The notes below the pieces were generated by a model. That model saw nothing but the letters and a program-made list of their open reading frames with translations, had not been told where the DNA came from and searched no databases. From the NCBI GenBank assembly GCA_002360455.1, contig DEQQ01000096.1:1-64000 (forward strand): a stretch of DNA of 64,000 bases, given 5' to 3'. Positions within the stretch are counted from its first letter, which is position 1; each line of letters starts with the position of its first letter. The position numbers were made by a program, and so were the translations under genes. The stretch comes from Saprospiraceae bacterium UBA3362 (GTDB taxonomy: Bacteria > Bacteroidota > Bacteroidia > Chitinophagales > Saprospiraceae). This document shows, in pieces, positions 1-64,000 of this stretch.

Positions 1-143
1 TGTGGGAATAGTAGCACCACAGCCCAATAATAGCACAAAAGCATCATAGAAGTACGATGCTGAATATTAGTACTTCTGCCCACATATAGCAAAACCCCTG
101 TTATATGCTGTGCTTTTTTATAGGGGTGTAAAATTTAGTCAAA

Positions 144-488
144 ATGAGTACAAAATCATCAATTTTTCTAACCAAAGACAACGAACATTGTTTTTTTGAA
201 ACTTCAGAACCATTATATGAAAATGGTAAGTTTTTAGGCGAAACTATTTATTTAGAAATGGACAAAAAAAATGTGGATTTGGTTTGTAATGACGAAACTA
301 ATATAATAGTTTCAATTAAACCAAACACTGAATTGCATTCTATTATTAGCGATTTAAAAAATGGTCCTTTTTATAAAGTCCATAGGCTTTTGAAAGATTT
401 GATTAAATGGGAAGAATCAAATCATATTGATTCAGATTTGTTAGAAAGAATAAATAGTTGTTATGAAGACTTAAATCCTTACGCTTAA
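144..488 (+). CDS. hypothetical small protein (114 aa), opposite orientation to the neighbouring cassettes
   Basis: Intact ORF from the six-frame track. No recognisable motif. Followed by palindromic repeat copy A. Confidence 0.35.
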   Translation: MSTKSSIFLTKDNEHCFFETSEPLYENGKFLGETIYLEMDKKNVDLVCNDETNIIVSIKPNTELHSIISDLKNGPFYKVHRLLKDLIKWEESNHIDSDLLERINSCYEDLNPYA

Positions 489-495
489 CGTGTCG

Positions 496-637
496 CATAG
501 CATATAACGTTTTGCAGATTTGCGATGGGCGGGATTTTCAGCACAAAAGTTCATGCGGAGAACTGAACTTTCGGCTACCACAAAACTGTCTGCGGAGCGC
601 GAAACCCCGCCTATTGCAAATGTGCTGTTATGCGGTC
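496..637. repeat. attC-like imperfect palindromic repeat, copy A (GCATATAACG...stem GGCGGG/CCCGCC...CTGTTATGCGG)
   Basis: Read directly: terminal inverted boxes ..ATAAC.. / ..GTTAT... A long inner stem TTTGCGATGGGCGGG pairs with CCCGCCTATTGCAAA. Internal tandem half-repeats ACAAAAGTTCATGCGGAG / ACAAAACTGTCTGCGGAG. Lies 12 bp downstream of the stop of minus-strand ORF 650..1381. Related copies occur at ~1405, ~10356, ~11780 and ~16942. Confidence 0.55.
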
Positions 638-649
638 GTTTTTTGTTTG

Positions 650-1381
650 TCATTGCATATACATTTGAATATTTCCTTTAATCGTGTCATTAATTTGGAC
701 TTTATATTTTATGTCTGGTCTGCCCTTTACAAGATAGTCCGTGAAAGCATAGTAACAGCTTTCAGAAACTTTAATGTCTAAGGTGCTTGTTTTGTCCCAT
801 CGAATATCTGTAAAACAGTCGAAGTCATATTTTGAAATATAAAAATTTCCGAATTTGGGTATGCTATCGCCCTGATTAATTATAGAAATGTTTAGAAAAT
901 AGTTTCCGTTAACCGGCTTTATATACTTGTAAACAACAAGATCATACTTATCATTGGGCGAAGTGTCACGATAAAATATTTTTCGCTGGAAAGAACTGTC
1001 GATTGGATCTATTTGTTTCACTTTTATTACAATTCCTTTTAGAATTGTGTCCCGCAAGTTTGATTTATTATTACTGACAAACTCTGTAAAATTTTCAGCA
1101 ATAATTACCGTGTCGTTTCCGCTCCAGTATATATTGTCAAAGTCGAGGCTTGAATAGGAAAAATTTGCGCCTTGTTTAAATGTGTCGACAGCATTCATTA
1201 TTGTCGTTAACGATGTTCTACTTCCGTCCCAAGCTCCTTGCTCGTAACGATAGGTCAACAAGCATTTAGAACTGTCGGGAGAGTAAACTCTCGATATCTC
1301 AGTATAAGTCCCAGGAGATTTTGTAAAGTCGCAACTCACAAGTCCAAACGTAATTGTCAATATGATTAAAGTTAACCTCAA
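650..1381 (-). CDS. hypothetical lipoprotein (signal peptide with lipobox LVSC)
   Basis: N-terminus MRLTLIILTITFGLVSCDF is a hydrophobic signal followed by Cys. No catalytic motif recognised. Single-gene cassette between repeat copies A and B. Confidence 0.5.
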   Translation of the reverse strand: MRLTLIILTITFGLVSCDFTKSPGTYTEISRVYSPDSSKCLLTYRYEQGAWDGSRTSLTTIMNAVDTFKQGANFSYSSLDFDNIYWSGNDTVIIAENFTEFVSNNKSNLRDTILKGIVIKVKQIDPIDSSFQRKIFYRDTSPNDKYDLVVYKYIKPVNGNYFLNISIINQGDSIPKFGNFYISKYDFDCFTDIRWDKTSTLDIKVSESCYYAFTDYLVKGRPDIKYKVQINDTIKGNIQMYMQ

Positions 1382-1404
1382 TGTTTCTGTGTCGTTTTTA
1401 AAAA

Positions 1405-1542
1405 TGCCGCATAACGGTTTGGGTATTGCCGAAGGCGGGGCATTTCAGCACAACTGTTGATTTGAAAAACTAAAGTTCGGTTAAGCACAAAAGTGTCATA
1501 AATGCACGTCACCCCCGCTTTTGGCAATACCTTGTTACCTGC
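1405..1542. repeat. attC-like imperfect palindromic repeat, copy B
   Basis: The 19-bp stem GGTATTGCCGAAGGCGGGG pairs with CCCCGCTTTTGGCAATACC. Outer boxes are GCATAACGG ... CTTGTTACC. The loop contains a CAGCACAA motif shared with copies A, C and D. Confidence 0.55.
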
Positions 1543-1760
1543 TGGCCTTCCTTCTGTCGTTTCGTTGTATACCTTGTCAATATTGATTTTTCGTGTCATT
1601 GTCTGCTGTGTTTGTCGGGCTGTGTGTTGGTGTATTTTTATTTATTTTAGAAGCGTTGGGAAATTTTTTAAAAACAATTTTTGTCTGCGTTGGCAAAGCA
1701 AGCTCTTTTGCAATTTTTGGTCTGTGCTTAGGCTTGTGCGAATTGCAAATGTGCTTGCTT

Positions 1761-2060
1761 TTAGGGCTGGCTTTCCTTCCGTTTAATAAATATTGATATT
1801 AAAAGTCCTATTCCAATAATTACGTCAACTATGTTCCATATTTGTCTGCCAAGTGCGATTTTAAAAAACGGTTGAAATAACAAAGCCAGTCCGCCATAAA
1901 TTACCATTTCCGTCTGTCGCCCTTTTTGGTTTGCCTGATAAGCTAAAACTGCAAATCCAATTAGTCCAGCAAACCTTACAAATTGATAGTATCCGTAAGG
2001 CATATCTGCCAAGCAAATGAAAAATAATAGAGCAAGAGTGATTTTAATTAATACTGTCAT
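1761..2060 (-). CDS. small integral membrane protein (about 3 TM), last gene of the seven-gene operon
   Basis: Hydrophobic segments throughout. The start codon overlaps the stop of the upstream CpXC gene (TAATG). Confidence 0.45.
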   Translation of the reverse strand: MTVLIKITLALLFFICLADMPYGYYQFVRFAGLIGFAVLAYQANQKGRQTEMVIYGGLALLFQPFFKIALGRQIWNIVDVIIGIGLLISIFIKRKESQP

Positions 2061-2596
2061 TAAAAAATCAATTTTGATATTCCGTATAATAAACTAGAAC
2101 TAAAAACAAACAGAATTAAAGCAACACCCATACAACCACTATTTTTCTTTTTATTTTTATCTTGTAAGTGCTTCAAAAAGCCTTGCATTTGGTCGTTCAT
2201 CTCTTTGCTCATGGTTCCTTGCTTTCCCTTCAGTTCTCCATTTTCAAATTTCAAAATTGTATTTTTAAACTCGCTCCAACTCTTGATTCTTGGAGCAGTA
2301 GCAAGGTAGTTCCCTTCGCCCAACATTTTTGCATATCCAACACTATCGCTATCTATTTGAGCATCATATTCAGGCTCCCACCAAACAGCAAAATGCTGGT
2401 CAGCGTTTGTATAAATAAAGGGGAACTGTAACTTGGTTGACCTGTTGCAACTGGGACATTTAGTGACATTTATCTTGTCTGACATTACAAGTTCACGATT
2501 TTCAGGGTATTCACCCCAAATTGACCGATACAAGGTAAATTCAAATTGATGATTACAGTTAGGGCAGGTAATTTTGGCTTCAACACGTTTACTCAT
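2060..2596 (-). CDS. CpXC-domain zinc-ribbon protein with C-terminal TM helix
   Basis: Two CPxCN / CPSCN pairs (CPNCNHQF ... CPSCNRST) typical of the CpXC family. C-terminal hydrophobic tail GVALILFVFSSSLLYGI. Confidence 0.55.
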   Translation of the reverse strand: MSKRVEAKITCPNCNHQFEFTLYRSIWGEYPENRELVMSDKINVTKCPSCNRSTKLQFPFIYTNADQHFAVWWEPEYDAQIDSDSVGYAKMLGEGNYLATAPRIKSWSEFKNTILKFENGELKGKQGTMSKEMNDQMQGFLKHLQDKNKKKNSGCMGVALILFVFSSSLLYGISKLIF

Positions 2597-2597
2597 A

Positions 2598-3164
2598 TTA
2601 GTTGACTTCGTTTATTTGTTCAAATTGTGGGAAATCAGCAACTTCTTGAAAATGATGTAACAACTTTTCAATGCTCGAATCGGTGTCAATATCTTCCTTG
2701 AGGAAAGATTCAATATCAGGGAACTCTGCTAAAATCCTATCATTGGAAAGTTTAAGATGGTGTCTAATAGCTTTAAAAAACTTTACCTCAGCATACTTAA
2801 TTTCTTCATCAGCTTTAATAGTTTCTATTGCGAAATTTATCAGCATTAATTCTTCGCTTTCGCTTAGGACAAGGCTATTGATTTCTTTGAAAAAATTAGA
2901 AATAAACTCACTTGAATTATTATTAATCTTGCTTACTAGTGAATTGATTTCAGCTAAAAAGTCATAGTTTTTAAATACATCTTCAGCTTTACAAAGACTT
3001 TTAATTAATTCAATTTCACGCTTGTCAATTTCTCCATCTGAGGCCATGCAACAGAATGCAGTTTTCAGAAGTACTTTGTCAAATGTTGTTGTTTCCATGT
3101 TTTTAACTTTTAAATCCAATCCTAGGTCTTCCTGATGGCTCGTCATCACCATCTTCACCTTCAA
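2598..3164 (-). CDS. TerB-family (tellurite-resistance TerB / DjlA N-terminal-like) protein
   Basis: Motif MASDGEIDKREIELIKSL is characteristic of TerB. The ORF as drawn overlaps the kinase gene by 62 nt. An alternative start at METTTF (position 3098) leaves a 4-nt gap and is equally plausible. Confidence 0.6.
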   Translation of the reverse strand: MKVKMVMTSHQEDLGLDLKVKNMETTTFDKVLLKTAFCCMASDGEIDKREIELIKSLCKAEDVFKNYDFLAEINSLVSKINNNSSEFISNFFKEINSLVLSESEELMLINFAIETIKADEEIKYAEVKFFKAIRHHLKLSNDRILAEFPDIESFLKEDIDTDSSIEKLLHHFQEVADFPQFEQINEVN

Positions 3165-4908
3165 TTTTCTTTCTAATTTCTTCGTATTTTCTTAGTTCAG
3201 CAAGGCTGATTGTTGGCCTAATCTTGTTGATAGCATTTTCTAGGATTTGAATTGTAACTTTAGAATCTGCTTGAAGAGCCATTCTCGCTGCCTCGCTGCA
3301 TATAAGCTCAATTTCCGCTGTTACTCGGTGTTCTGTCAACTTAGCAAGCTTCTCGTAGTCAATCCCAAAATCTAAAGGCTTCTTTTTAAGATAAACCTTG
3401 AACAGTTCTTGTCGTAATTGAAAGTCGGGAGGGCCTATGTAAAATTTCTTCTCTAATCGACCAGCTCCTAGTATAGCTGGATCAATCATATTAGGGTAGT
3501 TGGTTGCTCCTACGACAAAAATCCCCTTTTCGCCTGTACGATCCATTTGTGCAAGCATTTCGTTTACGGCACTCTTAGACATTTCATGAACCTCACTATC
3601 TCTGTTTGGTAGCAACTCGTTCAATTCATCAATAAAAATAATTGTAGGGGCATTTTTTTCTGCTTCTTCAAACATTTTTGCAATGTTCTCTTGAGTTGCA
3701 TTAACGTATCTGCTTTTTAAAGTTGACGGTTTAATGTACATATAATTGTAGCCAACTTCCTCTGCGAATTTTTTAGCAAAAAAAGTTTTACCACAGCGTG
3801 GAGGACCATAAAAGAGAATCCCATTGGGAAAAGGAATGTCATATTTCTTGTATTTTTCCGGATCTTTAAGTGCATTTATTACATCCACTGTGAGAAGCTT
3901 TTTCAAATCATCCATACCAGCAATTGAATCAAAACCAGTTCCTTTTGCTTTTGTAGTTAATGGCTTATTTTCAACTTTTTGCTTATCAGACTTTTGAAGT
4001 CTCACTAAATCAACATCCTCAACTTCTAATTCGCTATTGATGGCTTCAATAAAATCATTTGCACTTTTAAATCTTAATTCCGGATCTGATGCAAGCGCTT
4101 TTTTAAGTATCAGCTTTGTGTTATCATCAACATCAGATATGTTGTGAAAATTAGAAAATCCCAGAGATCGTTTTCTTTCTTGAATAATTTCTTCTTCAAT
4201 ACCACCTCGTTCTAAAGAAAAGTTTGAAATCGGCTTAAACCACGGAGCAAAACCACTGAACATGTTGTAATAAACTGCTCCAGCTGAAAAAATATCAGAT
4301 TGAGGTGAATAAATATTATTGAAACACTCAGAAGCAATATAGTTTAAGTTCAAGTGCTCTTTGTTATAGCTTTTATTTGGCTGATGGAATCTTCTTGCAT
4401 ATCCAAAATCTATAAGCTTAGCCACTGGCATTTCTGGATCCGACAAATCAAGCATAATGTTCTGTGGTGTAACTTCATTATGTATGATCGGATCAGATAA
4501 ACCATGCAAATAATCAAGGGCTGATAGCAAATCCACAACAATAGATTGGTAAATTTCAATTTCATCCTTATCGCCTCTTGCTAACCTATCTGCCAGAGTT
4601 TCTCCGCTGATGAAATCAAGAACCATGAAAATATACTTACTTCCATTTGAAACAACTTCACCACTATCGAGATAGCTAACAATATTCTCATGATCAACTT
4701 CTTTCAAAAGTTCAATCTCTAAAATATCCCCACCAGCACTAAAAGCGGTTCGGTGTATCTTGGATGGGTAAAACAATTTAAGAAAGCAAACCTTTCCGTC
4801 TTTTGACTTTACACGATATGTCTCTGCATTAATACCATTCTTTATAGGAAATAAAACCTGGTAATCACCAATTTTGTCATCTCTTTTGAATATATGCGAT
4901 GCTTTCAT
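3103..4908 (-). CDS. fusion protein: N-terminal Ser/Thr protein kinase-like domain plus C-terminal classical AAA+ ATPase
   Basis: Kinase-like stretches GDYQVLFPIKNGINAETYRVKSKDGKVCFLK, HNEVTPQNIML and LIDFGYAR. AAA+ features: Walker A GPPRCGKT, Walker B IIFIDELN, and an SRH-like GATNYPNMIDPAILGAGRL. Confidence 0.75.
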   Translation of the reverse strand: MKASHIFKRDDKIGDYQVLFPIKNGINAETYRVKSKDGKVCFLKLFYPSKIHRTAFSAGGDILEIELLKEVDHENIVSYLDSGEVVSNGSKYIFMVLDFISGETLADRLARGDKDEIEIYQSIVVDLLSALDYLHGLSDPIIHNEVTPQNIMLDLSDPEMPVAKLIDFGYARRFHQPNKSYNKEHLNLNYIASECFNNIYSPQSDIFSAGAVYYNMFSGFAPWFKPISNFSLERGGIEEEIIQERKRSLGFSNFHNISDVDDNTKLILKKALASDPELRFKSANDFIEAINSELEVEDVDLVRLQKSDKQKVENKPLTTKAKGTGFDSIAGMDDLKKLLTVDVINALKDPEKYKKYDIPFPNGILFYGPPRCGKTFFAKKFAEEVGYNYMYIKPSTLKSRYVNATQENIAKMFEEAEKNAPTIIFIDELNELLPNRDSEVHEMSKSAVNEMLAQMDRTGEKGIFVVGATNYPNMIDPAILGAGRLEKKFYIGPPDFQLRQELFKVYLKKKPLDFGIDYEKLAKLTEHRVTAEIELICSEAARMALQADSKVTIQILENAINKIRPTISLAELRKYEEIRKKIEGEDGDDEPSGRPRIGFKS

Positions 4909-4924
4909 TTTTACTTTTTAACAA

Positions 4925-7480
4925 TTAACGCTTAACGCACACACACTGATTTTTCTTTTTACCACAATGTGGGCACATTTCATCAGGATAGTTATTTTCA
5001 ACCTCAATACAAATTGGGAGTAAACTTTCCTCTGTTGGATTTGTAGCAATAATTGATAACCCTTGATTAACTAGTTGCCTTACACGGTCTCTATTTTTCC
5101 AGTAAATCATATCAAAATGCTCATTCCATCTCCGGATGCTATTTATAAGCTGATAAATGAGAGTAATCATCATAAAGAGTGTATTGATCTCTTTAAGCAC
5201 ATCCTTACCTAAGCTTAGATCTTTTGACCTAATAATCTCATCAGTTCTTTTACGTAATTTACTTACCGCTTCATTTGTATTTTCATTGCCAAGGTCATTA
5301 TTTGCTCTTTCCAGCCTATCAAATTCAGAACGGATTTCTTTTTCCATTCTATCCCATTCTGTCCCTTGGCTAACATCGTCAACCTTTATTAAAATATCTC
5401 GCATTTTATCAAAGGTTTCTTTTCTTCTGTCTTCATCACCTTTTCCTTTTTCAAAATACTCTCTTAAATCCTTAAGTTCTTTTTCAAGTTCATTGATTCT
5501 ATTTTCATCTTGAAGAACTCCAGATTGCTTTATTTCACGAATTATTTTGAAACCATTTCTAAATTCAGATTCGATTTTATCTGAATCTGGAATTGATTGT
5601 CTATGGTTTTTGTCAATCTTCATTTCATACTGAAACTCTAACGCATGGAAATATGCTTTAACTGTAATTCCTTCATTTCTGTCAACACTTACAGTTAAAT
5701 CAAATGTGCTGTTTGCTGGAAGTAAAGCAGGTAAGTCTTCCCCTGAAATGTCAATGTCGTAAACATGGTCGTTATATATTGCCCTAGAGCCTTCCGCATT
5801 ATTATCTCCCTGATATAATGGAATTCGTAAAAAATCTGACTTAATTCCAGGCCTAATTTGACTGGAAGTTCGAAGCCCGTTACTAATACCTGTTGCTGGT
5901 GTAAGTTTATTTTTTTCAAGACCACGTAAAGGAATAAAAACCATTCGCTCAACATCCTCATCTAAAACCTCAACGCCGTAGTAATAGGGCAAATTAACAC
6001 CACCACCGCCACCATCTCCAATACCATGAAGAATTGTGAAAGAGTTTGGTGAGGCTTCTAATTGATCGCCTTTGTCATTGAAGAGTTTAATAAGAAAACT
6101 ATTAGGAGTGTATTCTGCAAGTAAAACATCTAGTATTTTTACTTTATTAGTTAATTCCATTTTTCCTGAAGACCAAGCATCATCTGACCTAAATATTTGA
6201 AAAAACAATTTCTCTTTTTCAAAAGAAGAGTAATTTTTACACTTCAAACTAATCTTAACTTCTGTGTCTGTAACTGGTGTGTTATAATTCAACTCTAAAT
6301 CAACAAGATGTTTTTCATTTGAAGGTTCAGAAATTATCTCACTATTTATTGTTGAAGCAAAAATCGCAGCACCTTTTGCTACAACTGTCATCGCATCAAG
6401 CGAAAAGTCTACTTTTTTGGTAATTTGATTTTCTAACATCTCTCTTAAAAGAGGTGTTTTAGTAGGGCCTCCAACAAGAACAAGAGCATCAATTTTATTT
6501 GGTTCAATGTTAGCATTTTTAAGCAATTCTTTTGTTTTATCAACTGCTCTTTGAAAATATTTTTTTTGAACTTGATTCAACTGTTCTTTTGTGATTTCTA
6601 GTTCAATTGTAATATCATTACCTTCATCATCAATACCATATTCTGCGAATTCATCAAATATTAATACTTTATCAACATCTTTCTTTGACAACTCAATTTT
6701 CTTCTGCTCGGCGTCAATTTTCAGAACATTTCTCAAACTTTCTTTTCTATTTTCATCGGCTAGCATTTCATCAATTGTGAAATTATTTTTTAGATATGGA
6801 ATAATAATTTCATCAACAATAGCATAATCAATATTTTTTCCTCCCAGGTAATTATCCCCCTCAGTATTTTCAACCGTAAACACTCCATCTTTAATTTTTA
6901 AAAGAGCTGCATCAAATGTCCCTCCACCGAAATCAAATACAATCCAATATCCATCCTTAATTTTCGATTTCAAGCTATATGCATAAGCCGCTGCAACAGG
7001 TTCTGACAGCAATTCACATTGCTCGAAACCAGCAAGTGCTGCTGCTCTTTTAGTTGCCTCCTTCTGATTAGCTCCAAATTTTGCAGGAACAGTTATTACT
7101 ACACTTCTAAGAGTTTCATCATCAATATTTTGTTTGAGTTTTTTTAGAACCTCTGAAGATAGATCCTCTGATGTAAATTCCTTTTCATGATTAGACGAAA
7201 AATACATCTTATCAGTTCCCATTGTTCTTTTAAACTCAATGAAAACATTTGAAGTGTAATTTTCATTTTTAATTTGAGCTCTTTTATCAACTCCCATTTG
7301 TCTTAGTGCCTTGTCACCAACATCAATTACACCTCTTTTTTTAAGAGAAACGCATGAAGGGACTGTGTCCATTCCAGTTTCAGGATCCTTTTTGATAATT
7401 GGTTCACCAAGTTCAATTCTAGCAATTGCTGAATTGGTAGTGCCTAAGTCAATTCCGTAATCAATTTTTACTCTTGCCAT
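4925..7480 (-). CDS. divergent Hsp70/DnaK-family ATPase (851 aa) with long coiled-coil C-terminal region ending in a Cys cluster
   Basis: Hsp70 nucleotide-binding-domain signatures IDLGTTNSA, VITVPAKFGANQKEATKRAAALAG, EPVAAAYAYSL, DFGGGTFDAALL and LVGGPTKTP. The C-terminal ~450 aa are non-canonical and end in CPHCGKKKNQCVCVKR. Confidence 0.8.
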   Translation of the reverse strand: MARVKIDYGIDLGTTNSAIARIELGEPIIKKDPETGMDTVPSCVSLKKRGVIDVGDKALRQMGVDKRAQIKNENYTSNVFIEFKRTMGTDKMYFSSNHEKEFTSEDLSSEVLKKLKQNIDDETLRSVVITVPAKFGANQKEATKRAAALAGFEQCELLSEPVAAAYAYSLKSKIKDGYWIVFDFGGGTFDAALLKIKDGVFTVENTEGDNYLGGKNIDYAIVDEIIIPYLKNNFTIDEMLADENRKESLRNVLKIDAEQKKIELSKKDVDKVLIFDEFAEYGIDDEGNDITIELEITKEQLNQVQKKYFQRAVDKTKELLKNANIEPNKIDALVLVGGPTKTPLLREMLENQITKKVDFSLDAMTVVAKGAAIFASTINSEIISEPSNEKHLVDLELNYNTPVTDTEVKISLKCKNYSSFEKEKLFFQIFRSDDAWSSGKMELTNKVKILDVLLAEYTPNSFLIKLFNDKGDQLEASPNSFTILHGIGDGGGGGVNLPYYYGVEVLDEDVERMVFIPLRGLEKNKLTPATGISNGLRTSSQIRPGIKSDFLRIPLYQGDNNAEGSRAIYNDHVYDIDISGEDLPALLPANSTFDLTVSVDRNEGITVKAYFHALEFQYEMKIDKNHRQSIPDSDKIESEFRNGFKIIREIKQSGVLQDENRINELEKELKDLREYFEKGKGDEDRRKETFDKMRDILIKVDDVSQGTEWDRMEKEIRSEFDRLERANNDLGNENTNEAVSKLRKRTDEIIRSKDLSLGKDVLKEINTLFMMITLIYQLINSIRRWNEHFDMIYWKNRDRVRQLVNQGLSIIATNPTEESLLPICIEVENNYPDEMCPHCGKKKNQCVCVKR

Positions 7481-7491
7481 AATTATTAGTT

Positions 7492-8397
7492 TTATTCGCC
7501 TGTAGCAACAATTACTTGTGCTCTTTGGATAAGTTTATTATTAAAATGAACTTCTGGTTTAATTACACGTTTTATTTTTTGAGTCCCTGGTTCTATTGAT
7601 GGATCTAATTCTAATGTTGCATCCATATTCATTCCATCATTGAATGGTTTATTCAAATGGTCAATTATGTTATATCCATTTGCCTTTATATTATCTAAAA
7701 CATTGTTCACGGCGATAGTTAATGATTTATATCCTTTAACATTTGTATCCATTTTGCTCAAATACAATTGCATTTTTATAATCTCATCAGCTACCTTAAG
7801 TGCTAACGAATGATCCACTTCTGCATTTACCACGGCTGGTTTATTTTGTCTTTCGGCTTTCAATAATTCCATTTGACCGTTGTACAATTCTGCAAGTTTA
7901 GTATTAACTTGAACCTGCTCTTCCTCAATAGATTTTCTCGTTTTTATGATTTGATCTTCAACAGCGGACTTGTCTTTTGATACTTGTTTTCTGATAAAAA
8001 AGTACATTAAGAAACTCAATAATAATGCAGCAAGAACACCAATAATTCCCCAAAGAGTTCTATTTGAAACTTGCTCACTTACTGTGCTAATTTTTGTATC
8101 GTTTTCCTTGCCGGTTTGTAATATTTTGTGAGTTAAAACAGAATCTGTTGTATTTATAATAGCACCAGTTGAATCAACCTTAGATGACAATGAACCGAGA
8201 TTGTTCTTTAATTCAGGAATTGAACTTACTACGCCTGTAATTTTTTCATCAGTTTTTGTCTGTCTTGTCTCCAAAAATTGGATTCTATTTTTCAAACTGG
8301 AAATCTCTTTTTCTAGCTTAGAGCTAACGCTATCTTGTGCGCGGATGTTTCCAACAAGCGACAAAAGAAGTAATGTTGTAATTGAAATTCTCATCAT
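7492..8397 (-). CDS. membrane protein with signal peptide, coiled coil and central TM helix
   Basis: Signal peptide MMRISITTLLLLSLVGNIRAQ and TM helix LWGIIGVLAALLLSFLMYFF. Start overlaps the stop of the upstream gene (TAATG). Confidence 0.45.
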   Translation of the reverse strand: MMRISITTLLLLSLVGNIRAQDSVSSKLEKEISSLKNRIQFLETRQTKTDEKITGVVSSIPELKNNLGSLSSKVDSTGAIINTTDSVLTHKILQTGKENDTKISTVSEQVSNRTLWGIIGVLAALLLSFLMYFFIRKQVSKDKSAVEDQIIKTRKSIEEEQVQVNTKLAELYNGQMELLKAERQNKPAVVNAEVDHSLALKVADEIIKMQLYLSKMDTNVKGYKSLTIAVNNVLDNIKANGYNIIDHLNKPFNDGMNMDATLELDPSIEPGTQKIKRVIKPEVHFNNKLIQRAQVIVATGE

Positions 8398-10163
8398 TAA
8401 TATTCGGTTTGTTTAACTTTTAGTTTCAGAGCATTTATCTTATCTTCTTGGGACTTTATTTGAGATGCTTTCTCTCTTTCGCTTCTTTCTTTTAATGCTT
8501 TAATTTTCTTGTTCTGTTCTGCAATTTGACGATCCTTTGTTTCCTGAGTTCTCAAAAACTGCCATTGTTTAATAGAATCCATTTCAGCATTAGCTGCTCT
8601 TATCTCTGACGAAAGAGGTGTTGAATTTTGAATGTCTCTTAGTTTGGATTGAGCAGCTGAAAGTTCCTTTTGAGCCTTCTCTTTAGGAGAAAGTGTTGAT
8701 ACACTTATTTGAGAAGCTAATTTCTTTAATCCTTCAAGATTCTTTTTATAGTGCGTCTTGAAATTCGCATGCATATCAAATAAGCCAATTTTAAAAGAAA
8801 CATCCAGTGCAGATTCAACAGCATTTCTCAAAGAAGCTGGTGGCAATTGAAAAGTAGCAGATGAACTAGCAGCATTTACTTCTTTATTTACACACTCTAC
8901 TAAGGTTCCTTGAGCATGACTTGCTATGGCAGTGCTTAAGTTTAAGTAAAGATCATCGTCACTTCCCAACGCCTTTCTCATGTTTAAAATTTTAGGCCAG
9001 CAAGAATCTACTAATTCTTTCGCCTTTCTTATTGTATCGGAAAGATTTTCATATCGTTCCAATTTTCCCGCAATAAATTCTAAGTCGTCTTTAATTAATT
9101 TCTGCTTTGCCCTATCATATGCATTATCTATCCAACCTTGCAAGCTTTCCAGGTTTTCTTTAACTCTTTGTTTGATTAGATCACCTTCCGCTAAATCCTT
9201 TGCATAACCAAACAATTCCAAAGCGTCATCGCTCGGATCAAAATCCTCTTCTTTGAATTCATTGAAGAAATCTATTCCACATTGAAGAATCTCGTCAGCA
9301 ATTTTATCTGAAATACTTTTGTATTTGAGATTTGATTTACCAAGTACATTTCTAATTTGAGCAATTAATTCACTTGTGCTTTCATATAGTTCCCTACCAT
9401 ATACTTCAGCATCCCTTGCATTATCATTACGCTTTTCTTTAGTTTCGCTAATCAAAGACTCAATTGATCGTATAGGTTTTTGAATTGAATCTTTTAAAAA
9501 ATCATCTTTCGCAGAGAATTCAGCTTTTGAAACGATTTCAAATACTTTATCTGACGATACACTTTCATATTTGTCTAACTCTTCTTGAATTGCTTTTAAA
9601 AAAATAAGTTGAAGCTTAGATTTATCTTGAGATTCATGAGGATCAATAAAGCTGGAAAAAAAATTATCTGAGTGCTTACTCTCAATAAATTTCAATTGCA
9701 TAAGTACTCCTTCCTCAAGAACTTTGACGAAGACTCTACTACTTTTGAACGCAGCATTAATCTTCAGGATAGATAAGTTGTGATATGCTGAAGCATTTGA
9801 TGCGTTAACGTCTTTTTCTCCAATTATTGATTGCCATACTTCTGATGCGTTTTCTAAATCACCATCCCGAATAGATTCGAATGCATCTCTATCTCCAACT
9901 TTACTTCCTTCATAAAACCAAAAAATACTATTGAGTATTTTTTCGCTTGCAATATTCAATTTGGAATTAGCTGAGTTAATAGTTTCAAGCGTTCTAACAA
10001 TTTTACCAATTCGATCAAATCCATAAGGAAGTTCTTCCTCTGGGATTTCTTCATCTGCTGATAAATATATTTTAAGATTATTTACTCTGCTGAGAATAAC
10101 CTTGGGACTAGTTCCAACTAATACACCTAATAATCTATGTGGATTATTCTTTATAAGTTCCAT
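8397..10163 (-). CDS. hypothetical coiled-coil protein, first gene of the operon; N-terminus weakly J-domain-like but lacks HPD
   Basis: 588-aa ORF. The C-terminal third is strongly coiled-coil (KIKALKERSEREKASQIKSQEDKINALKLKVKQ). N-terminal LLGVLVGTSPKVILSRVNNLKIYL resembles J-domain helix II, but no HPD tripeptide is present. Confidence 0.45.
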   Translation of the reverse strand: MELIKNNPHRLLGVLVGTSPKVILSRVNNLKIYLSADEEIPEEELPYGFDRIGKIVRTLETINSANSKLNIASEKILNSIFWFYEGSKVGDRDAFESIRDGDLENASEVWQSIIGEKDVNASNASAYHNLSILKINAAFKSSRVFVKVLEEGVLMQLKFIESKHSDNFFSSFIDPHESQDKSKLQLIFLKAIQEELDKYESVSSDKVFEIVSKAEFSAKDDFLKDSIQKPIRSIESLISETKEKRNDNARDAEVYGRELYESTSELIAQIRNVLGKSNLKYKSISDKIADEILQCGIDFFNEFKEEDFDPSDDALELFGYAKDLAEGDLIKQRVKENLESLQGWIDNAYDRAKQKLIKDDLEFIAGKLERYENLSDTIRKAKELVDSCWPKILNMRKALGSDDDLYLNLSTAIASHAQGTLVECVNKEVNAASSSATFQLPPASLRNAVESALDVSFKIGLFDMHANFKTHYKKNLEGLKKLASQISVSTLSPKEKAQKELSAAQSKLRDIQNSTPLSSEIRAANAEMDSIKQWQFLRTQETKDRQIAEQNKKIKALKERSEREKASQIKSQEDKINALKLKVKQTEY

Positions 10164-10355
10164 GATTTGATAAATGTAACAAAATTGATTTGATTTCCAT
10201 TTGTGCGGCTGGCTAAAATTGTTTTTAAAAAATGTGCAGTGGAAAAAAAAATACAGAAGTGTTGGCTTTTGGGCCGGCTGTCTGTGGGTTCAATTGTCCC
10301 GTTAAATTATATTTATTTCTGTCGTTCATTCTTGTTGTGTCGTCTTTTAGGCTTG

Positions 10356-10500
10356 CAGGTAACGGTCCTGGCATAGACGCTGCACCGCCTTTTTAACAAC
10401 AACCAAAAATAAAGAAATAGATTTTCAATGCCGGAGAAAATTAAAAGAGAATGATTTAATCTGCTAGGCGGTGTAGCGTCTATGCCATGTTACTGGCCGT
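10356..10500. repeat. attC-like imperfect palindromic repeat, copy E (variant loop)
   Basis: About 28-bp arms: GTAACGGTCCTGGCATAGACGCTGCACCGCC pairs with GGCGGTGTAGCGTCTATGCCATGTTACTGGCC. Outer boxes GGTAACGG / CATGTTACTGG. Lies 11 bp downstream of the stop of ORF 10512..11747. Confidence 0.5.
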
Positions 10501-10511
10501 CTTAGTTGCAA

Positions 10512-11747
10512 CTATTTTAAAATTTCAATTATCTTATTTTCCTTAAATCTTAGTTTTCTAAAAAGGATACCTTTTTCATTAAATATTTCCTGTATACCAT
10601 TAATTTGATCCGACTCGTAATTTGTTCTTTCCATTATTATACCTCTTTCGTTATAAAGTTCCCAGATACCTTCTTTTTGTCCTAGATTATTATAATTTCC
10701 TTTTTCTAATAATTGTCCCGGTTCGGAATATTTTTCATATTTTCCGTATGGTAGATAATTTTTAGTAGAACGAACTAGTTCAATAGAGGAATTGCAATCT
10801 GAAAAAAACTTAATCGATTCTTCTATGATTTCGCCATCGGTTGTATAAATGTATTTTATTGCTTCATAAGGGTATTCGTGCTTTAATTTACATGTTTTAT
10901 TAATGTCATCATAATAAGAATTTCTAAATTGAATTTTTCCATTATTCCATTGTTCTACCCAACTAATTTTTCCAGAATTAGCAAAGTATTCAATTCTAAT
11001 ACCTTCAAATTGAAACTCATCTTGATTTAAAGGATAACTAAAGTGAAGACCATTTCCTTTACTATGATCCATATTACAGCATTCACGAGAAGGAAAATTA
11101 ATAATATTTGCCTCATAAATTAATTGATGACCATTTTTCCCATAATTATCATATGTTTTTGTGAGTCCGTATAATAAACCATTTTTATATGATTCTTCAT
11201 TTTTAAATTTTAATTTACCTTCAACATATTCAAATTCGTACAATTTTTTATATGGCTCCCCATTTTTTAAAAATGCTATTAATTGTGGATAATAACATTT
11301 TTGATTATCATCGACATTATAATGAACCTCATAACCATTTTTCAATCCTTCTTTTATTTGAATTCTTTGTATGGGAATATTTTTAAAATTCCTTTCAATA
11401 TCATCTCTGAGGAAGTTAATTTCACCGGTAAAAAGTTCTTTAGATTTCCGCGCATATACTTTAGTATTAAGACATCCAAAGCAATTACTATGAAAGTTAT
11501 GTGGTACATCACTAATTTCATCATTTTCGGGATATTCCTCATCTCCTAATGCAATGAAATCATTCCAAGAAATATAACTTGTATTGATTTCCAATTTTGA
11601 AGCATAGTCAAAAATAATTGAAGAATCTGGAATAAGTTCAAGTTCAACATTTCTGCAAGGACAACGTGGAAGCGATTGACTAATTAAATTTCCTGAGCAA
11701 AGTGAGAATATTAAAATTGCTTTTGAAAAATAATAATTTATTTTCAT
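10512..11747 (-). CDS. secreted MORN-repeat-variant (YwqK-like) lipoprotein
   Basis: Signal peptide MKINYYFSKAILIFSLCSGN. Repeated G-x-W/Y...NG motifs (GQKEGIWELYNERGIIMERTNYESDQINGIQEIFNEKGIL). Single-gene cassette. Confidence 0.5.
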   Translation of the reverse strand: MKINYYFSKAILIFSLCSGNLISQSLPRCPCRNVELELIPDSSIIFDYASKLEINTSYISWNDFIALGDEEYPENDEISDVPHNFHSNCFGCLNTKVYARKSKELFTGEINFLRDDIERNFKNIPIQRIQIKEGLKNGYEVHYNVDDNQKCYYPQLIAFLKNGEPYKKLYEFEYVEGKLKFKNEESYKNGLLYGLTKTYDNYGKNGHQLIYEANIINFPSRECCNMDHSKGNGLHFSYPLNQDEFQFEGIRIEYFANSGKISWVEQWNNGKIQFRNSYYDDINKTCKLKHEYPYEAIKYIYTTDGEIIEESIKFFSDCNSSIELVRSTKNYLPYGKYEKYSEPGQLLEKGNYNNLGQKEGIWELYNERGIIMERTNYESDQINGIQEIFNEKGILFRKLRFKENKIIEILK

Positions 11748-11779
11748 TTAATTATTTTTGGAAATTAATAATTGGATGG

Positions 11780-11915
11780 CCAGTAACGGTTTGCGGCTTG
11801 GCGTAGTGGCGGATTTTCAGCACAAAACTTCATACGAAGCACCGAACTTGAACCTACCACAAAACTGTCATACGAAGCACTGGACCCGCCATTACGCCAA
11901 ACCGCTGTTGTGCGT
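11780..11915. repeat. attC-like imperfect palindromic repeat, copy C
   Basis: Stem GCGGCTTGGCGTAGTGGCGG pairs with CCGCCATTACGCCAAACCGC (2 mismatches). Internal tandem half-repeats CACAAAACTTCATACGAAGCAC / CACAAAACTGTCATACGAAGCAC. Outer boxes CCAGTAACGG / GCTGTTGTGCG. Confidence 0.55.
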
Positions 11916-12042
11916 TCGGTGTTTTTCTTTCGTCCTGATTGTCTGTCGGTTGCGGGTTGGAACAGACACACTCTTTGCCAAGTTTTGGATTGAGCTTGGG
12001 CTGGTGCGACTTGGCAATGTGTGTGGCTGTTGAGCGTTGGCA

Positions 12043-14115
12043 TTATAGTTTAATTTCAATGATTTGACTGGTGTCCACTCCTAAAATGTCAACTACTTTC
12101 ACCATTACACGGAATGTTCCTTTTTGGGTGTATTCGTGTTCTGCTGAAATAAATTCCAGTGTTCGGTCTTGTTTGGTGCGGAAGGTCTGCCATTCGTTTT
12201 CAAAAATGTAGTTGCCTGTCCATTGTTCTTCTGTTTCTCCTGCTTCGTTTGTAATACGAATAATTTCTTTTTTGCTGTGATAGTCAAAGTCCACACTCCA
12301 ATAGTCAATCCAATCGTGCCAATTTTCAGTTAAAGTCTCACGGTTAATAATTCCGTTTTTGTCCTTGCTTACTTTGATGATTTGACCGTTTTCAATCACG
12401 ACTTTACTTCCTGCTCGCATACTTTCTTGAATGTCTTCAATGTCGTCTTGCGTGTAGTTGGTTACAAAGTCGGTGAGTTCAATTTTTACTTTATTGCCTT
12501 TTATGATGGGTTTGGCTTGTAAATACGAAACATCATAAAACTTTACTTGTCCTTTGTCCACCGCTCTCGGGTCGAATACATCTTTTGGAATGTAACGCAA
12601 TCGAATGTCTACACCTTGTTCTTTAAATTCTTGGTTTATGCGTGGTTGTAAGCCCATTTCAAACTCAAAGCCCAAAACATCTACTTGTGTAATCAAATTG
12701 GTTCTGCACTCTTCAAAAATTTCTTGCACTCTGCTTTGGGTTACAGGCATATCCAAAGGACCAATATGTACAAAACGACTTGCTTTTTTGGCGTGAAGTG
12801 TAGAGTAATTTTCTATGCGTTGAGCGGAATATGCTCTGCAAATCAAATCCAAATAGGCTTCTTCTTTGCGTTTACGCTGTCCATTGACCAAATCATCTAT
12901 AAAAAACTGCCTTTCGTATTTGCCCAAATTCAAAATCTCAAAAGCTCTGAAATCTTTCCCATTTTCTTTGAGTTCTCTTTGCACGTTAATAAGACGTTTT
13001 CTAGTGGTATGAATAGAAAACCTGCCTAAATCACACGCAATCCACTTTCTGTTTAAAAGTTCTGCCGCTACTGGTGTAGTTCCACTACCGCAAAAGAAAT
13101 CTGCAATTAAATCACCTTCATTAGTCGTAGAAGCTATAATTCTTTGTAAGAGTTTAATTGGTTTTTGTGTAGGGTATGAAACTCGCTCTACTGCTTCCCA
13201 ATTTAATTGTTCTATATCAGTCCAATAATCTTCAGCTAATTTTGTTAATGGATATCTATAAACTTTACCTGATTTGGCATCAGTTTTTTCCTGCCATTGA
13301 ACTCCAAATTCATCAATTACAGTTCGCATATGACTGTCTGGCTTTTTTGGAACTTGAAGATTTTCGTCTTCATTGTTAAATAGCCATTTTTCTGACTTTG
13401 AATAAAACAAAATATTGTCGTGTTTCCTTGCAAACATTTCTTTGGATTTGCCACCTATCGAGTAACACCAAATTATTTCATTTTTGAAATTTTTATTGCC
13501 AAATATATCGTCAAGTAAAATTCTGATAACTGAATTTAATCTATAATCACAATGAACATATATAGTTCCTTGTGGATGCAATAAATTATGAATTAAAATT
13601 AAGCGTTCATATAACATTGATAAATAAGAAGAAATCCCTTTTTGCCACGTATCACGATAGGCAATTTCTTCTAACACACTTTGGCTTTTAGTAGCGGTTT
13701 CGCCATTTAATTCTATGGTATGGCTAAAATCAGCCCCAACTGCAAAGGGTGGGTCAATGTACACAAGTTTTAGTCCACCTTCTTTTTCTATTTCTTCTCT
13801 TAAAGGTCCATTTGCCAAAGATGAAAGAATTAGTTTGTTATCGCCCCAAATCAGTTTGTTATGCCACCCTGCTTTTTGTCTGCCTTTTATATCAAACAAT
13901 AAATTCGCTTCGTTGGCTTCCTTTCGTGGCTCGTCTATATGCTCAATGTGATGAAAAGGCAAAGCCACATTGGTAATTTCTTCCTTTCTGCCATTCCAAA
14001 AAAGGAAGACATCTTCTTCATCACTATACATTTTGTATATATACTCTTTAGGTATCGGCTCATTATTTTTAATCGCCTGAATTACCAATTCTTTTTCTTT
14101 ATCTGATAGATTCAT
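12043..14115 (-). CDS. mod: Type III restriction-modification system methyltransferase (Mod; N6-adenine/N4-cytosine class)
   Basis: DPPF motif (LVYIDPPFAV). SAM-binding FFCGSGTT-like region. Immediately downstream of the res gene with a 9-nt gap. Confidence 0.8.
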   Translation of the reverse strand: MNLSDKEKELVIQAIKNNEPIPKEYIYKMYSDEEDVFLFWNGRKEEITNVALPFHHIEHIDEPRKEANEANLLFDIKGRQKAGWHNKLIWGDNKLILSSLANGPLREEIEKEGGLKLVYIDPPFAVGADFSHTIELNGETATKSQSVLEEIAYRDTWQKGISSYLSMLYERLILIHNLLHPQGTIYVHCDYRLNSVIRILLDDIFGNKNFKNEIIWCYSIGGKSKEMFARKHDNILFYSKSEKWLFNNEDENLQVPKKPDSHMRTVIDEFGVQWQEKTDAKSGKVYRYPLTKLAEDYWTDIEQLNWEAVERVSYPTQKPIKLLQRIIASTTNEGDLIADFFCGSGTTPVAAELLNRKWIACDLGRFSIHTTRKRLINVQRELKENGKDFRAFEILNLGKYERQFFIDDLVNGQRKRKEEAYLDLICRAYSAQRIENYSTLHAKKASRFVHIGPLDMPVTQSRVQEIFEECRTNLITQVDVLGFEFEMGLQPRINQEFKEQGVDIRLRYIPKDVFDPRAVDKGQVKFYDVSYLQAKPIIKGNKVKIELTDFVTNYTQDDIEDIQESMRAGSKVVIENGQIIKVSKDKNGIINRETLTENWHDWIDYWSVDFDYHSKKEIIRITNEAGETEEQWTGNYIFENEWQTFRTKQDRTLEFISAEHEYTQKGTFRVMVKVVDILGVDTSQIIEIKL

Positions 14116-14124
14116 ATTGCTGTA

Positions 14125-16785
14125 TTATTCTGCCGGAAAAATGGCTTTAACGTCATTAAATGATTTTAAACTGGCTTGATGTTTTTCCCAATCTTCTTGT
14201 TTTATGTAAATGGCTGTATATGATTTCTCACTTTGTTGTTCATTTACATCTCTGCACCATTGAGCCAATCGTCTTACTTTTCGAATATCGTCCAAATCTT
14301 CACGTCCTTTGGTTTCCACTATAAAAACGCTTTTGTCGTTTGTCTTTACAAAAAAGTCTGGAAAGTATTCTCTAATGTTTCCATCCTCTGCTTGATATTC
14401 AATTTTGAAATTTACACCACCATCACCCATTGTGTTTTTGGCAAAAGAAACTACATCTGCAAAACGATTTTCACAATAAGAAGCAAATTCCAATTCAAAA
14501 GGATTGTCGCCAATTACTTTATTGAAAATTGATTTTTTAGGAATTAAGAAAGGTTGTTCGTCTGTTACTTTTGGGCGAACTGTTTTAAGCGAAATGTAAT
14601 TTTTAATTTCTGCCGTTCCACTATCCGTTACTGTAAGGTCATTAATAGCGTTTTTGAAAGCAGTATAAAGAATTGCTTTGGGTTGTGCTTCGGAAAGGTT
14701 GCGAATTGATTGGGCATCTGATAAGTCAACCGATTTTCCGAATAGTTGGTGTTGAATAAAACTTTCTACTTTGGGATATAAGATATTGAAACCACTTACC
14801 AAACGGCTTTCTTTCAAAATGGCTTGCGTAAAAAAGCTGATTACGTTTCTATAATCTGCTATGCTGTCTTTGAAAATAGTCGTGTGCGAAATTTTATCTT
14901 CAATATCTTTAAAAACGATTTCTTTTAATTCTTCTGAATTGAAGGTTTTAAAAGGTGATTTTTCAAATTTTAATGTCGAAATATCCAAGTCTTTCAAATT
15001 TTTGTATTCTCTGTAAATTCTTGGGGTCATTTGAGGTATAGGAATGTCCAATTCATCTAAATCCTTGTTTGGATTTTCTTTGTCCACTTCAACAATGATT
15101 GGATTTTTGCCACGCTTTCCTTTACCCATAGGCGAGTATTGGAATTCAACGCCTTCTGTTTTTAGCGATTCCACAAACTCAATAAATGCAGGTGTGCCAA
15201 TTACCGACAAAGTTTCGTGAACATCTAACGAGAACATTTTTCGCAAACCACGACCTATGGCTTGTTCTGGAAGTATTTTAGAATCCGCATTGAAAGGGCG
15301 AAGCCCTACAATGGTGGTTACATTTCTAACATCCCAACCTTCACGAAGCATCAGAACAGAACAAATTGCTTTATATGGTGAAGTGTCTTTGTCCACATCA
15401 TCAGCTGCTTTTCTCAATGTTTCTAAATCTTCTTTTGCTTTTTTGCTTGTTGATGATTCTGAAATTTCACCCTTGCTGTTGGTATGAATACTTAAAACTG
15501 CATTTTTCAATAATGGATAAGTTCGCTCTAAATATTCGGCAATTGCATCAGACTCTTTTGTGGTCATTGCCATAATGAAAAGCAAAGGTGTTTTTTGGCT
15601 TTTTAGTTCTTCATATTGCTTCTCCCATTCAATGTAGCCCAAATGAATAAAGTCTTTGTAACGTTCTATTACATCATCAGATGGCTTTTCTTCTAATTTG
15701 TGTCTTGATGCTTCATCAGGTAAAACTGGAGACTTCACAACATTTTGTTGAATTGCTTCCACTAAAGGATAGTCGCAAATTGTCTGCACAAAAATTGCTC
15801 CTGTATTGTGCTTTGGTGTAGCGGTTACATCACACTGCAAGCCAATATGTTTGCCTGTTTTTAGCTTTAGTTTGTTGCTAATGTCTGCAATGCTTTTAAA
15901 CCAAGCCAAAGATGGGTCGTGAATGTGATGTGCTTCGTCATTGAGAATCACCAAGTCTTTAATTTTGTCACTTCTCAAAACTTTTCCAAGGTCAAGACCT
16001 TTTGAAGTGTCGGCATCAGCTTTTGGTTTTTTACCCAAAAACAATTCTTCTACACTTGGTTCTGTATCTTCATTTAGGAAAACTCTGTGAATGTTTGTCA
16101 AAAAGATGTTTCCTGAATCTGTAATTGGTTTTAGTTCGTCTTGAATGTGTAAAGTGAGTTGGAAATCATTTAACCAATCACGGTCTGCCCAACCATTTTC
16201 TGGAATAAATGGGTCTTCAAAGAAGTATTTAAGTCCGTCAAAATCTTTTCTAATTCTATTAAGAACAATGATGTTGGGTGCAATAACCAAGAAGTTTTTT
16301 GACAATCCTGTGTCTGCTTCATATTTGGCATTGAAGTAAGACCAAACTAACACTAAACCTAAAACTTTGGTTTTGCCTGTACCTGTTGCCATTTTGATAA
16401 CATAGCGTGTCCAATTTTCATCAAACATTCCTGTACTCACACGACCCGAACCATCAAATTTCAGTAATTCGTACTTGTCCTTGGCTTTAGCTATTTCATA
16501 CAAATAAATAACAGACTCAACCGATTCTCTTTGTGAAAAATAGAAGCTGAATTTTTGTCCGTTTTCGTTGGTGTGTTCTCTGTTAAACCAATGATTTAAA
16601 AGTGCTTTTGTAGTTTCTGTCGCTCCTTCATAATTGCTATTTCTCCATTCTTCAACTGCTTTTCTGACCTTATGTACAAGCGGTGCAAGAAGCATTTCGT
16701 ATTTATTCTTGAAAGCATCAAGTTGAGCTTGCCCTGGTGCCCATCTTTTGTCAGGCGTTAAAATCTCAAAAGGTTTATTATTCAT
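14125..16785 (-). CDS. res: Type III restriction endonuclease subunit (Res; SF2 helicase plus C-terminal PD-(D/E)xK nuclease)
   Basis: Helicase motif I ATGTGKT and motif II LNDEAHH. C-terminal PDFFVKT...IVETKG nuclease motif. Confidence 0.85.
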   Translation of the reverse strand: MNNKPFEILTPDKRWAPGQAQLDAFKNKYEMLLAPLVHKVRKAVEEWRNSNYEGATETTKALLNHWFNREHTNENGQKFSFYFSQRESVESVIYLYEIAKAKDKYELLKFDGSGRVSTGMFDENWTRYVIKMATGTGKTKVLGLVLVWSYFNAKYEADTGLSKNFLVIAPNIIVLNRIRKDFDGLKYFFEDPFIPENGWADRDWLNDFQLTLHIQDELKPITDSGNIFLTNIHRVFLNEDTEPSVEELFLGKKPKADADTSKGLDLGKVLRSDKIKDLVILNDEAHHIHDPSLAWFKSIADISNKLKLKTGKHIGLQCDVTATPKHNTGAIFVQTICDYPLVEAIQQNVVKSPVLPDEASRHKLEEKPSDDVIERYKDFIHLGYIEWEKQYEELKSQKTPLLFIMAMTTKESDAIAEYLERTYPLLKNAVLSIHTNSKGEISESSTSKKAKEDLETLRKAADDVDKDTSPYKAICSVLMLREGWDVRNVTTIVGLRPFNADSKILPEQAIGRGLRKMFSLDVHETLSVIGTPAFIEFVESLKTEGVEFQYSPMGKGKRGKNPIIVEVDKENPNKDLDELDIPIPQMTPRIYREYKNLKDLDISTLKFEKSPFKTFNSEELKEIVFKDIEDKISHTTIFKDSIADYRNVISFFTQAILKESRLVSGFNILYPKVESFIQHQLFGKSVDLSDAQSIRNLSEAQPKAILYTAFKNAINDLTVTDSGTAEIKNYISLKTVRPKVTDEQPFLIPKKSIFNKVIGDNPFELEFASYCENRFADVVSFAKNTMGDGGVNFKIEYQAEDGNIREYFPDFFVKTNDKSVFIVETKGREDLDDIRKVRRLAQWCRDVNEQQSEKSYTAIYIKQEDWEKHQASLKSFNDVKAIFPAE

Positions 16786-16941
16786 TTATCTTATTTCTAT
16801 TCGTGTCAAATTTACTTTTTATTGTTGGTTCGTCTGTCCGTGCGTTGGCAAAAAATGGCTCTTTTGGTTTTTTGAGCATTGGCTCGTGTGTCGGGAAAAA
16901 CCAAATGTGCCATTTGCGGGTCGGTTGTCTTTTTACACTGA

Positions 16942-17076
16942 CGCACAACGTTTTGGCGCTTGGCGCAGTGGCGGATTTCGGAGCACAAAACTGTCAATAA
17001 ACCACAAAAGTTGATGCGAGGTAGAATGTTCAATTAACCACGTCACCCGCCATTGAGCCAAACGCCTGTTATCGGC
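16942..17076. repeat. attC-like imperfect palindromic repeat, copy D
   Basis: GGCGCAGTGGCGG ... CCCGCCATTGAGCC arms. Outer boxes GCACAACG / CCTGTTATCGG. Loop contains the CACAAAACTGTC and CACAAAAGTTGATGCGAGG half-repeats. Lies 10 bp downstream of the stop of ORF 17087..17290. Confidence 0.5.
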
Positions 17077-17086
17077 TGCTCTTCTG

Positions 17087-17290
17087 TCAAGCATTAATGA
17101 TTTTAGTCACGTCTTCAACTGATTTTTCAATGTCAATTAGAGTGCCGTCCGACATTTTTATTCTTGTCAAAGGGTTGCTTCCAGTAGAGAGTAATTCTTC
17201 TACTTCAATGACATTGTCAGCATTGATGTGTCTTGCTTCTGTTTTTTTTGTGATGATGTCGTAAGCATCAACTTTGATAATTTTAGCCAT
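17087..17290 (-). CDS. small hypothetical protein (67 aa)
   Basis: Intact ORF 6 nt downstream of the membrane-protein gene. No recognised motif. Confidence 0.35.
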   Translation of the reverse strand: MAKIIKVDAYDIITKKTEARHINADNVIEVEELLSTGSNPLTRIKMSDGTLIDIEKSVEDVTKIINA

Positions 17291-17296
17291 AGTTAT

Positions 17297-17641
17297 TTAT
17301 TGTTTTGCCTTTGTGATTGAGTAAGTAATTAGTGTGTAAATTAAAATAAGAATACCGTTTAAAATAATGTATAGTGGAACGGAAAAACTAACGAAAGAAA
17401 AAATGATGTTGCTTGCCAAAGCGACTAAAAAGAAAATGGCTGAAACTGTCCGCACATTTGTTGATGTTCTTGGTAAGTCAAAGCTGATACCAATTGTCAA
17501 GAGTAGTGTGATTGCAACAAACATAAAACTACCTACACTAAGAAGTAATTTATTCTCACTGTCGTGAAAACTGTAAAAGCCATAAGCGATAAGAGCACTC
17601 ACCGCTATGGCTATAATTGATTTGATGAAATTTACTTTCAT
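17297..17641 (-). CDS. small multi-pass membrane protein (possible NfeD-like partner of the SPFH protein)
   Basis: Start taken at MKVNFIKSIIAIAV, an internal Met of ORF 17297..17701. The longer ORF would overlap the SPFH gene. Hydrophobic helices throughout. Adjacent to the SPFH gene, as in SPFH/NfeD pairs (that pairing is inference). Confidence 0.4.
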   Translation of the reverse strand: MKVNFIKSIIAIAVSALIAYGFYSFHDSENKLLLSVGSFMFVAITLLLTIGISFDLPRTSTNVRTVSAIFFLVALASNIIFSFVSFSVPLYIILNGILILIYTLITYSITKAKQ

Positions 17642-17651
17642 AGACTTAGTT

Positions 17652-18923
17652 TTAAATTGTTGGTGGCGGTGGGGGTGGAACAACAGTAAATATTGATGCA
17701 AGTTCTGCTACATTGCTCGCTAAATCCCAACCAGCCATTCCTTCTTTCCAAACGTGGTGTTGTTTCGTGAATTGTCCGTTTTGAGCAGATTGTTTTAATT
17801 GCTCTAAAGAGAATTGTCCCAACTGTTGACCGTTAAGTGCAACGTGATAAGTTGAAATTGGTGGCGGTGGTGGCGTGTTATTGATATTGTTCATCATCCC
17901 ACCCATTTGATTGCCCATTGCACCACCAATTGCCATACCTGTCATAAGTCCAATAGGATTAAGTCCGCCACCGCCTCCAAGATTTACATTGCCCATTTCT
18001 CCGAGATTTTCGGCTGCAGTTTTCAATACATCCGATTGTTTATTGAGTTGATGAACTGCAAAGTTCTTACCTTCAACACCAAGCTCCATATCTTTACGCT
18101 GAATACGCATTGATTCCTCTAAATTCTCCAATTCAATGTCTGTTTTCTTCTCGGATATTTTTGTTTGTTGGTCGGCAGTTGCCTTTTTCAATTGTTGGTA
18201 ATGTGGATGCTCTTTGTCTAATTCAATTGTTCCGATGTCAATTCGTTTAAGGTTTACGCCAAAATCGTCTTGCATATTTGCTTTTAACTTAGATTGAATT
18301 ATTTCGCTTATTTCATCAATCTTTCTTTCAATTTGCATTACTGGAATGTTCGCTTCTTGCGGAACATTTAATACAACAGATTTTGTTTTACGAATAAAAA
18401 AATCCTTTATCTGATTTTTAAAATCGTCCAATTCAAAATTTATTAAGCGATTTAGCTTGATGAAATTTTTATAGTCTGTAATATTGAAAGTAAGCGTTCC
18501 TCTGACTGTGCAAGGCACGCCTAAATCAATATATCTTGGGTCATAAATATCAAAATATGGGATACCAAATTTAATTTGAACATTACCCGATAGGTTGATA
18601 AAATAAATTTCTGCTTGAAATGGAGAACTTCCACCAAATGCAGAACCTACAATGCTTGTAAGAATTGGGAAGTTTGCAGTTTTAATTGTCTGGTCATATG
18701 GACCTTCAATAAAATCCTGCAAAGAGCCGTCTTTTTGCTGATATACAAATACAGCAAGCTCACCATCTTTTACTCTTAGACTGCTACCATAACGAATCGC
18801 ATTTTCCTTTTTAGTTGAATTTGCACCTCCTGATGGAGTCCATTTATGAACAAGATATTCTTGTTCGTCACAGCGAATGACATCCATAAATCCGCCTTCG
18901 CTTTTATTTCCAAAAAGTCCCAT
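17652..18923 (-). CDS. SPFH/band-7 family protein (COG4260-like) with Gly/Met-rich linker and C-terminal GYF-like (DUF4339-type) domain
   Basis: Family-level resemblance over the N-terminal ~300 aa. Low-complexity GGGGGLNPIGLMTGMAIGGAMGNQMGGMM, then poly-Pro. C-terminal YHVALNGQQLGQFSLEQLKQ...WKEGMAGW. Confidence 0.6.
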   Translation of the reverse strand: MGLFGNKSEGGFMDVIRCDEQEYLVHKWTPSGGANSTKKENAIRYGSSLRVKDGELAVFVYQQKDGSLQDFIEGPYDQTIKTANFPILTSIVGSAFGGSSPFQAEIYFINLSGNVQIKFGIPYFDIYDPRYIDLGVPCTVRGTLTFNITDYKNFIKLNRLINFELDDFKNQIKDFFIRKTKSVVLNVPQEANIPVMQIERKIDEISEIIQSKLKANMQDDFGVNLKRIDIGTIELDKEHPHYQQLKKATADQQTKISEKKTDIELENLEESMRIQRKDMELGVEGKNFAVHQLNKQSDVLKTAAENLGEMGNVNLGGGGGLNPIGLMTGMAIGGAMGNQMGGMMNNINNTPPPPPISTYHVALNGQQLGQFSLEQLKQSAQNGQFTKQHHVWKEGMAGWDLASNVAELASIFTVVPPPPPPTI

Positions 18924-18944
18924 TTTGTTTTTTTTATTGGTTAA

Positions 18945-19661
18945 TTATTTAAGTTCTTTTGCATAGCTTTCAATTTCTTCCAAAAGTTTCTTGTCGTCTT
19001 TCATTGAAAATCTTGCTTTCATAATAATCTGCTCACATTTGGTTTTCCAAACTTGAACAAATTCGTTATGTGCTTTATTTTCGGGATTGTTTTTTGTTAG
19101 AAAATTTCCAATTGTTTTTGCTTTAGGTATTGCAAGTGAAAGAAACTCAAGAATATCGTCCTTTGTCGTTGGGATTGGGAAATTGGAAATTATTTCCATT
19201 TTCTTTTTTTCCACATTTCCAACACCGCCCATTCCTGATAAAGCTTTTGCGTAAAAACCTCCAAGGGCTTTTAAGGGATTGTTCGTTTGGTCTTCTTCTT
19301 TTCGTGTGTTTTCAGCTTCATTAAGCATTTTGAACAACTTTTGAATTGAAGCGTTAGCTTCGATGTTTGAAAAATCGTGACCACAATCACTACACTTTGC
19401 TGAAAACGAAGTAACCATTGCCCCGCACGAAGGACATTTTTTTACATCACCAAATTTGTCTGACTTAGGAGCCGAAACAGGAGGTGTTTCTGTCTTGGCT
19501 TTGTTTCTTTCAAAAAGTTTAGCATCAAGCACCATTTCAAATTCGTCAAGGTCAATACCAGCCGCTTCTGCTTTTTTGAAAAGCACTTGTTTTTCTTTTT
19601 CAGTTAATTCACCGTCTGCAAGTGCAAGGTTGATTAGATTTTCAATTTGTTCGTTATACAT
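18945..19661 (-). CDS. TerB-like N-terminal domain protein with central zinc ribbon
   Basis: LALADGELTEKEKQVLFKKA matches the TerB-type motif. CPSCGAMV...CSDCGH forms a zinc ribbon. Confidence 0.5.
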   Translation of the reverse strand: MYNEQIENLINLALADGELTEKEKQVLFKKAEAAGIDLDEFEMVLDAKLFERNKAKTETPPVSAPKSDKFGDVKKCPSCGAMVTSFSAKCSDCGHDFSNIEANASIQKLFKMLNEAENTRKEEDQTNNPLKALGGFYAKALSGMGGVGNVEKKKMEIISNFPIPTTKDDILEFLSLAIPKAKTIGNFLTKNNPENKAHNEFVQVWKTKCEQIIMKARFSMKDDKKLLEEIESYAKELK

Positions 19662-20543
19662 TTTTGTTTGATTTAATTGTTTAAAATTTTCCTACTCGTT
19701 TGGCTTTTCGGTGTCGCCCCGTTTTTAGAGTGGTCTCAAAACTCCACTTGAGTAAATGTAATTCTCTTTGTTAAATGTCAAGAAGTGTCGTGAGAATTAT
19801 GAGGTGGTTCTCTCGTCTGTCTCTGTTGATTTATTTTCTTGTTCTTCATTTTGTCCTTGTCCGTTAATGGTTACACTGTCGTTTTAGAGTTGCCGATAAC
19901 ATCTTTATTGTCGTGATTCATGAATTGCGTCAATATCCTATTATACGATATATTGACGCAACTGCTTGGCAGAGCGTCATTGGGGAAAATTGGGCCAGGC
20001 TTGTTATTTTTTTCATTGGCTACAGGTTTAATTTAGTTTTATATAAGCAAATATAATCCAATTCTGGCTATTTTCCCATTTTTAATAGTATTTTTTATAG
20101 ACAATGGATATTTTAGATTTTAACCAATATCCATATTATCAATAGGGCTTACCACTCTATACTTATGGGCCTCTGTGATATGGGTATAGATCTCTGTGGT
20201 CTTTATAGATTAGTGCCTTAGAACCGTCTGAAAGTCACCTTTGCACCGGATTATAAAATAATTGTCTTTTAAACCTTGAATCAAATGATTTACTGGGTTT
20301 ATGGTTAATTTTTTTCCTGTTAATCAAATGGTCCATTTTTTTGGGAAGTATTCCCCAAATTTTTAAAGCTGTCCAATTTTGGTTTATGTCTAAAAGTAAA
20401 AACAGGCTAAAGCAGCCTTAGTCCCGATAGTAATGGAAAGACCGGAAGGAACAAGGTGACTGAGGACTTGGAATGGACAGCGGGAACGATAACACACAAT
20501 ACGACGTCATTTGCCACTCCAAAAAAAATAAATTACCTGCCCA

Positions 20544-22559
20544 TCAATAGCTGATCAGTTCTTCCAATTTTTGTTTTAGTCTGTGTTTGGCCAGAAAAAG
20601 ATCTTCTATTCTTTTGGCAAAAGGGATGGCCGTGTCCAAACCTGCACAGCGCATCACAGGAGCGTCGAGATGTTGGAATAGATGTTCGCTGATGTATGCA
20701 GCAATCTCTCCTCCTATCCCACCAAACAAGGTATCTTCATGCAGAATAAGCACTCTGTTTGTTTTCTTTACCGCATTGTCAATGCTTTCATAGTCCAAAG
20801 GAACCAATGTGCGAAGATCGAGGATTTCGGCATCGAGATTTATTTCATTTACCAGGGACATTGCCCATTGAACTCCGAGGCCATAGCTTATAATACAGCA
20901 TGCATTTCCTTGGCGTAGGGTGGCCGCTTTTCCAAACGGAATATTGTAATAGCCTTCAGGAACCAAAGCCTCTATCCCCCGATAGAGCGCCTTGTGCTCA
21001 AAGAAGAGAACGGGGTTGGGATCTTCAAAGGAAGTAAGCAATAGACCTTTGGCATCATAAGGGTTGCTCGGATAGACTATTTTTAGTCCGGGAACGTGAG
21101 TAAACCAGGCCTCATTGCTCTGCGAATGAAATGGACCTGCTTGCGTGGCTGCGCCGGCGGGCATTCTGATCACCAGATCGGCATTTTGAGCCCAACGATA
21201 GTGCAGTTTTGCCAAGTTGTTGACGATTTGATTAAACCCGCAGCTTACAAAATCTGCAAACTGCATCTCTACCATGGCTTTCATCCCGCACAAACTCAAG
21301 CCCAGCCCTGCTCCGACAATTGCACTTTCGCAGATAGGGGTGTTCCGAACTCTGTCTTTGCCAAATTGGTCAACAAAACCCTCTGTGATCTTAAAAACTC
21401 CTCCATACTCAGCAATATCCTGACCCATAAGCACCAGCAGAGGATGATGTTGCATGGCCAGTTTTAGCCCATCTTTGATTGCGTCTATCATGCGCAAGGA
21501 TTTGGTAGGAGCATTATTTGAGGGAGCTTGTTCGTTGAAGGCAAAGGAAGCATACATATCGCTCAATTCCTCTTGCTCATCCACCTCACCCTCTTCCCAT
21601 GCAAAAACAGACTCAACCTGCTCTTGGATATGTTGCCTGTAGTCCCCATAAATGCGTTCTTTATCATCCACGCTTAAGAGGCTCTTTTCCATCAGCCAGC
21701 GTTCATAATTGGAGATCGGATCTTTTTTGGCCCATTGCTCAAGCAATTCTTTGGGAACATATTTTACACCACTGGCTTCTTCATGTCCTCTCATTCTGAA
21801 ACTCATGCATTCAAGCAATACCGGTGCAGGATTTTTTCTCATTTTTTTGACAATGGAACGCACCGTTTCTTCCACTTCAAGAATATTGTTTCCGTCGATC
21901 TTGTAGCCTTCCATGCCATATCCTATAGCGCGATCTACCAGAGACTTGCAGGCGTATTGCTCGTGTGTAGGAGTAGAAAGTCCATATCCATTATTTTCTA
22001 CTACAAACAACACGGGAAGCTTCCACACGGCAGCCACATTGAGCGCCTCATGAAAGTCTCCTTCACTTGTGCCACCCTCCCCGGTAAAGGCTACAGCTAT
22101 AGCTTGTTTTTTTTGCAATAAGGAGGCCAATGCCGCCCCATCTGCTAAGGCCAACTGCGGCCCAAGATGAGAAATCATTCCGACCACCTTTTTTTCAGGA
22201 AACCCAAAGTGAAAACTTCTATCACGGCCCTTTGTGTAGCCCGATTTTTTACCCTGCCATTGGGCAAACAATCTGTCCAGAGGAAATTCTCTTACTGTAA
22301 AAACGCCCAAATTGCGGTGCAAAGGAAAAATCCAATCGTCTGGCGACAATGCACAGGTTACCCCAACAGAAATGGCCTCCTGACCTATCCCGGAAAACCA
22401 CTTGGATATACGCCCTTGACGCAAAAGATTGAGCATTTTTTCCTCAATAAGTCGAGGATACAACAGCTGCTTATAAAGTTGCAATAATTGCTTATCGCTG
22501 TGCTTATTTTGCTTAAAAGAAATCTCAGTCATGGCACAAAGGTAGGGCGAAGAATGCAA
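20544..22559 (-). CDS. fused 2-oxoacid dehydrogenase E1 component (TPP-dependent, alpha-beta fusion)
   Basis: N-terminal half resembles E1 alpha (GYGLSTPTHEQY, TPP-binding region). C-terminal half resembles E1 beta / transketolase C-terminal. This fused architecture is typical of Bacteroidetes. Confidence 0.85.
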   Translation of the reverse strand: MHSSPYLCAMTEISFKQNKHSDKQLLQLYKQLLYPRLIEEKMLNLLRQGRISKWFSGIGQEAISVGVTCALSPDDWIFPLHRNLGVFTVREFPLDRLFAQWQGKKSGYTKGRDRSFHFGFPEKKVVGMISHLGPQLALADGAALASLLQKKQAIAVAFTGEGGTSEGDFHEALNVAAVWKLPVLFVVENNGYGLSTPTHEQYACKSLVDRAIGYGMEGYKIDGNNILEVEETVRSIVKKMRKNPAPVLLECMSFRMRGHEEASGVKYVPKELLEQWAKKDPISNYERWLMEKSLLSVDDKERIYGDYRQHIQEQVESVFAWEEGEVDEQEELSDMYASFAFNEQAPSNNAPTKSLRMIDAIKDGLKLAMQHHPLLVLMGQDIAEYGGVFKITEGFVDQFGKDRVRNTPICESAIVGAGLGLSLCGMKAMVEMQFADFVSCGFNQIVNNLAKLHYRWAQNADLVIRMPAGAATQAGPFHSQSNEAWFTHVPGLKIVYPSNPYDAKGLLLTSFEDPNPVLFFEHKALYRGIEALVPEGYYNIPFGKAATLRQGNACCIISYGLGVQWAMSLVNEINLDAEILDLRTLVPLDYESIDNAVKKTNRVLILHEDTLFGGIGGEIAAYISEHLFQHLDAPVMRCAGLDTAIPFAKRIEDLFLAKHRLKQKLEELISY

Positions 22560-22679
22560 TTTTGGCTGTGCCCCCGGCCTTGCCGGGGTCGCTGCCTTAC
22601 AGGCTCGCTATTCGCTCGGTGCTTCGCACTGGAACCTTCCAGTCAGCTCACAGTGGACAAGCTACACAGGCTAAAAGAT

Positions 22680-23690
22680 TCAAACTTCATCCAAATCACA
22701 AAAGGAGTTTTTCCTAAGCTCAAGAGGAATAATTCTGTGTTGAGCACTGAGATTTTCTTGTGATGATTTTATTTTCTGAAAAAGCAGGTCTAAAGCAGAG
22801 TGCGCCATCTCTTTTCCACTTTGGACATAAAAATGAAGGGGAAACTCTATTAAGTTGGGAAGCCATCCTTCACTGATGGTTATAACCTGACGGATACCGG
22901 AAACAGAAGAAGACTGTCTAAACAGCTCACTCACGCCCAATAAAATTTCATCACTCATCAAGAACAATCCGTTGATAGATTGATTGGACTGTAAGAATTT
23001 TTTGGTATTGTGTTTTGCTTCGAACGAATTGTTTGCAAAACAAAATTGAATATCAAGATCAGACTTTTTTTGAGCAAACTGTTCAATCCCTCTTTTTCTG
23101 GCCTGAGTAATGCTTAGTCCGGGATTGCCAAGCACACATAAAATAGGATTGCACTGATGATCACTCAAAAATTGAATAGCCTCATGTGCTACCAATTCAT
23201 CTTGGATGGTAACGGTATCTACCATGGGATGATCTACAGTCTTATCAAATAATACCAATGATATTCCGAGATCCAACAGAGACTGTATGTGATCTTGAAT
23301 TCTACTGTTGTTGCAGAGGGATACCAAAATTCCCTCCACACCGGATTGGATAGAAATTTTTATATTTTCTATTTCTTTATCAGAGTTTTCATCACTGGAG
23401 AGAATTAACAGTCTGTAACCATTTTTTAATGACAATTCTGAGACGGCTTTAATTATTTCAGGAATATAAAACATGGAGATCTCCGGAACAATCAAAGCAA
23501 TGAGTTTAGAATTTTTACTTTTAAGATTAAGTGCAGTGGTATTGGGTATGTAATGTTGCTCATCTGCAATAGATTTTATTTTTTGAATAATATCAGAGCT
23601 TAGATCCGGATGATCATGCAATGCCCGAGAGACAGTAGAAATACTAACACCGGCCAATCGAGCAATATCTTTGATTGTAATTCTTTTCAT
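22680..23690 (-). CDS. LacI-family transcriptional regulator
   Basis: HTH motif MKRITIKDIARLAGVSISTVSRALHDHP at the inferred start (internal Met of ORF 22680..23735), followed by a periplasmic-binding-like sugar-binding domain. Confidence 0.8.
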   Translation of the reverse strand: MKRITIKDIARLAGVSISTVSRALHDHPDLSSDIIQKIKSIADEQHYIPNTTALNLKSKNSKLIALIVPEISMFYIPEIIKAVSELSLKNGYRLLILSSDENSDKEIENIKISIQSGVEGILVSLCNNSRIQDHIQSLLDLGISLVLFDKTVDHPMVDTVTIQDELVAHEAIQFLSDHQCNPILCVLGNPGLSITQARKRGIEQFAQKKSDLDIQFCFANNSFEAKHNTKKFLQSNQSINGLFLMSDEILLGVSELFRQSSSVSGIRQVITISEGWLPNLIEFPLHFYVQSGKEMAHSALDLLFQKIKSSQENLSAQHRIIPLELRKNSFCDLDEV

Positions 23691-23835
23691 TGACACTCTA
23701 TAGATTTCATGGATAAACTCTTCTTGGCAGGGCACAACATATTAAAAAAAATTTGAATCTGAAAATGACCTGATTTGATGTATAAATCCAAAAAAAACGA
23801 CGATAACCATTTTTGAGCTTGCGAATATAACAGAG

Positions 23836-23861
23836 TGCAAACGATTGCGCAAACGATTGCG
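23836..23861. promoter_or_regulatory. tandem imperfect palindromes TGCAAACGATTGCG / CGCAAACGATTGCG; candidate LacI-family operator
   Basis: Read in sequence. Core AAnCGnTT is flanked by GC, resembling LacI/CcpA-type operators (TGnAAnCGnTTnCA). Located in the divergent intergenic region between the LacI gene and the TonB-receptor gene. Confidence 0.4.
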
Positions 23862-23942
23862 TAAAAATATTTTACTTTTTTATTTTAAAAAAGTTGCAAG
23901 ACAGGCAATTGTGAATAATTTTATCGCACAAAATCATTCAAA

Positions 23943-26573
23943 ATGAAAGCTAAAATTTTACCATTCTTATTATTTGTAGGATTATTAATATCCTCTTTTC
24001 AACTTCAAGCACAATGTACACTAAAAGGAAAAGTTACCAATCAACAAGGTGAAGCACTATTAGGTGCGATAGTACAGATTCCCGGATTGGGCATTGGTAC
24101 CACAACCGATGTTGATGGAATGTACACACTATCCAATGTTCCGAGTGGAAGAGTGAGCGTAGAAGCATTCTCTCTTTCTTATGAACCACAGACACAATCT
24201 GTAACTGCAAGTACTTCCGGAGTTACAGATGTAAACTTTACATTGTCTGAACAATCCATTGGACTCAACTCTGTAGTTGTTACAGGAAATGCAAACCCCA
24301 AAGCTGCATTGGAGAGCAGCATTTCTGTTACCACATTGAATGCGAGACAAATCAACAATTCAAATGTAAGAACGACTGCAGAAATTTTCAGATCGATTCC
24401 CGGAATAAGATCTGAGAGCAGCGGCGGTGATGGAAATAGTAATATTACTGTAAGAGGGGTTCCTGTAAGCGCAGGAGGAAGCAGATATTTGCTTATCCAA
24501 GAAGACGGATTGCCTGTACTTCAATTTGGAGATGTTGCCTTCGGAACACAGGATCAGTTCTTACGATATGATCAGACAGTATCTAGAATAGAAGCTGTAA
24601 AAGGAGGAAGTGCTTCTGTATTGGCAAGCAACTCCCCGGCAGGAATCATCAACTTCATCAGCAAGACCGGAGAAAATCAAGGGGGATCCATCTCCAAAAC
24701 CATAGGACTTGATTTTAATAATTACAGAACCGACTTAGAATATGGATTGCCATTGGGCAATGGATTGTCTGTTCATTTTGGCGGATTTTATCGCGCAGGA
24801 GACGGACCGAGAAAAACAGGCTTCACCAGCAATAATGGAGGCCAGGCAAAGCTTAACATTATGAAAAGATTCGATGGTGGATTTGTAAAAGTATATGGAA
24901 AATTCTTAAATGATAGATCCGCAGCGTATATGCCAATGCCTATCGAAGTAAGCGGCACAAATGCTTCTCCTACATGGAAGTCATTGAGTTCTTATGATGC
25001 TTTACGCGGTTCTTTGCAAACTCCAAGACTATTGCATGATCTTACTATGGGTGGCGACGGTAATGCTTTATCCAGCGATATAAGCGATGGAATGCATGCA
25101 GTAAGCAAGACAGTAGGAGCCGAAGTTTCTGTTAATTTAGGAAATCAATGGAACCTTAGAAATAAAACAAGATACTCAGCCAATTCAGGACAATTTTTAG
25201 CTCCGTTTCCGGCCAATGTAGGATCTGCAACGGATATCTTGTCAAGTGTAGGCAAACAAGCAGTTTATGCAGGAACAACACAGGCTGTAGATGCCAATGG
25301 AGTTTATATGCGTATGCATTTATTTAATACAAGTTTGAATAATTTCAACAACTTTATTAATGATGTGACCCTTTCAAAATCTTTTGAAAAAGTAAAATTC
25401 AATGTGGGTCTTTACAAAAGCATCCAAAACATTAATATGGATTGGCATTGGAATACTTACTTGATGGAAGTAAGCGATGACAATGCTAGAATGATTGATG
25501 TAAAAGATTCATTGGGCAACAGTTTAAGCCCAAATGGTTTGCTGGCTTATGGAGTTCCGGCTTGGGGAAATTGCTGTAACAGAAACTTCAATACTCATTA
25601 TGATATTGTTGCTCCTCACGGAAATGTGGAATTAAATCTTAACGATAAACTCAATGTAGATCTTGGAGTTCGTTATGACTTAGGACATGTATATGGAAGT
25701 TTCAAAGGAGGAAGTGGAGATGTTGCTTCTGTAGATATGAACGGAAATGGCAAAATAGATGCTAATGAAAATGCAGTAGCAACGGCAGGAAATAATCCAA
25801 CACCTGTAAATTACAACTACGATTATCTTTCTTATTCTGCTGGTGCAAATTATATGCTTACTCAGAACAATGCAGTGTTTTTAAGATACAGCAGCGGCGG
25901 ATCTGCTAGTGCAGATAGAGTTTTGTTTAGCGGTTACAACTATACCAATTCGGATGATAAATCGTTGGATGCTCAAAAAGTGAATTATGTCAATCAAGTA
26001 GAATTAGGATATAAGCAAAAAGCCAAATCTTGGATTCTTAATGCAACAGCATTTTGGGCCAATACCAAGGAGAGCAATTATGAGGCAACGACTCAAAAGA
26101 AGTTTGACAACAAATACAGAGCTGCAGGTTTGGAGCTTGAAGCAAATTCAAATTTTGCAAATGCATTCAATATTGGATTAGGAGTAACATATACAAATGC
26201 TAAAATCGTAGAATCGAAAGATGCAACGGTGGTGGACAATACTCCAAGAAGAACTCCGGCTTTCATGTACAATCTTACACCATCTTATAACAAAGGAAAA
26301 TTGGCTATAGGCATTGGATTGATTGGAGCTACAAAGTCCTACGCTCAAGACAACAACAAATTGATTATGCCGGGCTACCTTTTGGTAAATCCGTATATCT
26401 CTTATAAACTTGGCAAGAGTTTTAATATTAATTTACAATCTAATAATTTATTAAATGCATTGGCAGTGACAGAAGCAGAAGAAGGTGAAATAAAAGAAAA
26501 TGCAACAAATATTTTAAGAGGAAGACCATTGCCGGGCAGAAGTACGTCAATAAGTTTTTCATATCAGTTTTAA
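23943..26573 (+). CDS. TonB-dependent outer-membrane receptor with N-terminal carboxypeptidase-regulatory-like domain
   Basis: Signal peptide. CTLKGKVTNQQGEALLGAIVQI (CarbopepD_reg-like). Plug region NITVRGV. Terminal ...SFSYQF aromatic. Confidence 0.8.
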   Translation: MKAKILPFLLFVGLLISSFQLQAQCTLKGKVTNQQGEALLGAIVQIPGLGIGTTTDVDGMYTLSNVPSGRVSVEAFSLSYEPQTQSVTASTSGVTDVNFTLSEQSIGLNSVVVTGNANPKAALESSISVTTLNARQINNSNVRTTAEIFRSIPGIRSESSGGDGNSNITVRGVPVSAGGSRYLLIQEDGLPVLQFGDVAFGTQDQFLRYDQTVSRIEAVKGGSASVLASNSPAGIINFISKTGENQGGSISKTIGLDFNNYRTDLEYGLPLGNGLSVHFGGFYRAGDGPRKTGFTSNNGGQAKLNIMKRFDGGFVKVYGKFLNDRSAAYMPMPIEVSGTNASPTWKSLSSYDALRGSLQTPRLLHDLTMGGDGNALSSDISDGMHAVSKTVGAEVSVNLGNQWNLRNKTRYSANSGQFLAPFPANVGSATDILSSVGKQAVYAGTTQAVDANGVYMRMHLFNTSLNNFNNFINDVTLSKSFEKVKFNVGLYKSIQNINMDWHWNTYLMEVSDDNARMIDVKDSLGNSLSPNGLLAYGVPAWGNCCNRNFNTHYDIVAPHGNVELNLNDKLNVDLGVRYDLGHVYGSFKGGSGDVASVDMNGNGKIDANENAVATAGNNPTPVNYNYDYLSYSAGANYMLTQNNAVFLRYSSGGSASADRVLFSGYNYTNSDDKSLDAQKVNYVNQVELGYKQKAKSWILNATAFWANTKESNYEATTQKKFDNKYRAAGLELEANSNFANAFNIGLGVTYTNAKIVESKDATVVDNTPRRTPAFMYNLTPSYNKGKLAIGIGLIGATKSYAQDNNKLIMPGYLLVNPYISYKLGKSFNINLQSNNLLNALAVTEAEEGEIKENATNILRGRPLPGRSTSISFSYQF

Positions 26574-26697
26574 TGGGTTAAATGTTGATTATGCATATGA
26601 GATGAGTCCTTCGGGCCATCTCATATGTATATCTAAAACAAAATGAGAATTTCAAATACTAGCTTAATTTTACAGTATTAAACTAAATTGGATCATT

Positions 26698-27888
26698 TTG
26701 AAATTCTTTGCCCCGGCTGTAGAACAAATTATAAATTCCATAACGGACTATGGGATTATGGCAGGAACATCAGCTGTTGACAACTATCAAAGAGTGTGGA
26801 GCAGAGATCAGGCCATGGCCGGAATCACCGGTATTTTAATTAATGACAAACAAATTCTTGAAGGTTTAAAATCCGGAATAAGATCACTCTCTCTCTGTCA
26901 ATCTAAAACCGGACATATACCAAGTAATATTTCAATAAATTCTGATGGCAGTTATAAGCTAAGTTATGGCACTCTTTCGGGCAAAGTAGATGCAACAACT
27001 TGGTGGATTGTTTCTGCTGCGCTTTTATTGCTCAACCATAAGGATGAGTCTCTAAAAACAGAACTATTGCCTGCTGTAGAAAAAGCAGTCTTCATGCTTG
27101 AGACGATAGAGTATAACCAAAAGCATCTTATATACACGCCATTGGCTGGAAATTGGGCAGATGAATATTTTTTGCAAGGACATACTCTTTATGATAATTG
27201 CCTGTACTATTGGGCAATAAAGCTTATTGCCGAACTGTATGACAATGAGCAATGGGTGATCAAATCTAAACAGATCAAACAAGCTATTATTGATCATTTT
27301 TCAGAACCTTCTGATTCCCATACAATGAACGTTATGGCCTTAAGAGCCATGCAAGAGCTGGATTATTTTCCTCCTTGCTTTCAAGCTAACAAGTACTTTT
27401 CTTTTTGGGATATGTCAGGAAATGCATTGGCATTGCTTTTGGGGATTGATGACAAAAAGAACAATCGACTTATAGCATATTTGGAATCAATGGCACTAGA
27501 ATATAATACTTATTTATTGCCCGTTTTTTATCCTGTAATAGTTCCGACTTCTACTGCATGGCAGGAACTTCAACATTTACAGCTGTATCGTTTTAAAAAC
27601 GAACCGAATTCTTTTCAAAATGGAGGTTCATGGCCTATCTTTTTAGCCTGGTTAAGCCTAGGACTTAGCAAGCTTGGCAATACTAATTTATACAATAAAA
27701 TCTTTGAAGAGTATAGTAGGTTTTTAGAAAAAACGGAAACTCAAGGATTATTTTATGAGTATATCAATCCGATCACTCAACAAAATGGTGGAGTGGATCG
27801 TCTAAATTTCTCTGCATCTGCATATTTAATGATGCAAATCTGCAAACCATCTTCTCCTCAAAATATTCAAGCTATTCTAAGATTATGA
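26698..27888 (+). CDS. (alpha/alpha)6-barrel glycosidase-like protein (GH15/GH63/GH100/GDE_C-like)
   Basis: VWSRDQAMAGITG resembles the W-x-RD motif of six-hairpin glycosidases. Family assignment is uncertain. Confidence 0.45.
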   Translation: MKFFAPAVEQIINSITDYGIMAGTSAVDNYQRVWSRDQAMAGITGILINDKQILEGLKSGIRSLSLCQSKTGHIPSNISINSDGSYKLSYGTLSGKVDATTWWIVSAALLLLNHKDESLKTELLPAVEKAVFMLETIEYNQKHLIYTPLAGNWADEYFLQGHTLYDNCLYYWAIKLIAELYDNEQWVIKSKQIKQAIIDHFSEPSDSHTMNVMALRAMQELDYFPPCFQANKYFSFWDMSGNALALLLGIDDKKNNRLIAYLESMALEYNTYLLPVFYPVIVPTSTAWQELQHLQLYRFKNEPNSFQNGGSWPIFLAWLSLGLSKLGNTNLYNKIFEEYSRFLEKTETQGLFYEYINPITQQNGGVDRLNFSASAYLMMQICKPSSPQNIQAILRL

Positions 27889-28544
27889 TAGGAGATAAAA
27901 TAATTATTAAACCTGTTTATTATGAAACCTCGAGAAAAATAATCGATGAGCTTCGACTAAAAGAATATATTCAAAAACAAGCTAAAGCGGTAATATGCAT
28001 TGGCGGCGAAAGTGGCAGCGGCAAAAGCGTTACAGCGGTTTGTCTTCAAGAAGAACTTCAAAAGCAAAACATCAACACTATTATTCTGCATCAAGATGAT
28101 TATTTTTTCTATCCTCCTGCAGAAAATCATCAATTAAGAGAAAAAGATATCAATCACATTGGTCCGCAAGAGGTGAATATCTCCTCTTTACAAAATCACA
28201 TCGACCTGTTTAAAAGGAATGAAAAAAGTGCAGTAGGGCCATTAATGGATTATGCTACGAATACAGTGTCGAATCAACTATTAGAGTTTGAACACCATAA
28301 CGTACTTATAGTGGAAGGGACATATTCTATGCTGTTACAAGGAGCGAATTTCAAAATTTTTATTGACAGAGATTATCACAAGACTCTAAAAAACAGAATC
28401 GAAAGAAATCGGGAAAAACACTCAGAATTTATTGAAACTGTACTTGAGATAGAACATCAAATCATTAAACAGCACATCCAATTTGCTGATTATATCATCG
28501 ATCATCATTATCAATTGACAAAACATCATATCAATGTCAAATAA
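27885..28544 (+). CDS. P-loop kinase of the uridine kinase / phosphoribulokinase family
   Basis: Walker A GGESGSGKS followed by ILHQDDYF, as in the Udk/PRK family. Start overlaps the stop of the upstream gene by 4 nt. Confidence 0.5.
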   Translation: MIGDKIIIKPVYYETSRKIIDELRLKEYIQKQAKAVICIGGESGSGKSVTAVCLQEELQKQNINTIILHQDDYFFYPPAENHQLREKDINHIGPQEVNISSLQNHIDLFKRNEKSAVGPLMDYATNTVSNQLLEFEHHNVLIVEGTYSMLLQGANFKIFIDRDYHKTLKNRIERNREKHSEFIETVLEIEHQIIKQHIQFADYIIDHHYQLTKHHINVK

Positions 28545-30012
28545 GGTTCAACTCAGTTTTTGGCAAATAATTCATCTCAACGTTGGTTTCTTTGGGATTC
28601 AATACAGTTTTGGATTACAACAAAGTGCTGTAAACCCCATATATGATTTTTTAGGGGCGTCTCCGGATCAAATCCCGATTTTAAATCTTGCAGGACCAAT
28701 TACAGGTTTAATAGTTCAGCCCATTGTAGGAGCAATCAGTGATAGAACTTTTCATCCTAAATGGGGAAGAAGAAAACCATTTTTTCTGCTGGGAGCTATA
28801 TTATGTAGCATTGCTTTATTTTTCTTTCCATTTAGTTCAAGTTTATGGTTTGCGACCGGAATGCTTTGGATTCTTGATATAGGAAACAATATGGCCATGG
28901 AGCCGTACCGCGCTTATGTTGCAGATACTCTGGACGAAGATAAGCAGTCAACAGGCTTTTTAATTCAAAGTTTTTTCACAGGATTTGGGCAAACTATTGC
29001 CAATTTAAGCTTGTTTATTTTTCCACTTGTTTTTCTTAGCAAAACAGGACATATTCCCAATTGGGTATTTGCTTCCTTTTTCTTAGGCTCCATTTGCAGT
29101 ATTGCCAGCATTTTATGGAGTTTATACAAAACCAAAGAGATCAAAGAGCTTCCTTACGAAACATCCAATAACGAGTTTAAACTTTCAACATTAGTCCACG
29201 ACTTTTATTTGGCCTTTAAAGAAATGCCAAGGTCTATGAAGTATCTCAGTATCATTTATTTGTTTCAATGGTATGCCCTGTTTTGTTACTGGCAAAACAG
29301 CAGCAAAGCGATCGCTATGAACTGTTTTGAGTGGAAATCAATGAGTGGAGAACAGTCAAAAGAAGCAATGGCTTATGCAGAATTGGAGACTGTCGTTGCA
29401 CAAATTCCGGAAACAAAATCAATGGATGCAGACAGCTTGTTCATGTCTTTTTCAGAATCATCCACACCATTAAAAGATAAAATAGAGAATGAAAAAAATC
29501 AACTCGCACAGTCCTATGTTGCCAATAGATTAAAATACGAGAAGGCGGTTTCATGGACAGGTTTGGTAAATGGTTGGTATAATATTGTGACCTTTATAGT
29601 TGCCCTTGTGCTTATTTATTTTGCAAAAATAATTCACCCAAAATTTATTCATGCAACTGCACTTTTTTGTGCCGCCGTGGGCCTGTTCGCATTTAGTCAA
29701 ATAACAAACAAGTATTGGTTGTTTTTGGCCATTTCCGGATTTGGGATAGCCTGGGCATCCATTATGGCTATTCCTTTTTTATTGGTTGTAAAAGACATTC
29801 CTGCAAAACGATATGGCATATATATGGGTATTATTAATGCCATGATTGTAATCCCAATGTTTATTCAAACCACCAGTTTTGGATTTATTATGAGAAACTA
29901 TTTACACAATAACAGTGCAACGGCCATCGTATTTGCAGCAGCGCTTTTATTGATAAGTTCTTTCTTATGTTTGTTTTTTCCTACAATGGAAAAAAATACT
30001 TCTACAACGTAA
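28534..30012 (+). CDS. MFS transporter, glycoside-pentoside-hexuronide / SLC45 sucrose-transporter-like
   Basis: 12 predicted TM segments. R-x-G-R-R-K-P motif (HPKWGRRKPFF) after TM2, typical of GPH/SLC45 symporters. Confidence 0.7.
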   Translation: MSNKVQLSFWQIIHLNVGFFGIQYSFGLQQSAVNPIYDFLGASPDQIPILNLAGPITGLIVQPIVGAISDRTFHPKWGRRKPFFLLGAILCSIALFFFPFSSSLWFATGMLWILDIGNNMAMEPYRAYVADTLDEDKQSTGFLIQSFFTGFGQTIANLSLFIFPLVFLSKTGHIPNWVFASFFLGSICSIASILWSLYKTKEIKELPYETSNNEFKLSTLVHDFYLAFKEMPRSMKYLSIIYLFQWYALFCYWQNSSKAIAMNCFEWKSMSGEQSKEAMAYAELETVVAQIPETKSMDADSLFMSFSESSTPLKDKIENEKNQLAQSYVANRLKYEKAVSWTGLVNGWYNIVTFIVALVLIYFAKIIHPKFIHATALFCAAVGLFAFSQITNKYWLFLAISGFGIAWASIMAIPFLLVVKDIPAKRYGIYMGIINAMIVIPMFIQTTSFGFIMRNYLHNNSATAIVFAAALLLISSFLCLFFPTMEKNTSTT

Positions 30013-30086
30013 AATTGAATTTTCATTTTTACAAAGGAATTGTCCAACACATATTCTTTCGTGTGTTCTTTTGTTCAAACAGAGCA

Positions 30087-31178
30087 TTAGGTGAAAGCAC
30101 AGTCACCGTCTCCGTCCTGAAATTGAAGGCAATCTTCAATAAGAATGTTCAATGCTTTTCCTATTTTGTATTCACGAAATTGTTTTTTGCGATATAGAAA
30201 CCGAATTTCTTTGTTGAACAATTGTTGAAGCTCCTTTTGATATAAAGTTACAGTGTGAACTCGATATTGCTTTATTATTTTTTTAAACCATAATCCCCAT
30301 TCTACGGATATTATTTTACCAAAAAAATAAGGAACTCTCAAGTGCCCATCCCTAATTATTAAAAACATCACGCATGTTGGCTTAGAATCAAAATAAGAGC
30401 TCACTATTACATTTTCAAACTGATCAGCACAGCCACTGAAATAGTATTTTTCACACTCCATTTTAGCTTGTTCGTTATCTGTCAAAATCCAAGGAAAACT
30501 CTTTGTCCATCGAACTTCGGGGACTCCCCTACGAAATGAAAACAATTTGGATTGCTGTGTAATAAACTCCATGATCAATGGATCATGGAAATCACAATCC
30601 TTGATCTCATCAAGATGGTTCTTATCAAAACTTAATAGAGATATTAATTGATTGCCTATACTATCACAGGCTTTAAGTAAAGGGCTTGCAAATTTCAATT
30701 TTGGAAATTTTCTAGGAATGAGTTCACGACTATTGAGCTTTACAAAATATCTCATTCCCATAATCGTAGTCTCGGTTTCCAAAAATGACAATTTGTTGTA
30801 GATTTTTTTTGCTGTCTCAGTAAATTCTGTTAACAAGATTCTTCCTTGATATTGGTCATTGGCATAGTTTATCAACTGTTTGCTTAATCCCCTACCCTGA
30901 TGCGTAGAGGCCACCCAAAGGCAACTCAACCATGCAAAATGAATTGGTTCACCCTTACCATAATAATCATCGGGGATCATCCCAAGATAGGCAATAACCT
31001 CTTCCCTATCAAATAAGGCAGCCAGTAAAATATCATTTGGGTTGACTCTTGGATTATGAATTTGTGAGATAGCACGATGAGAAGAAATGGGCAAATTTTT
31101 TAATTGTTTAAAATGCGAACTGTTTATCCAATTTCCAAGTTGCTCTTGGGTATAAGATTTTAAAGAGTAATTCGTCAT
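30087..31178 (-). CDS. GNAT-family N-acetyltransferase domain protein
   Basis: Q-x-x-G-x-G/A acetyl-CoA motif (HQGRGLSKQL). Confidence 0.45.
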   Translation of the reverse strand: MTNYSLKSYTQEQLGNWINSSHFKQLKNLPISSHRAISQIHNPRVNPNDILLAALFDREEVIAYLGMIPDDYYGKGEPIHFAWLSCLWVASTHQGRGLSKQLINYANDQYQGRILLTEFTETAKKIYNKLSFLETETTIMGMRYFVKLNSRELIPRKFPKLKFASPLLKACDSIGNQLISLLSFDKNHLDEIKDCDFHDPLIMEFITQQSKLFSFRRGVPEVRWTKSFPWILTDNEQAKMECEKYYFSGCADQFENVIVSSYFDSKPTCVMFLIIRDGHLRVPYFFGKIISVEWGLWFKKIIKQYRVHTVTLYQKELQQLFNKEIRFLYRKKQFREYKIGKALNILIEDCLQFQDGDGDCAFT

Positions 31179-32134
31179 TTACCTATTGATTTTTTCAATG
31201 AATAGTAAAGATATTCTTCTTTTAGTTTTTCAATGGAACCTAGAGACCCGTCATCCATAGGTATTCTTTGAAAATGATTTTTATATGATGATGTTTGCAG
31301 TCCCGCACATCCAAAACTACAGTCAAAAAGGGTTTTCAATACGGCCATTAAATCTTTACCAATGCCATAGTCAGTAAATGGAAAGGCAAAACATTTTATG
31401 CGTTCATCCTGCAGCAATTCAATACCGTTTCTCACCTGTTCGATCTGTTCTTCCAATGTCAAGTCTGTCAATAAAGGATGATTGGCAGTGTGTAACCCAA
31501 GCGCAAATCCCTGAGATCGGAGCCATAATAATTCCTCAACAGAACAAAAGAGTTTTAGCTTGCTAAACTCAGCAAAAATTTGATTATCCAATTGGAAAAT
31601 AAATTCTTTTAGTTCATTTTCTTGAGACCACTTAAATAAATTTAACTTTGCAAACAACTCTTTTTTCTTTTGATCAGTCAAATTATTTTTTTGATTAATC
31701 TGAGCTATTGTATAGCTTACCAAGTGTCTAAAAAAAATTTTTTCTCCTTTTGCAAATTCCGGATTGAAGAAAAAAATTGCCGGGATCTGTTTTTTTAAAA
31801 GTAATGGGGCAATAAGCGTTTTACATTCTAACAAACCATCATCAAAACTTAACAAACAAACTCGACGATTATTACTAGGATCTTGTTTTACTTTGAGAAA
31901 CTCCTCAACGGTGACAAATTCAAAATATCCTGCAACAGCATCCAATTCCCATTCCAATTCATCTATTGTCTTTGTATGAAACAAATGATTTGTGTGGAAG
32001 GAGTTTTCAGTTTTAATAGTATGGTATAATAAACAAATCGCATTTTGATGACTTTTGTCAATCAATTTTGACATTGAAAAATATTGACCGATATGGCCAA
32101 GACTTTTCCTGAAAAGCATTTTATACCCAGCCAT
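31175..32134 (-). CDS. polysaccharide deacetylase (NodB-homology) family protein
   Basis: LLSFDDG motif typical of CE4 deacetylases. 4-nt overlap with the downstream GNAT gene. Confidence 0.55.
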   Translation of the reverse strand: MAGYKMLFRKSLGHIGQYFSMSKLIDKSHQNAICLLYHTIKTENSFHTNHLFHTKTIDELEWELDAVAGYFEFVTVEEFLKVKQDPSNNRRVCLLSFDDGLLECKTLIAPLLLKKQIPAIFFFNPEFAKGEKIFFRHLVSYTIAQINQKNNLTDQKKKELFAKLNLFKWSQENELKEFIFQLDNQIFAEFSKLKLFCSVEELLWLRSQGFALGLHTANHPLLTDLTLEEQIEQVRNGIELLQDERIKCFAFPFTDYGIGKDLMAVLKTLFDCSFGCAGLQTSSYKNHFQRIPMDDGSLGSIEKLKEEYLYYSLKKSIGK

Positions 32135-32369
32135 TGTTCCGCAATAATAAAATTATTCTGTCAATTTCGACAAAGTTTTTACATTTGCTTCTGCTTTTTA
32201 TTTATCTGTTTGGATAAAAGCTCTTGTTTGCGTAGCTTTTTTAAAGTTATGAATCAAGAAAACACAATATCAAACAATATTTTCATTGAATGGTATTTGT
32301 ACTAAACAATTTGACGACTGTGTGGATCTCCTTTTTGTTTTAATTGGTTTTTTCAACAATTATTTTTTT

Positions 32370-33143
32370 ATGAAAACAAAACAAGACATCGTTCAAAATT
32401 GGCTACCAAGATATACCGGAACAGCACTTGAAGATTTTGGACAATACATTATTTTAGTTAATTTCAGCCATTATGTAGAGCAGTTTGCAAAGTGGAATAA
32501 TGTAGAAGTAAAGGGGAGACATAGAAGTATGATCAATGCTACTCATCAAAACATAACGATCATTAACTTTGGTATGGGCAGCCCAAATGCCGGAACCATC
32601 ATAGATCTTTTGACTGCGATTCAACCTAAGGCTGTTGTGTTTTTGGGTAAGTGTGGAGGATTGAAATCGGATAAAAATAAGGTTGGAGATTTGATTCTTC
32701 CCATAGCGGCCGTAAGAGGTGAAGGAACATCCAATGATTATTTACCTCCCGAGGTTCCGGCCTTGCCGGCTTTCGCACTCCAAAAAGCAATTTCTACAAC
32801 CATCAGAGAGTATGAAAAAGACTATTGGACGGGCACCGTTTACACTACAAACAAAAGAGTATGGGAGCATCGTTTGGATTTTAAAAAATACCTCAAGCGA
32901 CTTCGCGTAATGGCAATTGATATGGAAACAGCTACTATTTTTATAGCGGCATTCAAGAATAGAATTCCGGCAGGCGCACTCCTGTTGGTGTCCGATATGC
33001 CCATGATACCGGAAGGTGTAAAAACAGAAGAAAGCGACAAAGTGGTTACGCAGGATTATGCCGAAGCTCATCTAAAAATAGGCATAGATTCGCTTAAGCA
33101 ATTAATGAATAATTCTACTACGGTAAAGCATTTGAGGTTTTAG
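32370..33143 (+). CDS. nucleoside phosphorylase, PNP/UDP family (AMP nucleosidase / uridine phosphorylase-like)
   Basis: GMGSPNAGTI, FLGKCGGL and AIDMETATI motifs of phosphorylase family 1. Start taken at MKTKQD, an internal Met of ORF 32286..33143. Confidence 0.65.
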   Translation: MKTKQDIVQNWLPRYTGTALEDFGQYIILVNFSHYVEQFAKWNNVEVKGRHRSMINATHQNITIINFGMGSPNAGTIIDLLTAIQPKAVVFLGKCGGLKSDKNKVGDLILPIAAVRGEGTSNDYLPPEVPALPAFALQKAISTTIREYEKDYWTGTVYTTNKRVWEHRLDFKKYLKRLRVMAIDMETATIFIAAFKNRIPAGALLLVSDMPMIPEGVKTEESDKVVTQDYAEAHLKIGIDSLKQLMNNSTTVKHLRF

Positions 33144-33363
33144 TCTTCAAGAGCGGTTTTGAACCCAAAATCAAGCTCAAAGAGGCTGAGAAATACATTT
33201 TTATTTTTTATATTAGTTTTATTATTTTGTTTAAAATCTTCAAAAAATCGTTAGTATATATAAGGGAAAACAAGGATATTAATGATTTTTGCCCAAAAGA
33301 AGCAACATATATTGCAAACCTGCGTATTTTAACTGTATATTTATAACCGAAAAGACGAATTTT

Positions 33364-35466
33364 ATGCAATTCTTAGCGCCCAAAACAACGATAAATGCAT
33401 TTGTATTAAGTACAAAAGAAAGTGCATTTTTAAGCCTCAATCAGTTGGTTCCAGCTGCTGTTTTTAAGATCGCTTTGATTCTCCTCTCTGTTTTGTATTT
33501 GCAAACCAATGTGGTTTATGGTTCGCCACAAACCCTTACTGTAGATTGTCCGGTAAATATTACAGTTACAGAGGGCATGAAGACAGACACTTCTACATTG
33601 GGAAGTCCAAGAGTTAAGCAAAATACAGGAGGAGCTGTCACGATTGGATATTTTGAAATTTATGACAAAGGAACTTGCTCTAGAAAATATGATCTGTTGA
33701 CCAGAGTGTTTACTGTTACCAATACTTCCGGAGAACAGGTGCGTTGCAATCAATACATTCAAATAAACCATATTTCTGCAAATCAAATCACTGTGACTGC
33801 AGATACTTTTATGCAGTTTCCTACCTCCGGCGGCAGTTTTACTTTAAACTTATTGCGCCTCGCTCGAGAATTTGCTTCAGTAACCATTTCATATAAAGAC
33901 TCTATAATTTCTGCTGGAAATTGCATTAACCCGGTAAGAATGTTAAGGAGATGGACTTTTGTTGATAAATGTAACGGATCGACAAAAACGGCAAGTACTT
34001 TTATTACGGTTCCCAACTATTCCAACTCTTTCAGTCACAACAATACTTTTACAGACGCAGTATGTGCAGATGAAGGATATATCTCTATCAGTGCAAAATC
34101 CGGATTTCCTCCATACCAATACAAATGGTCCAATGGAGCTTTGGGTTCAAGCATTTCAAACCTTCCTGCAGCTTTGTATTTGGTTACTGTCACAGATGCC
34201 AACCAATGCACAACGTTATTTAGTTATGATGTAAAAGCAATGTCAGAGCGTGCGGATATTGGCGGCAGGATTACAACTCTCAATGGCTATAGAGTTTATC
34301 CTGATTCTGTGAAGTTCGGCGACTTAAGTAATATCAATTTGTTTTGCATCAGCTACAATGGTGGTTTGCAATATGGATTTACATTAAAGAACAAGACTCC
34401 CGGATTTTATAATTATTCTTTTGTAAAAAAATCTGATGTAATCAACGGGATAACCACTAAGGATATCATCATTATTCAAAAACATTTACTTGGACAGAAA
34501 GAATTTGCTGATACTTTACAATATTTCGCTGCAGACGTGAATAATAATTATAATGTTACAGCTTCTGATATTGTAGAAATTCGAAAACTTATTCTTGGAA
34601 TCAAAGCAACTTTTAGTAATGTACCGCCTTGGTATTTTATTAGGAAGGACTGGATGGAAGTGATAACGCCCTACAACTCGTTAAATTCTATTACCTTCAA
34701 AGGAATGCAAATCAATAGCTTTCCTAGACAAAACGCAGATTTATTTGGGCTAAAATTGGGAGATTTAGATTATAGTTACAGAGATATTGGTTATACAAAA
34801 AGCACTTCACGCTCTACTACGTCGTATATCAGCATAAAGAATCAAGCGGTTCTTGCAAATAAGAAAATTACTGTTCCTGTTCAGATCAACAGTTCTCAAA
34901 GCATCGAAGGTCTTCAGTTTAAACTTAAATTGGATCCATCATTGGATCAGATTCAAGTAAAAGTTCCTGATCATTTGCAGAGCTATGTGTTTTATAATGA
35001 AGACCACGGGACTATTACATTTAGCTATAGTACCGGAGTTACAATGAGTGCTCAAGAAATAAAAAATCTAAATTTTACAATCGAAGCACAAACTACAGAA
35101 AATGCTTTGTTGTCTCAATTAATAAAGCTTGACAATTCTGTCGAACCTGAAGTATATGATGAGCAATTGGATGCACAATCCATTGAAATTAATTGGAATT
35201 CAGATCAAATTTTGAGCAATGCAAATGCCAACGAATTTGTCATTTTACCACAACCGGTATCCAATGGTTTCGCAATCCGATCTACTCATTCTCTGCAGCG
35301 TAATATCTCTGTATCCATATTTGATCTACAAGGGAAATTGATTTATCAAGATTCAAACTATACAGAAGGTACATTTATCAGTTCGTCCAATTGGACAAAA
35401 TCATTTTATCAATTGATCATTTCAGATCAAGAAAAAACTTCTGTACTTAAGTTTATAGTTCAATAA
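33364..35466 (+). CDS. secreted protein with dockerin-like repeat and C-terminal T9SS (Por) sorting domain
   Basis: Start taken at MQFLAPKTT. Dockerin-like segment ITTKDIIIIQKHLLGQ...DVNNNYNVTASDIVEIRKLILG. C-terminal beta-rich ~80 aa ending ...TSVLKFIVQ, typical of T9SS CTDs. Confidence 0.55.
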   Translation: MQFLAPKTTINAFVLSTKESAFLSLNQLVPAAVFKIALILLSVLYLQTNVVYGSPQTLTVDCPVNITVTEGMKTDTSTLGSPRVKQNTGGAVTIGYFEIYDKGTCSRKYDLLTRVFTVTNTSGEQVRCNQYIQINHISANQITVTADTFMQFPTSGGSFTLNLLRLAREFASVTISYKDSIISAGNCINPVRMLRRWTFVDKCNGSTKTASTFITVPNYSNSFSHNNTFTDAVCADEGYISISAKSGFPPYQYKWSNGALGSSISNLPAALYLVTVTDANQCTTLFSYDVKAMSERADIGGRITTLNGYRVYPDSVKFGDLSNINLFCISYNGGLQYGFTLKNKTPGFYNYSFVKKSDVINGITTKDIIIIQKHLLGQKEFADTLQYFAADVNNNYNVTASDIVEIRKLILGIKATFSNVPPWYFIRKDWMEVITPYNSLNSITFKGMQINSFPRQNADLFGLKLGDLDYSYRDIGYTKSTSRSTTSYISIKNQAVLANKKITVPVQINSSQSIEGLQFKLKLDPSLDQIQVKVPDHLQSYVFYNEDHGTITFSYSTGVTMSAQEIKNLNFTIEAQTTENALLSQLIKLDNSVEPEVYDEQLDAQSIEINWNSDQILSNANANEFVILPQPVSNGFAIRSTHSLQRNISVSIFDLQGKLIYQDSNYTEGTFISSSNWTKSFYQLIISDQEKTSVLKFIVQ

Positions 35467-35562
35467 TTTAGAGAAGCGACTGAAGACTATGCTTGGAGCC
35501 TGAGTCCTGCTATCCGCACATTTCATGTGCTCCTATCAGGTCTAGGTTTTGCAACTGTCGGT

Positions 35563-36891
35563 TTACACAGTAAAAAAACCTTCTTTATTTAATTCATTTG
35601 GTAACCGAACAGTCTCCAGCTTATTGCTTTGCTCCAATAGCTCTGTTGGTCTGTACACCTTGATATAATTTTTTGTAAATCCGCTTTGCTTTCCATCTTT
35701 TAGCTCATTTTCCCAAAGCACTTCTTGAGTAGAATCACACTGGGATTGGTAAAAAGATCTTCTCTTTTTTTCGGATAGAATTCGCAATTTTTCATTGCGC
35801 TCATTTCTTAAAGAGGGCGTAACAGGATTGAGCATTTCTGCCGCCAGTGTATTATTTCGTTCGCTGTATGTAAACACATGGAAGTAACTTACATCCAAAT
35901 CTTTGAGAAAATGATAAGTGTTCAAAAAATGAGTTTCTGTTTCTCCGGGATAGCCTACTATAATATCTACTCCTATGCAGGCATGAGGCATGCAAGACTT
36001 AATTTTTTCAACACGTGACTGATAGAGTTCTCTTTTATATCGACGTTTCATTGATGCAAGCAAATCATTATCTCCTGACTGAAGCGGAATGTGAAAATGG
36101 GGAACAAAGCAATTGCTACCGGCAACAAACTCAATGATTTCGTCTGTACATAAATTGGGTTCAATAGAAGAAATGCGATATCTGGGCACAGCAGCTTGTT
36201 TATCCAATGCTTTTATCAGATCAACAAATAGAGCTTCCTTTTTTGGTTTGCTTCCCTCAATAACTTCCGTTCCATTTCCAAAATCGCCTAAGTTAACTCC
36301 GGTCAAAACGATTTCACGCACTCCTTTTTTTCCAATTTCTTCCGCCAATATCAAGACCTCTTGAATTGTACCGCTCCTGCTTTTTCCACGAGCAAGCGGA
36401 ATAGTGCAGAAACTACACTTATAATCACATCCATCCTGAACTTTTAAAAATGTTCTGGTTCTATCTTCAATGCTATAGGAAGGGATAAATTTTGAAACCT
36501 CTTTGATCTCTCCAGCTTTGACAACGGCATGAGGACTCGTGGGATCAAGAGATGATAATTGATCCAATATAGTAAACTTTTCTGCGGCTCCCAGCACCAT
36601 ACTCACTCCCGGAATCTCTGATATTTCCTTGGGCTTGAGCTGGGCATAACAACCTATAATAATAACTTTGGCATTGGGATTTTTGCGCAAAGAACTTCTC
36701 ACCGCATATCTGCATTTCTTGTCTGCCTCATCAGTAACAGAACAGGTATTTATAATGTAAAAGTCTGCAGCCTCTTTATAATCATGCTCAATGTAGCCGG
36801 CTTCTCTGAACAACTTCGAAATAGAAGAAGTCTCAGAAAAATTGAGTTTACAACCTAAAGTATGAAAAGCTACAGATCTTGCTGTGGACAA
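35563..36891 (-). CDS. mtaB: MiaB-family radical-SAM methylthiotransferase (MtaB-like, tRNA t6A37 methylthiolation)
   Basis: N-terminal AFHTLGCKLNFSE. Radical SAM motif CDYKCSFC. C-terminal TRAM domain. Confidence 0.75.
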   Translation of the reverse strand: MSTARSVAFHTLGCKLNFSETSSISKLFREAGYIEHDYKEAADFYIINTCSVTDEADKKCRYAVRSSLRKNPNAKVIIIGCYAQLKPKEISEIPGVSMVLGAAEKFTILDQLSSLDPTSPHAVVKAGEIKEVSKFIPSYSIEDRTRTFLKVQDGCDYKCSFCTIPLARGKSRSGTIQEVLILAEEIGKKGVREIVLTGVNLGDFGNGTEVIEGSKPKKEALFVDLIKALDKQAAVPRYRISSIEPNLCTDEIIEFVAGSNCFVPHFHIPLQSGDNDLLASMKRRYKRELYQSRVEKIKSCMPHACIGVDIIVGYPGETETHFLNTYHFLKDLDVSYFHVFTYSERNNTLAAEMLNPVTPSLRNERNEKLRILSEKKRRSFYQSQCDSTQEVLWENELKDGKQSGFTKNYIKVYRPTELLEQSNKLETVRLPNELNKEGFFTV

Positions 36892-37224
36892 TGTTAAGAA
36901 TTTTTAGCGCGCAAAAATAATAATAAATTACTACACAAACCCAAGAATGAGAAATTCAGCCTGTCGGATTTTAATCTAAAATCGGAATATTTATGCACGA
37001 TAGAGGTTAAGTAGAGTATTCATAAAAGGACAATATATCATATAAAATAAACCCAAAAGGATCAACTCTATTCTTTATCAAATTAATCAATCTGTGTTAG
37101 CTAAAATTAGATGAAATTGGGTTCATTTTTCTTTTTTTTGGCAGCTATTTTATCTTAATTGAATGAGCAAATTTAAATTTCATTTTTATAATCAAAAAAA
37201 ATGATTATTTTGAAAAACCGGAGT

Positions 37225-38127
37225 TTATAACAAAGCAGCACCTATAACCCCTGCGCTATCACCAAGTTTTGGTTTCACAAAAAAAGTATTCAATTGATTA
37301 TTGAACATATATTTTTTAACCTCTTCTCTACCCCTTGTATAGATTACATCAAGGTTTCCTAGACCACCGCCAAAAACAATAATATCGGGATCAATAATAT
37401 TAATAACCACAGCAACGGCTTTTCCAAAATAATGAATCAATCGATCAATAACCCTTTGTGCATTTGCATCTCCATTTTCATATCGTTCATAGATGATTTT
37501 CATTGTTTGTTTTTCCCCCGTCAATTCTTCATAATGTCTTTGACATGCAGGACCTGAAAGAAAAGTTTCGACACAACCTTTTTTGCCGCAATAGCAGGTT
37601 GGGCCATTGGAATCTAAAATATTGTGTCCCCACTCTCCTGCAATTCCATGTTTGCCATTGATCACTTTCCCATTGATCACGATTCCACTACCTACGCCGG
37701 TACCCATAATGACACCAAAAACAACTTCTGGGTTTTTAACAAAATCCGGAACAGATCCAAAATGAGTTTCGGCAACAGCAAAACAGTTTGCATCATTGGC
37801 CATTTTTACCCGAAGACCAAGCAACTCTTCCAAGTCTCTATTCATTGGCTTGCCGACAATACATTGTGTGTTGCTGTTTTTTATCAGTTGACTATCGCCA
37901 TCAATTATCCCGGGAGTCCCTACACCAACTTGAACAGGTGTTACTCCTGTTCTTTGTTTTAACTCATCAATTAATTTTTTAAATTGACCAAGAACATGTT
38001 GATATCCTTTTTCTTGCTCTGTGGGTACGCGCAGTCGTTCAATAATCTTAAATTGCGGATCCCTTGCAAAAACAACTCCCTCAATTTTTGTACCTCCCAT
38101 ATCAATTCCCCAAAGCAACGATGCCAT
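37225..38127 (-). CDS. ROK-family sugar kinase (glucokinase / N-acetylglucosamine kinase-like)
   Basis: N-terminal GIDMGGTK ATP-binding motif. ROK zinc motif CYCGKKGCVETF. Confidence 0.75.
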   Translation of the reverse strand: MASLLWGIDMGGTKIEGVVFARDPQFKIIERLRVPTEQEKGYQHVLGQFKKLIDELKQRTGVTPVQVGVGTPGIIDGDSQLIKNSNTQCIVGKPMNRDLEELLGLRVKMANDANCFAVAETHFGSVPDFVKNPEVVFGVIMGTGVGSGIVINGKVINGKHGIAGEWGHNILDSNGPTCYCGKKGCVETFLSGPACQRHYEELTGEKQTMKIIYERYENGDANAQRVIDRLIHYFGKAVAVVINIIDPDIIVFGGGLGNLDVIYTRGREEVKKYMFNNQLNTFFVKPKLGDSAGVIGAALL

Positions 38128-38365
38128 AATTTCTTTTTTTGAACTAGCAAATATAATTTGAATAATTCAAATTTTTTCATATCAGCGAATCACTCTTTCG
38201 AATCAAAAAACTTTTATTTATATGCTTTACAATTGATTTGAGTAACATTAGAAAAAAGTTTTTATTCACCTTTTTATTTAATAATTTTTCTAATAGCGTT
38301 CAGAACGGAAAATTCATCTACATTGTCTCTTTTGTAGTAACTTTACACTTGAAAAAAAATCAACA

Positions 38366-39340
38366 ATGGAAACTTTGCTGACTGCTTTTCAGCTTCCGGA
38401 TCTGGAATCAAGATTTCAGGCAAGAATAGACGCTGAAGATAAAATCGAACCCAAAGATTGGATGCCGGAAGAATATAGAAAAACCCTTATAAGGCAAATA
38501 TCACAACACGCCCATTCTGAGGTTGTAGGAATGTTGCCGGAAGGCAATTGGGTTACAAGAGCTCCAAGTCTAAAACGCAAAGCCGTTTTACTCGCTAAAA
38601 TTCAAGATGAAGCCGGACACGGTCTCTATTTATACAGTGCCTGCGAAACTCTAGGGGTGAGCAGGGACCAATTGATAGATGAGCTTCACAGCGGGAAAGC
38701 CAAATATTCTAGTATATTCAATTATCCTACCTTAAATTGGGCAGATATTGGAGCCATTGGATGGTTGGTCGACGGAGCAGCAATAATGAATCAAATTCCT
38801 CTTTGTAGAGCCAGCTTTGGTCCATATTCAAGAGCTATGATTCGCGTATGCAAAGAAGAATCTTTTCATCAACGGCAGGGATATGAGATCATGCTTACTC
38901 TTAGTAAAGGCAGTAAGGAACAAAAAGCAATGGCACAAGATGCCTTGAACAGATGGTGGTGGCCAAGCTTGATGATGTTTGGTCCCAGTGATCAGGATTC
39001 CAAACACTCAGCCCAATCTATGAAATGGAAAATAAAAAGATTTTCTAACGATGAGCTTCGTCAAAGATTTGTTGATATGACAGTCCCACAAGCAGAACTC
39101 ATAGGGCTAAAAGTTCCTGATGACCAACTGAAATGGAATGAAGAACGCAGGTCCTATGACTTTGGAGAAATCCCTTGGGACGAGTTTTGGAATGTGGTCA
39201 ATGGAAATGGGCCCTGCAACAAAAAACGACTGGCAGATCGAGTTAATGCTCATAATGAAGGAAAATGGGTGAGAGAAGCGGCCGAAGCATTTGCCAAAAA
39301 ACAAGCTCAAAGAACCGATTCTAAACTCAAATCAAACTAA
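38366..39340 (+). CDS. paaA: 1,2-phenylacetyl-CoA epoxidase subunit A (ferritin-like di-iron)
   Basis: Ferritin-like E...EAGH di-iron motifs ([10 protein letters not shown] ... EESFHQRQG). Confidence 0.8.
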
Positions 39341-39358
39341 AAAGTATATAAATTAATT

Positions 39359-39634
39359 ATGTGGCCATTATTTGAAATCTTTATTAGAGCAAAAAACGGA
39401 TTAGATCATAAGCATGTTGGCAGCCTTCATGCTGCGGATGCACAGATGGCAATAGAAAACGCAAGGGATGTTTATACCAGAAGACTGGAAGGGGTGAGCA
39501 TTTGGGTGGTAGAATCTAAACATATTACCGCATCCGACCCTAAAGACGCCGATCCTTTTTTTAAACCGGCTGAGGATAAAATTTATCGTCATCCAACGTT
39601 TTATGACCTTCCTGACGAAGTAAAACACATGTAA
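39359..39634 (+). CDS. paaB: 1,2-phenylacetyl-CoA epoxidase subunit B
   Basis: ~90-aa protein immediately after paaA, with PaaB-like conserved stretches (HVGSLHAAD, VYTRR). Confidence 0.7.
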   Translation: MWPLFEIFIRAKNGLDHKHVGSLHAADAQMAIENARDVYTRRLEGVSIWVVESKHITASDPKDADPFFKPAEDKIYRHPTFYDLPDEVKHM

Positions 39635-40392
39635 TGGCTTCAAAACAATCATTAATAGATAGTATATTAATTCTGGCTGATTCCAGTTTGATTTTAGCTC
39701 AACGACTGGGTGAATGGTGCGGTCATGGTCCGGTGCTTGAACAAGATATGGCAATGACAAATATCGCATTGGATTACATCGGAAGATCCAGGTTGCTGTA
39801 TCAATATGCCGCTCAACTCCAAGGCGAAGGAAAATCTGAAGATGATCTCGCTTTCCTCAGAGATGTTGGTGAATACAAGAATCTTTTACTTGTGGAACAA
39901 GAAAATGGTCATTTTGGGCATACGGTAATAAGACAGTTTTTTTTGGAAGCATTCCAATTTCCTTTCTATGATGCTTTGCAAAATTCGCAAGATCAGACTT
40001 TAAAAGAAATAGCCTCCAAAACCATAAAAGAAACGGCCTATCACTTGAAATGGAGCACGGAATGGGTCATCAGATTGGGAGATGGAACAGAAGAAAGTCA
40101 TCAAAAAATTAAAACCGCAATAACGGACTTGGTTCCTTTTACCGGAGAATTGACACAAGCGGTTTCTTGTGAAAAAGAATTGATAGATCAAAATATTTTT
40201 CCTGATTATGATGAAATAAAAAGGAAAATGGATGCTCTAATAAATACAGCTTTTAAACAAGCCGGCCTTGAATTACCAACCCAAGTTTATATGCATCAAG
40301 GAGGCAAAAAAGGATTGCACTCAGAACTTTTGGGTTATATTTTATCAGACATGCAATTCCTACAACGTGCCTATCCGGGATTAGAATGGTAA
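39634..40392 (+). CDS. paaC: 1,2-phenylacetyl-CoA epoxidase subunit C
   Basis: Ferritin-like ~250-aa protein. Start overlaps the paaB stop. Confidence 0.65.
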   Translation: MASKQSLIDSILILADSSLILAQRLGEWCGHGPVLEQDMAMTNIALDYIGRSRLLYQYAAQLQGEGKSEDDLAFLRDVGEYKNLLLVEQENGHFGHTVIRQFFLEAFQFPFYDALQNSQDQTLKEIASKTIKETAYHLKWSTEWVIRLGDGTEESHQKIKTAITDLVPFTGELTQAVSCEKELIDQNIFPDYDEIKRKMDALINTAFKQAGLELPTQVYMHQGGKKGLHSELLGYILSDMQFLQRAYPGLEW

Positions 40393-40883
40393 TAGAGCAA
40401 AAAAATACTAAGGAATATATTTTTTCATTGCTTGAAGAAGTTTGTGATCCTGAGATCCCGGTCCTTTCAATTCTGGATTTGGGAATAGTGAGACGAGTTG
40501 ATCTCTTAGAAAATCAATTAGAAATTGATATTACTCCCACCTATACCGGTTGTCCGGCAATGAGTTTGATCGAAGCAACAATAAAAGCCCATCTTGAACA
40601 GATGACCCAAAAAACCGTCATCATCAAAACAGTTTTGAGCCCTGCGTGGACAACAGATTGGATCTCTGAATCAGGCAAAATTAAGCTCAAAGAGTATGGA
40701 ATAGCTGCTCCTCAAAATCAGGCAAGAATTCAAAATATCCTTTTTCAAAAAGAACAGGTAGCCTGCCCAAGATGTGAGTCACTAAATACTGTTTTAGTGG
40801 CAGAATTTGGCTCCACTGCTTGCAAATCCTTATACAAGTGTAGTGATTGCTTGGAACCTTTTGACTATTTTAAATGTCATTAG
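40386..40883 (+). CDS. paaD: phenylacetate-CoA oxygenase subunit PaaD (SUF/MIP18-like Fe-S assembly domain plus C-terminal Cys cluster)
   Basis: DPEIPVLSILDLGIV (DUF59/MIP18-like). C-terminal CPRC...CSDC. Confidence 0.6.
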   Translation: MVIEQKNTKEYIFSLLEEVCDPEIPVLSILDLGIVRRVDLLENQLEIDITPTYTGCPAMSLIEATIKAHLEQMTQKTVIIKTVLSPAWTTDWISESGKIKLKEYGIAAPQNQARIQNILFQKEQVACPRCESLNTVLVAEFGSTACKSLYKCSDCLEPFDYFKCH

Positions 40884-40909
40884 GTTCAAAGAATAAAACA
40901 CAAAAAATG

Positions 40910-42853
40910 TTATTGAAAAATAGAAATAGGAATAGCGATTAGGCGTTTTTTGTAAGACCAAAAATTAATAAAATACAATCCATTATCAAGCTCTTGAGGA
41001 ATTTGAATTCCATTTTTCTCGGTGAAATTTTGAGCAGTTAATATTTTCCCTTGTAGGTTTGAAATACTCCAATGGGTTGGATTTAGCTCCAATAATTTGG
41101 AAGATAAATTCAATGTGTGTCCCACAGCAATCGGATTTGGCCAAGCTAAACTCAGCTTATTTTGTACATCTTCTGTACCTGTAATTGACCTTAAATCATA
41201 AACAAATTCATTACTGCATGAGGATCTTAGGTCTGTAATTTTTACTTTGTAAATTCCCGGAGTCAAATTACTTACACTTGAAGAAGTGCTACCTGTACTC
41301 CACAAGTAACTGTATTGAAATCCTCCTGAAGGGTAAAGACTTATAGAATATTTTCCTAGAGAATAATCTATTTGAGCACCATCCTTTAGCTCATTGATAT
41401 AGCTTAATTCTAAGTTGACTATGGAGTCACAGCCTTGACTGTTTCGGAACACCTGTTTGTAAACACCTGCATTATAATAAAGCTGTCCGTTCCAATTGTA
41501 AAAACTTCCCTTGCAAATTTGAGCTTTGAAACTATCTCTTGTGATGGCTAAGAATCCTAAATTGACAATTAAAATAGAGTCACACTTCGAATCATCATTA
41601 GATGGAAAATAAAACACATCTCTGGTATTTCGCTCATCAAATACCTTGTCATGTATTTTAATATAGGTTCCTTCACAGATAGAAGTATCAAGCACAGCCA
41701 CATTGGGTTTGCAACTTAAAACGGAATGTTTGACCAAAATTTCCAAGCCGGACATTACAGGATTGGTAATTTTTACATGCAAATTCCCTTTGTGAACTTT
41801 ATTATTATATTTTATGAGAAAGTCTTTATCATGGCTTAAAGGCGATCCTTCATTTTCAATAAACCAAGAATATTGATTGGTTGGAATATTCTGATCAAAG
41901 GCCAAATTAAATTCTCTCTCTTCTCCTTGAGCCAGCTCTACTATATGATTATAAACAATAGGTTTTTGAGTGTTAAAATAAAGCAGTCCAAAACTAGATT
42001 TATTGGAATAAGTAGGCAATAAATCTTCTATTGTAAAAAAGTTATCTTCAAGATGAACCTCATAAATATTTTCAAATGCCGGAATTGATTCAAAAAAATT
42101 ATTCTGTATAAAAAATTCTCTTTTTCCATTCATAATGTTGGCAAGTTCCACAGGTATTGCCCCTATAAACTGATTGATCGGAATAGAAAAAACTTCAAGC
42201 TTGGTAAGATTAGTGATACTTGAAGGAAGGTTTCCGGAAAATTGGTTATTTCCTATTCTAAAAATCTCAAGATTAATTAAATTTCCAATGTCTGTAGGAA
42301 GCACACCATAAAATCTATTTTTTACCAAGCCCAATTCCTTAAGTCTAGGAAGTTGACAAATTGCTTTAGGAAATGAAGATGAAAATTGATTTAATCCTAA
42401 ATTTAATACAGATAATTTTTGGAGCTTGCTAAGTTCACTTGAAATTTCACCTTTGAGTTGATTATTAAACAGAACTAGAGTTTCTAAATTCGTAAGCTGA
42501 TACAATTCATAAGGCAATTCGCCATAGATATCATTCCCTTTTAGCTCGAGTTGGGTCAATCCGCTTAGTTTACATAAGACCGTGGGAAAGCTACTATTCA
42601 AAACATACCCATCCAATACAAAGCTGCTCACCCTACATCCTTGTCCATCAAGTTTAAAAACTGTTGGCGCAATTTTATCTAAAGGTTGTGTAAAATCCCA
42701 GTTCAATTGAGATTTAAGTGCATCATTACAATTCTTAGAGTAGAATTCAACTAAAACCAAAGAATCCTTCTCCCGCCATTGTTCGCATGACTGAGCTAAG
42801 TTACTGTTTATGGAAAAAAGGCTTAAAAAAAATAAGCCCCAAAAAATCTTCAT
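40910..42853 (-). CDS. secreted leucine-rich-repeat protein with C-terminal T9SS sorting domain
   Basis: Start taken at MKIFWGLFFLSLFSINSNLAQ (signal peptide). Multiple LxxLxLxxNxL LRR units. C-terminal ~90 aa beta-rich ending IPISIFQ. Confidence 0.55.
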   Translation of the reverse strand: MKIFWGLFFLSLFSINSNLAQSCEQWREKDSLVLVEFYSKNCNDALKSQLNWDFTQPLDKIAPTVFKLDGQGCRVSSFVLDGYVLNSSFPTVLCKLSGLTQLELKGNDIYGELPYELYQLTNLETLVLFNNQLKGEISSELSKLQKLSVLNLGLNQFSSSFPKAICQLPRLKELGLVKNRFYGVLPTDIGNLINLEIFRIGNNQFSGNLPSSITNLTKLEVFSIPINQFIGAIPVELANIMNGKREFFIQNNFFESIPAFENIYEVHLEDNFFTIEDLLPTYSNKSSFGLLYFNTQKPIVYNHIVELAQGEEREFNLAFDQNIPTNQYSWFIENEGSPLSHDKDFLIKYNNKVHKGNLHVKITNPVMSGLEILVKHSVLSCKPNVAVLDTSICEGTYIKIHDKVFDERNTRDVFYFPSNDDSKCDSILIVNLGFLAITRDSFKAQICKGSFYNWNGQLYYNAGVYKQVFRNSQGCDSIVNLELSYINELKDGAQIDYSLGKYSISLYPSGGFQYSYLWSTGSTSSSVSNLTPGIYKVKITDLRSSCSNEFVYDLRSITGTEDVQNKLSLAWPNPIAVGHTLNLSSKLLELNPTHWSISNLQGKILTAQNFTEKNGIQIPQELDNGLYFINFWSYKKRLIAIPISIFQ

Positions 42854-43176
42854 ACTACAGAATTGTTGGAAAAACAATTTTACGACGTCAAAAATACAAA
42901 AAGATTCGGCCTTCAAATTGGAATGAGGTTGGTCTCCTATCATCAAATTCTGTTCCAATGATGATATTATGAATATCCTATATTTATAAAACTGGTTTTT
43001 AGAATAATTTATACATGCAACTCCCTAATTTTCAATGGATTAATTTTTTTTGATTTTTTTTAAATATTTTAGTTTTCTAATTTAAAAAACAAGGACTTTT
43101 AGCCCTTTTTCACTCAAGGGACTTGTAAATTAAAGAAAAAATAGATTATTTCTTGGAATTCTAACATACTTTATAG

Positions 43177-43184
43177 TATCTTTG
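43177..43184 (+). promoter_or_regulatory. Bacteroidetes-type -7 promoter element TATCTTTG (TAnnTTTG) upstream of rplU
   Basis: Exact match to the Bacteroidetes sigma-A -7 consensus, 28 nt upstream of the rplU start codon. Confidence 0.4.
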
Positions 43185-43211
43185 CAATCCATTTTGAAAA
43201 ACTAAGGAATC

Positions 43212-43523
43212 ATGGTAGCCATAGTAGATATCGCCGGACAACAATTTAAAGTTTCTGCAGGGCAGAAAGTCTATGTTCATAGATTGGATTCAGACAAGGG
43301 TTCAAAGCTTAGCTTTGATCAAGTATTATTGGTTAGTGGTGATGCCGGAACTACTGTAGGAGCTCCAACGGTTTCTGGTGCAAAAATTGAGGCCACCTTA
43401 CTAGATCATGTAAAGGGCGACAAAGTAGTTGTTTACAAGAAAAAACGTCGTAAAGGATATGAGAAAAAGAATGGGCACAGACAGTCCTTTTCTCAAATTA
43501 AAATAGACTCTATTGTTCTTTAA
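43212..43523 (+). CDS. rplU: 50S ribosomal protein L21
   Basis: MVAIVDIAGQQFKVSAGQKVYVHRL is the canonical L21 N-terminus. Confidence 0.9.
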   Translation: MVAIVDIAGQQFKVSAGQKVYVHRLDSDKGSKLSFDQVLLVSGDAGTTVGAPTVSGAKIEATLLDHVKGDKVVVYKKKRRKGYEKKNGHRQSFSQIKIDSIVL

Positions 43524-43545
43524 TATTATAAAATAAGAAACTGTC

Positions 43546-43794
43546 ATGGCACATAAGAAAGGTGAAGGTAGTACTAGTAACGGACGCGATAGTAATAGCA
43601 AAAGACTAGGCGTTAAGTTGTTTGGTGGACAGACAGCTAAATCCGGAAACATCATTGTAAGACAGAGAGGAACTCAATACCATCCCGGCAAAAATGTTGG
43701 AATAGGTAAAGATTATACACTGTATGCATTGGCAGATGGTGTAGTAACGTTCAAAAAATCTCGACTTGATAGAAATGTTGTAGAAGTACTCTAG
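43546..43794 (+). CDS. rpmA: 50S ribosomal protein L27
   Basis: [24 protein letters not shown] is the canonical L27 N-terminus. Confidence 0.9.
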
Positions 43795-43823
43795 AAAGCA
43801 CAACTGCATTTCTCTTTTTTCCT

Positions 43824-44543
43824 TTATAATTTAATTATCTCTATTTCTTGAGACTGAACCCATCCTTGATTCAGATCAGATAGCCTTACCTTTTTCCAAG
43901 TTCCTATTTCATCCAAAAGAAGCAATTTCTCTCCGGCAGGTAGAGGAGATTTGATTTGACTCAGCGTATCCGGAGATAAATACAGATTACTGTTTTTCAT
44001 AACAACTGCACCGGACCCGGAATAGTCTGAATCATCTCTACTCCAGGCGAGCAAGAAGCTCAACAATGAAATCAAGAACAACACTCCTCCAAATCCAATT
44101 CTTTTTTTCCATTTGAATAAGAATAGCCCAAGACCAAAGCATAATGTCGATAAGAAAAACCAATAAGACGCACTTACACTGTTTCGAGCACTTTTCCATA
44201 CCTTGCTAACAGTCGATTCGGGTGTCTTAATAGGCTCAACACCGGAAGCAGCTTGGTAAATTGCCAAATTTTGTTTGCACTTTAAACAATTAGGACTCCA
44301 CAATAATGCCCTATAGCTTAATAAAATTGCTTTTGCGAGTTGACCCGATTTAGAATAGGCCAACGCTGCGTTGTACAATAAACTTTCACCTCCAAATCCT
44401 TGATCAATCAGCTTTTGATAAACCTCTGCACTTTCTCGATATTTTGCTTCTGAAAATAACTTCATAGCTCTATCGGATTCTTCATTTGAAAAACCAAAGT
44501 TGGAATAAAGCAAGACAACGCAAACAAGAAAATAAAACCTCAT
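43824..44543 (-). CDS. BatE-like TPR-repeat / SH3-domain membrane-anchored protein
   Basis: Signal peptide from MRFYFLVCVVLL (internal Met of ORF 43824..44579). TPR-like helices, one TM, C-terminal SH3-like domain (GTWKKVRLSDLNQGWVQSQEIEII). Confidence 0.45.
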   Translation of the reverse strand: MRFYFLVCVVLLYSNFGFSNEESDRAMKLFSEAKYRESAEVYQKLIDQGFGGESLLYNAALAYSKSGQLAKAILLSYRALLWSPNCLKCKQNLAIYQAASGVEPIKTPESTVSKVWKSARNSVSASYWFFLSTLCFGLGLFLFKWKKRIGFGGVLFLISLLSFLLAWSRDDSDYSGSGAVVMKNSNLYLSPDTLSQIKSPLPAGEKLLLLDEIGTWKKVRLSDLNQGWVQSQEIEIIKL

Positions 44544-44632
44544 CTTAAAAACCGATTTCGAAAAGACACAATGAAGCAACCATCAATTGACAATAACCTA
44601 ATTATATGAAAAAAAAATTAAAGCGATTTGGT

Positions 44633-45085
44633 TCAACTGACTTTATAAATCATTGCAATATGCGGAATTCCATCTTCCAAATATTCTTGTCCAACAGCTA
44701 TAAATCCAAGCTCAGTATAAAATTTTTTTAAATAGGATTGAGCCGATATTTTAATATCTTGATTTTGAAAAATGGCTTTACACACCTTGATGGATTCTTT
44801 CATTAGCTCAATTCCATATCCTTTTGCTCTATGGGCTTGATGAGATACAACACGTCCAATAGAGCAATATTGCATGTATGATACACCCGGAGATAGTAAC
44901 CTCGAACAAGCAACTAATTGATTCTTTGAGTCGTATAAAAGCACATGATAAGCCTCTAAATCTTTGTTATCCATATCCTGATAAACACAATTTTGTTCAA
45001 CAACAAATACCTCGGATCTCAATTGAAGTAAATGATATAACTCAAGATTGTTTAATTCTGAAAAATGCTTGATTACAAAAGACAT
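44633..45085 (-). CDS. GNAT-family N-acetyltransferase (ElaA-like)
   Basis: 150 aa. HRAKGYGIELMKESIK acetyl-CoA binding motif. Confidence 0.7.
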   Translation of the reverse strand: MSFVIKHFSELNNLELYHLLQLRSEVFVVEQNCVYQDMDNKDLEAYHVLLYDSKNQLVACSRLLSPGVSYMQYCSIGRVVSHQAHRAKGYGIELMKESIKVCKAIFQNQDIKISAQSYLKKFYTELGFIAVGQEYLEDGIPHIAMIYKVS

Positions 45086-45196
45086 AATTAATAAATACTG
45101 ATAGTTAGTCTGAAATTTGCTTTACTAATTTATTCAATTCTTTGATCAGCAAAAAGCTAAAGATTGAATCCAATTTTGCAAATATAAAATTGATCT

Positions 45197-46150
45197 TTAA
45201 AATTTGAGCTGATATCGGCCAAATATTCCGAATGGGTTTTTATCACCATCTTCCATTACTTGAAACCAAGAACATTCCAAATTTTTTGAATACATGATTT
45301 CATTTTTTGGTGTATTGAATATTCCAAACAGTGAGTTTTGAATTAATCCTTGAGTATTATCTCTTCTACTGGAATTAAAATCTGTGCTGGATTTAAACTG
45401 TAAAAGTTCACTTGACCAAGGAACTATATTAAGATCTGCACAGAGTATTCTGGGCCCGGAAAATGAATTGATTGTATTCGCTAAACTGTCCAAATAAATT
45501 TTTAATTTTTGATAACCGTTCATTGTAACCGGAGGCAAACTGTTGCTTGCAAAAATTTTAAAACTATCATTTGCCGAGCTTACAAGTCCGATACTCAATA
45601 CCGGATTTTGTAAAATCTTATAGATATTTTGATCTGTAAAGTTAAATTTTGAAAAAATAGCCTTTCCCAATGGGTCAATTCTCATCTCTTTAATAGAAAA
45701 CGAATAATTACTTGCAAGCCATTCTCCAAGCTCCATCCATTCCGGGGTAAATTCTTCAACTACAACTAAGTCCGCTTGAGTAAATTGAATTTGCTGTATA
45801 ATCTGTTGAATATGCCCATTACTTATACTTGGATTGATAAATGCTATGGAGATAGAATGTAAATTATCATGATTGGCAAGTTTAATATTTGTGTTAAAAG
45901 AATTAAGCAAGAACAAGGCCATTGCAGCGCAACAAGCAATGGCTACATACATTAATTTTTTTTGACTTATGATTAGAAAAATCATGGCAAGACCCAAACA
46001 AACAAACATCCAAGGGATAGCATAAGCCCTGAATTGCTTTGCAATTAATAGTGGCAAGGGCAAAATAAACGATAAGCTCATAGCACATAGAATAATAGTC
46101 AAGCTCCAAAACACTAAAGGATGAATGAAAAATCTATAAAGCCTGAGCAT
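45197..46150 (-). CDS. endonuclease/exonuclease/phosphatase (EEP)-family membrane protein
   Basis: N-terminal TM helices followed by an EEP-like domain (DLVVVEEF..., NIVPWSSE). Confidence 0.45.
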   Translation of the reverse strand: MLRLYRFFIHPLVFWSLTIILCAMSLSFILPLPLLIAKQFRAYAIPWMFVCLGLAMIFLIISQKKLMYVAIACCAAMALFLLNSFNTNIKLANHDNLHSISIAFINPSISNGHIQQIIQQIQFTQADLVVVEEFTPEWMELGEWLASNYSFSIKEMRIDPLGKAIFSKFNFTDQNIYKILQNPVLSIGLVSSANDSFKIFASNSLPPVTMNGYQKLKIYLDSLANTINSFSGPRILCADLNIVPWSSELLQFKSSTDFNSSRRDNTQGLIQNSLFGIFNTPKNEIMYSKNLECSWFQVMEDGDKNPFGIFGRYQLKF

Positions 46151-46161
46151 TTAAATACAGC

Positions 46162-48792
46162 TTATTTATTATCAATTACCAAATAATCTTTGTACGTTTT
46201 TTTGTCTCCTTCCGGATGAAGAGCCAGAATATGAAGAATGTAATTTCCGGAGGTCAATAAAGATCCTGAGCTGTCTTCTCCATACCATACTACTTTTTCT
46301 TGTGGGGAAATTATTTGATGAAATATTTCTTTGACTTTATTCCCCGACATATCATACAAATCGATTAAAACTAAATAATCGCTCCTATCTAAATTAAACT
46401 GAATCGCAATCCAATCTCTAAAACCATTACCGTCCGGGCTAATGACTCTCTCATTAATATTTACCCAGTTTTTGGTTTTTTGTTGAGCTGTATCAATGAC
46501 AATCCAATTGCTATTGGTGGTACCCGGGGTGGCAAACCCTACAGAAGCAGAAGCGGAGTGCCATCTAAACTGCTCGTAACTTGGTCCATCTTGATTTGAT
46601 CGTTCAAGAGAAACTCCCTCAGTAATTTTTATAAATGGGTGATGCCACTGTTCCTTGAAACTAAATGAATCTAAAACTTCAATTTGATTGAGTTCATTGA
46701 GCACACCCAAAACCAAAGTCCCTCCGGCATCATCTATAGATGGAATTGAGGTTTTAATAATTTGCGTTGAATCTGATACTGTATATTTTGAAAGGACTTC
46801 TGATGGATTGAAGGTAAAAGCCATTTCTCGTTTTGGCAATATTGATCGATCTGTTTTAATGGCAATCCACTGATTTTCTTTTTCCGGATTTTTTAAAAAC
46901 AATTTTTGAAGTGAAATAACCGTATTGCTTTTATTAAATAATTCTATAAAATCAGCCCCTCCCGTAAAAGGATTAAAAAGAACTTCATTAAAAACGAGTT
47001 CTCCTTTCTCAGCAATTTTCGGCAATTTTAAATCTTGCCATTGAAGTCCGTAGCTGCTATTACCTAAACAATCTTTAATTTCCGAAACAGTTAGATTGTA
47101 GTTTATTCCTTTTTCAAGTTTTTCATTAAGGAGAAGAATTACAGCATTTAAATCTATAAGAACCAAATCTGCAGTGGCAATGGATCTAAGGGGGCTGAGT
47201 TGATATAAATTGATATTAGTAGAAAATGACTCGTCCAAAGCTTCGTCAAAACTTAGTCTCACTTCCCATTCACTGATAGCTGTTACATCTATCAATTTTG
47301 GCCCGAGAGTGTCTTTTTCCGGATTCCACCTTGAGTTAACTTGTCCGGGAGTGCCGCCCAGAGGGTGAATGCTTGCAATCCAGTTAGAAGCTCGATCACA
47401 TGCTTTGAAAGGGCTGACCATTTCCAAGCTATAACCTCCTTCTTTTTTGATTGGATTAGAATACCAGCTATCAGAAAAAGGAACATCATGAATAATATCA
47501 CCGTTGGGCGAAAGTAAAAACAAATGATCTCCGGTATTATTTATTGAAGGAAAAGAAGGAAGCCCAATCACTTTGCCAAAGGGTTTGAACAAGGAAGTAT
47601 CCTTCATGCTACAAAGAATTGCGATTTCGCTTGGAGCCAATTCTCCTATTGGAAAAATAGCATGTGCAGCGCCATCTGTAAGCTCACAGTCTTGTAAATT
47701 CAAGGTATTCTTACTTACATTGATCAACTCAACAAACTCAGCCTCGGGAAGTCCGACTTTGGGACTTGGGTCTGCCATGATTTCACTAATCAACAAATCC
47801 AACTTGGATGGAGACACAAAATGGGTATACTTGAAACTATGAACAAGTTGATTGGAAAGATTTCCATTTTTATCTTTGGCAGAAGAACAGTGTAATTCGT
47901 AAGAATTATTTTGCATCATACGACCACTGAGCTTAAGCTCGAGTTCATTCTCTGTGATGACGTTTACTTTTTGAATAGGTCCAAGTGAAGGAATAACATA
48001 AAGTGAAGGGTCCTTGCAATAATTGGTATCTAATGATTCATCAAAGGAAACAAGAAGTAAATCATCACTCTTTGTCTCTATAGAAATTATCTTAGGTCCT
48101 TGCTGATCTTGAGGTAAGAAACCGGTACTAATGTCATCAAAGAAAAATTTATCTTTCCTGGTTTCAGTATAGATACATTCTATTCCAAAAAACACTTTGG
48201 CTTTTTGAATGGGATCTTGATCCGAAATTGTTTTTTCTAAAGTATATGAATTTCCTCCGGTATAATCTGTAGATATCGAAATAACTCCATTCCCCTCTCG
48301 TTCTATTTTCATTCTCACCATAGCAGGATCAACAGCCAGTTTTCCAAATAGGCCCTCTCCCAATAATGTTGTAGTTCCACTTTGTCTTTTGTAGAATTTC
48401 CATCTATCCTGCGAGCCTGTTTCTCCAATTTCCAAATAATACGAATCAGCCTTAGCCAAATCAGGACTGGAAAGATTGAGATAAATTCGCAATTGATTTG
48501 AGGATGATGGCGCAAAAGTCAACAGTGTAAAAAAACTAATATCTAATTTATCTCCAAGTTCGTACTCTCTGAAAACAAATGATCTTCCGGCTACAGGGGC
48601 TTGAAGCATTAATTTAGCATCTTGACTGATGCCAAAATGCGAAACCTGCCCTTTCCAAACAGTGGTGTCAAAACGCTCAAAGTTCTCTATCCATTGAGAA
48701 TGAAGCAGTTGTGAGTATATTAATAAGCTAAAACAATAAACTAATCTCTTCATTTCAAGCCAAAAGATAGTACTTTTCTTCTTCATATACAA
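46162..48792 (-). CDS. large secreted protein with lamin-tail-domain-like and Ig-like modules
   Basis: Signal peptide. LTD-like segment LLISEIMADPSP...EFVELINVS. Beta-rich repeats. Confidence 0.45.
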   Translation of the reverse strand: MYMKKKSTIFWLEMKRLVYCFSLLIYSQLLHSQWIENFERFDTTVWKGQVSHFGISQDAKLMLQAPVAGRSFVFREYELGDKLDISFFTLLTFAPSSSNQLRIYLNLSSPDLAKADSYYLEIGETGSQDRWKFYKRQSGTTTLLGEGLFGKLAVDPAMVRMKIEREGNGVISISTDYTGGNSYTLEKTISDQDPIQKAKVFFGIECIYTETRKDKFFFDDISTGFLPQDQQGPKIISIETKSDDLLLVSFDESLDTNYCKDPSLYVIPSLGPIQKVNVITENELELKLSGRMMQNNSYELHCSSAKDKNGNLSNQLVHSFKYTHFVSPSKLDLLISEIMADPSPKVGLPEAEFVELINVSKNTLNLQDCELTDGAAHAIFPIGELAPSEIAILCSMKDTSLFKPFGKVIGLPSFPSINNTGDHLFLLSPNGDIIHDVPFSDSWYSNPIKKEGGYSLEMVSPFKACDRASNWIASIHPLGGTPGQVNSRWNPEKDTLGPKLIDVTAISEWEVRLSFDEALDESFSTNINLYQLSPLRSIATADLVLIDLNAVILLLNEKLEKGINYNLTVSEIKDCLGNSSYGLQWQDLKLPKIAEKGELVFNEVLFNPFTGGADFIELFNKSNTVISLQKLFLKNPEKENQWIAIKTDRSILPKREMAFTFNPSEVLSKYTVSDSTQIIKTSIPSIDDAGGTLVLGVLNELNQIEVLDSFSFKEQWHHPFIKITEGVSLERSNQDGPSYEQFRWHSASASVGFATPGTTNSNWIVIDTAQQKTKNWVNINERVISPDGNGFRDWIAIQFNLDRSDYLVLIDLYDMSGNKVKEIFHQIISPQEKVVWYGEDSSGSLLTSGNYILHILALHPEGDKKTYKDYLVIDNK

Positions 48793-48883
48793 TGGATTAA
48801 ATATTGAGACTTGAAAAAGGATTAAAAGGATGTATTAAATTGAAATTATTCTCTACAAAATCATGGTTAAAAAGAAACTATGA

Positions 48884-49444
48884 TTAACTTGTTTTCAAAA
48901 TAGGATTTACTTCTTCGATAATAACAAACTCAGTAGCCAGATATTCTCTCAATGGCCAAGCATTAAAATTCCAAACTTTTTGGAAATAAGGCAATTTGAA
49001 TAAATAGATCGAAGCTTTTTTATTTACTCCGGTAATGATCAAATTTTTCTTTCTTATTATTGAAATAAAATAATTAATTAAATTGGCAGGGTTTGCATAG
49101 GTATAAATGAGCTGTTGAGAAGTATTGGATCTTGCTTTGTTTAAAAAAATAATTTGATCTTCTTCTTTTACATGATTTAATACCCCGATTAAAAAGACTA
49201 GATCAAATGTTTGCGGCAGTGAAAGTGATAAATAATCCGCACAAATAAAATGTTCCTTATTTTCAAATTCCAAAATATCTATACCTAAATATTTCTTGCA
49301 ATTCTCTTTGCAATAAAAATAAATGGACTGATTTGCACAACCAATATCTAGAATGGTTTTATCTTTTACTTTAAGAAAAGAGATTATAAGTCCGGCTCTG
49401 GAATGATAATAGTATTTATTTTTTTGGAATAAAGATAAACTCAT
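48884..49444 (-). CDS. class I SAM-dependent methyltransferase
   Basis: Motif I ILDIGCANQ. Confidence 0.45.
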   Translation of the reverse strand: MSLSLFQKNKYYYHSRAGLIISFLKVKDKTILDIGCANQSIYFYCKENCKKYLGIDILEFENKEHFICADYLSLSLPQTFDLVFLIGVLNHVKEEDQIIFLNKARSNTSQQLIYTYANPANLINYFISIIRKKNLIITGVNKKASIYLFKLPYFQKVWNFNAWPLREYLATEFVIIEEVNPILKTS

Positions 49445-50616
49445 TCAAAAATGGATTCTTTAGGAATGGATATTGTGTTGGTGTTTTTAAAATCTTCATT
49501 AAGACAATGATTCACCATTTCAAGAAACTGGGAGAGAATAATCTTGATGTCAAATCTTTGTTCTGCTATATCTCGACTCATATCACCCATTTTCTGAATT
49601 TCCTCATCACTCAATTGATACAATTTTACCATGAGTTCAGACAATGACACATCATCTTTAGCAGGAACCAAAAAACCATTCTTTCCATGGACAACAGTAT
49701 CACGACAGCCTGCAACGTCCGTCGTAATTATGACTTTTCCCATAGCCATTGCCTCTAATACAGCTTTCGGCATTCCTTCTCTATATGAGGGTAATACTAA
49801 AACATCTGCTTGTGACAAATAGTGTTTAATATTTTTATCTGCACCAAAGTATTTAATAATGCGCTGCTCTACCCAGTTGAGTAAGTCCATTTTTTTTATA
49901 CTGCCGGGATTATTTTCATTCAACTGACCCACCATCCAAAACTCTGCATTTTTAATAATGGGTCTGCATCTTTTTACAGCCTGCACAAATTCTTGCACGC
50001 CTTTGTCTTTAAGCAACCTTCCAACAAACAAGAAGGTAAAATGAGCATGTTTTTTGTTCTCTCTTGGATGAAAAAAATCAGTGTTGACACCAGAACCTTC
50101 TATTACTTTCACCTGTTCTGCTCGGACAATATGGAGTTGCTTGAATAAAGCAGCGTCTTCATTATTATGGAAAACTACTGTGCGGCAACTCTTAAATGCA
50201 AACCGATATAAATTTAGCAATAAAATGTTTAGCTTATTTTGATTTACAAAAGTGTACCCTAATCCTGTGACATTAGAGATGGACTTGATCTTTAGCAAAC
50301 TTGCTGCGATGCTTCCATAAATGTTTGGTTTGATAGTAAAATGAATTACTAAATCCGGTTTCTCCACTTTGTAAATTTTATAAAGCTCGTAAATCAATCG
50401 TAGATCCTGAATTGGGTTTCCGGATTGAGCGTTCAAATGTTGAAGAGCAATGTGTTTAGTAAAATAAGTTCCGTTTAGATAATGAATGTATTCGTCAACC
50501 GGAGCGATTACAATTATTTTATATTGCTCATGTTTTAATAATTTAATTAACTCCTGTCTGAAATTATAAATATTCCATGTAGAATTAGCAACAATTGCTA
50601 TTTTTTTATACTGCAT
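49441..50616 (-). CDS. glycosyltransferase family 4 (GT-B)
   Basis: EGMPKAVLEAMAMGKVIITTDVAGCRD matches GT4 E-x7-E. Start taken at MQYKKIAIV, giving an 11-nt overlap with the WbpI-like gene instead of 59 nt. Confidence 0.7.
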   Translation of the reverse strand: MQYKKIAIVANSTWNIYNFRQELIKLLKHEQYKIIVIAPVDEYIHYLNGTYFTKHIALQHLNAQSGNPIQDLRLIYELYKIYKVEKPDLVIHFTIKPNIYGSIAASLLKIKSISNVTGLGYTFVNQNKLNILLLNLYRFAFKSCRTVVFHNNEDAALFKQLHIVRAEQVKVIEGSGVNTDFFHPRENKKHAHFTFLFVGRLLKDKGVQEFVQAVKRCRPIIKNAEFWMVGQLNENNPGSIKKMDLLNWVEQRIIKYFGADKNIKHYLSQADVLVLPSYREGMPKAVLEAMAMGKVIITTDVAGCRDTVVHGKNGFLVPAKDDVSLSELMVKLYQLSDEEIQKMGDMSRDIAEQRFDIKIILSQFLEMVNHCLNEDFKNTNTISIPKESIFE

Positions 50617-51709
50617 AAAATGAAGATTGTAGGAGTTGTGCAATTCTGGAGGCAGCATAACCATCCCAAAGTTCAGGACACTGGCCTGACTTTATTTTTC
50701 CATTGAGAATTTCTTTGGTTTTTTGAATGGCTGTTTCCGGATTGAGTTCATCCAATAGTTGGTTTGTACCTACAGTCACAGTAATGGGCCGCTCTGTTGT
50801 TTTTCTAAATGTAAGACAGGGTATATTAAGAAAAGTGGATTCTTCTTGCACTCCGCCACTGTCAGTAAGAATTAAACTACAATTTTTCATTAATGCAATA
50901 AATTCCAAATACCCTTGTGGTTCGCATAAGTTTATATTCTTATTTTGTTTTAATTTTCCAAGTAAACCGAAGTGATTGAGCCTATCTGAGGTTCTTGGAT
51001 GAATAGGAAACACTATTTTATGATGTTGGCTGATTTCATTCAACATAAAACTAATTTTTTCTAAACCATCTTTTGTATCAACATTAGACGGCCTGTGCAT
51101 AGTGACCAAAATATATTCCTTGGAATTAAGATTAAATTCTTGAAGTGTTTTATGGTCATCGATTTTGGGTAAATAATAGTGCAGTGAGTCAATCATACAG
51201 TTGCCAACAAAGTGAATTTTATGTTCTGCTATATTTTCTGAAAGTAAATTTATTTTTGCCTCTTTTTCTGTTAAAAATAAAAAGTCAGAAATTTGATCTG
51301 TGAGAATTCGATTGATTTCTTCCGGCATCTGCCTATCAAAACTTCTTAAGCCGGCCTCTACATGAGCAACTTTAATGTTGTTACGAACAGCAACTAAAGC
51401 ACAAGCTAAAGTCGAAGTAACATCACCCACAACAAGAACTAAATCCGGATTTTCTTTTAATAAAATGGGCTCAAATTCTGTCATGATTTTAGCCGTTACC
51501 ATTGTGTGACTGCCAGTTCCCACTCCTAGAAAATAGTTCGGAATCGGTAACTCTAATTGATTAAAAAAAACATCACTCATCTTGGTATCAAAATGCTGGC
51601 CGGTATGAACAACAATGGACTCAAAAAATGGATTTTTAGAAAATTCTTTATGCAGTGGAGCTACTTTCATAAAGTTAGGACGCGCACCAACTATATTAAT
51701 AATCTTCAT
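50606..51709 (-). CDS. UDP-N-acetylglucosamine 2-epimerase (non-hydrolysing; WecB/WbpI-like)
   Basis: MKIINIVGARPNFMKVAPL and HVEAGLRS motifs. Confidence 0.8.
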   Translation of the reverse strand: MKIINIVGARPNFMKVAPLHKEFSKNPFFESIVVHTGQHFDTKMSDVFFNQLELPIPNYFLGVGTGSHTMVTAKIMTEFEPILLKENPDLVLVVGDVTSTLACALVAVRNNIKVAHVEAGLRSFDRQMPEEINRILTDQISDFLFLTEKEAKINLLSENIAEHKIHFVGNCMIDSLHYYLPKIDDHKTLQEFNLNSKEYILVTMHRPSNVDTKDGLEKISFMLNEISQHHKIVFPIHPRTSDRLNHFGLLGKLKQNKNINLCEPQGYLEFIALMKNCSLILTDSGGVQEESTFLNIPCLTFRKTTERPITVTVGTNQLLDELNPETAIQKTKEILNGKIKSGQCPELWDGYAASRIAQLLQSSFYAV

Positions 51710-53826
51710 ATTTCATATTGATCTAAATGGATCATTTGCTTCTTTTCTATAGAGTCTATAATTGCAAAACAAACTTTACTTGTATGTAAGTCGGAAATTA
51801 GTTTGGATGGATTAAAAAGTTGATCACTAAGCTGACTTAAAAGTAAAAATTGGCTGTCATGCCCTTTGTCCATTTTATTAAACCATGAATTTCTTATGGA
51901 TAGCCCATAAGCTTTGAGCGTTTTAAAGTTATTTAAGTCTATTATTTTTTGACTGTAAAACAATTTAATATTTTCTTTTGGAGCCTTTTTTGAACCGTTA
52001 GATAAGTATTGAATGGAAGCAGTAGAGCCATTTTTAAATTTAAGTTGAATTGACACTTGATCATTAGCCTGCACTTCTGTCCCATTGCCAATAGCCGAAA
52101 TCAATTCCACTTCAGATTGGCAAAGCTCCTGACACAGACTTACAAAGTGGCAGACTTCTCCTAAAATTCGACCGCCGCCGATTTCAATTTGTTGTGTCCA
52201 ATGCCCTTTATCAATAACTCCTGCATTGATGGTGTAAACAATATTGAGTTGCTGCTCAAATCCCTTAATGTATTGTTTTATTTTTTGGATTAATGGTGCA
52301 AAATTTCTGTTGTAGCCAACGTATAGTTTAGAGTTGGTTGAAACAGCGTTTTGAATGTCATTGAATTCTTTTTTAGTGAGACAAAGGGGTTTTTCTATAA
52401 AAACAAATTTATCGGTTTGGAGTGCTTTAATCACGGAAGTGGCATGAGCATTGTGTCTATTGGCTATTAATATTAAATCTATTTCAGGATCTTGATATAT
52501 TTGGTCAACGTCATTAAGTTGCTTATGGATGGAATATTTTTGAGCCAGAGCAGCAGATTGAAATTGAGAGCTGCATATTGACTTGATTGTAGCTTTTGAT
52601 TTTTGTAGTGATGGTAATATCACTGAGCTCACGAAGCTCCCGGAACCAATAATTCCAATAGTTGCTTTGTCTTTATTAATTTTAAAATGAGGAAAATGAA
52701 TGATGGTCTTATTCTCTGAGGATTGAGGATTGTATTGAATAATATTTCCCCATTTCAATTCATCCAATTGATTATAAAATTCTGTAATTACTTTTTCAAA
52801 TGGACAAAGCTTATAGACCAGAGGTTCGGTTTGGATAAGACCATTAGCCATAAGTTGGAGTACAGATTCAATATTTCTTTGTTCTGTCCAACGCACAAAA
52901 GCTATTGGATAATCGTTTCCTAGATCCTCATAAGAACTATCATATCTTCCGGGACCATAAGAACAAGCAACTTGGAAGCTCAGTTCTTTTTTGTAAAAGT
53001 AGTCACGATTTATTTCATTGCCCACCACTCCAACAAGAACTATTCGCCCTCTTTTTCTAGTCATTTGAGCTGCTTCATTAACCAAAGGTTGAGAGCTGCT
53101 TGCAGTGATGAGAACAGCGTCCGCCCCTATACCAAAAAATTCAGATTGGAAAAGCTCATCAGCAGTTTGCAGTTTTGAAGAATAGGTTTTAAAACCAAGA
53201 CTTTTAGCCAGACTGAGTGCTTCATCTGAAACGTCTACTGCAATGACTTCACAACCGGAAGCTTTTAGGATTTGACAAGCTAAAATGCCAATCAAGCCAA
53301 GTCCCATTACAACAATTTTTTCTCCAAGCTCTACTTTGAGAAGTCGAATTCCCTGCAAAGCTATTGAAGCTAAGATAGCAAAACTTGCTTGTTCGTCAGA
53401 AACATTGTCGGGGATTTTGCAACAAAGATGTTTTGAAACTGCGACAAATTCTGCATGTGGACCGTTGCTTACAACTCTATCCCCAATTTTGAATCCTTGA
53501 ACCTTAGAACCTATATGCTGCACTCGACCTACGTTGCTGTATCCCAAAGCAATGGGTTGATCTAATTTGTTTTTTACAAGATCAAGAGTATGAAATAAAC
53601 CTTCATTTTGGATTTTTTGTAAAACTTCTTTGAATTTTTCCGGCTGTTGTTTTATTTTATCTAAAGGATTGGAACGCCCAAATTGAATAAGCATCTTTTC
53701 GGTGCCCGGAGAAACTAAACTGCAAGAACTTTTTACTAAAATTTGATTAGGACCTGCAAGAGGACTGACTGATTCCTGTATAAATGTTGTTCCGTCTTTC
53801 AAACTTTGCAGTAAAAGTTTCATCAT
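51706..53826 (-). CDS. bi-domain oxidoreductase: N-terminal zinc-type MDR alcohol dehydrogenase-like domain fused to C-terminal Gfo/Idh/MocA domain
   Basis: N-terminal half has the MDR Rossmann motif GLGLIGILACQILKASG. C-terminal half has the Gfo/Idh/MocA Rossmann motif IGIIGSGSFVSSVILPSL. Confidence 0.6.
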   Translation of the reverse strand: MMKLLLQSLKDGTTFIQESVSPLAGPNQILVKSSCSLVSPGTEKMLIQFGRSNPLDKIKQQPEKFKEVLQKIQNEGLFHTLDLVKNKLDQPIALGYSNVGRVQHIGSKVQGFKIGDRVVSNGPHAEFVAVSKHLCCKIPDNVSDEQASFAILASIALQGIRLLKVELGEKIVVMGLGLIGILACQILKASGCEVIAVDVSDEALSLAKSLGFKTYSSKLQTADELFQSEFFGIGADAVLITASSSQPLVNEAAQMTRKRGRIVLVGVVGNEINRDYFYKKELSFQVACSYGPGRYDSSYEDLGNDYPIAFVRWTEQRNIESVLQLMANGLIQTEPLVYKLCPFEKVITEFYNQLDELKWGNIIQYNPQSSENKTIIHFPHFKINKDKATIGIIGSGSFVSSVILPSLQKSKATIKSICSSQFQSAALAQKYSIHKQLNDVDQIYQDPEIDLILIANRHNAHATSVIKALQTDKFVFIEKPLCLTKKEFNDIQNAVSTNSKLYVGYNRNFAPLIQKIKQYIKGFEQQLNIVYTINAGVIDKGHWTQQIEIGGGRILGEVCHFVSLCQELCQSEVELISAIGNGTEVQANDQVSIQLKFKNGSTASIQYLSNGSKKAPKENIKLFYSQKIIDLNNFKTLKAYGLSIRNSWFNKMDKGHDSQFLLLSQLSDQLFNPSKLISDLHTSKVCFAIIDSIEKKQMIHLDQYEI

Positions 53827-53832
53827 TTCAAT

Positions 53833-54768
53833 TTATTGGGCAAACGGATGATAGTCTCCAATTAAACCTACTGGACTTGAATTTCTGATTTCATAAACAG
53901 TTTGAATCGAGTTTATGGATTCTTCCAAACCAAAGCCATTACCGGTTAAAATTTCTTTATAAGAACTTGTATGGAGATCTCCAAAACCATCGCTAAATTC
54001 AAATTCTTCTCCATCGATCAACATTCTTCTGTATGTTTTTTTTCCTGTAGCTTTTATCTCATCGGGTAAGGTCTCTTCATTAATGCTCAAAAAATATCGA
54101 ACTCTTGCTTTTTCATATTCAAGAAATCCTGCTACACGATCTTCTTTTTGGATATGAACAATGTTATTGACCACGGGGCCAAATAGCCAGGAGAGCAAAT
54201 CATAAAAGTGAACTCCAATGTTTGTTGCTATTCCTCCAGATTTTTGTATGTCACCTTTCCATGATGTAAAATACCACTTTCCTCGCGAGGTGATATAAGC
54301 AAGATCCACATCATATTTTTTTTGATAAGAACTTTTTATCTTTTCTTTTAACTCTTTAACTGCAGGATGCAATCTTAATTGTAAAATGGTGTTCACTTTT
54401 TTGCCCATTTCTTTTTCTATTTCTTGAAGAGCTTCAATATTCCAAGGGTTTAACACCAAAGGTTTTTCGCAAATGACCTCTGCACCCAACCTAAGTCCAA
54501 ATCGAATGTGGGAATCATGGAGGTAATTTGGTGAACAAATACTGAGATAATCTATTCCTTCATGTTTTCGTTTCAGCTTTTCCAAATGTCGATCAAATCG
54601 CTCAAATTCAGTAAAAAAATCTGCATAAGGAAAATAACTGTCAATAATTCCAACAGAATCATTTTTATCTAATGCAGCAACCAGATCATTTCCTGTTTCT
54701 TTGATCGCTTTCATATGTCGTGGCGCTATATAACCGCCGGCACCAACCAATCCAAATTTTTTCATCAA
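53833..54768 (-). CDS. Gfo/Idh/MocA oxidoreductase, WbpB/WlbA-like (UDP-GlcNAcA 3-dehydrogenase)
   Basis: KFGLVGAGGYIAPRHMKAI N-terminal Rossmann motif typical of WbpB. Confidence 0.65.
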   Translation of the reverse strand: MMKKFGLVGAGGYIAPRHMKAIKETGNDLVAALDKNDSVGIIDSYFPYADFFTEFERFDRHLEKLKRKHEGIDYLSICSPNYLHDSHIRFGLRLGAEVICEKPLVLNPWNIEALQEIEKEMGKKVNTILQLRLHPAVKELKEKIKSSYQKKYDVDLAYITSRGKWYFTSWKGDIQKSGGIATNIGVHFYDLLSWLFGPVVNNIVHIQKEDRVAGFLEYEKARVRYFLSINEETLPDEIKATGKKTYRRMLIDGEEFEFSDGFGDLHTSSYKEILTGNGFGLEESINSIQTVYEIRNSSPVGLIGDYHPFAQ

Positions 54769-54789
54769 TCGTGAATATGTCCTTTTGGG

Positions 54790-55371
54790 TTAATGAGATA
54801 TTTTAATAACTTTATTTTCTTTTAATTCATACTTTTCTCCGGATTCCGGACAGGTGGCAATTCCATTGAAGTCAAACTTCAATTTGTGTCCGTATTCACT
54901 CATCCAACCGGTTTGTCTCGCCGGATTTCCTACTAACAGTGCATAGGCCGGAACTTCTTTGGTCACGACAGCACCGGCTCCAATAAAGGCAAATTCTCCA
55001 ATGTTGTTTCCACAAACAATGGTTGCATTGGCTCCTATGGAAGCTCCTTTCCTTACAATCGTTTTAGCGTATTGATTTTTTCTATTTACAGCACTTCTCG
55101 GATTGATAACATTTGTGAAAACCATACTTGGACCAAGAAAAACATCATCTTCACACATTACACCTGTATAAATGGAAACATTGTTTTGAACCTTGACATT
55201 ATTACCCAAAACCACTTCAGGAGAAATAACAACATTCTGACCAATGTTGCATTTTTCGCCAATTTTACAATTGGACATAATATGAGAGAAATGCCAAATT
55301 TTTGTGCCGCTTCCTATTTCACAGCCATCATCAATAATTGCGGTTTCATGCGCATAAAAATCTTTATTCAT
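54790..55371 (-). CDS. hexapeptide-repeat N-acetyltransferase, WbpD/WlbB-like
   Basis: Left-handed beta-helix repeats (IGxxVxIxxN) over ~190 aa. Confidence 0.65.
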
Positions 55372-55382
55372 CAGCTCTTTCT

Positions 55383-56510
55383 TTAATTAATAAAATTTAA
55401 TACCTCAGATATGATGATATTTTGTAGTGACGGATTAAGTTCTGTGTGCATAGGCAGAGAGATCACTTCTTTACAAAGCTGATCAGTAATAGGCAAATGG
55501 GTGACTTGTCCGCGATAAGCAACAAATGCTTTTTGTTCATAAAGCGGAACAGGATAGTAAATGGCGCAAGGTATTTTTTTTAGGTCCAAATATTCCTTCA
55601 AGGCATCTCTTCTTCCATCCGTAATTCTTAACGTGTATTGGTGAAAAACATGAGAAGAATGTTTGTTTCTAAAAGGAGTTATGATAGAATTTATATTGTT
55701 GAATGCTTGATCATAATAATCTGCAGCAGCAACACGTGCTGAAGCATATTCGTCAAGATGTTTTAATTTAATACTTAATACTGCGGCTTGAATAGAATCT
55801 AATCTGGAGTTCACACCTACAACATCATGGTAATATCGTTTGCTTTGGCCATGATTTGCAATCATGGTAATTTTTTGAGCAAGCTGATCGTCATTCGTAA
55901 AAATTGCGCCTCCGTCTCCATAGCAACCTAAATTTTTTGATGGAAAAAAAGAAGTACAACCAATGTGAGCAATTGCTCCTGACTTTGATTTTGTTCCATT
56001 AGACCAATAATAATCCGATCCAATGGCTTGTGCATTGTCTTCTATTACTGCAATACCATGCTCATTAGCTATTTTCATTATGGCCTCTAAATGGGCACAC
56101 TGACCAAATAAATGTACAGGAACAATGGCTTTTGTTTTAGGACCAATAGCTTGTTTTATTTCTTCTACAGATATATTGAAGTCATCATCATAGACATCGA
56201 TCATCACAGGAACTAATCCAAGAAGAGCAATCACCTCAGCAGTTGCAACGTAAGTAAATGCCGGAACAATTACTTCATCTCCCGGTTTAAGATCCAAGGC
56301 CATAAGAGCAATCTGCAAAGCATCTGTACCATTTGCACAGGGTATAACATATTTTACGGCAAGATAAGCTTCAAGTTCTTCTTCAAATCGCTTTACTGCT
56401 TCACCATTTATGAACGAAGTAGTATCCAGAACTTGTTGGATGGATTGATTGATTTCTGATTTTATTTTTTGGTACTGATTCCCAAGATCTACCATTTGAA
56501 GTTGATTCAT
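55383..56510 (-). CDS. DegT/DnrJ/EryC1/StrS-family PLP aminotransferase, WbpE/WlbC-like
   Basis: Family-characteristic length (~375 aa). [14 protein letters not shown] region carrying the PLP-lysine. Confidence 0.7.
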
Positions 56511-56529
56511 GATTGATTTTTTAAATTTT

Positions 56530-57843
56530 TTATACTGTTTGTCTTCCTATACTGTAATATTGAAATCCTATCGATTTAATTTTTTCGGGTTCATATAAAT
56601 TCCGACCATCAAAAAGCAATGGATTGATGAGATATTGTTTTAATAAGTCAAAGTCGGGAGATCTAAAAACACTCCATTCTGTAATGATGGCAAGAGCATG
56701 GGCGTCTTTGCACGCTTCATACATATCTTCAACATACTCTATTGCATTTCCAAAGATGGATCGAACATGTTCCATCGCTTCCGGATCATAGACAGATATT
56801 GATGCACCCGACTGAAGTAATTCCTGAATAATTTCTAATGCTGGAGCCTCTCTGATATCGTCAGTATTTGGTTTAAAAGCAAGACCCCAAATAGCAATTT
56901 TTTTACCTGATAATTGCTGATGAAAATGAGTTTTTATTTTTTCACTTAAAACTTTCTTTTGTGTTGCATTAACTTGCATCACAGAGTTAAGAATAGAAAA
57001 ATGATATTGGTGAGTCTCCGCTGTATAAGCAAGCGCTTGGACATCTTTTGGAAAACATGAGCCACCATAGCCTACACCGGGAAATAAAAAACGTTTACCA
57101 ATTCTGTTATCACTTCCCATTCCAATCCGAACCATATCCACATTGGCACCGGTACGCTCACATAGATTTGCAATTTCATTCATAAAACTTATACGTGTGG
57201 CAAGATAGGCGTTGGCAGCATACTTAGTAAGCTCGGACGATCTTCTGTCCATAATATAAATAGGATTGCCTTGGCGTACAAATGGCTCATAGAGCTCTTT
57301 CATTTTGTGAGCGGCACGCTCAGACTTTACTCCAATTACAACTCGATCCGGTTTCAAAAAATCCTCGACGGCTACTCCTTCTCGCAAAAATTCCGGATTT
57401 GAAACAACCTCAAACAAATCTGAAGACAGCCCCGATTGAAGTATGGTTTCTTCCACTTTTTCTGCTGTACCCACAGGCACAGTAGATTTATTGACTATGA
57501 TTTTAAAAGAACTTATCATAGGCCCCAATTGCCCTGCAACTTGCAATACGTATCTCAGATCTGCAGAACCATCCTCGCCCGGGGGAGTAGGCAATGCCAA
57601 GAAAATGATTTCACTGTTTTTTACTGCATAGGATAAGTCTGTTGTAAACTCTAATCTTTTTTGCTTTGTATTTCTTTCAAAAATTAATTCTAAACCCGGC
57701 TCAAAAATAGGCACCTGACCATTTTGAAGTTGTTTTACTTTTTCTGTATTGATATCTACACAGATTACATGATTGCCTGTTTCTGCAAAGCATGTTCCTG
57801 TTACTAAACCCACATATCCTGTTCCTACAACTGCTATATTCAT
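56530..57843 (-). CDS. UDP-glucose 6-dehydrogenase (Ugd/TuaD-like)
   Basis: MNIAVVGTGYVGLVTGTCFAETGNHVICVD NAD-binding motif. Catalytic GGSCFPKD. Confidence 0.75.
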   Translation of the reverse strand: MNIAVVGTGYVGLVTGTCFAETGNHVICVDINTEKVKQLQNGQVPIFEPGLELIFERNTKQKRLEFTTDLSYAVKNSEIIFLALPTPPGEDGSADLRYVLQVAGQLGPMISSFKIIVNKSTVPVGTAEKVEETILQSGLSSDLFEVVSNPEFLREGVAVEDFLKPDRVVIGVKSERAAHKMKELYEPFVRQGNPIYIMDRRSSELTKYAANAYLATRISFMNEIANLCERTGANVDMVRIGMGSDNRIGKRFLFPGVGYGGSCFPKDVQALAYTAETHQYHFSILNSVMQVNATQKKVLSEKIKTHFHQQLSGKKIAIWGLAFKPNTDDIREAPALEIIQELLQSGASISVYDPEAMEHVRSIFGNAIEYVEDMYEACKDAHALAIITEWSVFRSPDFDLLKQYLINPLLFDGRNLYEPEKIKSIGFQYYSIGRQTV

Positions 57844-57862
57844 TCTTTATTCTTAATTTTTA

Positions 57863-59155
57863 TTACAATCTCCAATAGGTAAAACTATCATCAGTAGGCT
57901 TGGGAAACAAACCTTTAAGATCTATCAAAATGGGTCGACTATTCATCATTTGTTTATAGTCTTCCAATTGATATTTTCTAAACTCATTATGAGCTACTGC
58001 AACAATGATGGCATCATATTTTTCTTTCACTTCCATTATGGGATGAATACCGTATTCATGATATACTTCTTCCGGATCAGAATAAGGGTCTATAACATCA
58101 ACACTTATAGAAAAATCGGCCAGCTCGTTATAGAGATCGGCTACTTTTGAGTTTCTGATGTCGCTGACATTTTCTTTAAATGTTATTCCCTGAATGAGAA
58201 CTCTGCAACTGCTTGGATTTTTCCCTTTAGCAATCAACATTTGGGCGAGTTTTTTAGCGACAAATGCCGGCATATTGTCGTTAATACGACGACCACTCAA
58301 AATTACTTCAGGATCATATCCTAGCTCTTTAGACTTATGAAGTAGATAATACGGATCTACTCCAATACAATGTCCGCCAACAAGGCCTGGTTCAAATTTT
58401 AAAAAATTCCATTTTGTGCCCGCTGCTGCCAAAACTTCTCTTGTATCAATGCCCATTCGATCAAAAATCATTGAAAGTTCATTCATAAAGGAAATATTAA
58501 GATCTCGTTGTGTATTTTCAATGACCTTAGCCGCTTCGGCTACTTTTATCGAACTTGCTTTGTATACACCTGCCTGAATAATTGCTCCATAAACTTTGGC
58601 AACCTCTTCCAGTGCCTCAGCGTCGCTTCCTGAAACAATTTTTAAAATAGTTTCTACTGTTCTTTCCTTATCACCGGGGTTAATTCTTTCTGGAGAATAA
58701 CCGAGTTTAAAGTCCAAACCAAATTGTAAGCCTGATTCCTCCTCTAATATTGGCAAGCAATCCTCTTCGGTACAGCCGGGGTAAACTGTACTTTCGAAAA
58801 TAACATAATCTCCTTTTTTTAATGCTTTGCCCACTGTATGAGATGCTCCAATAACAGGCTTTAAATCCGGAATTTTATGCTCATCTACAGGAGTGGGAAC
58901 AGCCACAATAAAAAAATGTGCTTCTTTTAATTTTTCGGGATCAGAAGAGAATTCAATATCTTTATTAAGGAAATCATCCGAACTTAATTCTTTTGATGGA
59001 TCGACACCCTGTTTCATCATATCAATTCTTTTTGAATTGATATCAAATCCTATCACCTTGAATTTTTTTGCAAAAACAAGGGCTAGTGGCAAACCAACAT
59101 ATCCTAATCCTATAACAGCTATTTTTTTATCTTTTTGAATTAATTCCTGATACAT
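57863..59155 (-). CDS. UDP-N-acetyl-D-glucosamine 6-dehydrogenase-like nucleotide-sugar dehydrogenase (WbpA/TviB-like)
   Basis: KIAVIGLGYVGLPLALVFAKKF NAD-binding motif. GGHCIGVDP catalytic motif. Confidence 0.7.
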   Translation of the reverse strand: MYQELIQKDKKIAVIGLGYVGLPLALVFAKKFKVIGFDINSKRIDMMKQGVDPSKELSSDDFLNKDIEFSSDPEKLKEAHFFIVAVPTPVDEHKIPDLKPVIGASHTVGKALKKGDYVIFESTVYPGCTEEDCLPILEEESGLQFGLDFKLGYSPERINPGDKERTVETILKIVSGSDAEALEEVAKVYGAIIQAGVYKASSIKVAEAAKVIENTQRDLNISFMNELSMIFDRMGIDTREVLAAAGTKWNFLKFEPGLVGGHCIGVDPYYLLHKSKELGYDPEVILSGRRINDNMPAFVAKKLAQMLIAKGKNPSSCRVLIQGITFKENVSDIRNSKVADLYNELADFSISVDVIDPYSDPEEVYHEYGIHPIMEVKEKYDAIIVAVAHNEFRKYQLEDYKQMMNSRPILIDLKGLFPKPTDDSFTYWRL

Positions 59156-59182
59156 GTTGAATAAACTAATTTAACTAAATCT

Positions 59183-60262
59183 TTATTGCTGATTCATTTG
59201 AATACTGTAAAAAGTTTTTGCAGTGATCACTACAGCTCCTATTAAACATCCCAATACTAAGCCTAAAAGAATATTTTTAAGTAAACTTTCTTTGTTCGTT
59301 TTTAATGGCAGAATGGGATGATCAATTGCTTGAATAAATGGTGTTTTATTTTCTAACGAAAAAGAAGCAAGTTCCATATTTTTGACAGCCTCGGCATAAA
59401 TAAGTTGAATCATTTTTATATCTCTATCCAAAAGGGTCTTAGGGACTTCCTCAGTAGATAACCAAGAAGATCTGTAGCTGTCTTTTATTCCGGCGAGGGA
59501 ATATTCTTTCCTGCTCATCAACTGTTTAAGAGAATCCACTTTTCTGCTCAAGCTTTCGTACGTTTCTTTTTGTTTCTCTATTGTTTTATCAATGTAAAAA
59601 TTGCTCAATTTTTCGAATAAAGTATTACAAGAGTGATAAGCTATTGACTCATTACCACTAGTGATGGTGATATTCATAATTCCTGTTTCTTCGGAAGAAC
59701 TTGTGGCCATCATTTTTTTAAATAAGAAATGAACCTGTTTAAGTGCCGAATTTTCAAGCAAACTGAATGAATCTGTTTTTGAATGTTGAAATTTAAAGTT
59801 CTTCAATGGATTTTCTTTGACATAAAAAGGAACTTTGCCCCACAAACCTACGCGCTCCCATTCTTGAATCATGTGATTGGCTAAAAAATCAGTTTTTCCA
59901 TTAGCCTGAACTTGTGTAAAAAACACAGCTTGCCCAATTCTCATTGTTTTAGCAAGCTCCAATATTTTTTCTAAATTAACCTGATCTGAACCCACGCCAA
60001 GAATTCCTCCAAACTGACCAAGTAAAGAGCTGAGACTACCGCCACCTTCATTCTCGTTAATCATAAAGCTTGTCTGGGCCTCAAACTTTTTATAATCCTT
60101 CAATGCTTTCCAAACAAAATAGGAAAGAGCAATAAAGATACAACTGATAAATACCAATTTATTCTTCCAGATCGCGTCTCGATAGATTCTTAAACTCTGC
60201 ACCAATTCTCTAAAACTAAGAGAATCAGTATTTTGTGCGTTTTGATATGAATCGTTTTGCAT
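59183..60262 (-). CDS. polysaccharide chain-length determinant (Wzz-like) protein
   Basis: N-terminal and C-terminal TM helices flank a coiled-coil periplasmic domain. Located at the head of the polysaccharide locus. Confidence 0.5.
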   Translation of the reverse strand: MQNDSYQNAQNTDSLSFRELVQSLRIYRDAIWKNKLVFISCIFIALSYFVWKALKDYKKFEAQTSFMINENEGGGSLSSLLGQFGGILGVGSDQVNLEKILELAKTMRIGQAVFFTQVQANGKTDFLANHMIQEWERVGLWGKVPFYVKENPLKNFKFQHSKTDSFSLLENSALKQVHFLFKKMMATSSSEETGIMNITITSGNESIAYHSCNTLFEKLSNFYIDKTIEKQKETYESLSRKVDSLKQLMSRKEYSLAGIKDSYRSSWLSTEEVPKTLLDRDIKMIQLIYAEAVKNMELASFSLENKTPFIQAIDHPILPLKTNKESLLKNILLGLVLGCLIGAVVITAKTFYSIQMNQQ

Positions 60263-60538
60263 TGCAGTATGAAATCACATGTAAAATTAATTTAATTTAT
60301 AAATACTTCATCTATTTTGTACTATAAAAATTACCATAAAGCCGATTGTTGAGACGTTGACAAAGTTAAGCTGTAACAGATTAAAACTTAAAAGGGCCTC
60401 AATTAATTGTATTTATTTGATATATAAATTTTTAAATATATTATTATATTATAAATTGTAAAGAACTTTAAACCAAGTACTTATTAGACATTCAAAAGAA
60501 TTGTAAAAGAATACATCCGTTTCTTCCAATTTGGAACT

Positions 60539-61249
60539 TTAATCAAATAAGGTGTTTGATGTGCTAGTTCTTTTGGCAGGAACTAAAAGTTCCGGCCCAT
60601 TTGCAGACACTTTATTGACCAGCGGTGAAAGTTCAGTCATGTGCATTAATTCTGACGGATAGGGTGAAAGAAGTTCCAAACTTTGGTTCATACTAAGACT
60701 ATGGTCTATCCAAAGTAATTCTGCATCGGGATCTAAGATCGCAGGCATTCTGTCGTGAATTTTTTTCATCATTTCGTTGGCCGGCAGTGTAATTATGGTA
60801 AAGCTATAGATTACTTCTCCTTTGTTATTTTTCCAAAGATCATACAATCCCGCAACGCTAAATATTTCTTGATTAGTAGTTTGAATTCTGAAGGGGATCT
60901 TAGTTTTTGCTTGAATGGTTTTCCATTCATAGAATCCATCCAAAGGCACTAAACAACGTCTGGATTGTAAAGCCGTTTTAAAAAAACTTTTTTCCAACAG
61001 TCCTTCTACTCTTGCATTGATCATTTTGGACCCTATTTTTTCATCTTTAGCCCATGATGGAATAAGGCCCCATTTCATAAGTTGGAAATGTTTCCCATTT
61101 TCCATAATTAATATAGGATGAGTTTGAGTCGGTGCAAGATTGAAATTAGGCAATGGATTATATCGTAAAATGTCTTCGGTATAGAAACTCGCATTAAAAC
61201 GTTGTTCTAACTCTTTTTCTTGTTTTGTTAAAGAAGCTCTGCCGCACAT
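60539..61249 (-). CDS. SOS-response-associated peptidase (SRAP/YedK), abasic-site processing protein
   Basis: N-terminal MCGR with catalytic Cys2. Family-typical length. Confidence 0.8.
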   Translation of the reverse strand: MCGRASLTKQEKELEQRFNASFYTEDILRYNPLPNFNLAPTQTHPILIMENGKHFQLMKWGLIPSWAKDEKIGSKMINARVEGLLEKSFFKTALQSRRCLVPLDGFYEWKTIQAKTKIPFRIQTTNQEIFSVAGLYDLWKNNKGEVIYSFTIITLPANEMMKKIHDRMPAILDPDAELLWIDHSLSMNQSLELLSPYPSELMHMTELSPLVNKVSANGPELLVPAKRTSTSNTLFD

Positions 61250-61359
61250 AATAAAAAATACGTTGAGTAGAAAAACTCACTCTTTGTAAAACCAATATGC
61301 AGCAAAGCTACTATGAACTAGTGAAAAATAAGTCAAATAAATTATTGAAAAATCAGATT

Positions 61360-61803
61360 TTACCTCATTGGTCTATTCCCCCGGTTCTCCTTTCGTTCTT
61401 TGATTTTTCTCAAAACTTCCTGTTTGAATTCTTGTTCAGCTTCATCCAGTTTTGCCAGTTTTTTTGCAGGAAGAATTGCCTTGAACTTTTCATAATAAGA
61501 CTTCTTAAGGGCAAGTTCTTTTTCTTCAGTTTTGAACTGTTCATCCATATCAAAGTCTTCACTGTTCCTTTGATTCATTTTTTCTTTTCGCAATTCTTGT
61601 CTCTTTTTACTAAACTCGTTATAGACAGGCCAAAACTTAGCAGCCTCGTCTTGAGTGAGCTCTAGCTTAGTGGTTAAAAATGCGGTGTGTTGAGCCTCCA
61701 ATCGTTCTTTCATTTTTTCACGATTTGGTCTCATTCCATCGTCTTGCGTCATGCCCAAAGAGCAGAAAAGAGAAAATAAAGCTAATAATACGTAATTCCT
61801 CAT
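61360..61803 (-). CDS. periplasmic protein, possibly Spy/CpxP-like
   Basis: Signal peptide MRNYVLLALFSLFCSLGMTQ. Helical, charged, with an LTQDE motif. Sits downstream of the anti-sigma gene. Confidence 0.4.
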   Translation of the reverse strand: MRNYVLLALFSLFCSLGMTQDDGMRPNREKMKERLEAQHTAFLTTKLELTQDEAAKFWPVYNEFSKKRQELRKEKMNQRNSEDFDMDEQFKTEEKELALKKSYYEKFKAILPAKKLAKLDEAEQEFKQEVLRKIKERKENRGNRPMR

Positions 61804-61833
61804 TTTACTAAAATTTTTATAAAGATTGAATAA

Positions 61834-62532
61834 TTAATTGAAATTTTGTTTTAACAATTTTTCAATTTCTGCATCATCCAGATCTTCCAGTTCTTGTATA
61901 GTTGTTTCATCACCCACAGTGAATAATTCTTCCAACTCGCTATGGTTATAATCTGTAATATTTTCCATTGCATAATCAATAAGAGCGTCATCAGATATTG
62001 CATTCCATGACAACTCTTGAGTAGAGTTTGCAGTATTGTTTGATTTTCCTAACCAAAGTCCAATTGCTGCCATCATTACAATAGAGGCTGCAACAGTCCA
62101 TACACGCCATTGTTTTAAAGAGATAATTTTAATTTTATCACTATTTCTAGCTTCTTCATTAGTTTGTGATAAAAGTTGGTCCGTCAAATGATCAAAGTAA
62201 TTCTCTGGCGTTTTAAATCCATCGATGTTTTTGATATCTTGATCCTTGAAAAAAGATTGAGAATGAATTTTATCTGAAAGTTCTTCAAAATAAAATTTAG
62301 GGATCTGCATGCCATTCTCAATTTTATATAAATGTTGAGTGACATACATTTGATCTATTAATTTATCGGTCAACTCTCCAAAATAAGTTTCTGGAGTTTT
62401 TAACTTATCAGAAGATTCTGCAATAATTTTTGTGGTGAGAAGACTTTCTGTGAGTTGATCAAAATAATTCTCAGGTAAATGATAACCATCATTTCCATCG
62501 GGTATTTTGACTGACAATAAATTTTCTTCCAT
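61834..62532 (-). CDS. putative anti-sigma factor (single TM)
   Basis: Immediately downstream of the ECF sigma gene (3-nt gap). TM helix WRVWTVAASIVMMAAIGLWLG. Confidence 0.4.
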   Translation of the reverse strand: MEENLLSVKIPDGNDGYHLPENYFDQLTESLLTTKIIAESSDKLKTPETYFGELTDKLIDQMYVTQHLYKIENGMQIPKFYFEELSDKIHSQSFFKDQDIKNIDGFKTPENYFDHLTDQLLSQTNEEARNSDKIKIISLKQWRVWTVAASIVMMAAIGLWLGKSNNTANSTQELSWNAISDDALIDYAMENITDYNHSELEELFTVGDETTIQELEDLDDAEIEKLLKQNFN

Positions 62533-62535
62533 AAT

Positions 62536-63114
62536 TTATTTTGATTTAAAATAATCTTCAACTTTTTTTAATGCATGATGATAGGATACTTTTAGTGCAC
62601 CCTCTGTTGTTTCAAGAATATCAGCAATTTCTTTATAAGATAATTCTTCGTAATATCTTAATTGAAACACCATTCTCTGTTTTTCGGGTAATGACTGCAT
62701 GACTTGCTCCAACTTAATCCTTAGTTCATCTCCATCAAAATAGGGATCAGCTTTTAACCTGGCAATGGCAGGATGTTCTTGATGGTCATCTACAGTATCG
62801 TATTGATACTTTTTTTGTTGTTCCAAAAAACTTAAAGTTTCATTTGTTGCAATTCTGTACAACCAAGTAAAAAGACTGCTCTTTTGCTCAAAACGGTCAA
62901 TGCTTTTAAATACTTTGATGAAGGTATTTTGTAATACATCATCGGCATCATCATGAACCAAAACCATACGACGAATCTGCCAATATAATTTTTGTTTATA
63001 CTTGTCTATTAATGCGCGAAACCCTTTGTCTCGAGTTTCGTCTACTTTGATGAGATCCAGTATGTTTTGATCTTCTAAAACCACAGTAATGTTGTTTTTT
63101 ATTGGACTGCCCAT
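62536..63114 (-). CDS. ECF-type RNA polymerase sigma-70 family sigma factor
   Basis: Region 2 (DDVLQNTFIKVFKSIDRF) and region 4 HTH (LSYKEIADILETTEGALKVSYHHALKKV). Confidence 0.8.
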   Translation of the reverse strand: MGSPIKNNITVVLEDQNILDLIKVDETRDKGFRALIDKYKQKLYWQIRRMVLVHDDADDVLQNTFIKVFKSIDRFEQKSSLFTWLYRIATNETLSFLEQQKKYQYDTVDDHQEHPAIARLKADPYFDGDELRIKLEQVMQSLPEKQRMVFQLRYYEELSYKEIADILETTEGALKVSYHHALKKVEDYFKSK

Positions 63115-63215
63115 TTAGCAATTGGTTTAATTTGCAACAAAAAAATAAAAAAAATAATTCAATTACAAACAAATTTACAATCTACACTGTTTCAAAACAT
63201 TAAATCCCTATTAAT

Positions 63216-63665
63216 ATGGCATTTACAGACAAAATTAATGTTGATCTTAAAGAAGCAATGAAAGCAAAAGATGAGGTTGCTTTACGAGGAATTAGAGCAA
63301 TTAAAGCGGCCATTTTGCTGGCAAATACAGACGGAACAGGACAAGAGATGACAGATGAGCGAGCTCTTCCTATTTTGCAGAAACTTGTGAAGCAAAGAAG
63401 AGAGTCATTAGACATTTTTACCAAGCAGGGAAGAGAAGATTTAGCCTCTGTAGAGCGTGAAGAAATTGCTATAATTGAACGCTATTTACCGGCTCAGTTG
63501 TCCGAAACCGAACTTAGAGTGCTTATTCAAGAGGTGATTCAAGAATCCGGAGCTCAGGGACCCAAAGATATGGGGAAAGTCATTGGACTTGCAACAAAGA
63601 AAGTTGCAGGACAGGCTGATGGGAAGGCTGTTTCAGCTCTCGTAAAAGAACTTCTCGGTTCGTAA
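63216..63665 (+). CDS. GatB/YqeY-domain protein
   Basis: LKEAMKAKDEVALRGIRAIKAAI ... ALVKELL matches the YqeY family. Confidence 0.75.
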   Translation: MAFTDKINVDLKEAMKAKDEVALRGIRAIKAAILLANTDGTGQEMTDERALPILQKLVKQRRESLDIFTKQGREDLASVEREEIAIIERYLPAQLSETELRVLIQEVIQESGAQGPKDMGKVIGLATKKVAGQADGKAVSALVKELLGS

Positions 63666-63913
63666 GACAGAGGGCTATTTTCCCAATTACACTTTCTTTA
63701 AACAAGCTAAAATAAGCTATTGATAATTCTACTCAATGGGATTAAATTAGGATCTATGGTTGAGATTAGAATAAATAGTATTTTTTTAATCAATCAATTA
63801 TAAATTATATAAAATACTAATATAAAAATTTTTAATAAAAAAGATGACTGATTGAGAATTTTAAGTCTACATTTGTATAGTAAAAGAATTTTCAAAACAA
63901 CAATCCCCGTATT

Positions 63914-64000
63914 ATGAAAAAGTTGACAATTAACTTGTTTATCTGTTTCGTACTTTTAAGCAGTGCAATCAGTGCGCAAGATCTACCCAAAAGAACCTTG
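63914..64000 (+). CDS. 5' end of a secreted protein gene (signal peptide), truncated by the window edge
   Basis: ATG at 63914 followed by MKKLTINLFICFVLLSSAISAQ. Confidence 0.3.
   Translation, partial: MKKLTINLFICFVLLSSAISAQDLPKRTL

Follow-up and report, generated by a model that had tools for sequence, protein, structure and literature searches.

A stretch of 64,000 nucleotides from the chromosome of Saprospiraceae bacterium UBA3362 (here called the window) carries long imperfect hairpins at intervals between largely co-oriented gene units, which raises the question of whether these are the attC sites of an integron array, as an earlier note proposed, or sites of another kind. We consider it probable, at roughly 0.8, that they serve as cassette recombination sites in an integron-like platform for gene capture in the Bacteroidota, in which a Xer-like recombinase stands in place of IntI and the palindromes have the role of attC. 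The evidence lies in the covarying architecture of the sites, in cassette-specific R boxes, in the recurrence of one cassette, exact at its junctions, in different arrays, and in the strict linkage and orientation of recombinase gene, attI-like site and array. Judged from sequence, the platform appears to consist of a dedicated gene for a Xer-like tyrosine recombinase, an attI-like site 80–110 nt past its stop codon, and co-oriented cassettes that each end in a site of ~124 nt, and it appears to be a variant of the integron principle that is widespread in the Bacteroidota. No published description of such a Xer-linked cassette system was found in the literature searched.

Palindromic elements of the window

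Six co-oriented elements are present in the window (Table 1). Five of them (A–E) had been reported before and were found in place by inspection, by a custom scan and with a covariance model; the sixth (element 0) is cut by position 1, and the array continues past the left end of the window, as had been suspected. On the + strand, the cores extend over 124–131 nt from AAC to GTT, each with a 20-bp covarying stem; the length of ~135–145 bp given earlier is correct once the cassette-specific flanks are included, not for the core. The custom scan (AAC, 1 nt and a 20-nt arm, followed by the second arm, 5 nt and GTT) recovered all of A–E with identical geometry, and yielded 0–2 matches per shuffle in 20 shuffles of the window.

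The covariance model comprises 26 family members, with A, B, D and E (108–121 bits) included and C and the truncated element 0 left out; the latter two were found independently. Element 0 is matched at 1–102 (E 1e-3), with its + strand GTT at 100–102, and the left end of element A is complementary to its flank GCATATAAC. A near-identical stem and loop to those of element D occur in Algoriphagus ornithinivorans (L022). All matches in the window are on the minus strand, and the opposite strand of the elements scores 14–19 bits against 108–121 bits on the site strand, so that the elements are oriented sites and not the plain palindromes they had been taken for. With the filters of the model switched off, no credible further copy was detected in the remaining 44 kb of the window, which holds core genes; the REP/MITE-like alternative that the earlier note had allowed for is refuted by this and by the further evidence given below. 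In Rfam, which has no attC family, the sole window match at the gathering threshold is the DUF805 RNA.

Table 1 Elements, cassettes and attI end of the array, in window coordinates
Feature	Position	Strand	Description
Element 0	1..108	-	Recombination site truncated by the start of the window; its cassette-proximal part (5' in cassette orientation) remains
Cassette 0	109..507		Sole ORF 144-488 (114 aa) on +, unlike the other cassette genes; without Pfam match
Element A	496..640, core 506-629 (124 nt)	-	Covariance model 110 bits
Cassette 1	508..1414 (907 bp)	-	243-aa lipoprotein-like ORF (650-1381) and element A
Element B	1403..1546, core 1413-1536 (124 nt)	-	Covariance model 110 bits
Cassette 2	1415..10362 (8948 bp)	-	Seven-gene operon
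Element C	10351..10501, core 10361-10491 (131 nt)	-	Covariance model 55 bits, E 3.5e-8
Cassette 3	10363..11786 (1424 bp)	-	Single 411-aa ORF (10512-11747), no Pfam match
Element D	11775..11919, core 11785-11909 (125 nt)	-	Covariance model 121 bits
Cassette 4	11787..16948 (5162 bp)	-	Type III restriction-modification: Mod 12043-14115, Res 14125-16785
Element E	16937..17080, core 16947-17070 (124 nt)	-	Covariance model 108 bits
Cassette 5	16949..19899 (2951 bp)	-	TerB/zinc-ribbon protein 18945-19661, SPFH-GYF protein 17652-18923
attI-like site	19900..19965 (junction 19899)	-	Compared with 14 recombinase-linked junctions, fits the pattern
Recombinase-gene remnant	20105..20293	-	Decayed 3' part; tblastn, 113/120 family members match, best E 1.3e-5

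Architecture of the sites

All elements of the window and all 26 aligned sites start with AAC and end with GTT. Compensatory changes are present at 19 of the 20 stem pairs (26 distinct sites). Stem cells are paired in 87.5% of cases, compared with 31–40% after a shift of the partner columns by 1–3 positions; the sites were chosen by a pairing-based scan, so this percentage is partly given by construction, which does not hold for the compensatory changes or for the invariant mismatch. The latter is an A·C mismatch at one stem position, common to all sites (26/26), and a second A·C mismatch is found in 16/26.

Folded attC sites carry extrahelical bases on one arm (PMC5027507). The same feature had been proposed as a check on the elements, and none was found: no indels are needed to align the two 20-nt arms across the 26 sites, and the asymmetry of the site arises from the A·C mismatches rather than from extrahelical bases. 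The unpaired spacer is strongly asymmetric as well: a single A on the 5' arm stands against the 5 nt AAAMC on the 3' arm. Some mismatches are present on both strands (stem position 5, T·G; positions 11 and 14, A·C), and the choice of strand is not readable from thermodynamics. The loops, described earlier as variable, instead contain the motif GTGS at phased slots, at about 30, 49, 67 and 86 (37 distinct sites), with 84 occurrences against 14.7 expected and 0 as the reverse complement; element C, whose loop is divergent and devoid of GTGS motifs, is the exception. Of the bases 3' of GTT, only the first is consistently a purine (GTTATCGGC, GTTGTGCGT, GTTACCTGC, GTTAGCGGT), and the next positions depart from the RRY of the consensus RYYYAAC / GTTRRRY. 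In the context of the array, the R box pairs over hardly more than AAC/GTT.

Cassettes and their ends

The part of the chromosomal array seen in the window, its attI end, comprises at least six cassettes. Their cargo consists of a Type III restriction-modification system, an Hsp70/kinase-AAA operon, an SPFH/TerB unit, two lipoprotein-like genes and one small reversed ORF. The operon of cassette 2 encodes a DUF6804 protein, a CpXC protein, a TerB-like protein, a kinase-AAA+ fusion (PADLOC matches to mad6, IetA and PD-T4-6), an Hsp70-like protein, a coiled-coil/GrpE-like protein and a protein of 588 aa; cassette 5 additionally holds two small ORFs and the DUF805 RNA leader (19685–19752). The array is co-oriented, as had been noted, except that the ORF of the leftmost cassette lies on the opposite strand. 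A distance of 10–12 nt between stop codon and element, previously ascribed to four copies, is true of three (A, C and E); the 218 nt given for element B is correct, and element D is separated by 128 nt from the Mod stop (12043). An additional, separate hairpin of 71 nt is found in cassette 4 between element D and this stop (11961–12031).

In all six cassettes of the window, the 6–7 nt beyond AAC form an inverted repeat of the element across the cassette, whereas only 0–2 of these nucleotides agree with the far end of the element itself. The same relation is found in 13 other loci, where 6/6 nt agree in 20 of 27 consecutive pairs and at least 5/6 in 23 of 27 (baseline for 6/6 agreement in random pairs, 3%). 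Moreover, the window and L003–L008 share the SPFH/TerB cassette with identical ends, G|TTATCGGCAACTCT...GCCGATAAC-site-G|TT, which makes seven contexts, each with different neighbours. Its 238-aa protein is identical across all copies, one of which is solitary within a MarR-like ORF of another MAG. Comparison of the junctions of this one cassette in its seven contexts places the exchange point within GTT. Together with the R-box pairing, this recurrence upholds the proposal that the elements delimit gene cassettes in the fashion of attC; on sequence grounds, the elements appear to be recombination sites that separate mobile gene cassettes.

Recombinase and attI-like junction

The window holds no intact recombinase gene, in agreement with the first description. 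Elsewhere in the Bacteroidota, including a complete Chryseobacterium plasmid, such arrays begin 80–110 nt past the gene of a Xer-like tyrosine recombinase of ~360 aa; in L004, for example, a 358-aa recombinase gene ends 100 nt ahead of the first cassette junction. Around recombinase relatives (80 genomic loci), 39 covariance model matches follow the gene on its own strand and 7 lie upstream of it on the other strand, with none of the 46 in the two remaining arrangements of gene and site. In this set, 39 of the 80 recombinase contigs end within 1.5 kb past the gene. Sites were detected in 12 of the 18 loci in which recombinase identity is at least 44% and the sequence extends at least 1.5 kb downstream; the model found no match in about a third of the closer loci with sufficient flank (e.g. 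L012, L024 and L054), which may either have divergent sites or reflect other roles of the recombinase family. The complete 66-kb plasmid of Chryseobacterium sp. SNU WT5 (NZ_CP041688.1) has seven sites, all on the recombinase strand and in a single tract starting after the gene, and none in its other ~48 kb. This linkage suggests that the linked recombinase catalyses the exchange.

The additional domain specific to IntI is located between the β-hairpin and the HxxR box. The array-linked recombinase (L004, P0001) is best matched by the XerA model (NF040815, 230 bits with a cut-off of 220) and stays below the thresholds for IntI (TIGR02249, 195 bits with a cut-off of 265; NF011946, 112 bits with a cut-off of 435). 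Its alignment to IntI4 (2a3v) splits in two, leaving IntI4 residues 205–245 without a counterpart, and the distance between KGxKDR and HxLRH is only ~58 aa in all 20 aligned family members. The family possesses a conserved extra N-terminal domain of ~60 aa (ββαββα), which is absent from housekeeping Xer proteins.

Between recombinase gene and array lies a conserved attI-like junction, ATAAAyrA|GTT. The 9-mer predicted from the R box of the first site has one occurrence in 14 of 19 loci, mostly 80–110 nt past the recombinase stop; ahead of it stand ATAAAyrA and an inverted and a direct copy of a ~12-nt motif. In cassette orientation, the attI-like site of the window reads TTGCGTCAATAT-13 nt-ATATTGACGCAA-24 nt-G|TT, with an inverted repeat at 19925–19961, and its crossover-proximal CGACAATAAAGAT|GTT agrees with the family consensus. 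Exactly upstream of this site, and in the expected orientation, is the recombinase-gene remnant, which shows up to 51% identity to the family over 35 aa, keeps the catalytic tyrosine motif KTTEIYTH as well as SPIDNMDI, and contains an in-frame stop. Junction and remnant place the attI end in the 860-bp gap to the right of 19661, where it had been predicted. As the recombinase gene of the window has decayed to this 3' remnant, any present-day mobility would need a recombinase in trans, and the array may be frozen.

Proposed mechanism

By analogy with integrons, the substrate is presumably single-stranded, and the strand in use is likewise presumed. A hairpin would form from one strand of the site. 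In the free circular cassette, the R box of 9–10 nt (6–7 variable nt and AAC) would pair with the cassette start (GTT and 6–7 nt), followed by the asymmetric 1-nt/5-nt spacer and then by the 20-bp stem. In this way the R-box duplex and the stem base could form two recombinase-binding arms that flank an unpaired centre, a mimic of a Xer core site. Strand exchange inside the invariant GTT/AAC triplet would then insert the circle at attI, or excise it between two sites.

Comparison with integrons and other systems

Many features are shared with sedentary chromosomal integrons and CALINs. In these, too, a recombinase gene beside an attI-type site is followed by co-oriented cassettes; each cassette ends, 3' of its ORF, in an imperfect hairpin bounded by AAC...GTT and of a length like that seen here, with the crossover in a conserved triplet; R boxes are cassette-specific, the R'' box of a site being complementary to the first bases of the same cassette; one cassette may occur in different arrays; and defence and toxin-antitoxin cargo as well as plasmid and chromosomal versions are known. 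CALINs are common in other phyla (PMC4889954), which is a further point in favour of a canonical array, whose ordinary attC sites would be acted on by a classical IntI from another place in the genome. This explanation is nevertheless very improbable. In many genomes and on the complete plasmid, arrays with exactly this type of site begin beside a Xer-like recombinase, and the remnant at the attI end of the window derives from such a recombinase and not from intI. The enzyme lacks the IntI-specific insertion, is best described as XerA-like and has the added N-terminal domain; its gene is mostly co-directional with the cassettes, whereas the gene in integrons is mostly divergent. Unlike attC, the sites have arms of equal length free of extrahelical bases, an invariant A·C mismatch, a 1/5-nt spacer, an R box of 9–10 nt, a length almost fixed at 124 nt, and a conserved loop with four phased GTGS motifs in place of a free, variable terminal structure. 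The cassettes, moreover, reach 9 kb and seven genes. Given the Xer-like enzyme that accompanies such arrays elsewhere, the distinct site architecture and the mostly co-directional gene, membership in the canonical integron family, for which the locus had been put forward as a candidate, is not supported. Surveys with IntegronFinder likewise report essentially no integrons in Bacteroidetes besides Salinibacter (PMC9024848).

Still less probable is that the housekeeping XerC/XerD machinery of the host moves the cassettes, as proposed for the pdif modules of Acinetobacter plasmids, with the adjacent recombinase incidental. Xer proteins (archaeal XerA, bacterial XerC/XerD/XerH), simple enzymes with a core-binding and a catalytic domain, are indeed nearest to the recombinase in both sequence and fold. 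However, the array-linked family has its extra N-terminal domain, and the orientation and distance of recombinase, attI and array are strict (0/46 matches in the two 'wrong' arrangements). The dif and pdif sites are short, double-stranded sequences of ~28 bp (11-6-11) that form no hairpin, and pdif modules alternate in orientation, whereas the sites described here are hairpins of 124–131 nt in a single orientation.

The least probable explanation is that of structured repeats with no role in cassette mobility (REP/BIME of RAYT transposases, MITE-like elements or long terminators behind genes), which the elements resemble as GC-rich palindromes (40–50% G+C versus 34% for the genome) in intergenic DNA behind convergently ended genes, but which are dispersed genome-wide and do not delimit cassettes, whereas the copies here are restricted to one array both in the window and on the plasmid, share one orientation, lie only between genes of one direction and always downstream of recombinase and attI, have no T-run 3' of the hairpin, and bound cassettes whose R-box flanks pair and of which one recurs, identical and with exact ends, in seven contexts. 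The fallback of the earlier note, a lineage-specific structured repeat family delimiting defence cassettes, comes close to the cassette recombination sites proposed here, except that the family spans much of the Bacteroidota and not one lineage.

As a minor observation, also known from integrons, a group II intron abuts one of the sites.

Relation of the array to integrons

For the capture and shuffling of genes, integrons are the textbook case in bacteria. We read the array as belonging to a gene-capture system of the Bacteroidota's own, phylum-wide, with a probability of about one half. Integron logic would here be served by a different toolkit (an Xer-like recombinase, a site marked by mismatch and bulge, and a phased GTGS loop), on chromosomes and plasmids alike, with defence cassettes shuttled between orders, and the system would be either independent of integrons or an ancient sister lineage of them. 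Sequence analysis establishes the site architecture and its covariation, the linkage of sites to the recombinase and the mobility of the cassettes. The earlier note had proposed an integron-type attC array. The integron-like logic and the mobile cassettes hold and the working is similar, but the system is set apart from integrons by the absence of the IntI insertion and of extrahelical bases, and by a different layout. CRISPR-like, shufflon and invertase readings were rejected, as the repeats are direct rather than inverted, 124 nt long and separated by cassette-sized spacers.

Structure of the sites

The five elements that had been identified by eye (A to E) are present where they were reported, and a common geometry was recovered both by scanning and with a covariance model. 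The geometry scan (AAC, 1 nt, 20-nt arm, loop, complementary arm, 5 nt, GTT) recovered all five, with shuffled windows giving 0–2 hits each. The covariance model, built from 26 distinct family members from this locus and others, matches A, B, D and E at 108–121 bits and, independently, C at 55 bits, together with a sixth copy truncated by the window start, all on the minus strand. The opposite strand of the same element DNA reaches only 14–19 bits, and the elements are oriented and asymmetric. The genes between the elements lie on the minus strand, as had been noted, except for the reversed ORF of the leftmost cassette; the distance between element D and the Mod stop codon is 128 nt, not the 10–12 nt first given.

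Features of the cassette array in the window
Feature	Position	Strand	Length	Remark
Sixth copy, cut by window start	1-102	minus		
Element A, core AAC-GTT	506-629	minus	124 nt	
Element B, core AAC-GTT	1413-1536	minus	124 nt	
Element C, core AAC-GTT	10361-10491	minus	131 nt	
Element D, core AAC-GTT	11785-11909	minus	125 nt	
Element E, core AAC-GTT	16947-17070	minus	124 nt	
Extra AAC...GTT hairpin	11961-12031		71 nt	between Mod stop codon and element D
Cassette 1			907 bp	
Cassette 2	1415-10362	minus	8948 bp	seven genes as one 8.9-kb unit
Cassette 3			1424 bp	
Cassette 4			5162 bp	Type III R-M system
Res, cassette 4	14125-16785	minus		
Cassette 5			2951 bp	
DUF805 RNA motif RF03081	19685-19752	minus		75 bits, leader of TerB/zinc-ribbon gene, cassette 5
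Predicted partner of last cassette	19892-19900			in non-coding gap
Recombinase 3' remnant	20105-20293			frame-disrupted

Across the 26 distinct sites, compensatory changes are found in 19 of the 20 stem pairs, and pairing reaches 87.5%, compared with 31–40% in slid controls. These changes, together with complementarity between R boxes (the cassette-specific flanks that include AAC) lying 124 nt apart, argue for selection of the sites as a folded strand. The two arms are equal in length in these sites, so that the extrahelical bases typical of attC, for which the earlier note had proposed to look, are absent. What the sites have in their place is an A·C mismatch at stem position 14 (26 of 26), often joined by a second at position 11 (16 of 26), and an asymmetric spacer of 1 nt versus 5 nt. 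Three features define a canonical attC site (PMC5027507), namely extrahelical bases, a central spacer that is unpaired and a terminal structure that varies; of the three, only the spacer has a counterpart here. The loops, previously described as variable, are constrained. They carry the motif GTGS (usually as TTTGTGC or TTTGTGG) at four slots approximately 18.7 nt apart, with 84 copies counted over 37 sites where 14.7 would be expected, and no copy of the reverse complement; the loop of element C is devoid of the motif. The folding energies of the two strands differ by only 0–5 kcal/mol, in no consistent direction, and do not point to the strand used. At the gathering threshold, the DUF805 RNA is the sole Rfam match in the whole window, and Rfam contains no attC-type family.

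Cassette boundaries and mobility

Read in the direction of the cassette genes (minus strand), each element has 6–7 nt ahead of AAC that pair not with the bases after its own GTT but with those after the GTT of the next element upstream, where the same cassette starts. Across the cassette, 6–7 contiguous matches are seen in all six window cassettes, versus 0–2 within the element. Integron cassettes likewise have first bases complementary to the R'' of their own site, owing to exchange within the GTT triplet. For consecutive element pairs in 13 other loci, 20 of 27 match at 6/6 positions and 23 of 27 at 5/6 or more, a 6/6 match being reached by only 3% of random pairings. The partner predicted for the last cassette, GCCGATAAC, occurs once to the right of element E.

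Mobility is most evident for the SPFH/TerB cassette (cassette 5), as an identical 238-aa protein is encoded on many contigs in exact-protein look-ups. In the window and six comparison loci (L003–L008), the cassette ends are constant (G/TTATCGGCAACTCT ... GCCGATAAC-site-...G/TT), and the flanking DNA diverges from GTT outwards, the contexts comprising four different upstream cassette sites and two different non-site sequences (the latter in the window and L006). A lone copy lies within a MarR-like ORF in MAG GCA_963169555.1 (L003), and its removal in silico restores an open 156-aa MarR-like frame. The Pfam match on this rejoined frame covers residues 27–87 only, short of the junction, and the frame is suggestive of an empty insertion site.

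The activated-sludge contig L006 carries the same array at 99.97% identity and turns to an unrelated flank, with a gene end and a terminator, about 14 nt past the junction (L006 1–270, in place of window 19913–20200). The switch could mark a further site of attI-like or secondary type; alternatively, the assembly may have been joined there at a repeated cassette. Two more assemblies of this species (L089 and L090; GCA_035438105.1, DAORHR010000001.1) end at the array edge, 445–566 nt past the E1 dehydrogenase stop codon, where the attI and recombinase remnant lie; these breakpoints suggest a repetitive array, or one that is polymorphic within the population. Exact-protein look-ups for a leftward extension of the array returned only a 531-bp contig for the ORF at 144–488, no database record for the DUF6804 protein, and an 8.4-kb contig ending inside the window for the CpXC protein.

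The associated recombinase

The ability of a tyrosine recombinase to act on folded single-stranded DNA is generally ascribed to two defining parts of integrons, the IntI insertion and the extrahelical bases of attC. In L004, a locus with an intact recombinase and array, a 358-aa tyrosine recombinase is encoded in the direction of the cassettes, with its stop codon 100 nt before the first cassette junction. Its best NCBIfam model is XerA-like (230 bits; cut-off 220), and the integron-integrase models score 195 (cut-off 265) and 112 (cut-off 435), with matches in two pieces. Compared with solved structures, it aligns with XerA end to end, and with IntI4 (2a3v) in two blocks that skip IntI4 residues 205–245, which we take to be the IntI-specific insertion that contacts extrahelical bases in the VchIntIA structure. 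Judged from these scores and alignments, the L004 recombinase is not an IntI, and the insertion is present in none of 20 aligned family members. All aligned members share an extra N-terminal domain of approximately 60 aa with a predicted ββαββα arrangement. At least 120 relatives (53–98% identity) were found, mostly in Bacteroidia MAGs, under the source names XerD or 'site-specific tyrosine recombinase/integron integrase'.

A scan with one genome per species yielded 80 recombinase loci, among them Flavobacterium psychrophilum DSM 3660, Pseudopedobacter beijingensis, Algoriphagus ornithinivorans, Psychroserpens, Lutibacter and Brumimicrobium, as well as Sphingobacteriales, Bacteroidales and Ignavibacteriota MAGs. 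The covariance-model hits there lie downstream on the gene strand (39) or upstream on the opposite strand (7), with none in either of the other two arrangements. Sites are present in 12 of the 18 loci with a recombinase of at least 44% identity and at least 1.5 kb of downstream sequence; half of all contigs end within 1.5 kb after the recombinase gene, as expected beside repeated arrays. The upstream layout (L069 94–7205, L055 92–215, L075 7659–7782 and L079 88–212) is confined to a minority of loci with mostly more distant recombinases (39–42% identity), and resembles the divergent layout typical of classical integrons. In a Bacteroidales MAG (L035 13593–19912), five co-oriented AAC...GTT hairpins of 155–169 nt, missed by the 124-nt model, lie downstream of a 42%-identical recombinase, which suggests that longer site variants exist.

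A recombinase of 49% identity is encoded on the complete 66,482-bp plasmid NZ_CP041688.1 (Chryseobacterium sp. SNU WT5), which has seven sites, all on the gene strand, in one tract that begins after the gene and wraps the origin. No site was detected in the other ~48 kb of this plasmid, nor, with filters off, was any credible further site detected by the covariance model in the remaining 44 kb of the window; in both stretches the repeat is thus confined to the array, against the scattered distribution raised as an alternative in the earlier note. The plasmid array (L092) also contains an IS110 element and, at 18716–20690, a group II intron (RF02001 and RF00029, with ltrA) on the strand opposite the cassettes and abutting a site, an arrangement reminiscent of the group IIC-attC introns known from classical integrons.

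The 9-mer predicted from the R box of the first site occurs once in 14 of 19 loci, mostly 80–110 nt after the recombinase stop codon. It is preceded by ATAAAyrA and, farther upstream, by an inverted pair and a direct copy of a locus-specific motif of ~12 nt. The window junction, TTGCGTCAATAT...ATATTGACGCAA...CGACAATAAAGAT/GTTATCGGC, has the same attI-like layout, and upstream of it, in the expected orientation, lies a recombinase 3' remnant matched by 113 of 120 family members. The attI side is therefore found in the gap past the right end of the array, where it had been anticipated. The reported lack of an integrase is correct for an intact gene and for IntI, but a decayed recombinase of non-IntI type is present. 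As this recombinase is dead, cassette movement would need a copy in trans. Beyond the remnant are core genes (E1 dehydrogenase, LacI-type regulator and SusC-like receptor).

Proposed mechanism and significance

An integron-like cycle is proposed, in which a circular cassette would fold its site such that a 9–10-bp R-box duplex and the stem base flank the unpaired spacer, forming two binding arms. The recombinase would exchange strands within GTT/AAC, with attI for capture and with another site for excision. In this scheme the role of extrahelical bases in marking the correct strand would fall to the fixed mismatch and the asymmetric bulge, consistent with the lack of the IntI insertion, which reads such bases. 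The four phased GTGS motifs may serve as binding sites, read either by the extra N-terminal domain or by a factor of the host. We infer catalysis by the recombinase, the single-strandedness of its substrate and the choice of strand.

If the reading is correct, the integron principle has more than one molecular solution, and the evolution of hairpin recombination from Xer-type enzymes becomes testable, with cultured hosts at hand in Chryseobacterium sp. SNU WT5 (plasmid) and F. psychrophilum DSM 3660. A large pool of unannotated mobile cassettes would come to light, among them the Type III R-M system and the Hsp70/kinase-AAA operon; tools requiring the IntI insertion would label these orphan repeats at best. 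The reading would also help to account for the near-absence of integrons in Bacteroidota surveys: IntegronFinder 2.0 recorded just one complete integron in Bacteroidetes, that of Salinibacter (PMC9024848), a 2024 preprint counts Bacteroidota with the clades earlier found without any integrons (10.1101/2024.07.02.601686), and a survey of Elizabethkingia found none (PMC11523902). Such arrays are not described in the full-text literature searched, from which subscription journals are mostly absent, and a prior description is possible.

Cassette contents and hosts

Relatives of the cassette 4 Res at 90% identity or more are found in Flavobacteriales MAGs, a Lewinellaceae MAG and Arenibacter sp. 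GZD96, pointing to transfer between orders and consistent with a recent move. The extra hairpin in this cassette has an R''-side flank, ACGCTCAAC, that is complementary at 8 of 9 positions to the cassette start (GTTGTGCGT); a terminator is one possibility, an additional or vestigial recombination site of shorter form in this cassette another. The genes of cassette 2 encode DUF6804, CpXC, TerB-like, kinase-AAA+ fusion, Hsp70-like, coiled-coil/GrpE-like and 588-aa unknown proteins. The operon has partial PADLOC matches, solid only for the kinase-AAA protein (mad6, IetA and PD-T4-6), and may be an uncharacterised conflict system. With the DUF805 RNA in the leader of one of its genes, cassette 5 brings along a cis-regulatory RNA of its own, and presumably a promoter as well. 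The proteins of the window's core genes have identical counterparts in a Saprospiraceae MAG from activated sludge, and site stems near-identical to those of elements B and D are found in Pseudopedobacter and Algoriphagus.

What the first reader, a model, noticed from the sequence alone, without database searches (positions are those of the whole stretch)
1761..10163. Seven-gene translationally coupled operon: divergent Hsp70 ATPase, Ser/Thr-kinase-AAA+ fusion, TerB and CpXC zinc ribbon; candidate undescribed conflict/stress system
Seven minus-strand genes run with overlaps or gaps of 16 nt or less (TAATG stop-start overlaps at 8397 and 2060). Their order is: 588-aa coiled-coil protein, 301-aa signal/TM coiled-coil protein, 851-aa Hsp70-family ATPase, 601-aa protein kinase-AAA+ fusion, TerB, CpXC zinc-ribbon protein, small membrane protein. 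The operon forms one cassette of the accessory array, next to a Type III R-M pair. TerB is the N-terminal domain of the DnaK co-chaperone DjlA (established knowledge). Here a standalone TerB and a weakly J-like protein accompany a dedicated non-housekeeping Hsp70. I know of no named defence system with this Hsp70 / kinase-AAA / TerB / CpXC composition. The kinase-AAA pairing suggests an ATP-dependent sensor or effector stage. Ser/Thr kinases act as abortive-infection triggers in other systems (Stk2-type), so a phage-defence or stress-response role is plausible. That role is inference.
Basis: partly seen in the sequence, partly recalled or inferred. Interest (0 to 1): 0.9.

Follow-up and report, generated by a model that had tools for sequence, protein, structure and literature searches.

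The report
Mobile Hsp70–kinase–AAA+ cassette, membrane-anchored GrpE
A seven-gene block encodes a private Hsp70 chaperone with its own membrane-anchored GrpE-type exchange factor, an adaptor protein, a kinase fused to a protein-unfolding ATPase, and small membrane or TerB partners; it is conserved in about 200 Bacteroidota genomes, moves as one unit between recombination-site-like repeats, and is a credible but untested candidate for an undescribed defence or stress system.

Summary
Seven minus-strand genes (1761-10163) are packed with 1-nt overlaps or gaps of at most 16 nt.

The core is conserved in order across Bacteroidota: helical adaptor, 300-aa membrane protein, 850-aa Hsp70, kinase-AAA+. 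It was intact in 54 of 58 loci with enough flank. TerB or DUF6804 follows in all 58. CpXC is rare cargo, seen in the window and one other locus.

New points:
- The 301-aa "coiled-coil" protein is a GrpE homologue. By sequence inspection it has a signal peptide, a periplasmic coiled coil and one transmembrane helix.
- The adaptor's C-terminal half is hypervariable.
- A variable gene slot sits between Hsp70 and the kinase.
- The operon is bracketed by attC-like, integron-type repeats, here and in at least five other genomes. It therefore moves as one 8-10 kb cassette.

Defence genes adjoin it in some genomes: Type III R-M here, BREX and McrBC-like genes on a Haliscomenobacter plasmid, GmrSD and Type I R-M in Elizabethkingia. 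Other copies sit among housekeeping genes.

PADLOC, NCBIfam, Pfam and the literature searches describe no such system. A defence role is plausible but unproven. A J domain in the adaptor and a canonical substrate-binding domain in the Hsp70 could not be confirmed.

The parts
10358..10498 (+). attC-like repeat bounding the cassette upstream. Layout: AACG, 4-nt bulge, 22-bp stem, 75-nt loop, stem, TGTT. In the integron reading it belongs to the neighbouring 411-aa-gene cassette.
   Evidence: Inverted repeat, 95% complementary. ssDNA fold z = -6.35. Matched by covariance model R1 at 51 bits, E 2e-12, although it was not in the training set.
10164..10357 (-). Leader and presumed promoter region of the operon, inside the cassette (195 nt).
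   Evidence: Only non-coding stretch upstream of the first gene and inside the repeat boundary. The same 190-300 nt spacing occurs in L020, L032, L056, L058 and L072. No promoter was identified; the sigma-70 scan is uninformative here.
8397..10163 (-). 588-aa all-alpha adaptor ('A588'). Conserved N-terminal 330 aa with a possible J-like start that lacks HPD; hypervariable C-terminal half ending in a coiled coil.
7492..8397 (-). 301-aa membrane-anchored GrpE-like nucleotide-exchange factor. Signal peptide 1-20, periplasmic coiled coil about 21-113, TM about 115-135, cytoplasmic GrpE domain 141-299.
   Evidence: AF2 pLDDT 81 with long helix, two helices and a beta domain. Foldseek PDB ranks 1-12 are all GrpE (1dkg, 4ani, 3a6m, 9bls, 8gb3), best E 7e-5. 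Pfam GrpE 20.3 bits, below the cut-off. GrpE hit in 9 of 58 family members and precomputed in many homologues. Topology is inferred from the sequence.
4925..7480 (-). 851-aa Hsp70-family ATPase. Canonical NBD (9-380), then a 470-aa family-specific C-terminal region (beta-rich by sequence, then helical) ending in a CxxC...CxC tail.
   Evidence: Pfam HSP70 E 3e-63, NBD only. PDB profile search matches DnaK/BiP/Hsc70 NBDs only. The C-terminal profile finds no SBD. hhalign against the DnaK SBD is not significant. Catalytic residues are invariant in 23 family members.
3103..4908 (-). 601-aa Hanks-type protein kinase (24-281) fused to a classical-clade AAA+ ATPase (about 320-580).
   Evidence: Pkinase E 1e-31 and AAA E 1e-33. 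AAA closest to p97/Cdc48/VAT/FtsH. Kinase K44, E64, N150 and DFG conserved; catalytic D145 is E in the window. Walker A/B and sensor-1 invariant; pore-loop aromatic in 73 of 73. Present in 58 of 58 loci.
2598..3098 (-). 166-aa TerB-family protein, cytoplasmic, no TM.
   Evidence: Pfam TerB E 7e-4, below the cut-off. Family profile hits the TerB-like structure 2h5n at E 9e-4 through the two repeated DG.I...E motifs, which are invariant in the family. The RefSeq homologue on pHALHY02 is named TerB family. Present in 49 of 58 loci. Start codon fixed by homologues.
2060..2596 (-). 178-aa CpXC zinc-ribbon protein with a C-terminal TM helix. Variable cargo, not core.
   Evidence: Pfam CpXC 59 bits. 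Found only in the window and L070, where it sits in the slot between Hsp70 and the kinase. It lies inside the repeat-bounded cassette.
1761..2060 (-). 99-aa DUF6804 small polytopic membrane protein.
   Evidence: Pfam DUF6804 E 1.4e-34. Present in 39 of 58 loci; TerB or DUF6804 present in 58 of 58.
1410..1543 (+). attC-like repeat closing the cassette, 218 nt beyond the last stop codon.
   Evidence: Member of the 134-nt repeat family. 25-pair terminal stem, 11 pairs with compensatory changes among four copies. R1 138 bits. Same position relative to the operon in L020, L032, L042, L056, L058, L060, L066 and L072.

Best explanation
The cassette encodes a self-contained, membrane-tethered Hsp70 machine coupled to a kinase-AAA+ output module. 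It most likely serves as an accessory conflict system against phage or other mobile elements.

**Shown here.**
- The Hsp70 has an intact ATPase site.
- It is always encoded with its own GrpE-fold exchange factor.
- It is always encoded with an all-alpha adaptor whose C-terminal half varies strongly between genomes.
- It is always encoded with a fusion of a Hanks-type kinase (catalytic residues retained) to a classical-clade AAA+ domain with a conserved pore-loop aromatic, the clade that includes p97, FtsH and VAT.
- TerB and/or a small membrane protein (DUF6804) always follow.
- The whole set moves as one repeat-bounded cassette.

**Inferred from the sequence.** The exchange factor's GrpE domain is cytoplasmic. 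Its dimerisation helix would continue through the membrane into a periplasmic coiled coil.

**Inferred mechanism.**
1. The adaptor acts like a J-protein-type co-chaperone. Its variable half recognises a client, either an invader protein or an infection-induced state, and loads it on the Hsp70.
2. The transmembrane GrpE dimer tethers the machine to the inner membrane and sets or gates ADP release. It may respond to envelope perturbation sensed by its periplasmic coiled coil and by the secreted lipoprotein or SH3b proteins found in the variable slot.
3. Hsp70 engagement then recruits or releases the kinase-AAA+ hexamer. That hexamer unfolds the client or phosphorylates targets, giving a block of infection or a growth arrest.

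This parallels the DnaK-DnaJ-GrpE/ClpB bichaperone and Stk2-type kinase defence. Both comparisons rest on established knowledge and were not tested here.
For: **Conserved unit.**
- About 200 relatives were found among species-representative genomes, nearly all Bacteroidota.
- The four core genes are in the same order in 54 of 58 loci with enough flank. The kinase-AAA+ is in 58 of 58, and TerB or DUF6804 in 58 of 58.
- The same five genes, at 38-56% identity, occur on plasmid pHALHY02.

**Component identities.**
- GrpE fold.
- Hsp70 catalytic residues invariant.
- Kinase and AAA motifs conserved.
- AAA closest to p97/Cdc48/FtsH.

**Signatures often seen in conflict systems.**
- The adaptor is the fastest-evolving core protein: mean pairwise identity 43%, against 67% for the Hsp70. 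Its variable, indel-rich C-terminus starts at about residue 330.
- Metagenomic adaptor relatives are fused to LRR_5 or FGE-sulfatase domains.
- A variable gene slot lies between Hsp70 and the kinase.

**Mobility.**
- attC-like repeats bracket the operon in the window and in five other species. None lies inside it.
- It sits on a relaxase/MobC/integrase element in Elizabethkingia.
- Integron cassettes are reported to carry phage-defence systems (bioRxiv 10.1101/2024.07.02.601719; PMC12614218).

**Defence neighbours.**
- Type III R-M in the next-but-one cassette.
- GmrSD and Type I R-M.
- Vsr/Dcm, NOV_C and a restriction enzyme.
- BREX BrxL/PglZ plus McrBC-like genes immediately downstream on pHALHY02.

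**Kinase affinity.** The kinase domain scores best on defence-kinase models: mad6 at 132 bits and PD-T4-6 at 102 bits.
Against: - No experiment exists.
- Several copies lie between housekeeping genes with no defence gene within 10 kb.
- Among 129 flanking proteins from about 27 loci, only a handful are R-M or mobility genes. Enrichment was not quantified against a background.
- No recognisable nuclease, pore-former, NADase or other classical effector is present.
- The J-domain assignment of the adaptor is weak and HPD is absent.
- The Hsp70 C-terminal region could not be shown to be a substrate-binding domain.
- The window's own kinase has Glu in place of the catalytic Asp.
- The window's AAA+ has Gly at the first SRH arginine.
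- There is no match in the phage collection, so no phage-encoded counterpart gives a hint.
Confidence: 0.45

Rival explanations
1. It is a transmissible proteostasis or stress-tolerance module. A dedicated Hsp70, co-chaperone, exchange factor and AAA+ unfoldase at the inner membrane would extract, disaggregate or remodel damaged envelope or membrane proteins under heat, metal, oxidative or solvent stress. It would resemble horizontally transferred heat-resistance loci (LHR/tLST with ClpK, sHsps and FtsH; from my own knowledge). The kinase would be a regulator.
For: - The composition mirrors the DnaK-DnaJ-GrpE plus ClpB bichaperone logic.
- TerB belongs to a stress or tellurite-resistance family.
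- Membrane anchoring.
- Activated-sludge origin of the window sequence and of Haliscomenobacter.
- Several copies have no defence neighbours.
- Integron cassettes carry many adaptive functions, not only defence.
Against: - No canonical substrate-binding domain was detected in the Hsp70.
- The hypervariable adaptor C-terminus, and fusions of adaptor relatives to LRR or FGE-sulfatase, are unusual for general proteostasis.
- The kinase fusion is invariant.
- The cassette abuts BREX, McrBC-like or R-M genes in some genomes.
Confidence: 0.2
2. It is an envelope-signalling module. It would be analogous to E. coli DjlA (TerB-like domain, TM and J domain), which uses DnaK and GrpE to switch on the Rcs capsule pathway (established knowledge). 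The membrane GrpE, TerB and adaptor would gate the Hsp70, and the Hsp70 would control a Ser/Thr kinase that reprograms surface or cell-cycle functions.
For: - TerB, an Hsp70, a possibly J-like protein and a membrane anchor are encoded together.
- Secreted lipoprotein and SH3b proteins occupy the variable slot.
- The predicted periplasmic coiled coil continues into the GrpE dimerisation helix.
- The kinase catalytic residues are conserved.
Against: - Patchy, cassette-borne distribution is unusual for a regulatory pathway that needs host targets.
- The AAA+ unfoldase has no obvious role in pure signalling.
- No transcription factor or phosphatase is conserved in the unit.
Confidence: 0.15
3. It is a selfish cassette-maintenance or addiction module. 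The kinase-AAA+ would be toxic, and the Hsp70 set would act as its antidote or regulator, stabilising the large cassette in arrays.
For: - Strict co-inheritance of all core genes inside one recombination unit.
- Toxin-antitoxin cassettes are known to stabilise large integron arrays (from my own knowledge).
Against: - Seven to ten kilobases and five to seven genes is far more than addiction modules need.
- All components are conserved at 43-67% identity across families of Bacteroidota, which suggests a host-beneficial function.
Confidence: 0.05

Closest known systems
DnaK-DnaJ-GrpE chaperone cycle with the ClpB AAA+ disaggregase (bichaperone system)
   Same: An Hsp70 ATPase with invariant catalytic residues, a GrpE-fold exchange factor, a co-chaperone-like partner and an AAA+ protein remodeller are encoded together.
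   Different: - The exchange factor is membrane-anchored with a periplasmic coiled coil.
- The partner lacks the HPD motif.
- The Hsp70 C-terminus is not a recognisable SBD.
- The AAA+ is a single classical-clade ring fused to a protein kinase, not a two-ring ClpB.
- The whole set is accessory and mobile.
E. coli DjlA (TerB-like domain, TM, J domain) acting with DnaK/GrpE on the Rcs pathway
   Same: It links a TerB domain, the inner membrane and an Hsp70 cycle to a signalling output.
   Different: Here TerB is a separate protein, the membrane anchor is on the GrpE homologue and not on a J protein, and the Hsp70 is dedicated rather than the housekeeping DnaK.
GTPase-centric conflict systems with HSP70, GrpE and DnaJ-fused partners, predicted by Kaur, Burroughs, Iyer and Aravind 2020 (PMC7159879)
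   Same: These are predicted biological-conflict operons in which an Hsp70 is encoded with GrpE and a DnaJ-containing variable protein, sometimes with a protein kinase theme.
   Different: - Those systems are defined by GAP1-N2 or DO-type GTPases, with or without tubulin, and occur mainly in Actinobacteria and Firmicutes.
- No GTPase or tubulin is in this operon.
- The kinase-AAA+ fusion, TerB and DUF6804 are not part of those systems.
CoCoNuT type III systems (CnuD Hsp70-like proteins with McrBC; PMC11090510)
   Same: An Hsp70-like ATPase is recruited to a predicted defence system.
   Different: - The CoCoNuT Hsp70-like domains have degenerate ATPase motifs and are tied to McrB GTPase, McrC and HEPN.
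- Here the ATPase motifs are invariant, and no McrBC or HEPN is in the unit.
Kinase-based defence: Stk2, PD-T4-6, MADS Mad6
   Same: The kinase domain scores best against these models: mad6 E 1e-38 and PD-T4-6 E 1e-29.
   Different: The similarity covers the kinase domain only. NCBIfam MADS6 gives 92 bits against a cut-off of 460. The other MADS genes are absent. Those kinases are not fused to AAA+ and are not linked to an Hsp70.
IetAS (IetA AAA+ ATPase plus IetS protease)
   Same: The AAA+ domain matches IetA models at E 9e-32.
   Different: It scores higher on CDC48 and FtsH models, 175 and 166 bits against 100 for IteA, whose cut-off is 510. No IetS-like protease is present.
Integron gene cassettes (attC-bounded)
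   Same: - Direct-orientation repeats of about 134 nt with AAC...GTT ends and a structure-conserved stem lie 3' of each gene unit.
- A divergently oriented Xer/IntI-like recombinase heads the array in Myroides.
   Different: - The cassette is 8-10 kb with 5-8 genes, whereas typical cassettes carry about one gene.
- The recombinase falls below the integron-integrase cut-off and lacks the IntI-specific insertion.
- No recombinase is present in the window.

Membership tests
Hsp70 family | Actin-fold nucleotide-binding domain with the phosphate-binding and catalytic residues (DnaK D8, K70, E171, D194, T199 equivalents). | tested here: met
   Pfam HSP70 214 bits over residues 9-379. DnaK NBD structures match at E 3e-68. 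D11, K84, E160, D183, T188 and D190 are invariant in 23 of 23 family members.
Hsp70 family | C-terminal substrate-binding domain (beta-sandwich plus helical lid) homologous to the DnaK SBD. | tested here: inconclusive
   Profile searches match the NBD only.
GrpE nucleotide-exchange factors | Long dimerisation helix, helical pair contributing to a four-helix bundle, and a C-terminal beta domain. | tested here: met
   The AF2 model shows H112-185, H197-215, H223-239 and strands 242-299. Foldseek PDB ranks 1-12 are GrpE/GrpEL1, best E 7e-5.
GrpE nucleotide-exchange factors | Sequence membership: Pfam PF01025 above the gathering score. | tested here: not met
   The window protein scores 20.3 bits against a cut-off of 25.8. 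9 of 58 family members hit GrpE at E<0.01, and many homologues carry a precomputed PF01025 hit. It is a divergent branch.
GrpE nucleotide-exchange factors | Accelerates ADP release from its Hsp70. | not testable with these tools
   Needs biochemistry.
J-domain proteins | HPD tripeptide between helices II and III. | tested here: not met
   No HPD in the window protein or in the family consensus.
J-domain proteins | Four-helix J fold detectable by profile or structure comparison. | tested here: inconclusive
Hanks-type Ser/Thr protein kinases | VAIK Lys, alphaC Glu, HRD catalytic Asp, catalytic-loop Asn, DFG Asp. | tested here: met
   K44 73/73, E64 73/73, N150 70/73 and D167 72/73. The catalytic position 145 is D in 55, E in 14 (including the window) and N in 4. 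The catalytic-loop Lys is replaced by Thr, and the Gly-rich loop is degenerate.
Classical-clade AAA+ ATPases | Walker A GPPGxGKT, Walker B hhhhDE, sensor-1 Asn, SRH arginines, pore-loop aromatic. | tested here: met
   GPPGCGKT, IFIDE, N470 and R484 are invariant. The first SRH Arg is R in 71/73 but G in the window. The pore loop reads [YFW]-V-N in 73/73. Best matches are p97, Cdc48, VAT and FtsH.
TerB family | Pfam PF05099 membership; duplicated acidic DG.I...E motifs. | tested here: inconclusive
   20.2 bits against a cut-off of 24.4. The family profile hits the TerB-like structure 2h5n at E 9e-4 on both motifs. D21, G22, I24, E28, D97 and E104 are invariant. PGAP names the pHALHY02 homologue 'TerB family'.
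Any system in PADLOC-DB v2.0.0 | All signature proteins of a named or candidate system are present. | tested here: not met
   There are no hits at all for the Hsp70, adaptor, TerB and DUF6804 proteins. The kinase-AAA+ gets domain-level hits only.
TerY-P triad | TerY (vWA), PP2C phosphatase and Ser/Thr kinase together. | tested here: not met
   No vWA or PP2C domain occurs in any of the seven proteins.
GTPase-centric HSP70 conflict systems (PMC7159879) | GAP1-N2 or DO-type GTPase at the centre of the operon. | tested here: not met
   No GTPase domain in the window operon, and none among the conserved components of about 80 loci.
Integron cassette | attC site 3' of the gene unit: imperfect palindrome with AAC/GTT core ends, structure conserved more than sequence, all in one orientation. 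| tested here: met
   Six copies in one orientation in the window. 25-pair stem with 11 compensatory pairs. A divergent-sequence copy was recovered by the structure model. The same strand relation holds in 13 other loci.
Integron cassette | Integron integrase (IntI, with its specific insertion) at the head of the array. | tested here: not met
   None in the window. In L020 a divergent recombinase heads the array, but it scores 196 bits against a cut-off of 265 on TIGR02249, matched in two pieces that skip model positions of about 177-253.

The most novel reading that the evidence does not exclude
This would be a chaperone-cycle-gated immune machine of a kind not yet demonstrated. A transmembrane GrpE dimer would relay envelope or phage-entry perturbation to a dedicated Hsp70. 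A HPD-less adaptor would use its hypervariable sensor end to capture invader proteins. The Hsp70 would hand them to, or unleash, a kinase-AAA+ unfoldase.

The whole machine would travel as an unusually large (8-10 kb) multi-gene cassette in integron-like arrays of Bacteroidota. Those arrays would be run by a Xer-like recombinase lacking the IntI-specific insertion.
Probability: 0.2. Interest if true: 0.9.

Novelty: new variant of a known kind. Interest (0 to 1): 0.75.

Why it matters
- **Hsp70 in immunity.** Hsp70 systems are textbook housekeeping chaperones. A dedicated, mobile Hsp70 with a private membrane-spanning exchange factor and a kinase-unfoldase output would be a new way for bacteria to use the chaperone cycle as a sensor or switch. 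To my knowledge, Hsp70-based conflict systems have been predicted computationally but none tested.
- **Testability.** The family is large. The adaptor alone has about 3,000 clusters at 50% identity. It occurs in cultivable hosts with known phages, such as Flavobacterium psychrophilum, Myroides, Elizabethkingia and Chryseobacterium, and on the Haliscomenobacter plasmid pHALHY02. The question is therefore directly testable.
- **GrpE.** A transmembrane GrpE would be a new class of exchange factor, which matters for Hsp70 mechanism.
- **Cassette size.** The attC-like brackets suggest that integron-type arrays can move whole multi-gene systems. That matters for how defence or stress functions spread.

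Tried and rejected
- **J domain.** hhalign was suggestive but not significant enough. Pfam DnaJ was absent in 57 members. I therefore do not call the adaptor a J protein.
- **Hsp70 C-terminal region as SBD.** Not detected by profile searches. hhalign gave P 0.33.
- **Named defence systems.** PADLOC and NCBIfam gave nothing above cut-off. I rejected membership in MADS, PD-T4-6, IetAS, TerY-P, CoCoNuT and the GTPase-HSP70 systems, because their defining partners are absent.
- **Literature.** Searches on CpXC, Hsp70+TerB, Hsp70+defence islands, DnaK-like+phage defence and TerB/Hsp70/GrpE found no description of this operon.
- **Flanking-gene census.** Pfam and PADLOC scans of 129 neighbours gave heterogeneous results with a few R-M and relaxase genes. 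With no background set, I make no enrichment claim.
- **Promoter and terminator scan.** There were fewer sigma-70-like sites than in shuffles, and the scan does not cover Bacteroidota promoters.
- **Phage collection.** No match.
- **The 411-aa upstream gene as an eighth component.** Rejected. It has no homologue in any other locus and is separated from the operon by an attC-like site.
- **Small 'paralogous ORFs' at 471-653, 1378-1599 and 11765-12043.** Rejected as genes. They are translations of the repeat element.

Full report
**Observation**

The seven minus-strand ORFs are present as described. Reading the junctions directly gives:
- a TAATG stop-start overlap at 8397
- gaps of 11 and 16 nt
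- a 4-nt gap before TerB
- a 1-nt gap before CpXC
- a second TAATG overlap at 2060

The longest TerB ORF starts at a TTG inside the kinase gene. All homologues begin 'METxxFxKLLLKTAF', so I place the start at 3098, giving 166 aa.

Pfam confirms the Hsp70 nucleotide-binding domain (NBD; residues 9-379 only), Pkinase plus AAA, CpXC and DUF6804. TerB is below threshold. The 588-aa protein matches nothing. PADLOC finds nothing for the Hsp70, the 588-aa protein, TerB or DUF6804. It gives only domain-level hits (mad6 and PD-T4-6 kinases, IetA AAA) for the fusion protein. NCBIfam r20 has no model that any of the seven reaches.

**Conservation**

The Hsp70 has thousands of relatives. The closest 120 are proteins of 840-855 aa from Bacteroidota.

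I scanned species-representative genomes with a profile of the family-specific C-terminal region. This gave 202 relatives, and 80 loci were fetched. Nearly all are Bacteroidota. One contig is labelled Nautiliaceae.

I called ORFs in these loci and searched them iteratively with the seven window proteins. One order recurs:
1. adaptor (475-713 aa)
2. membrane protein (about 300-315 aa)
3. Hsp70 (about 840 aa)
4. variable slot
5. kinase-AAA+ (about 590 aa)
6. TerB (about 175 aa)
7. DUF6804 (about 100 aa)

Counts among the 58 loci with enough flank on both sides:

| Component | Loci (of 58) |
|---|---|
| Adaptor | 56 |
| Membrane protein | 55 |
| Kinase-AAA+ | 58 |
| All four core genes | 54 |
| TerB | 49 |
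| DUF6804 | 39 |
| TerB or DUF6804 | 58 |
| CpXC | 1 |

CpXC occurs only in the window and in L070. In L070 it sits in the variable slot.

The slot holds several kinds of protein:
- an unassigned lipoprotein family of about 225 aa (26 loci)
- KilA-N proteins (10 loci)
- secreted SH3b proteins
- a second Hsp70 paralogue (four full-length copies)
- singletons

A more distant copy lies on the complete plasmid pHALHY02 of Haliscomenobacter hydrossis. It is 38-56% identical, with five genes in the same order.

**The 301-aa protein is a membrane-anchored GrpE**

Pfam gave a sub-threshold GrpE hit spanning the whole GrpE model, residues 141-298. Nine of 58 family members hit GrpE individually. Many database homologues carry a precomputed PF01025 hit.

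An AlphaFold2 model built on 62 homologues (pLDDT 81) shows a very long helix, a second long helix, two shorter helices and a six-stranded C-terminal domain. Its twelve best Foldseek matches in the PDB are all GrpE or GrpEL1 structures, with best E 7e-5.

From the sequence I infer:
- a cleavable signal peptide (1-20, ...RAQ|D)
- a periplasmic coiled coil (about 21-113)
- one TM helix (about 115-135) followed by basic residues
- a cytoplasmic GrpE domain

I know of no described membrane-spanning GrpE. In canonical GrpE the long helix pair is the dimerisation and thermosensing element (established knowledge). A periplasm-to-cytoplasm continuous coiled coil is therefore a plausible transmembrane relay. 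That is inference.

**The 588-aa adaptor**

The N-terminus resembles a J domain in pattern ('NPYRIxGIL...' and 'I.KAFS.I....DK'). The HPD motif is absent. No member hits Pfam DnaJ. I treat 'J-like' as unproven.

The conservation pattern is clear. Residues 1-330 are conserved. Residues 330-588 are variable and rich in indels. The adaptor is the fastest-evolving core protein, with mean pairwise identity 43% against 67% for the Hsp70 and 66% for the kinase-AAA+.

The family is large: 2,961 clusters at 50% identity with E<=1e-3, and 1,176 at 1e-30. Some members carry an N-terminal BspA-type LRR or a C-terminal FGE-sulfatase domain. The Haliscomenobacter copy ends in a module that PGAP names CFI-box-CTERM. 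This is the behaviour expected of a target-recognition subunit.

**The Hsp70 and the kinase-AAA+**

The Hsp70 catalytic residues are invariant in the family. The 470-aa C-terminal region gives no significant match to any SBD.

In the kinase, K44, E64, N150 and the DFG motif are essentially invariant. The catalytic Asp is D in 55 of 73 sequences, E in 14 (including the window) and N in 4. The catalytic-loop Lys is replaced by Thr, and the glycine loop is degenerate.

The AAA+ domain has intact Walker A and B motifs and sensor-1, and an always-aromatic pore loop, [YFW]-V-N. It is closest to p97, Cdc48, VAT and FtsH. This points to a substrate-threading unfoldase. The window copy has Gly at the first SRH arginine.

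**Surroundings: an integron-like cassette array**

Apparent small paralogous ORFs flanking the operon turned out to be translations of a repeat. Six direct copies of an element of about 134 nt lie on the plus strand:

| Copy | Note |
|---|---|
| <1-109 | Cut by the window start |
| 503-636 | |
| 1410-1543 | Closes the operon cassette |
| 10358-10498 | Upstream bound of the operon cassette; not in the model's training set |
| 11782-11916 | |
| 16944-17077 | |

Each copy lies just 3' of a minus-strand gene unit. The element has AACG...TGTT ends, a 4-nt bulge and a stem of about 20 bp. Among four copies, 11 of 25 pairs show compensatory changes. A covariance model built from those four copies recovered the fifth, sequence-divergent copy at E 2e-12. 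Rfam has no family for it.

The operon is therefore one cassette, running from 1410 to about 10357. The 411-aa gene and the Type III R-M pair are separate cassettes.

The same model finds 34 further copies in 13 other operon-bearing loci, always on the strand opposite to the operon. The operon is bracketed on both sides, with no other gene between, in five further genomes:
- Myroides (L020)
- a Bacteroidetes MAG (L032)
- Flavobacterium micromati (L056)
- a Bacteroidales MAG (L058)
- Polaribacter (L072)

A site directly follows the operon in five more loci, and none ever lies inside it.

In L020 a divergently oriented tyrosine recombinase precedes five small cassettes and then the operon. This recombinase scores far better on integron-integrase and XerA models than control recombinases do. 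It is still below cut-off, and it skips the IntI-specific segment.

So the array is integron-like, but full membership is not established. Integron cassettes are reported to carry phage-defence systems (bioRxiv 10.1101/2024.07.02.601719; PMC12614218).

**Defence context**

Neighbours that are defence genes:
- Type III R-M in the next-but-one cassette here
- GmrSD and a Type I R-M on a relaxase/MobC/integrase element in Elizabethkingia
- Vsr/Dcm, NOV_C and a restriction enzyme in a Bacteroidetes MAG
- BREX BrxL/PglZ and McrBC-like genes immediately downstream on pHALHY02

Against this, three other annotated contexts are housekeeping on both sides. A scan of 129 flanking proteins found only a few R-M and mobility genes. 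I could not compute an enrichment statistic.

**Interpretation**

The shown facts are:
- a conserved, mobile unit
- an active-looking Hsp70 with a private GrpE-fold partner whose sequence predicts membrane anchoring
- a variable adaptor
- a kinase-unfoldase fusion
- TerB and membrane accessories

The most economical reading is a membrane-tethered Hsp70 machine. Its adaptor selects a client, and its output is the kinase-AAA+. It would be used in conflict with phages or other mobile elements (confidence 0.45).

The rivals are a transmissible proteostasis or stress module (0.2), a DjlA-like envelope-signalling module (0.15) and a cassette-addiction module (0.05).

**Comparison with known systems**

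The system works like a DnaK-DnaJ-GrpE/ClpB bichaperone and echoes DjlA. It resembles the Hsp70-GrpE-DnaJ themes of the GTPase-centric conflict systems predicted by Kaur et al. 2020 and the Hsp70-like CnuD of CoCoNuTs.

It lacks the defining GTPase or McrBC components of those systems. It also lacks the partners that define MADS, IetAS and TerY-P.

The literature searches found no description of this operon. I rate it a new variant of a known kind, namely NTPase- and chaperone-centred candidate conflict systems. Its interest is high because it is widespread, sharply delimited and testable in cultivable hosts.

Noticed in passing
window 1-17077 (repeats at <1-109, 503-636, 1410-1543, 10358-10498, 11782-11916, 16944-17077): Integron-like array. 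Six direct attC-like repeats of about 134 nt separate gene units: a 114-aa ORF, a 243-aa lipoprotein, the Hsp70 operon, a 411-aa secreted protein and a Type III R-M pair, with an SPFH pair beyond the last repeat. There is no recombinase in the window, and the array runs off the window start.
   Followed up: yes
L020 184-15851 (Myroides sp. C6-3, NZ_JBMVQP010000023.1): Complete integron-like layout: a divergent 279-aa tyrosine recombinase, five small cassettes, then the Hsp70 operon as the sixth cassette. The recombinase is Xer/IntI-like (196 bits on TIGR02249, cut-off 265) but lacks the IntI-specific insertion. This may be a non-canonical integron class in Bacteroidota.
   Followed up: partly
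window 19685-19752 (-): Rfam DUF805 RNA motif (RF03081) above its gathering score (75 against 51 bits), just upstream of the UPF0547 zinc-ribbon gene (18945-19661). A sub-threshold Flavo-1 sRNA match lies at 20416-20491.
   Followed up: no
window 17652-19661 (-): SPFH/Band-7 plus GYF_2 protein (423 aa) paired with a UPF0547 zinc-ribbon protein (238 aa). It lies between the last attC-like repeat and the first housekeeping gene, and may be another accessory membrane module.
   Followed up: no
L004/L008 about 16487-21758: Downstream of the Hsp70 operon in a Bacteroidetes MAG lies a Tubulin_2 protein (600 aa), followed by a TerB protein and two unknown proteins. This is a second TerB-linked cytoskeletal-NTPase cassette, reminiscent of the tubulin/HSP70 conflict systems of PMC7159879.
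   Followed up: no
L047 11664-13922, L050 12094-14709, L058 11936-13981, L062 3141-5183: A second, divergent Hsp70 paralogue (680-871 aa; NBD E 4e-38 in the L050 copy, the only one scanned) is inserted between the main Hsp70 and the kinase-AAA+ in four loci.
   Followed up: partly
variable slot, e.g. L011 11400-12077, L016 11421-12251, L012 11390-11935: The slot between Hsp70 and kinase-AAA+ most often holds a lipoprotein of about 225 aa with no family assignment (26 loci), a KilA-N protein (10 loci) or secreted SH3b proteins. Their role, whether periplasmic sensors or hitch-hikers, is unknown.
   Followed up: partly
P0463, P0335 (metagenomic adaptor relatives): Adaptor-family proteins fused to a C-terminal FGE-sulfatase domain (E 6e-46) or an N-terminal BspA-type LRR. 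Their genomic context could not be looked up.
   Followed up: no
window 10512-11747 (-): A 411-aa secreted protein with no Pfam, NCBIfam or PADLOC hit and no homologue in any related locus. It forms its own cassette.
   Followed up: partly
L045 (JALWNI010000012.1, 7.8 kb): The only non-Bacteroidota locus is a short contig binned as Nautiliaceae (Campylobacterota). It carries the operon plus an attC-like site. This is either mis-binning or cross-phylum transfer.
   Followed up: no
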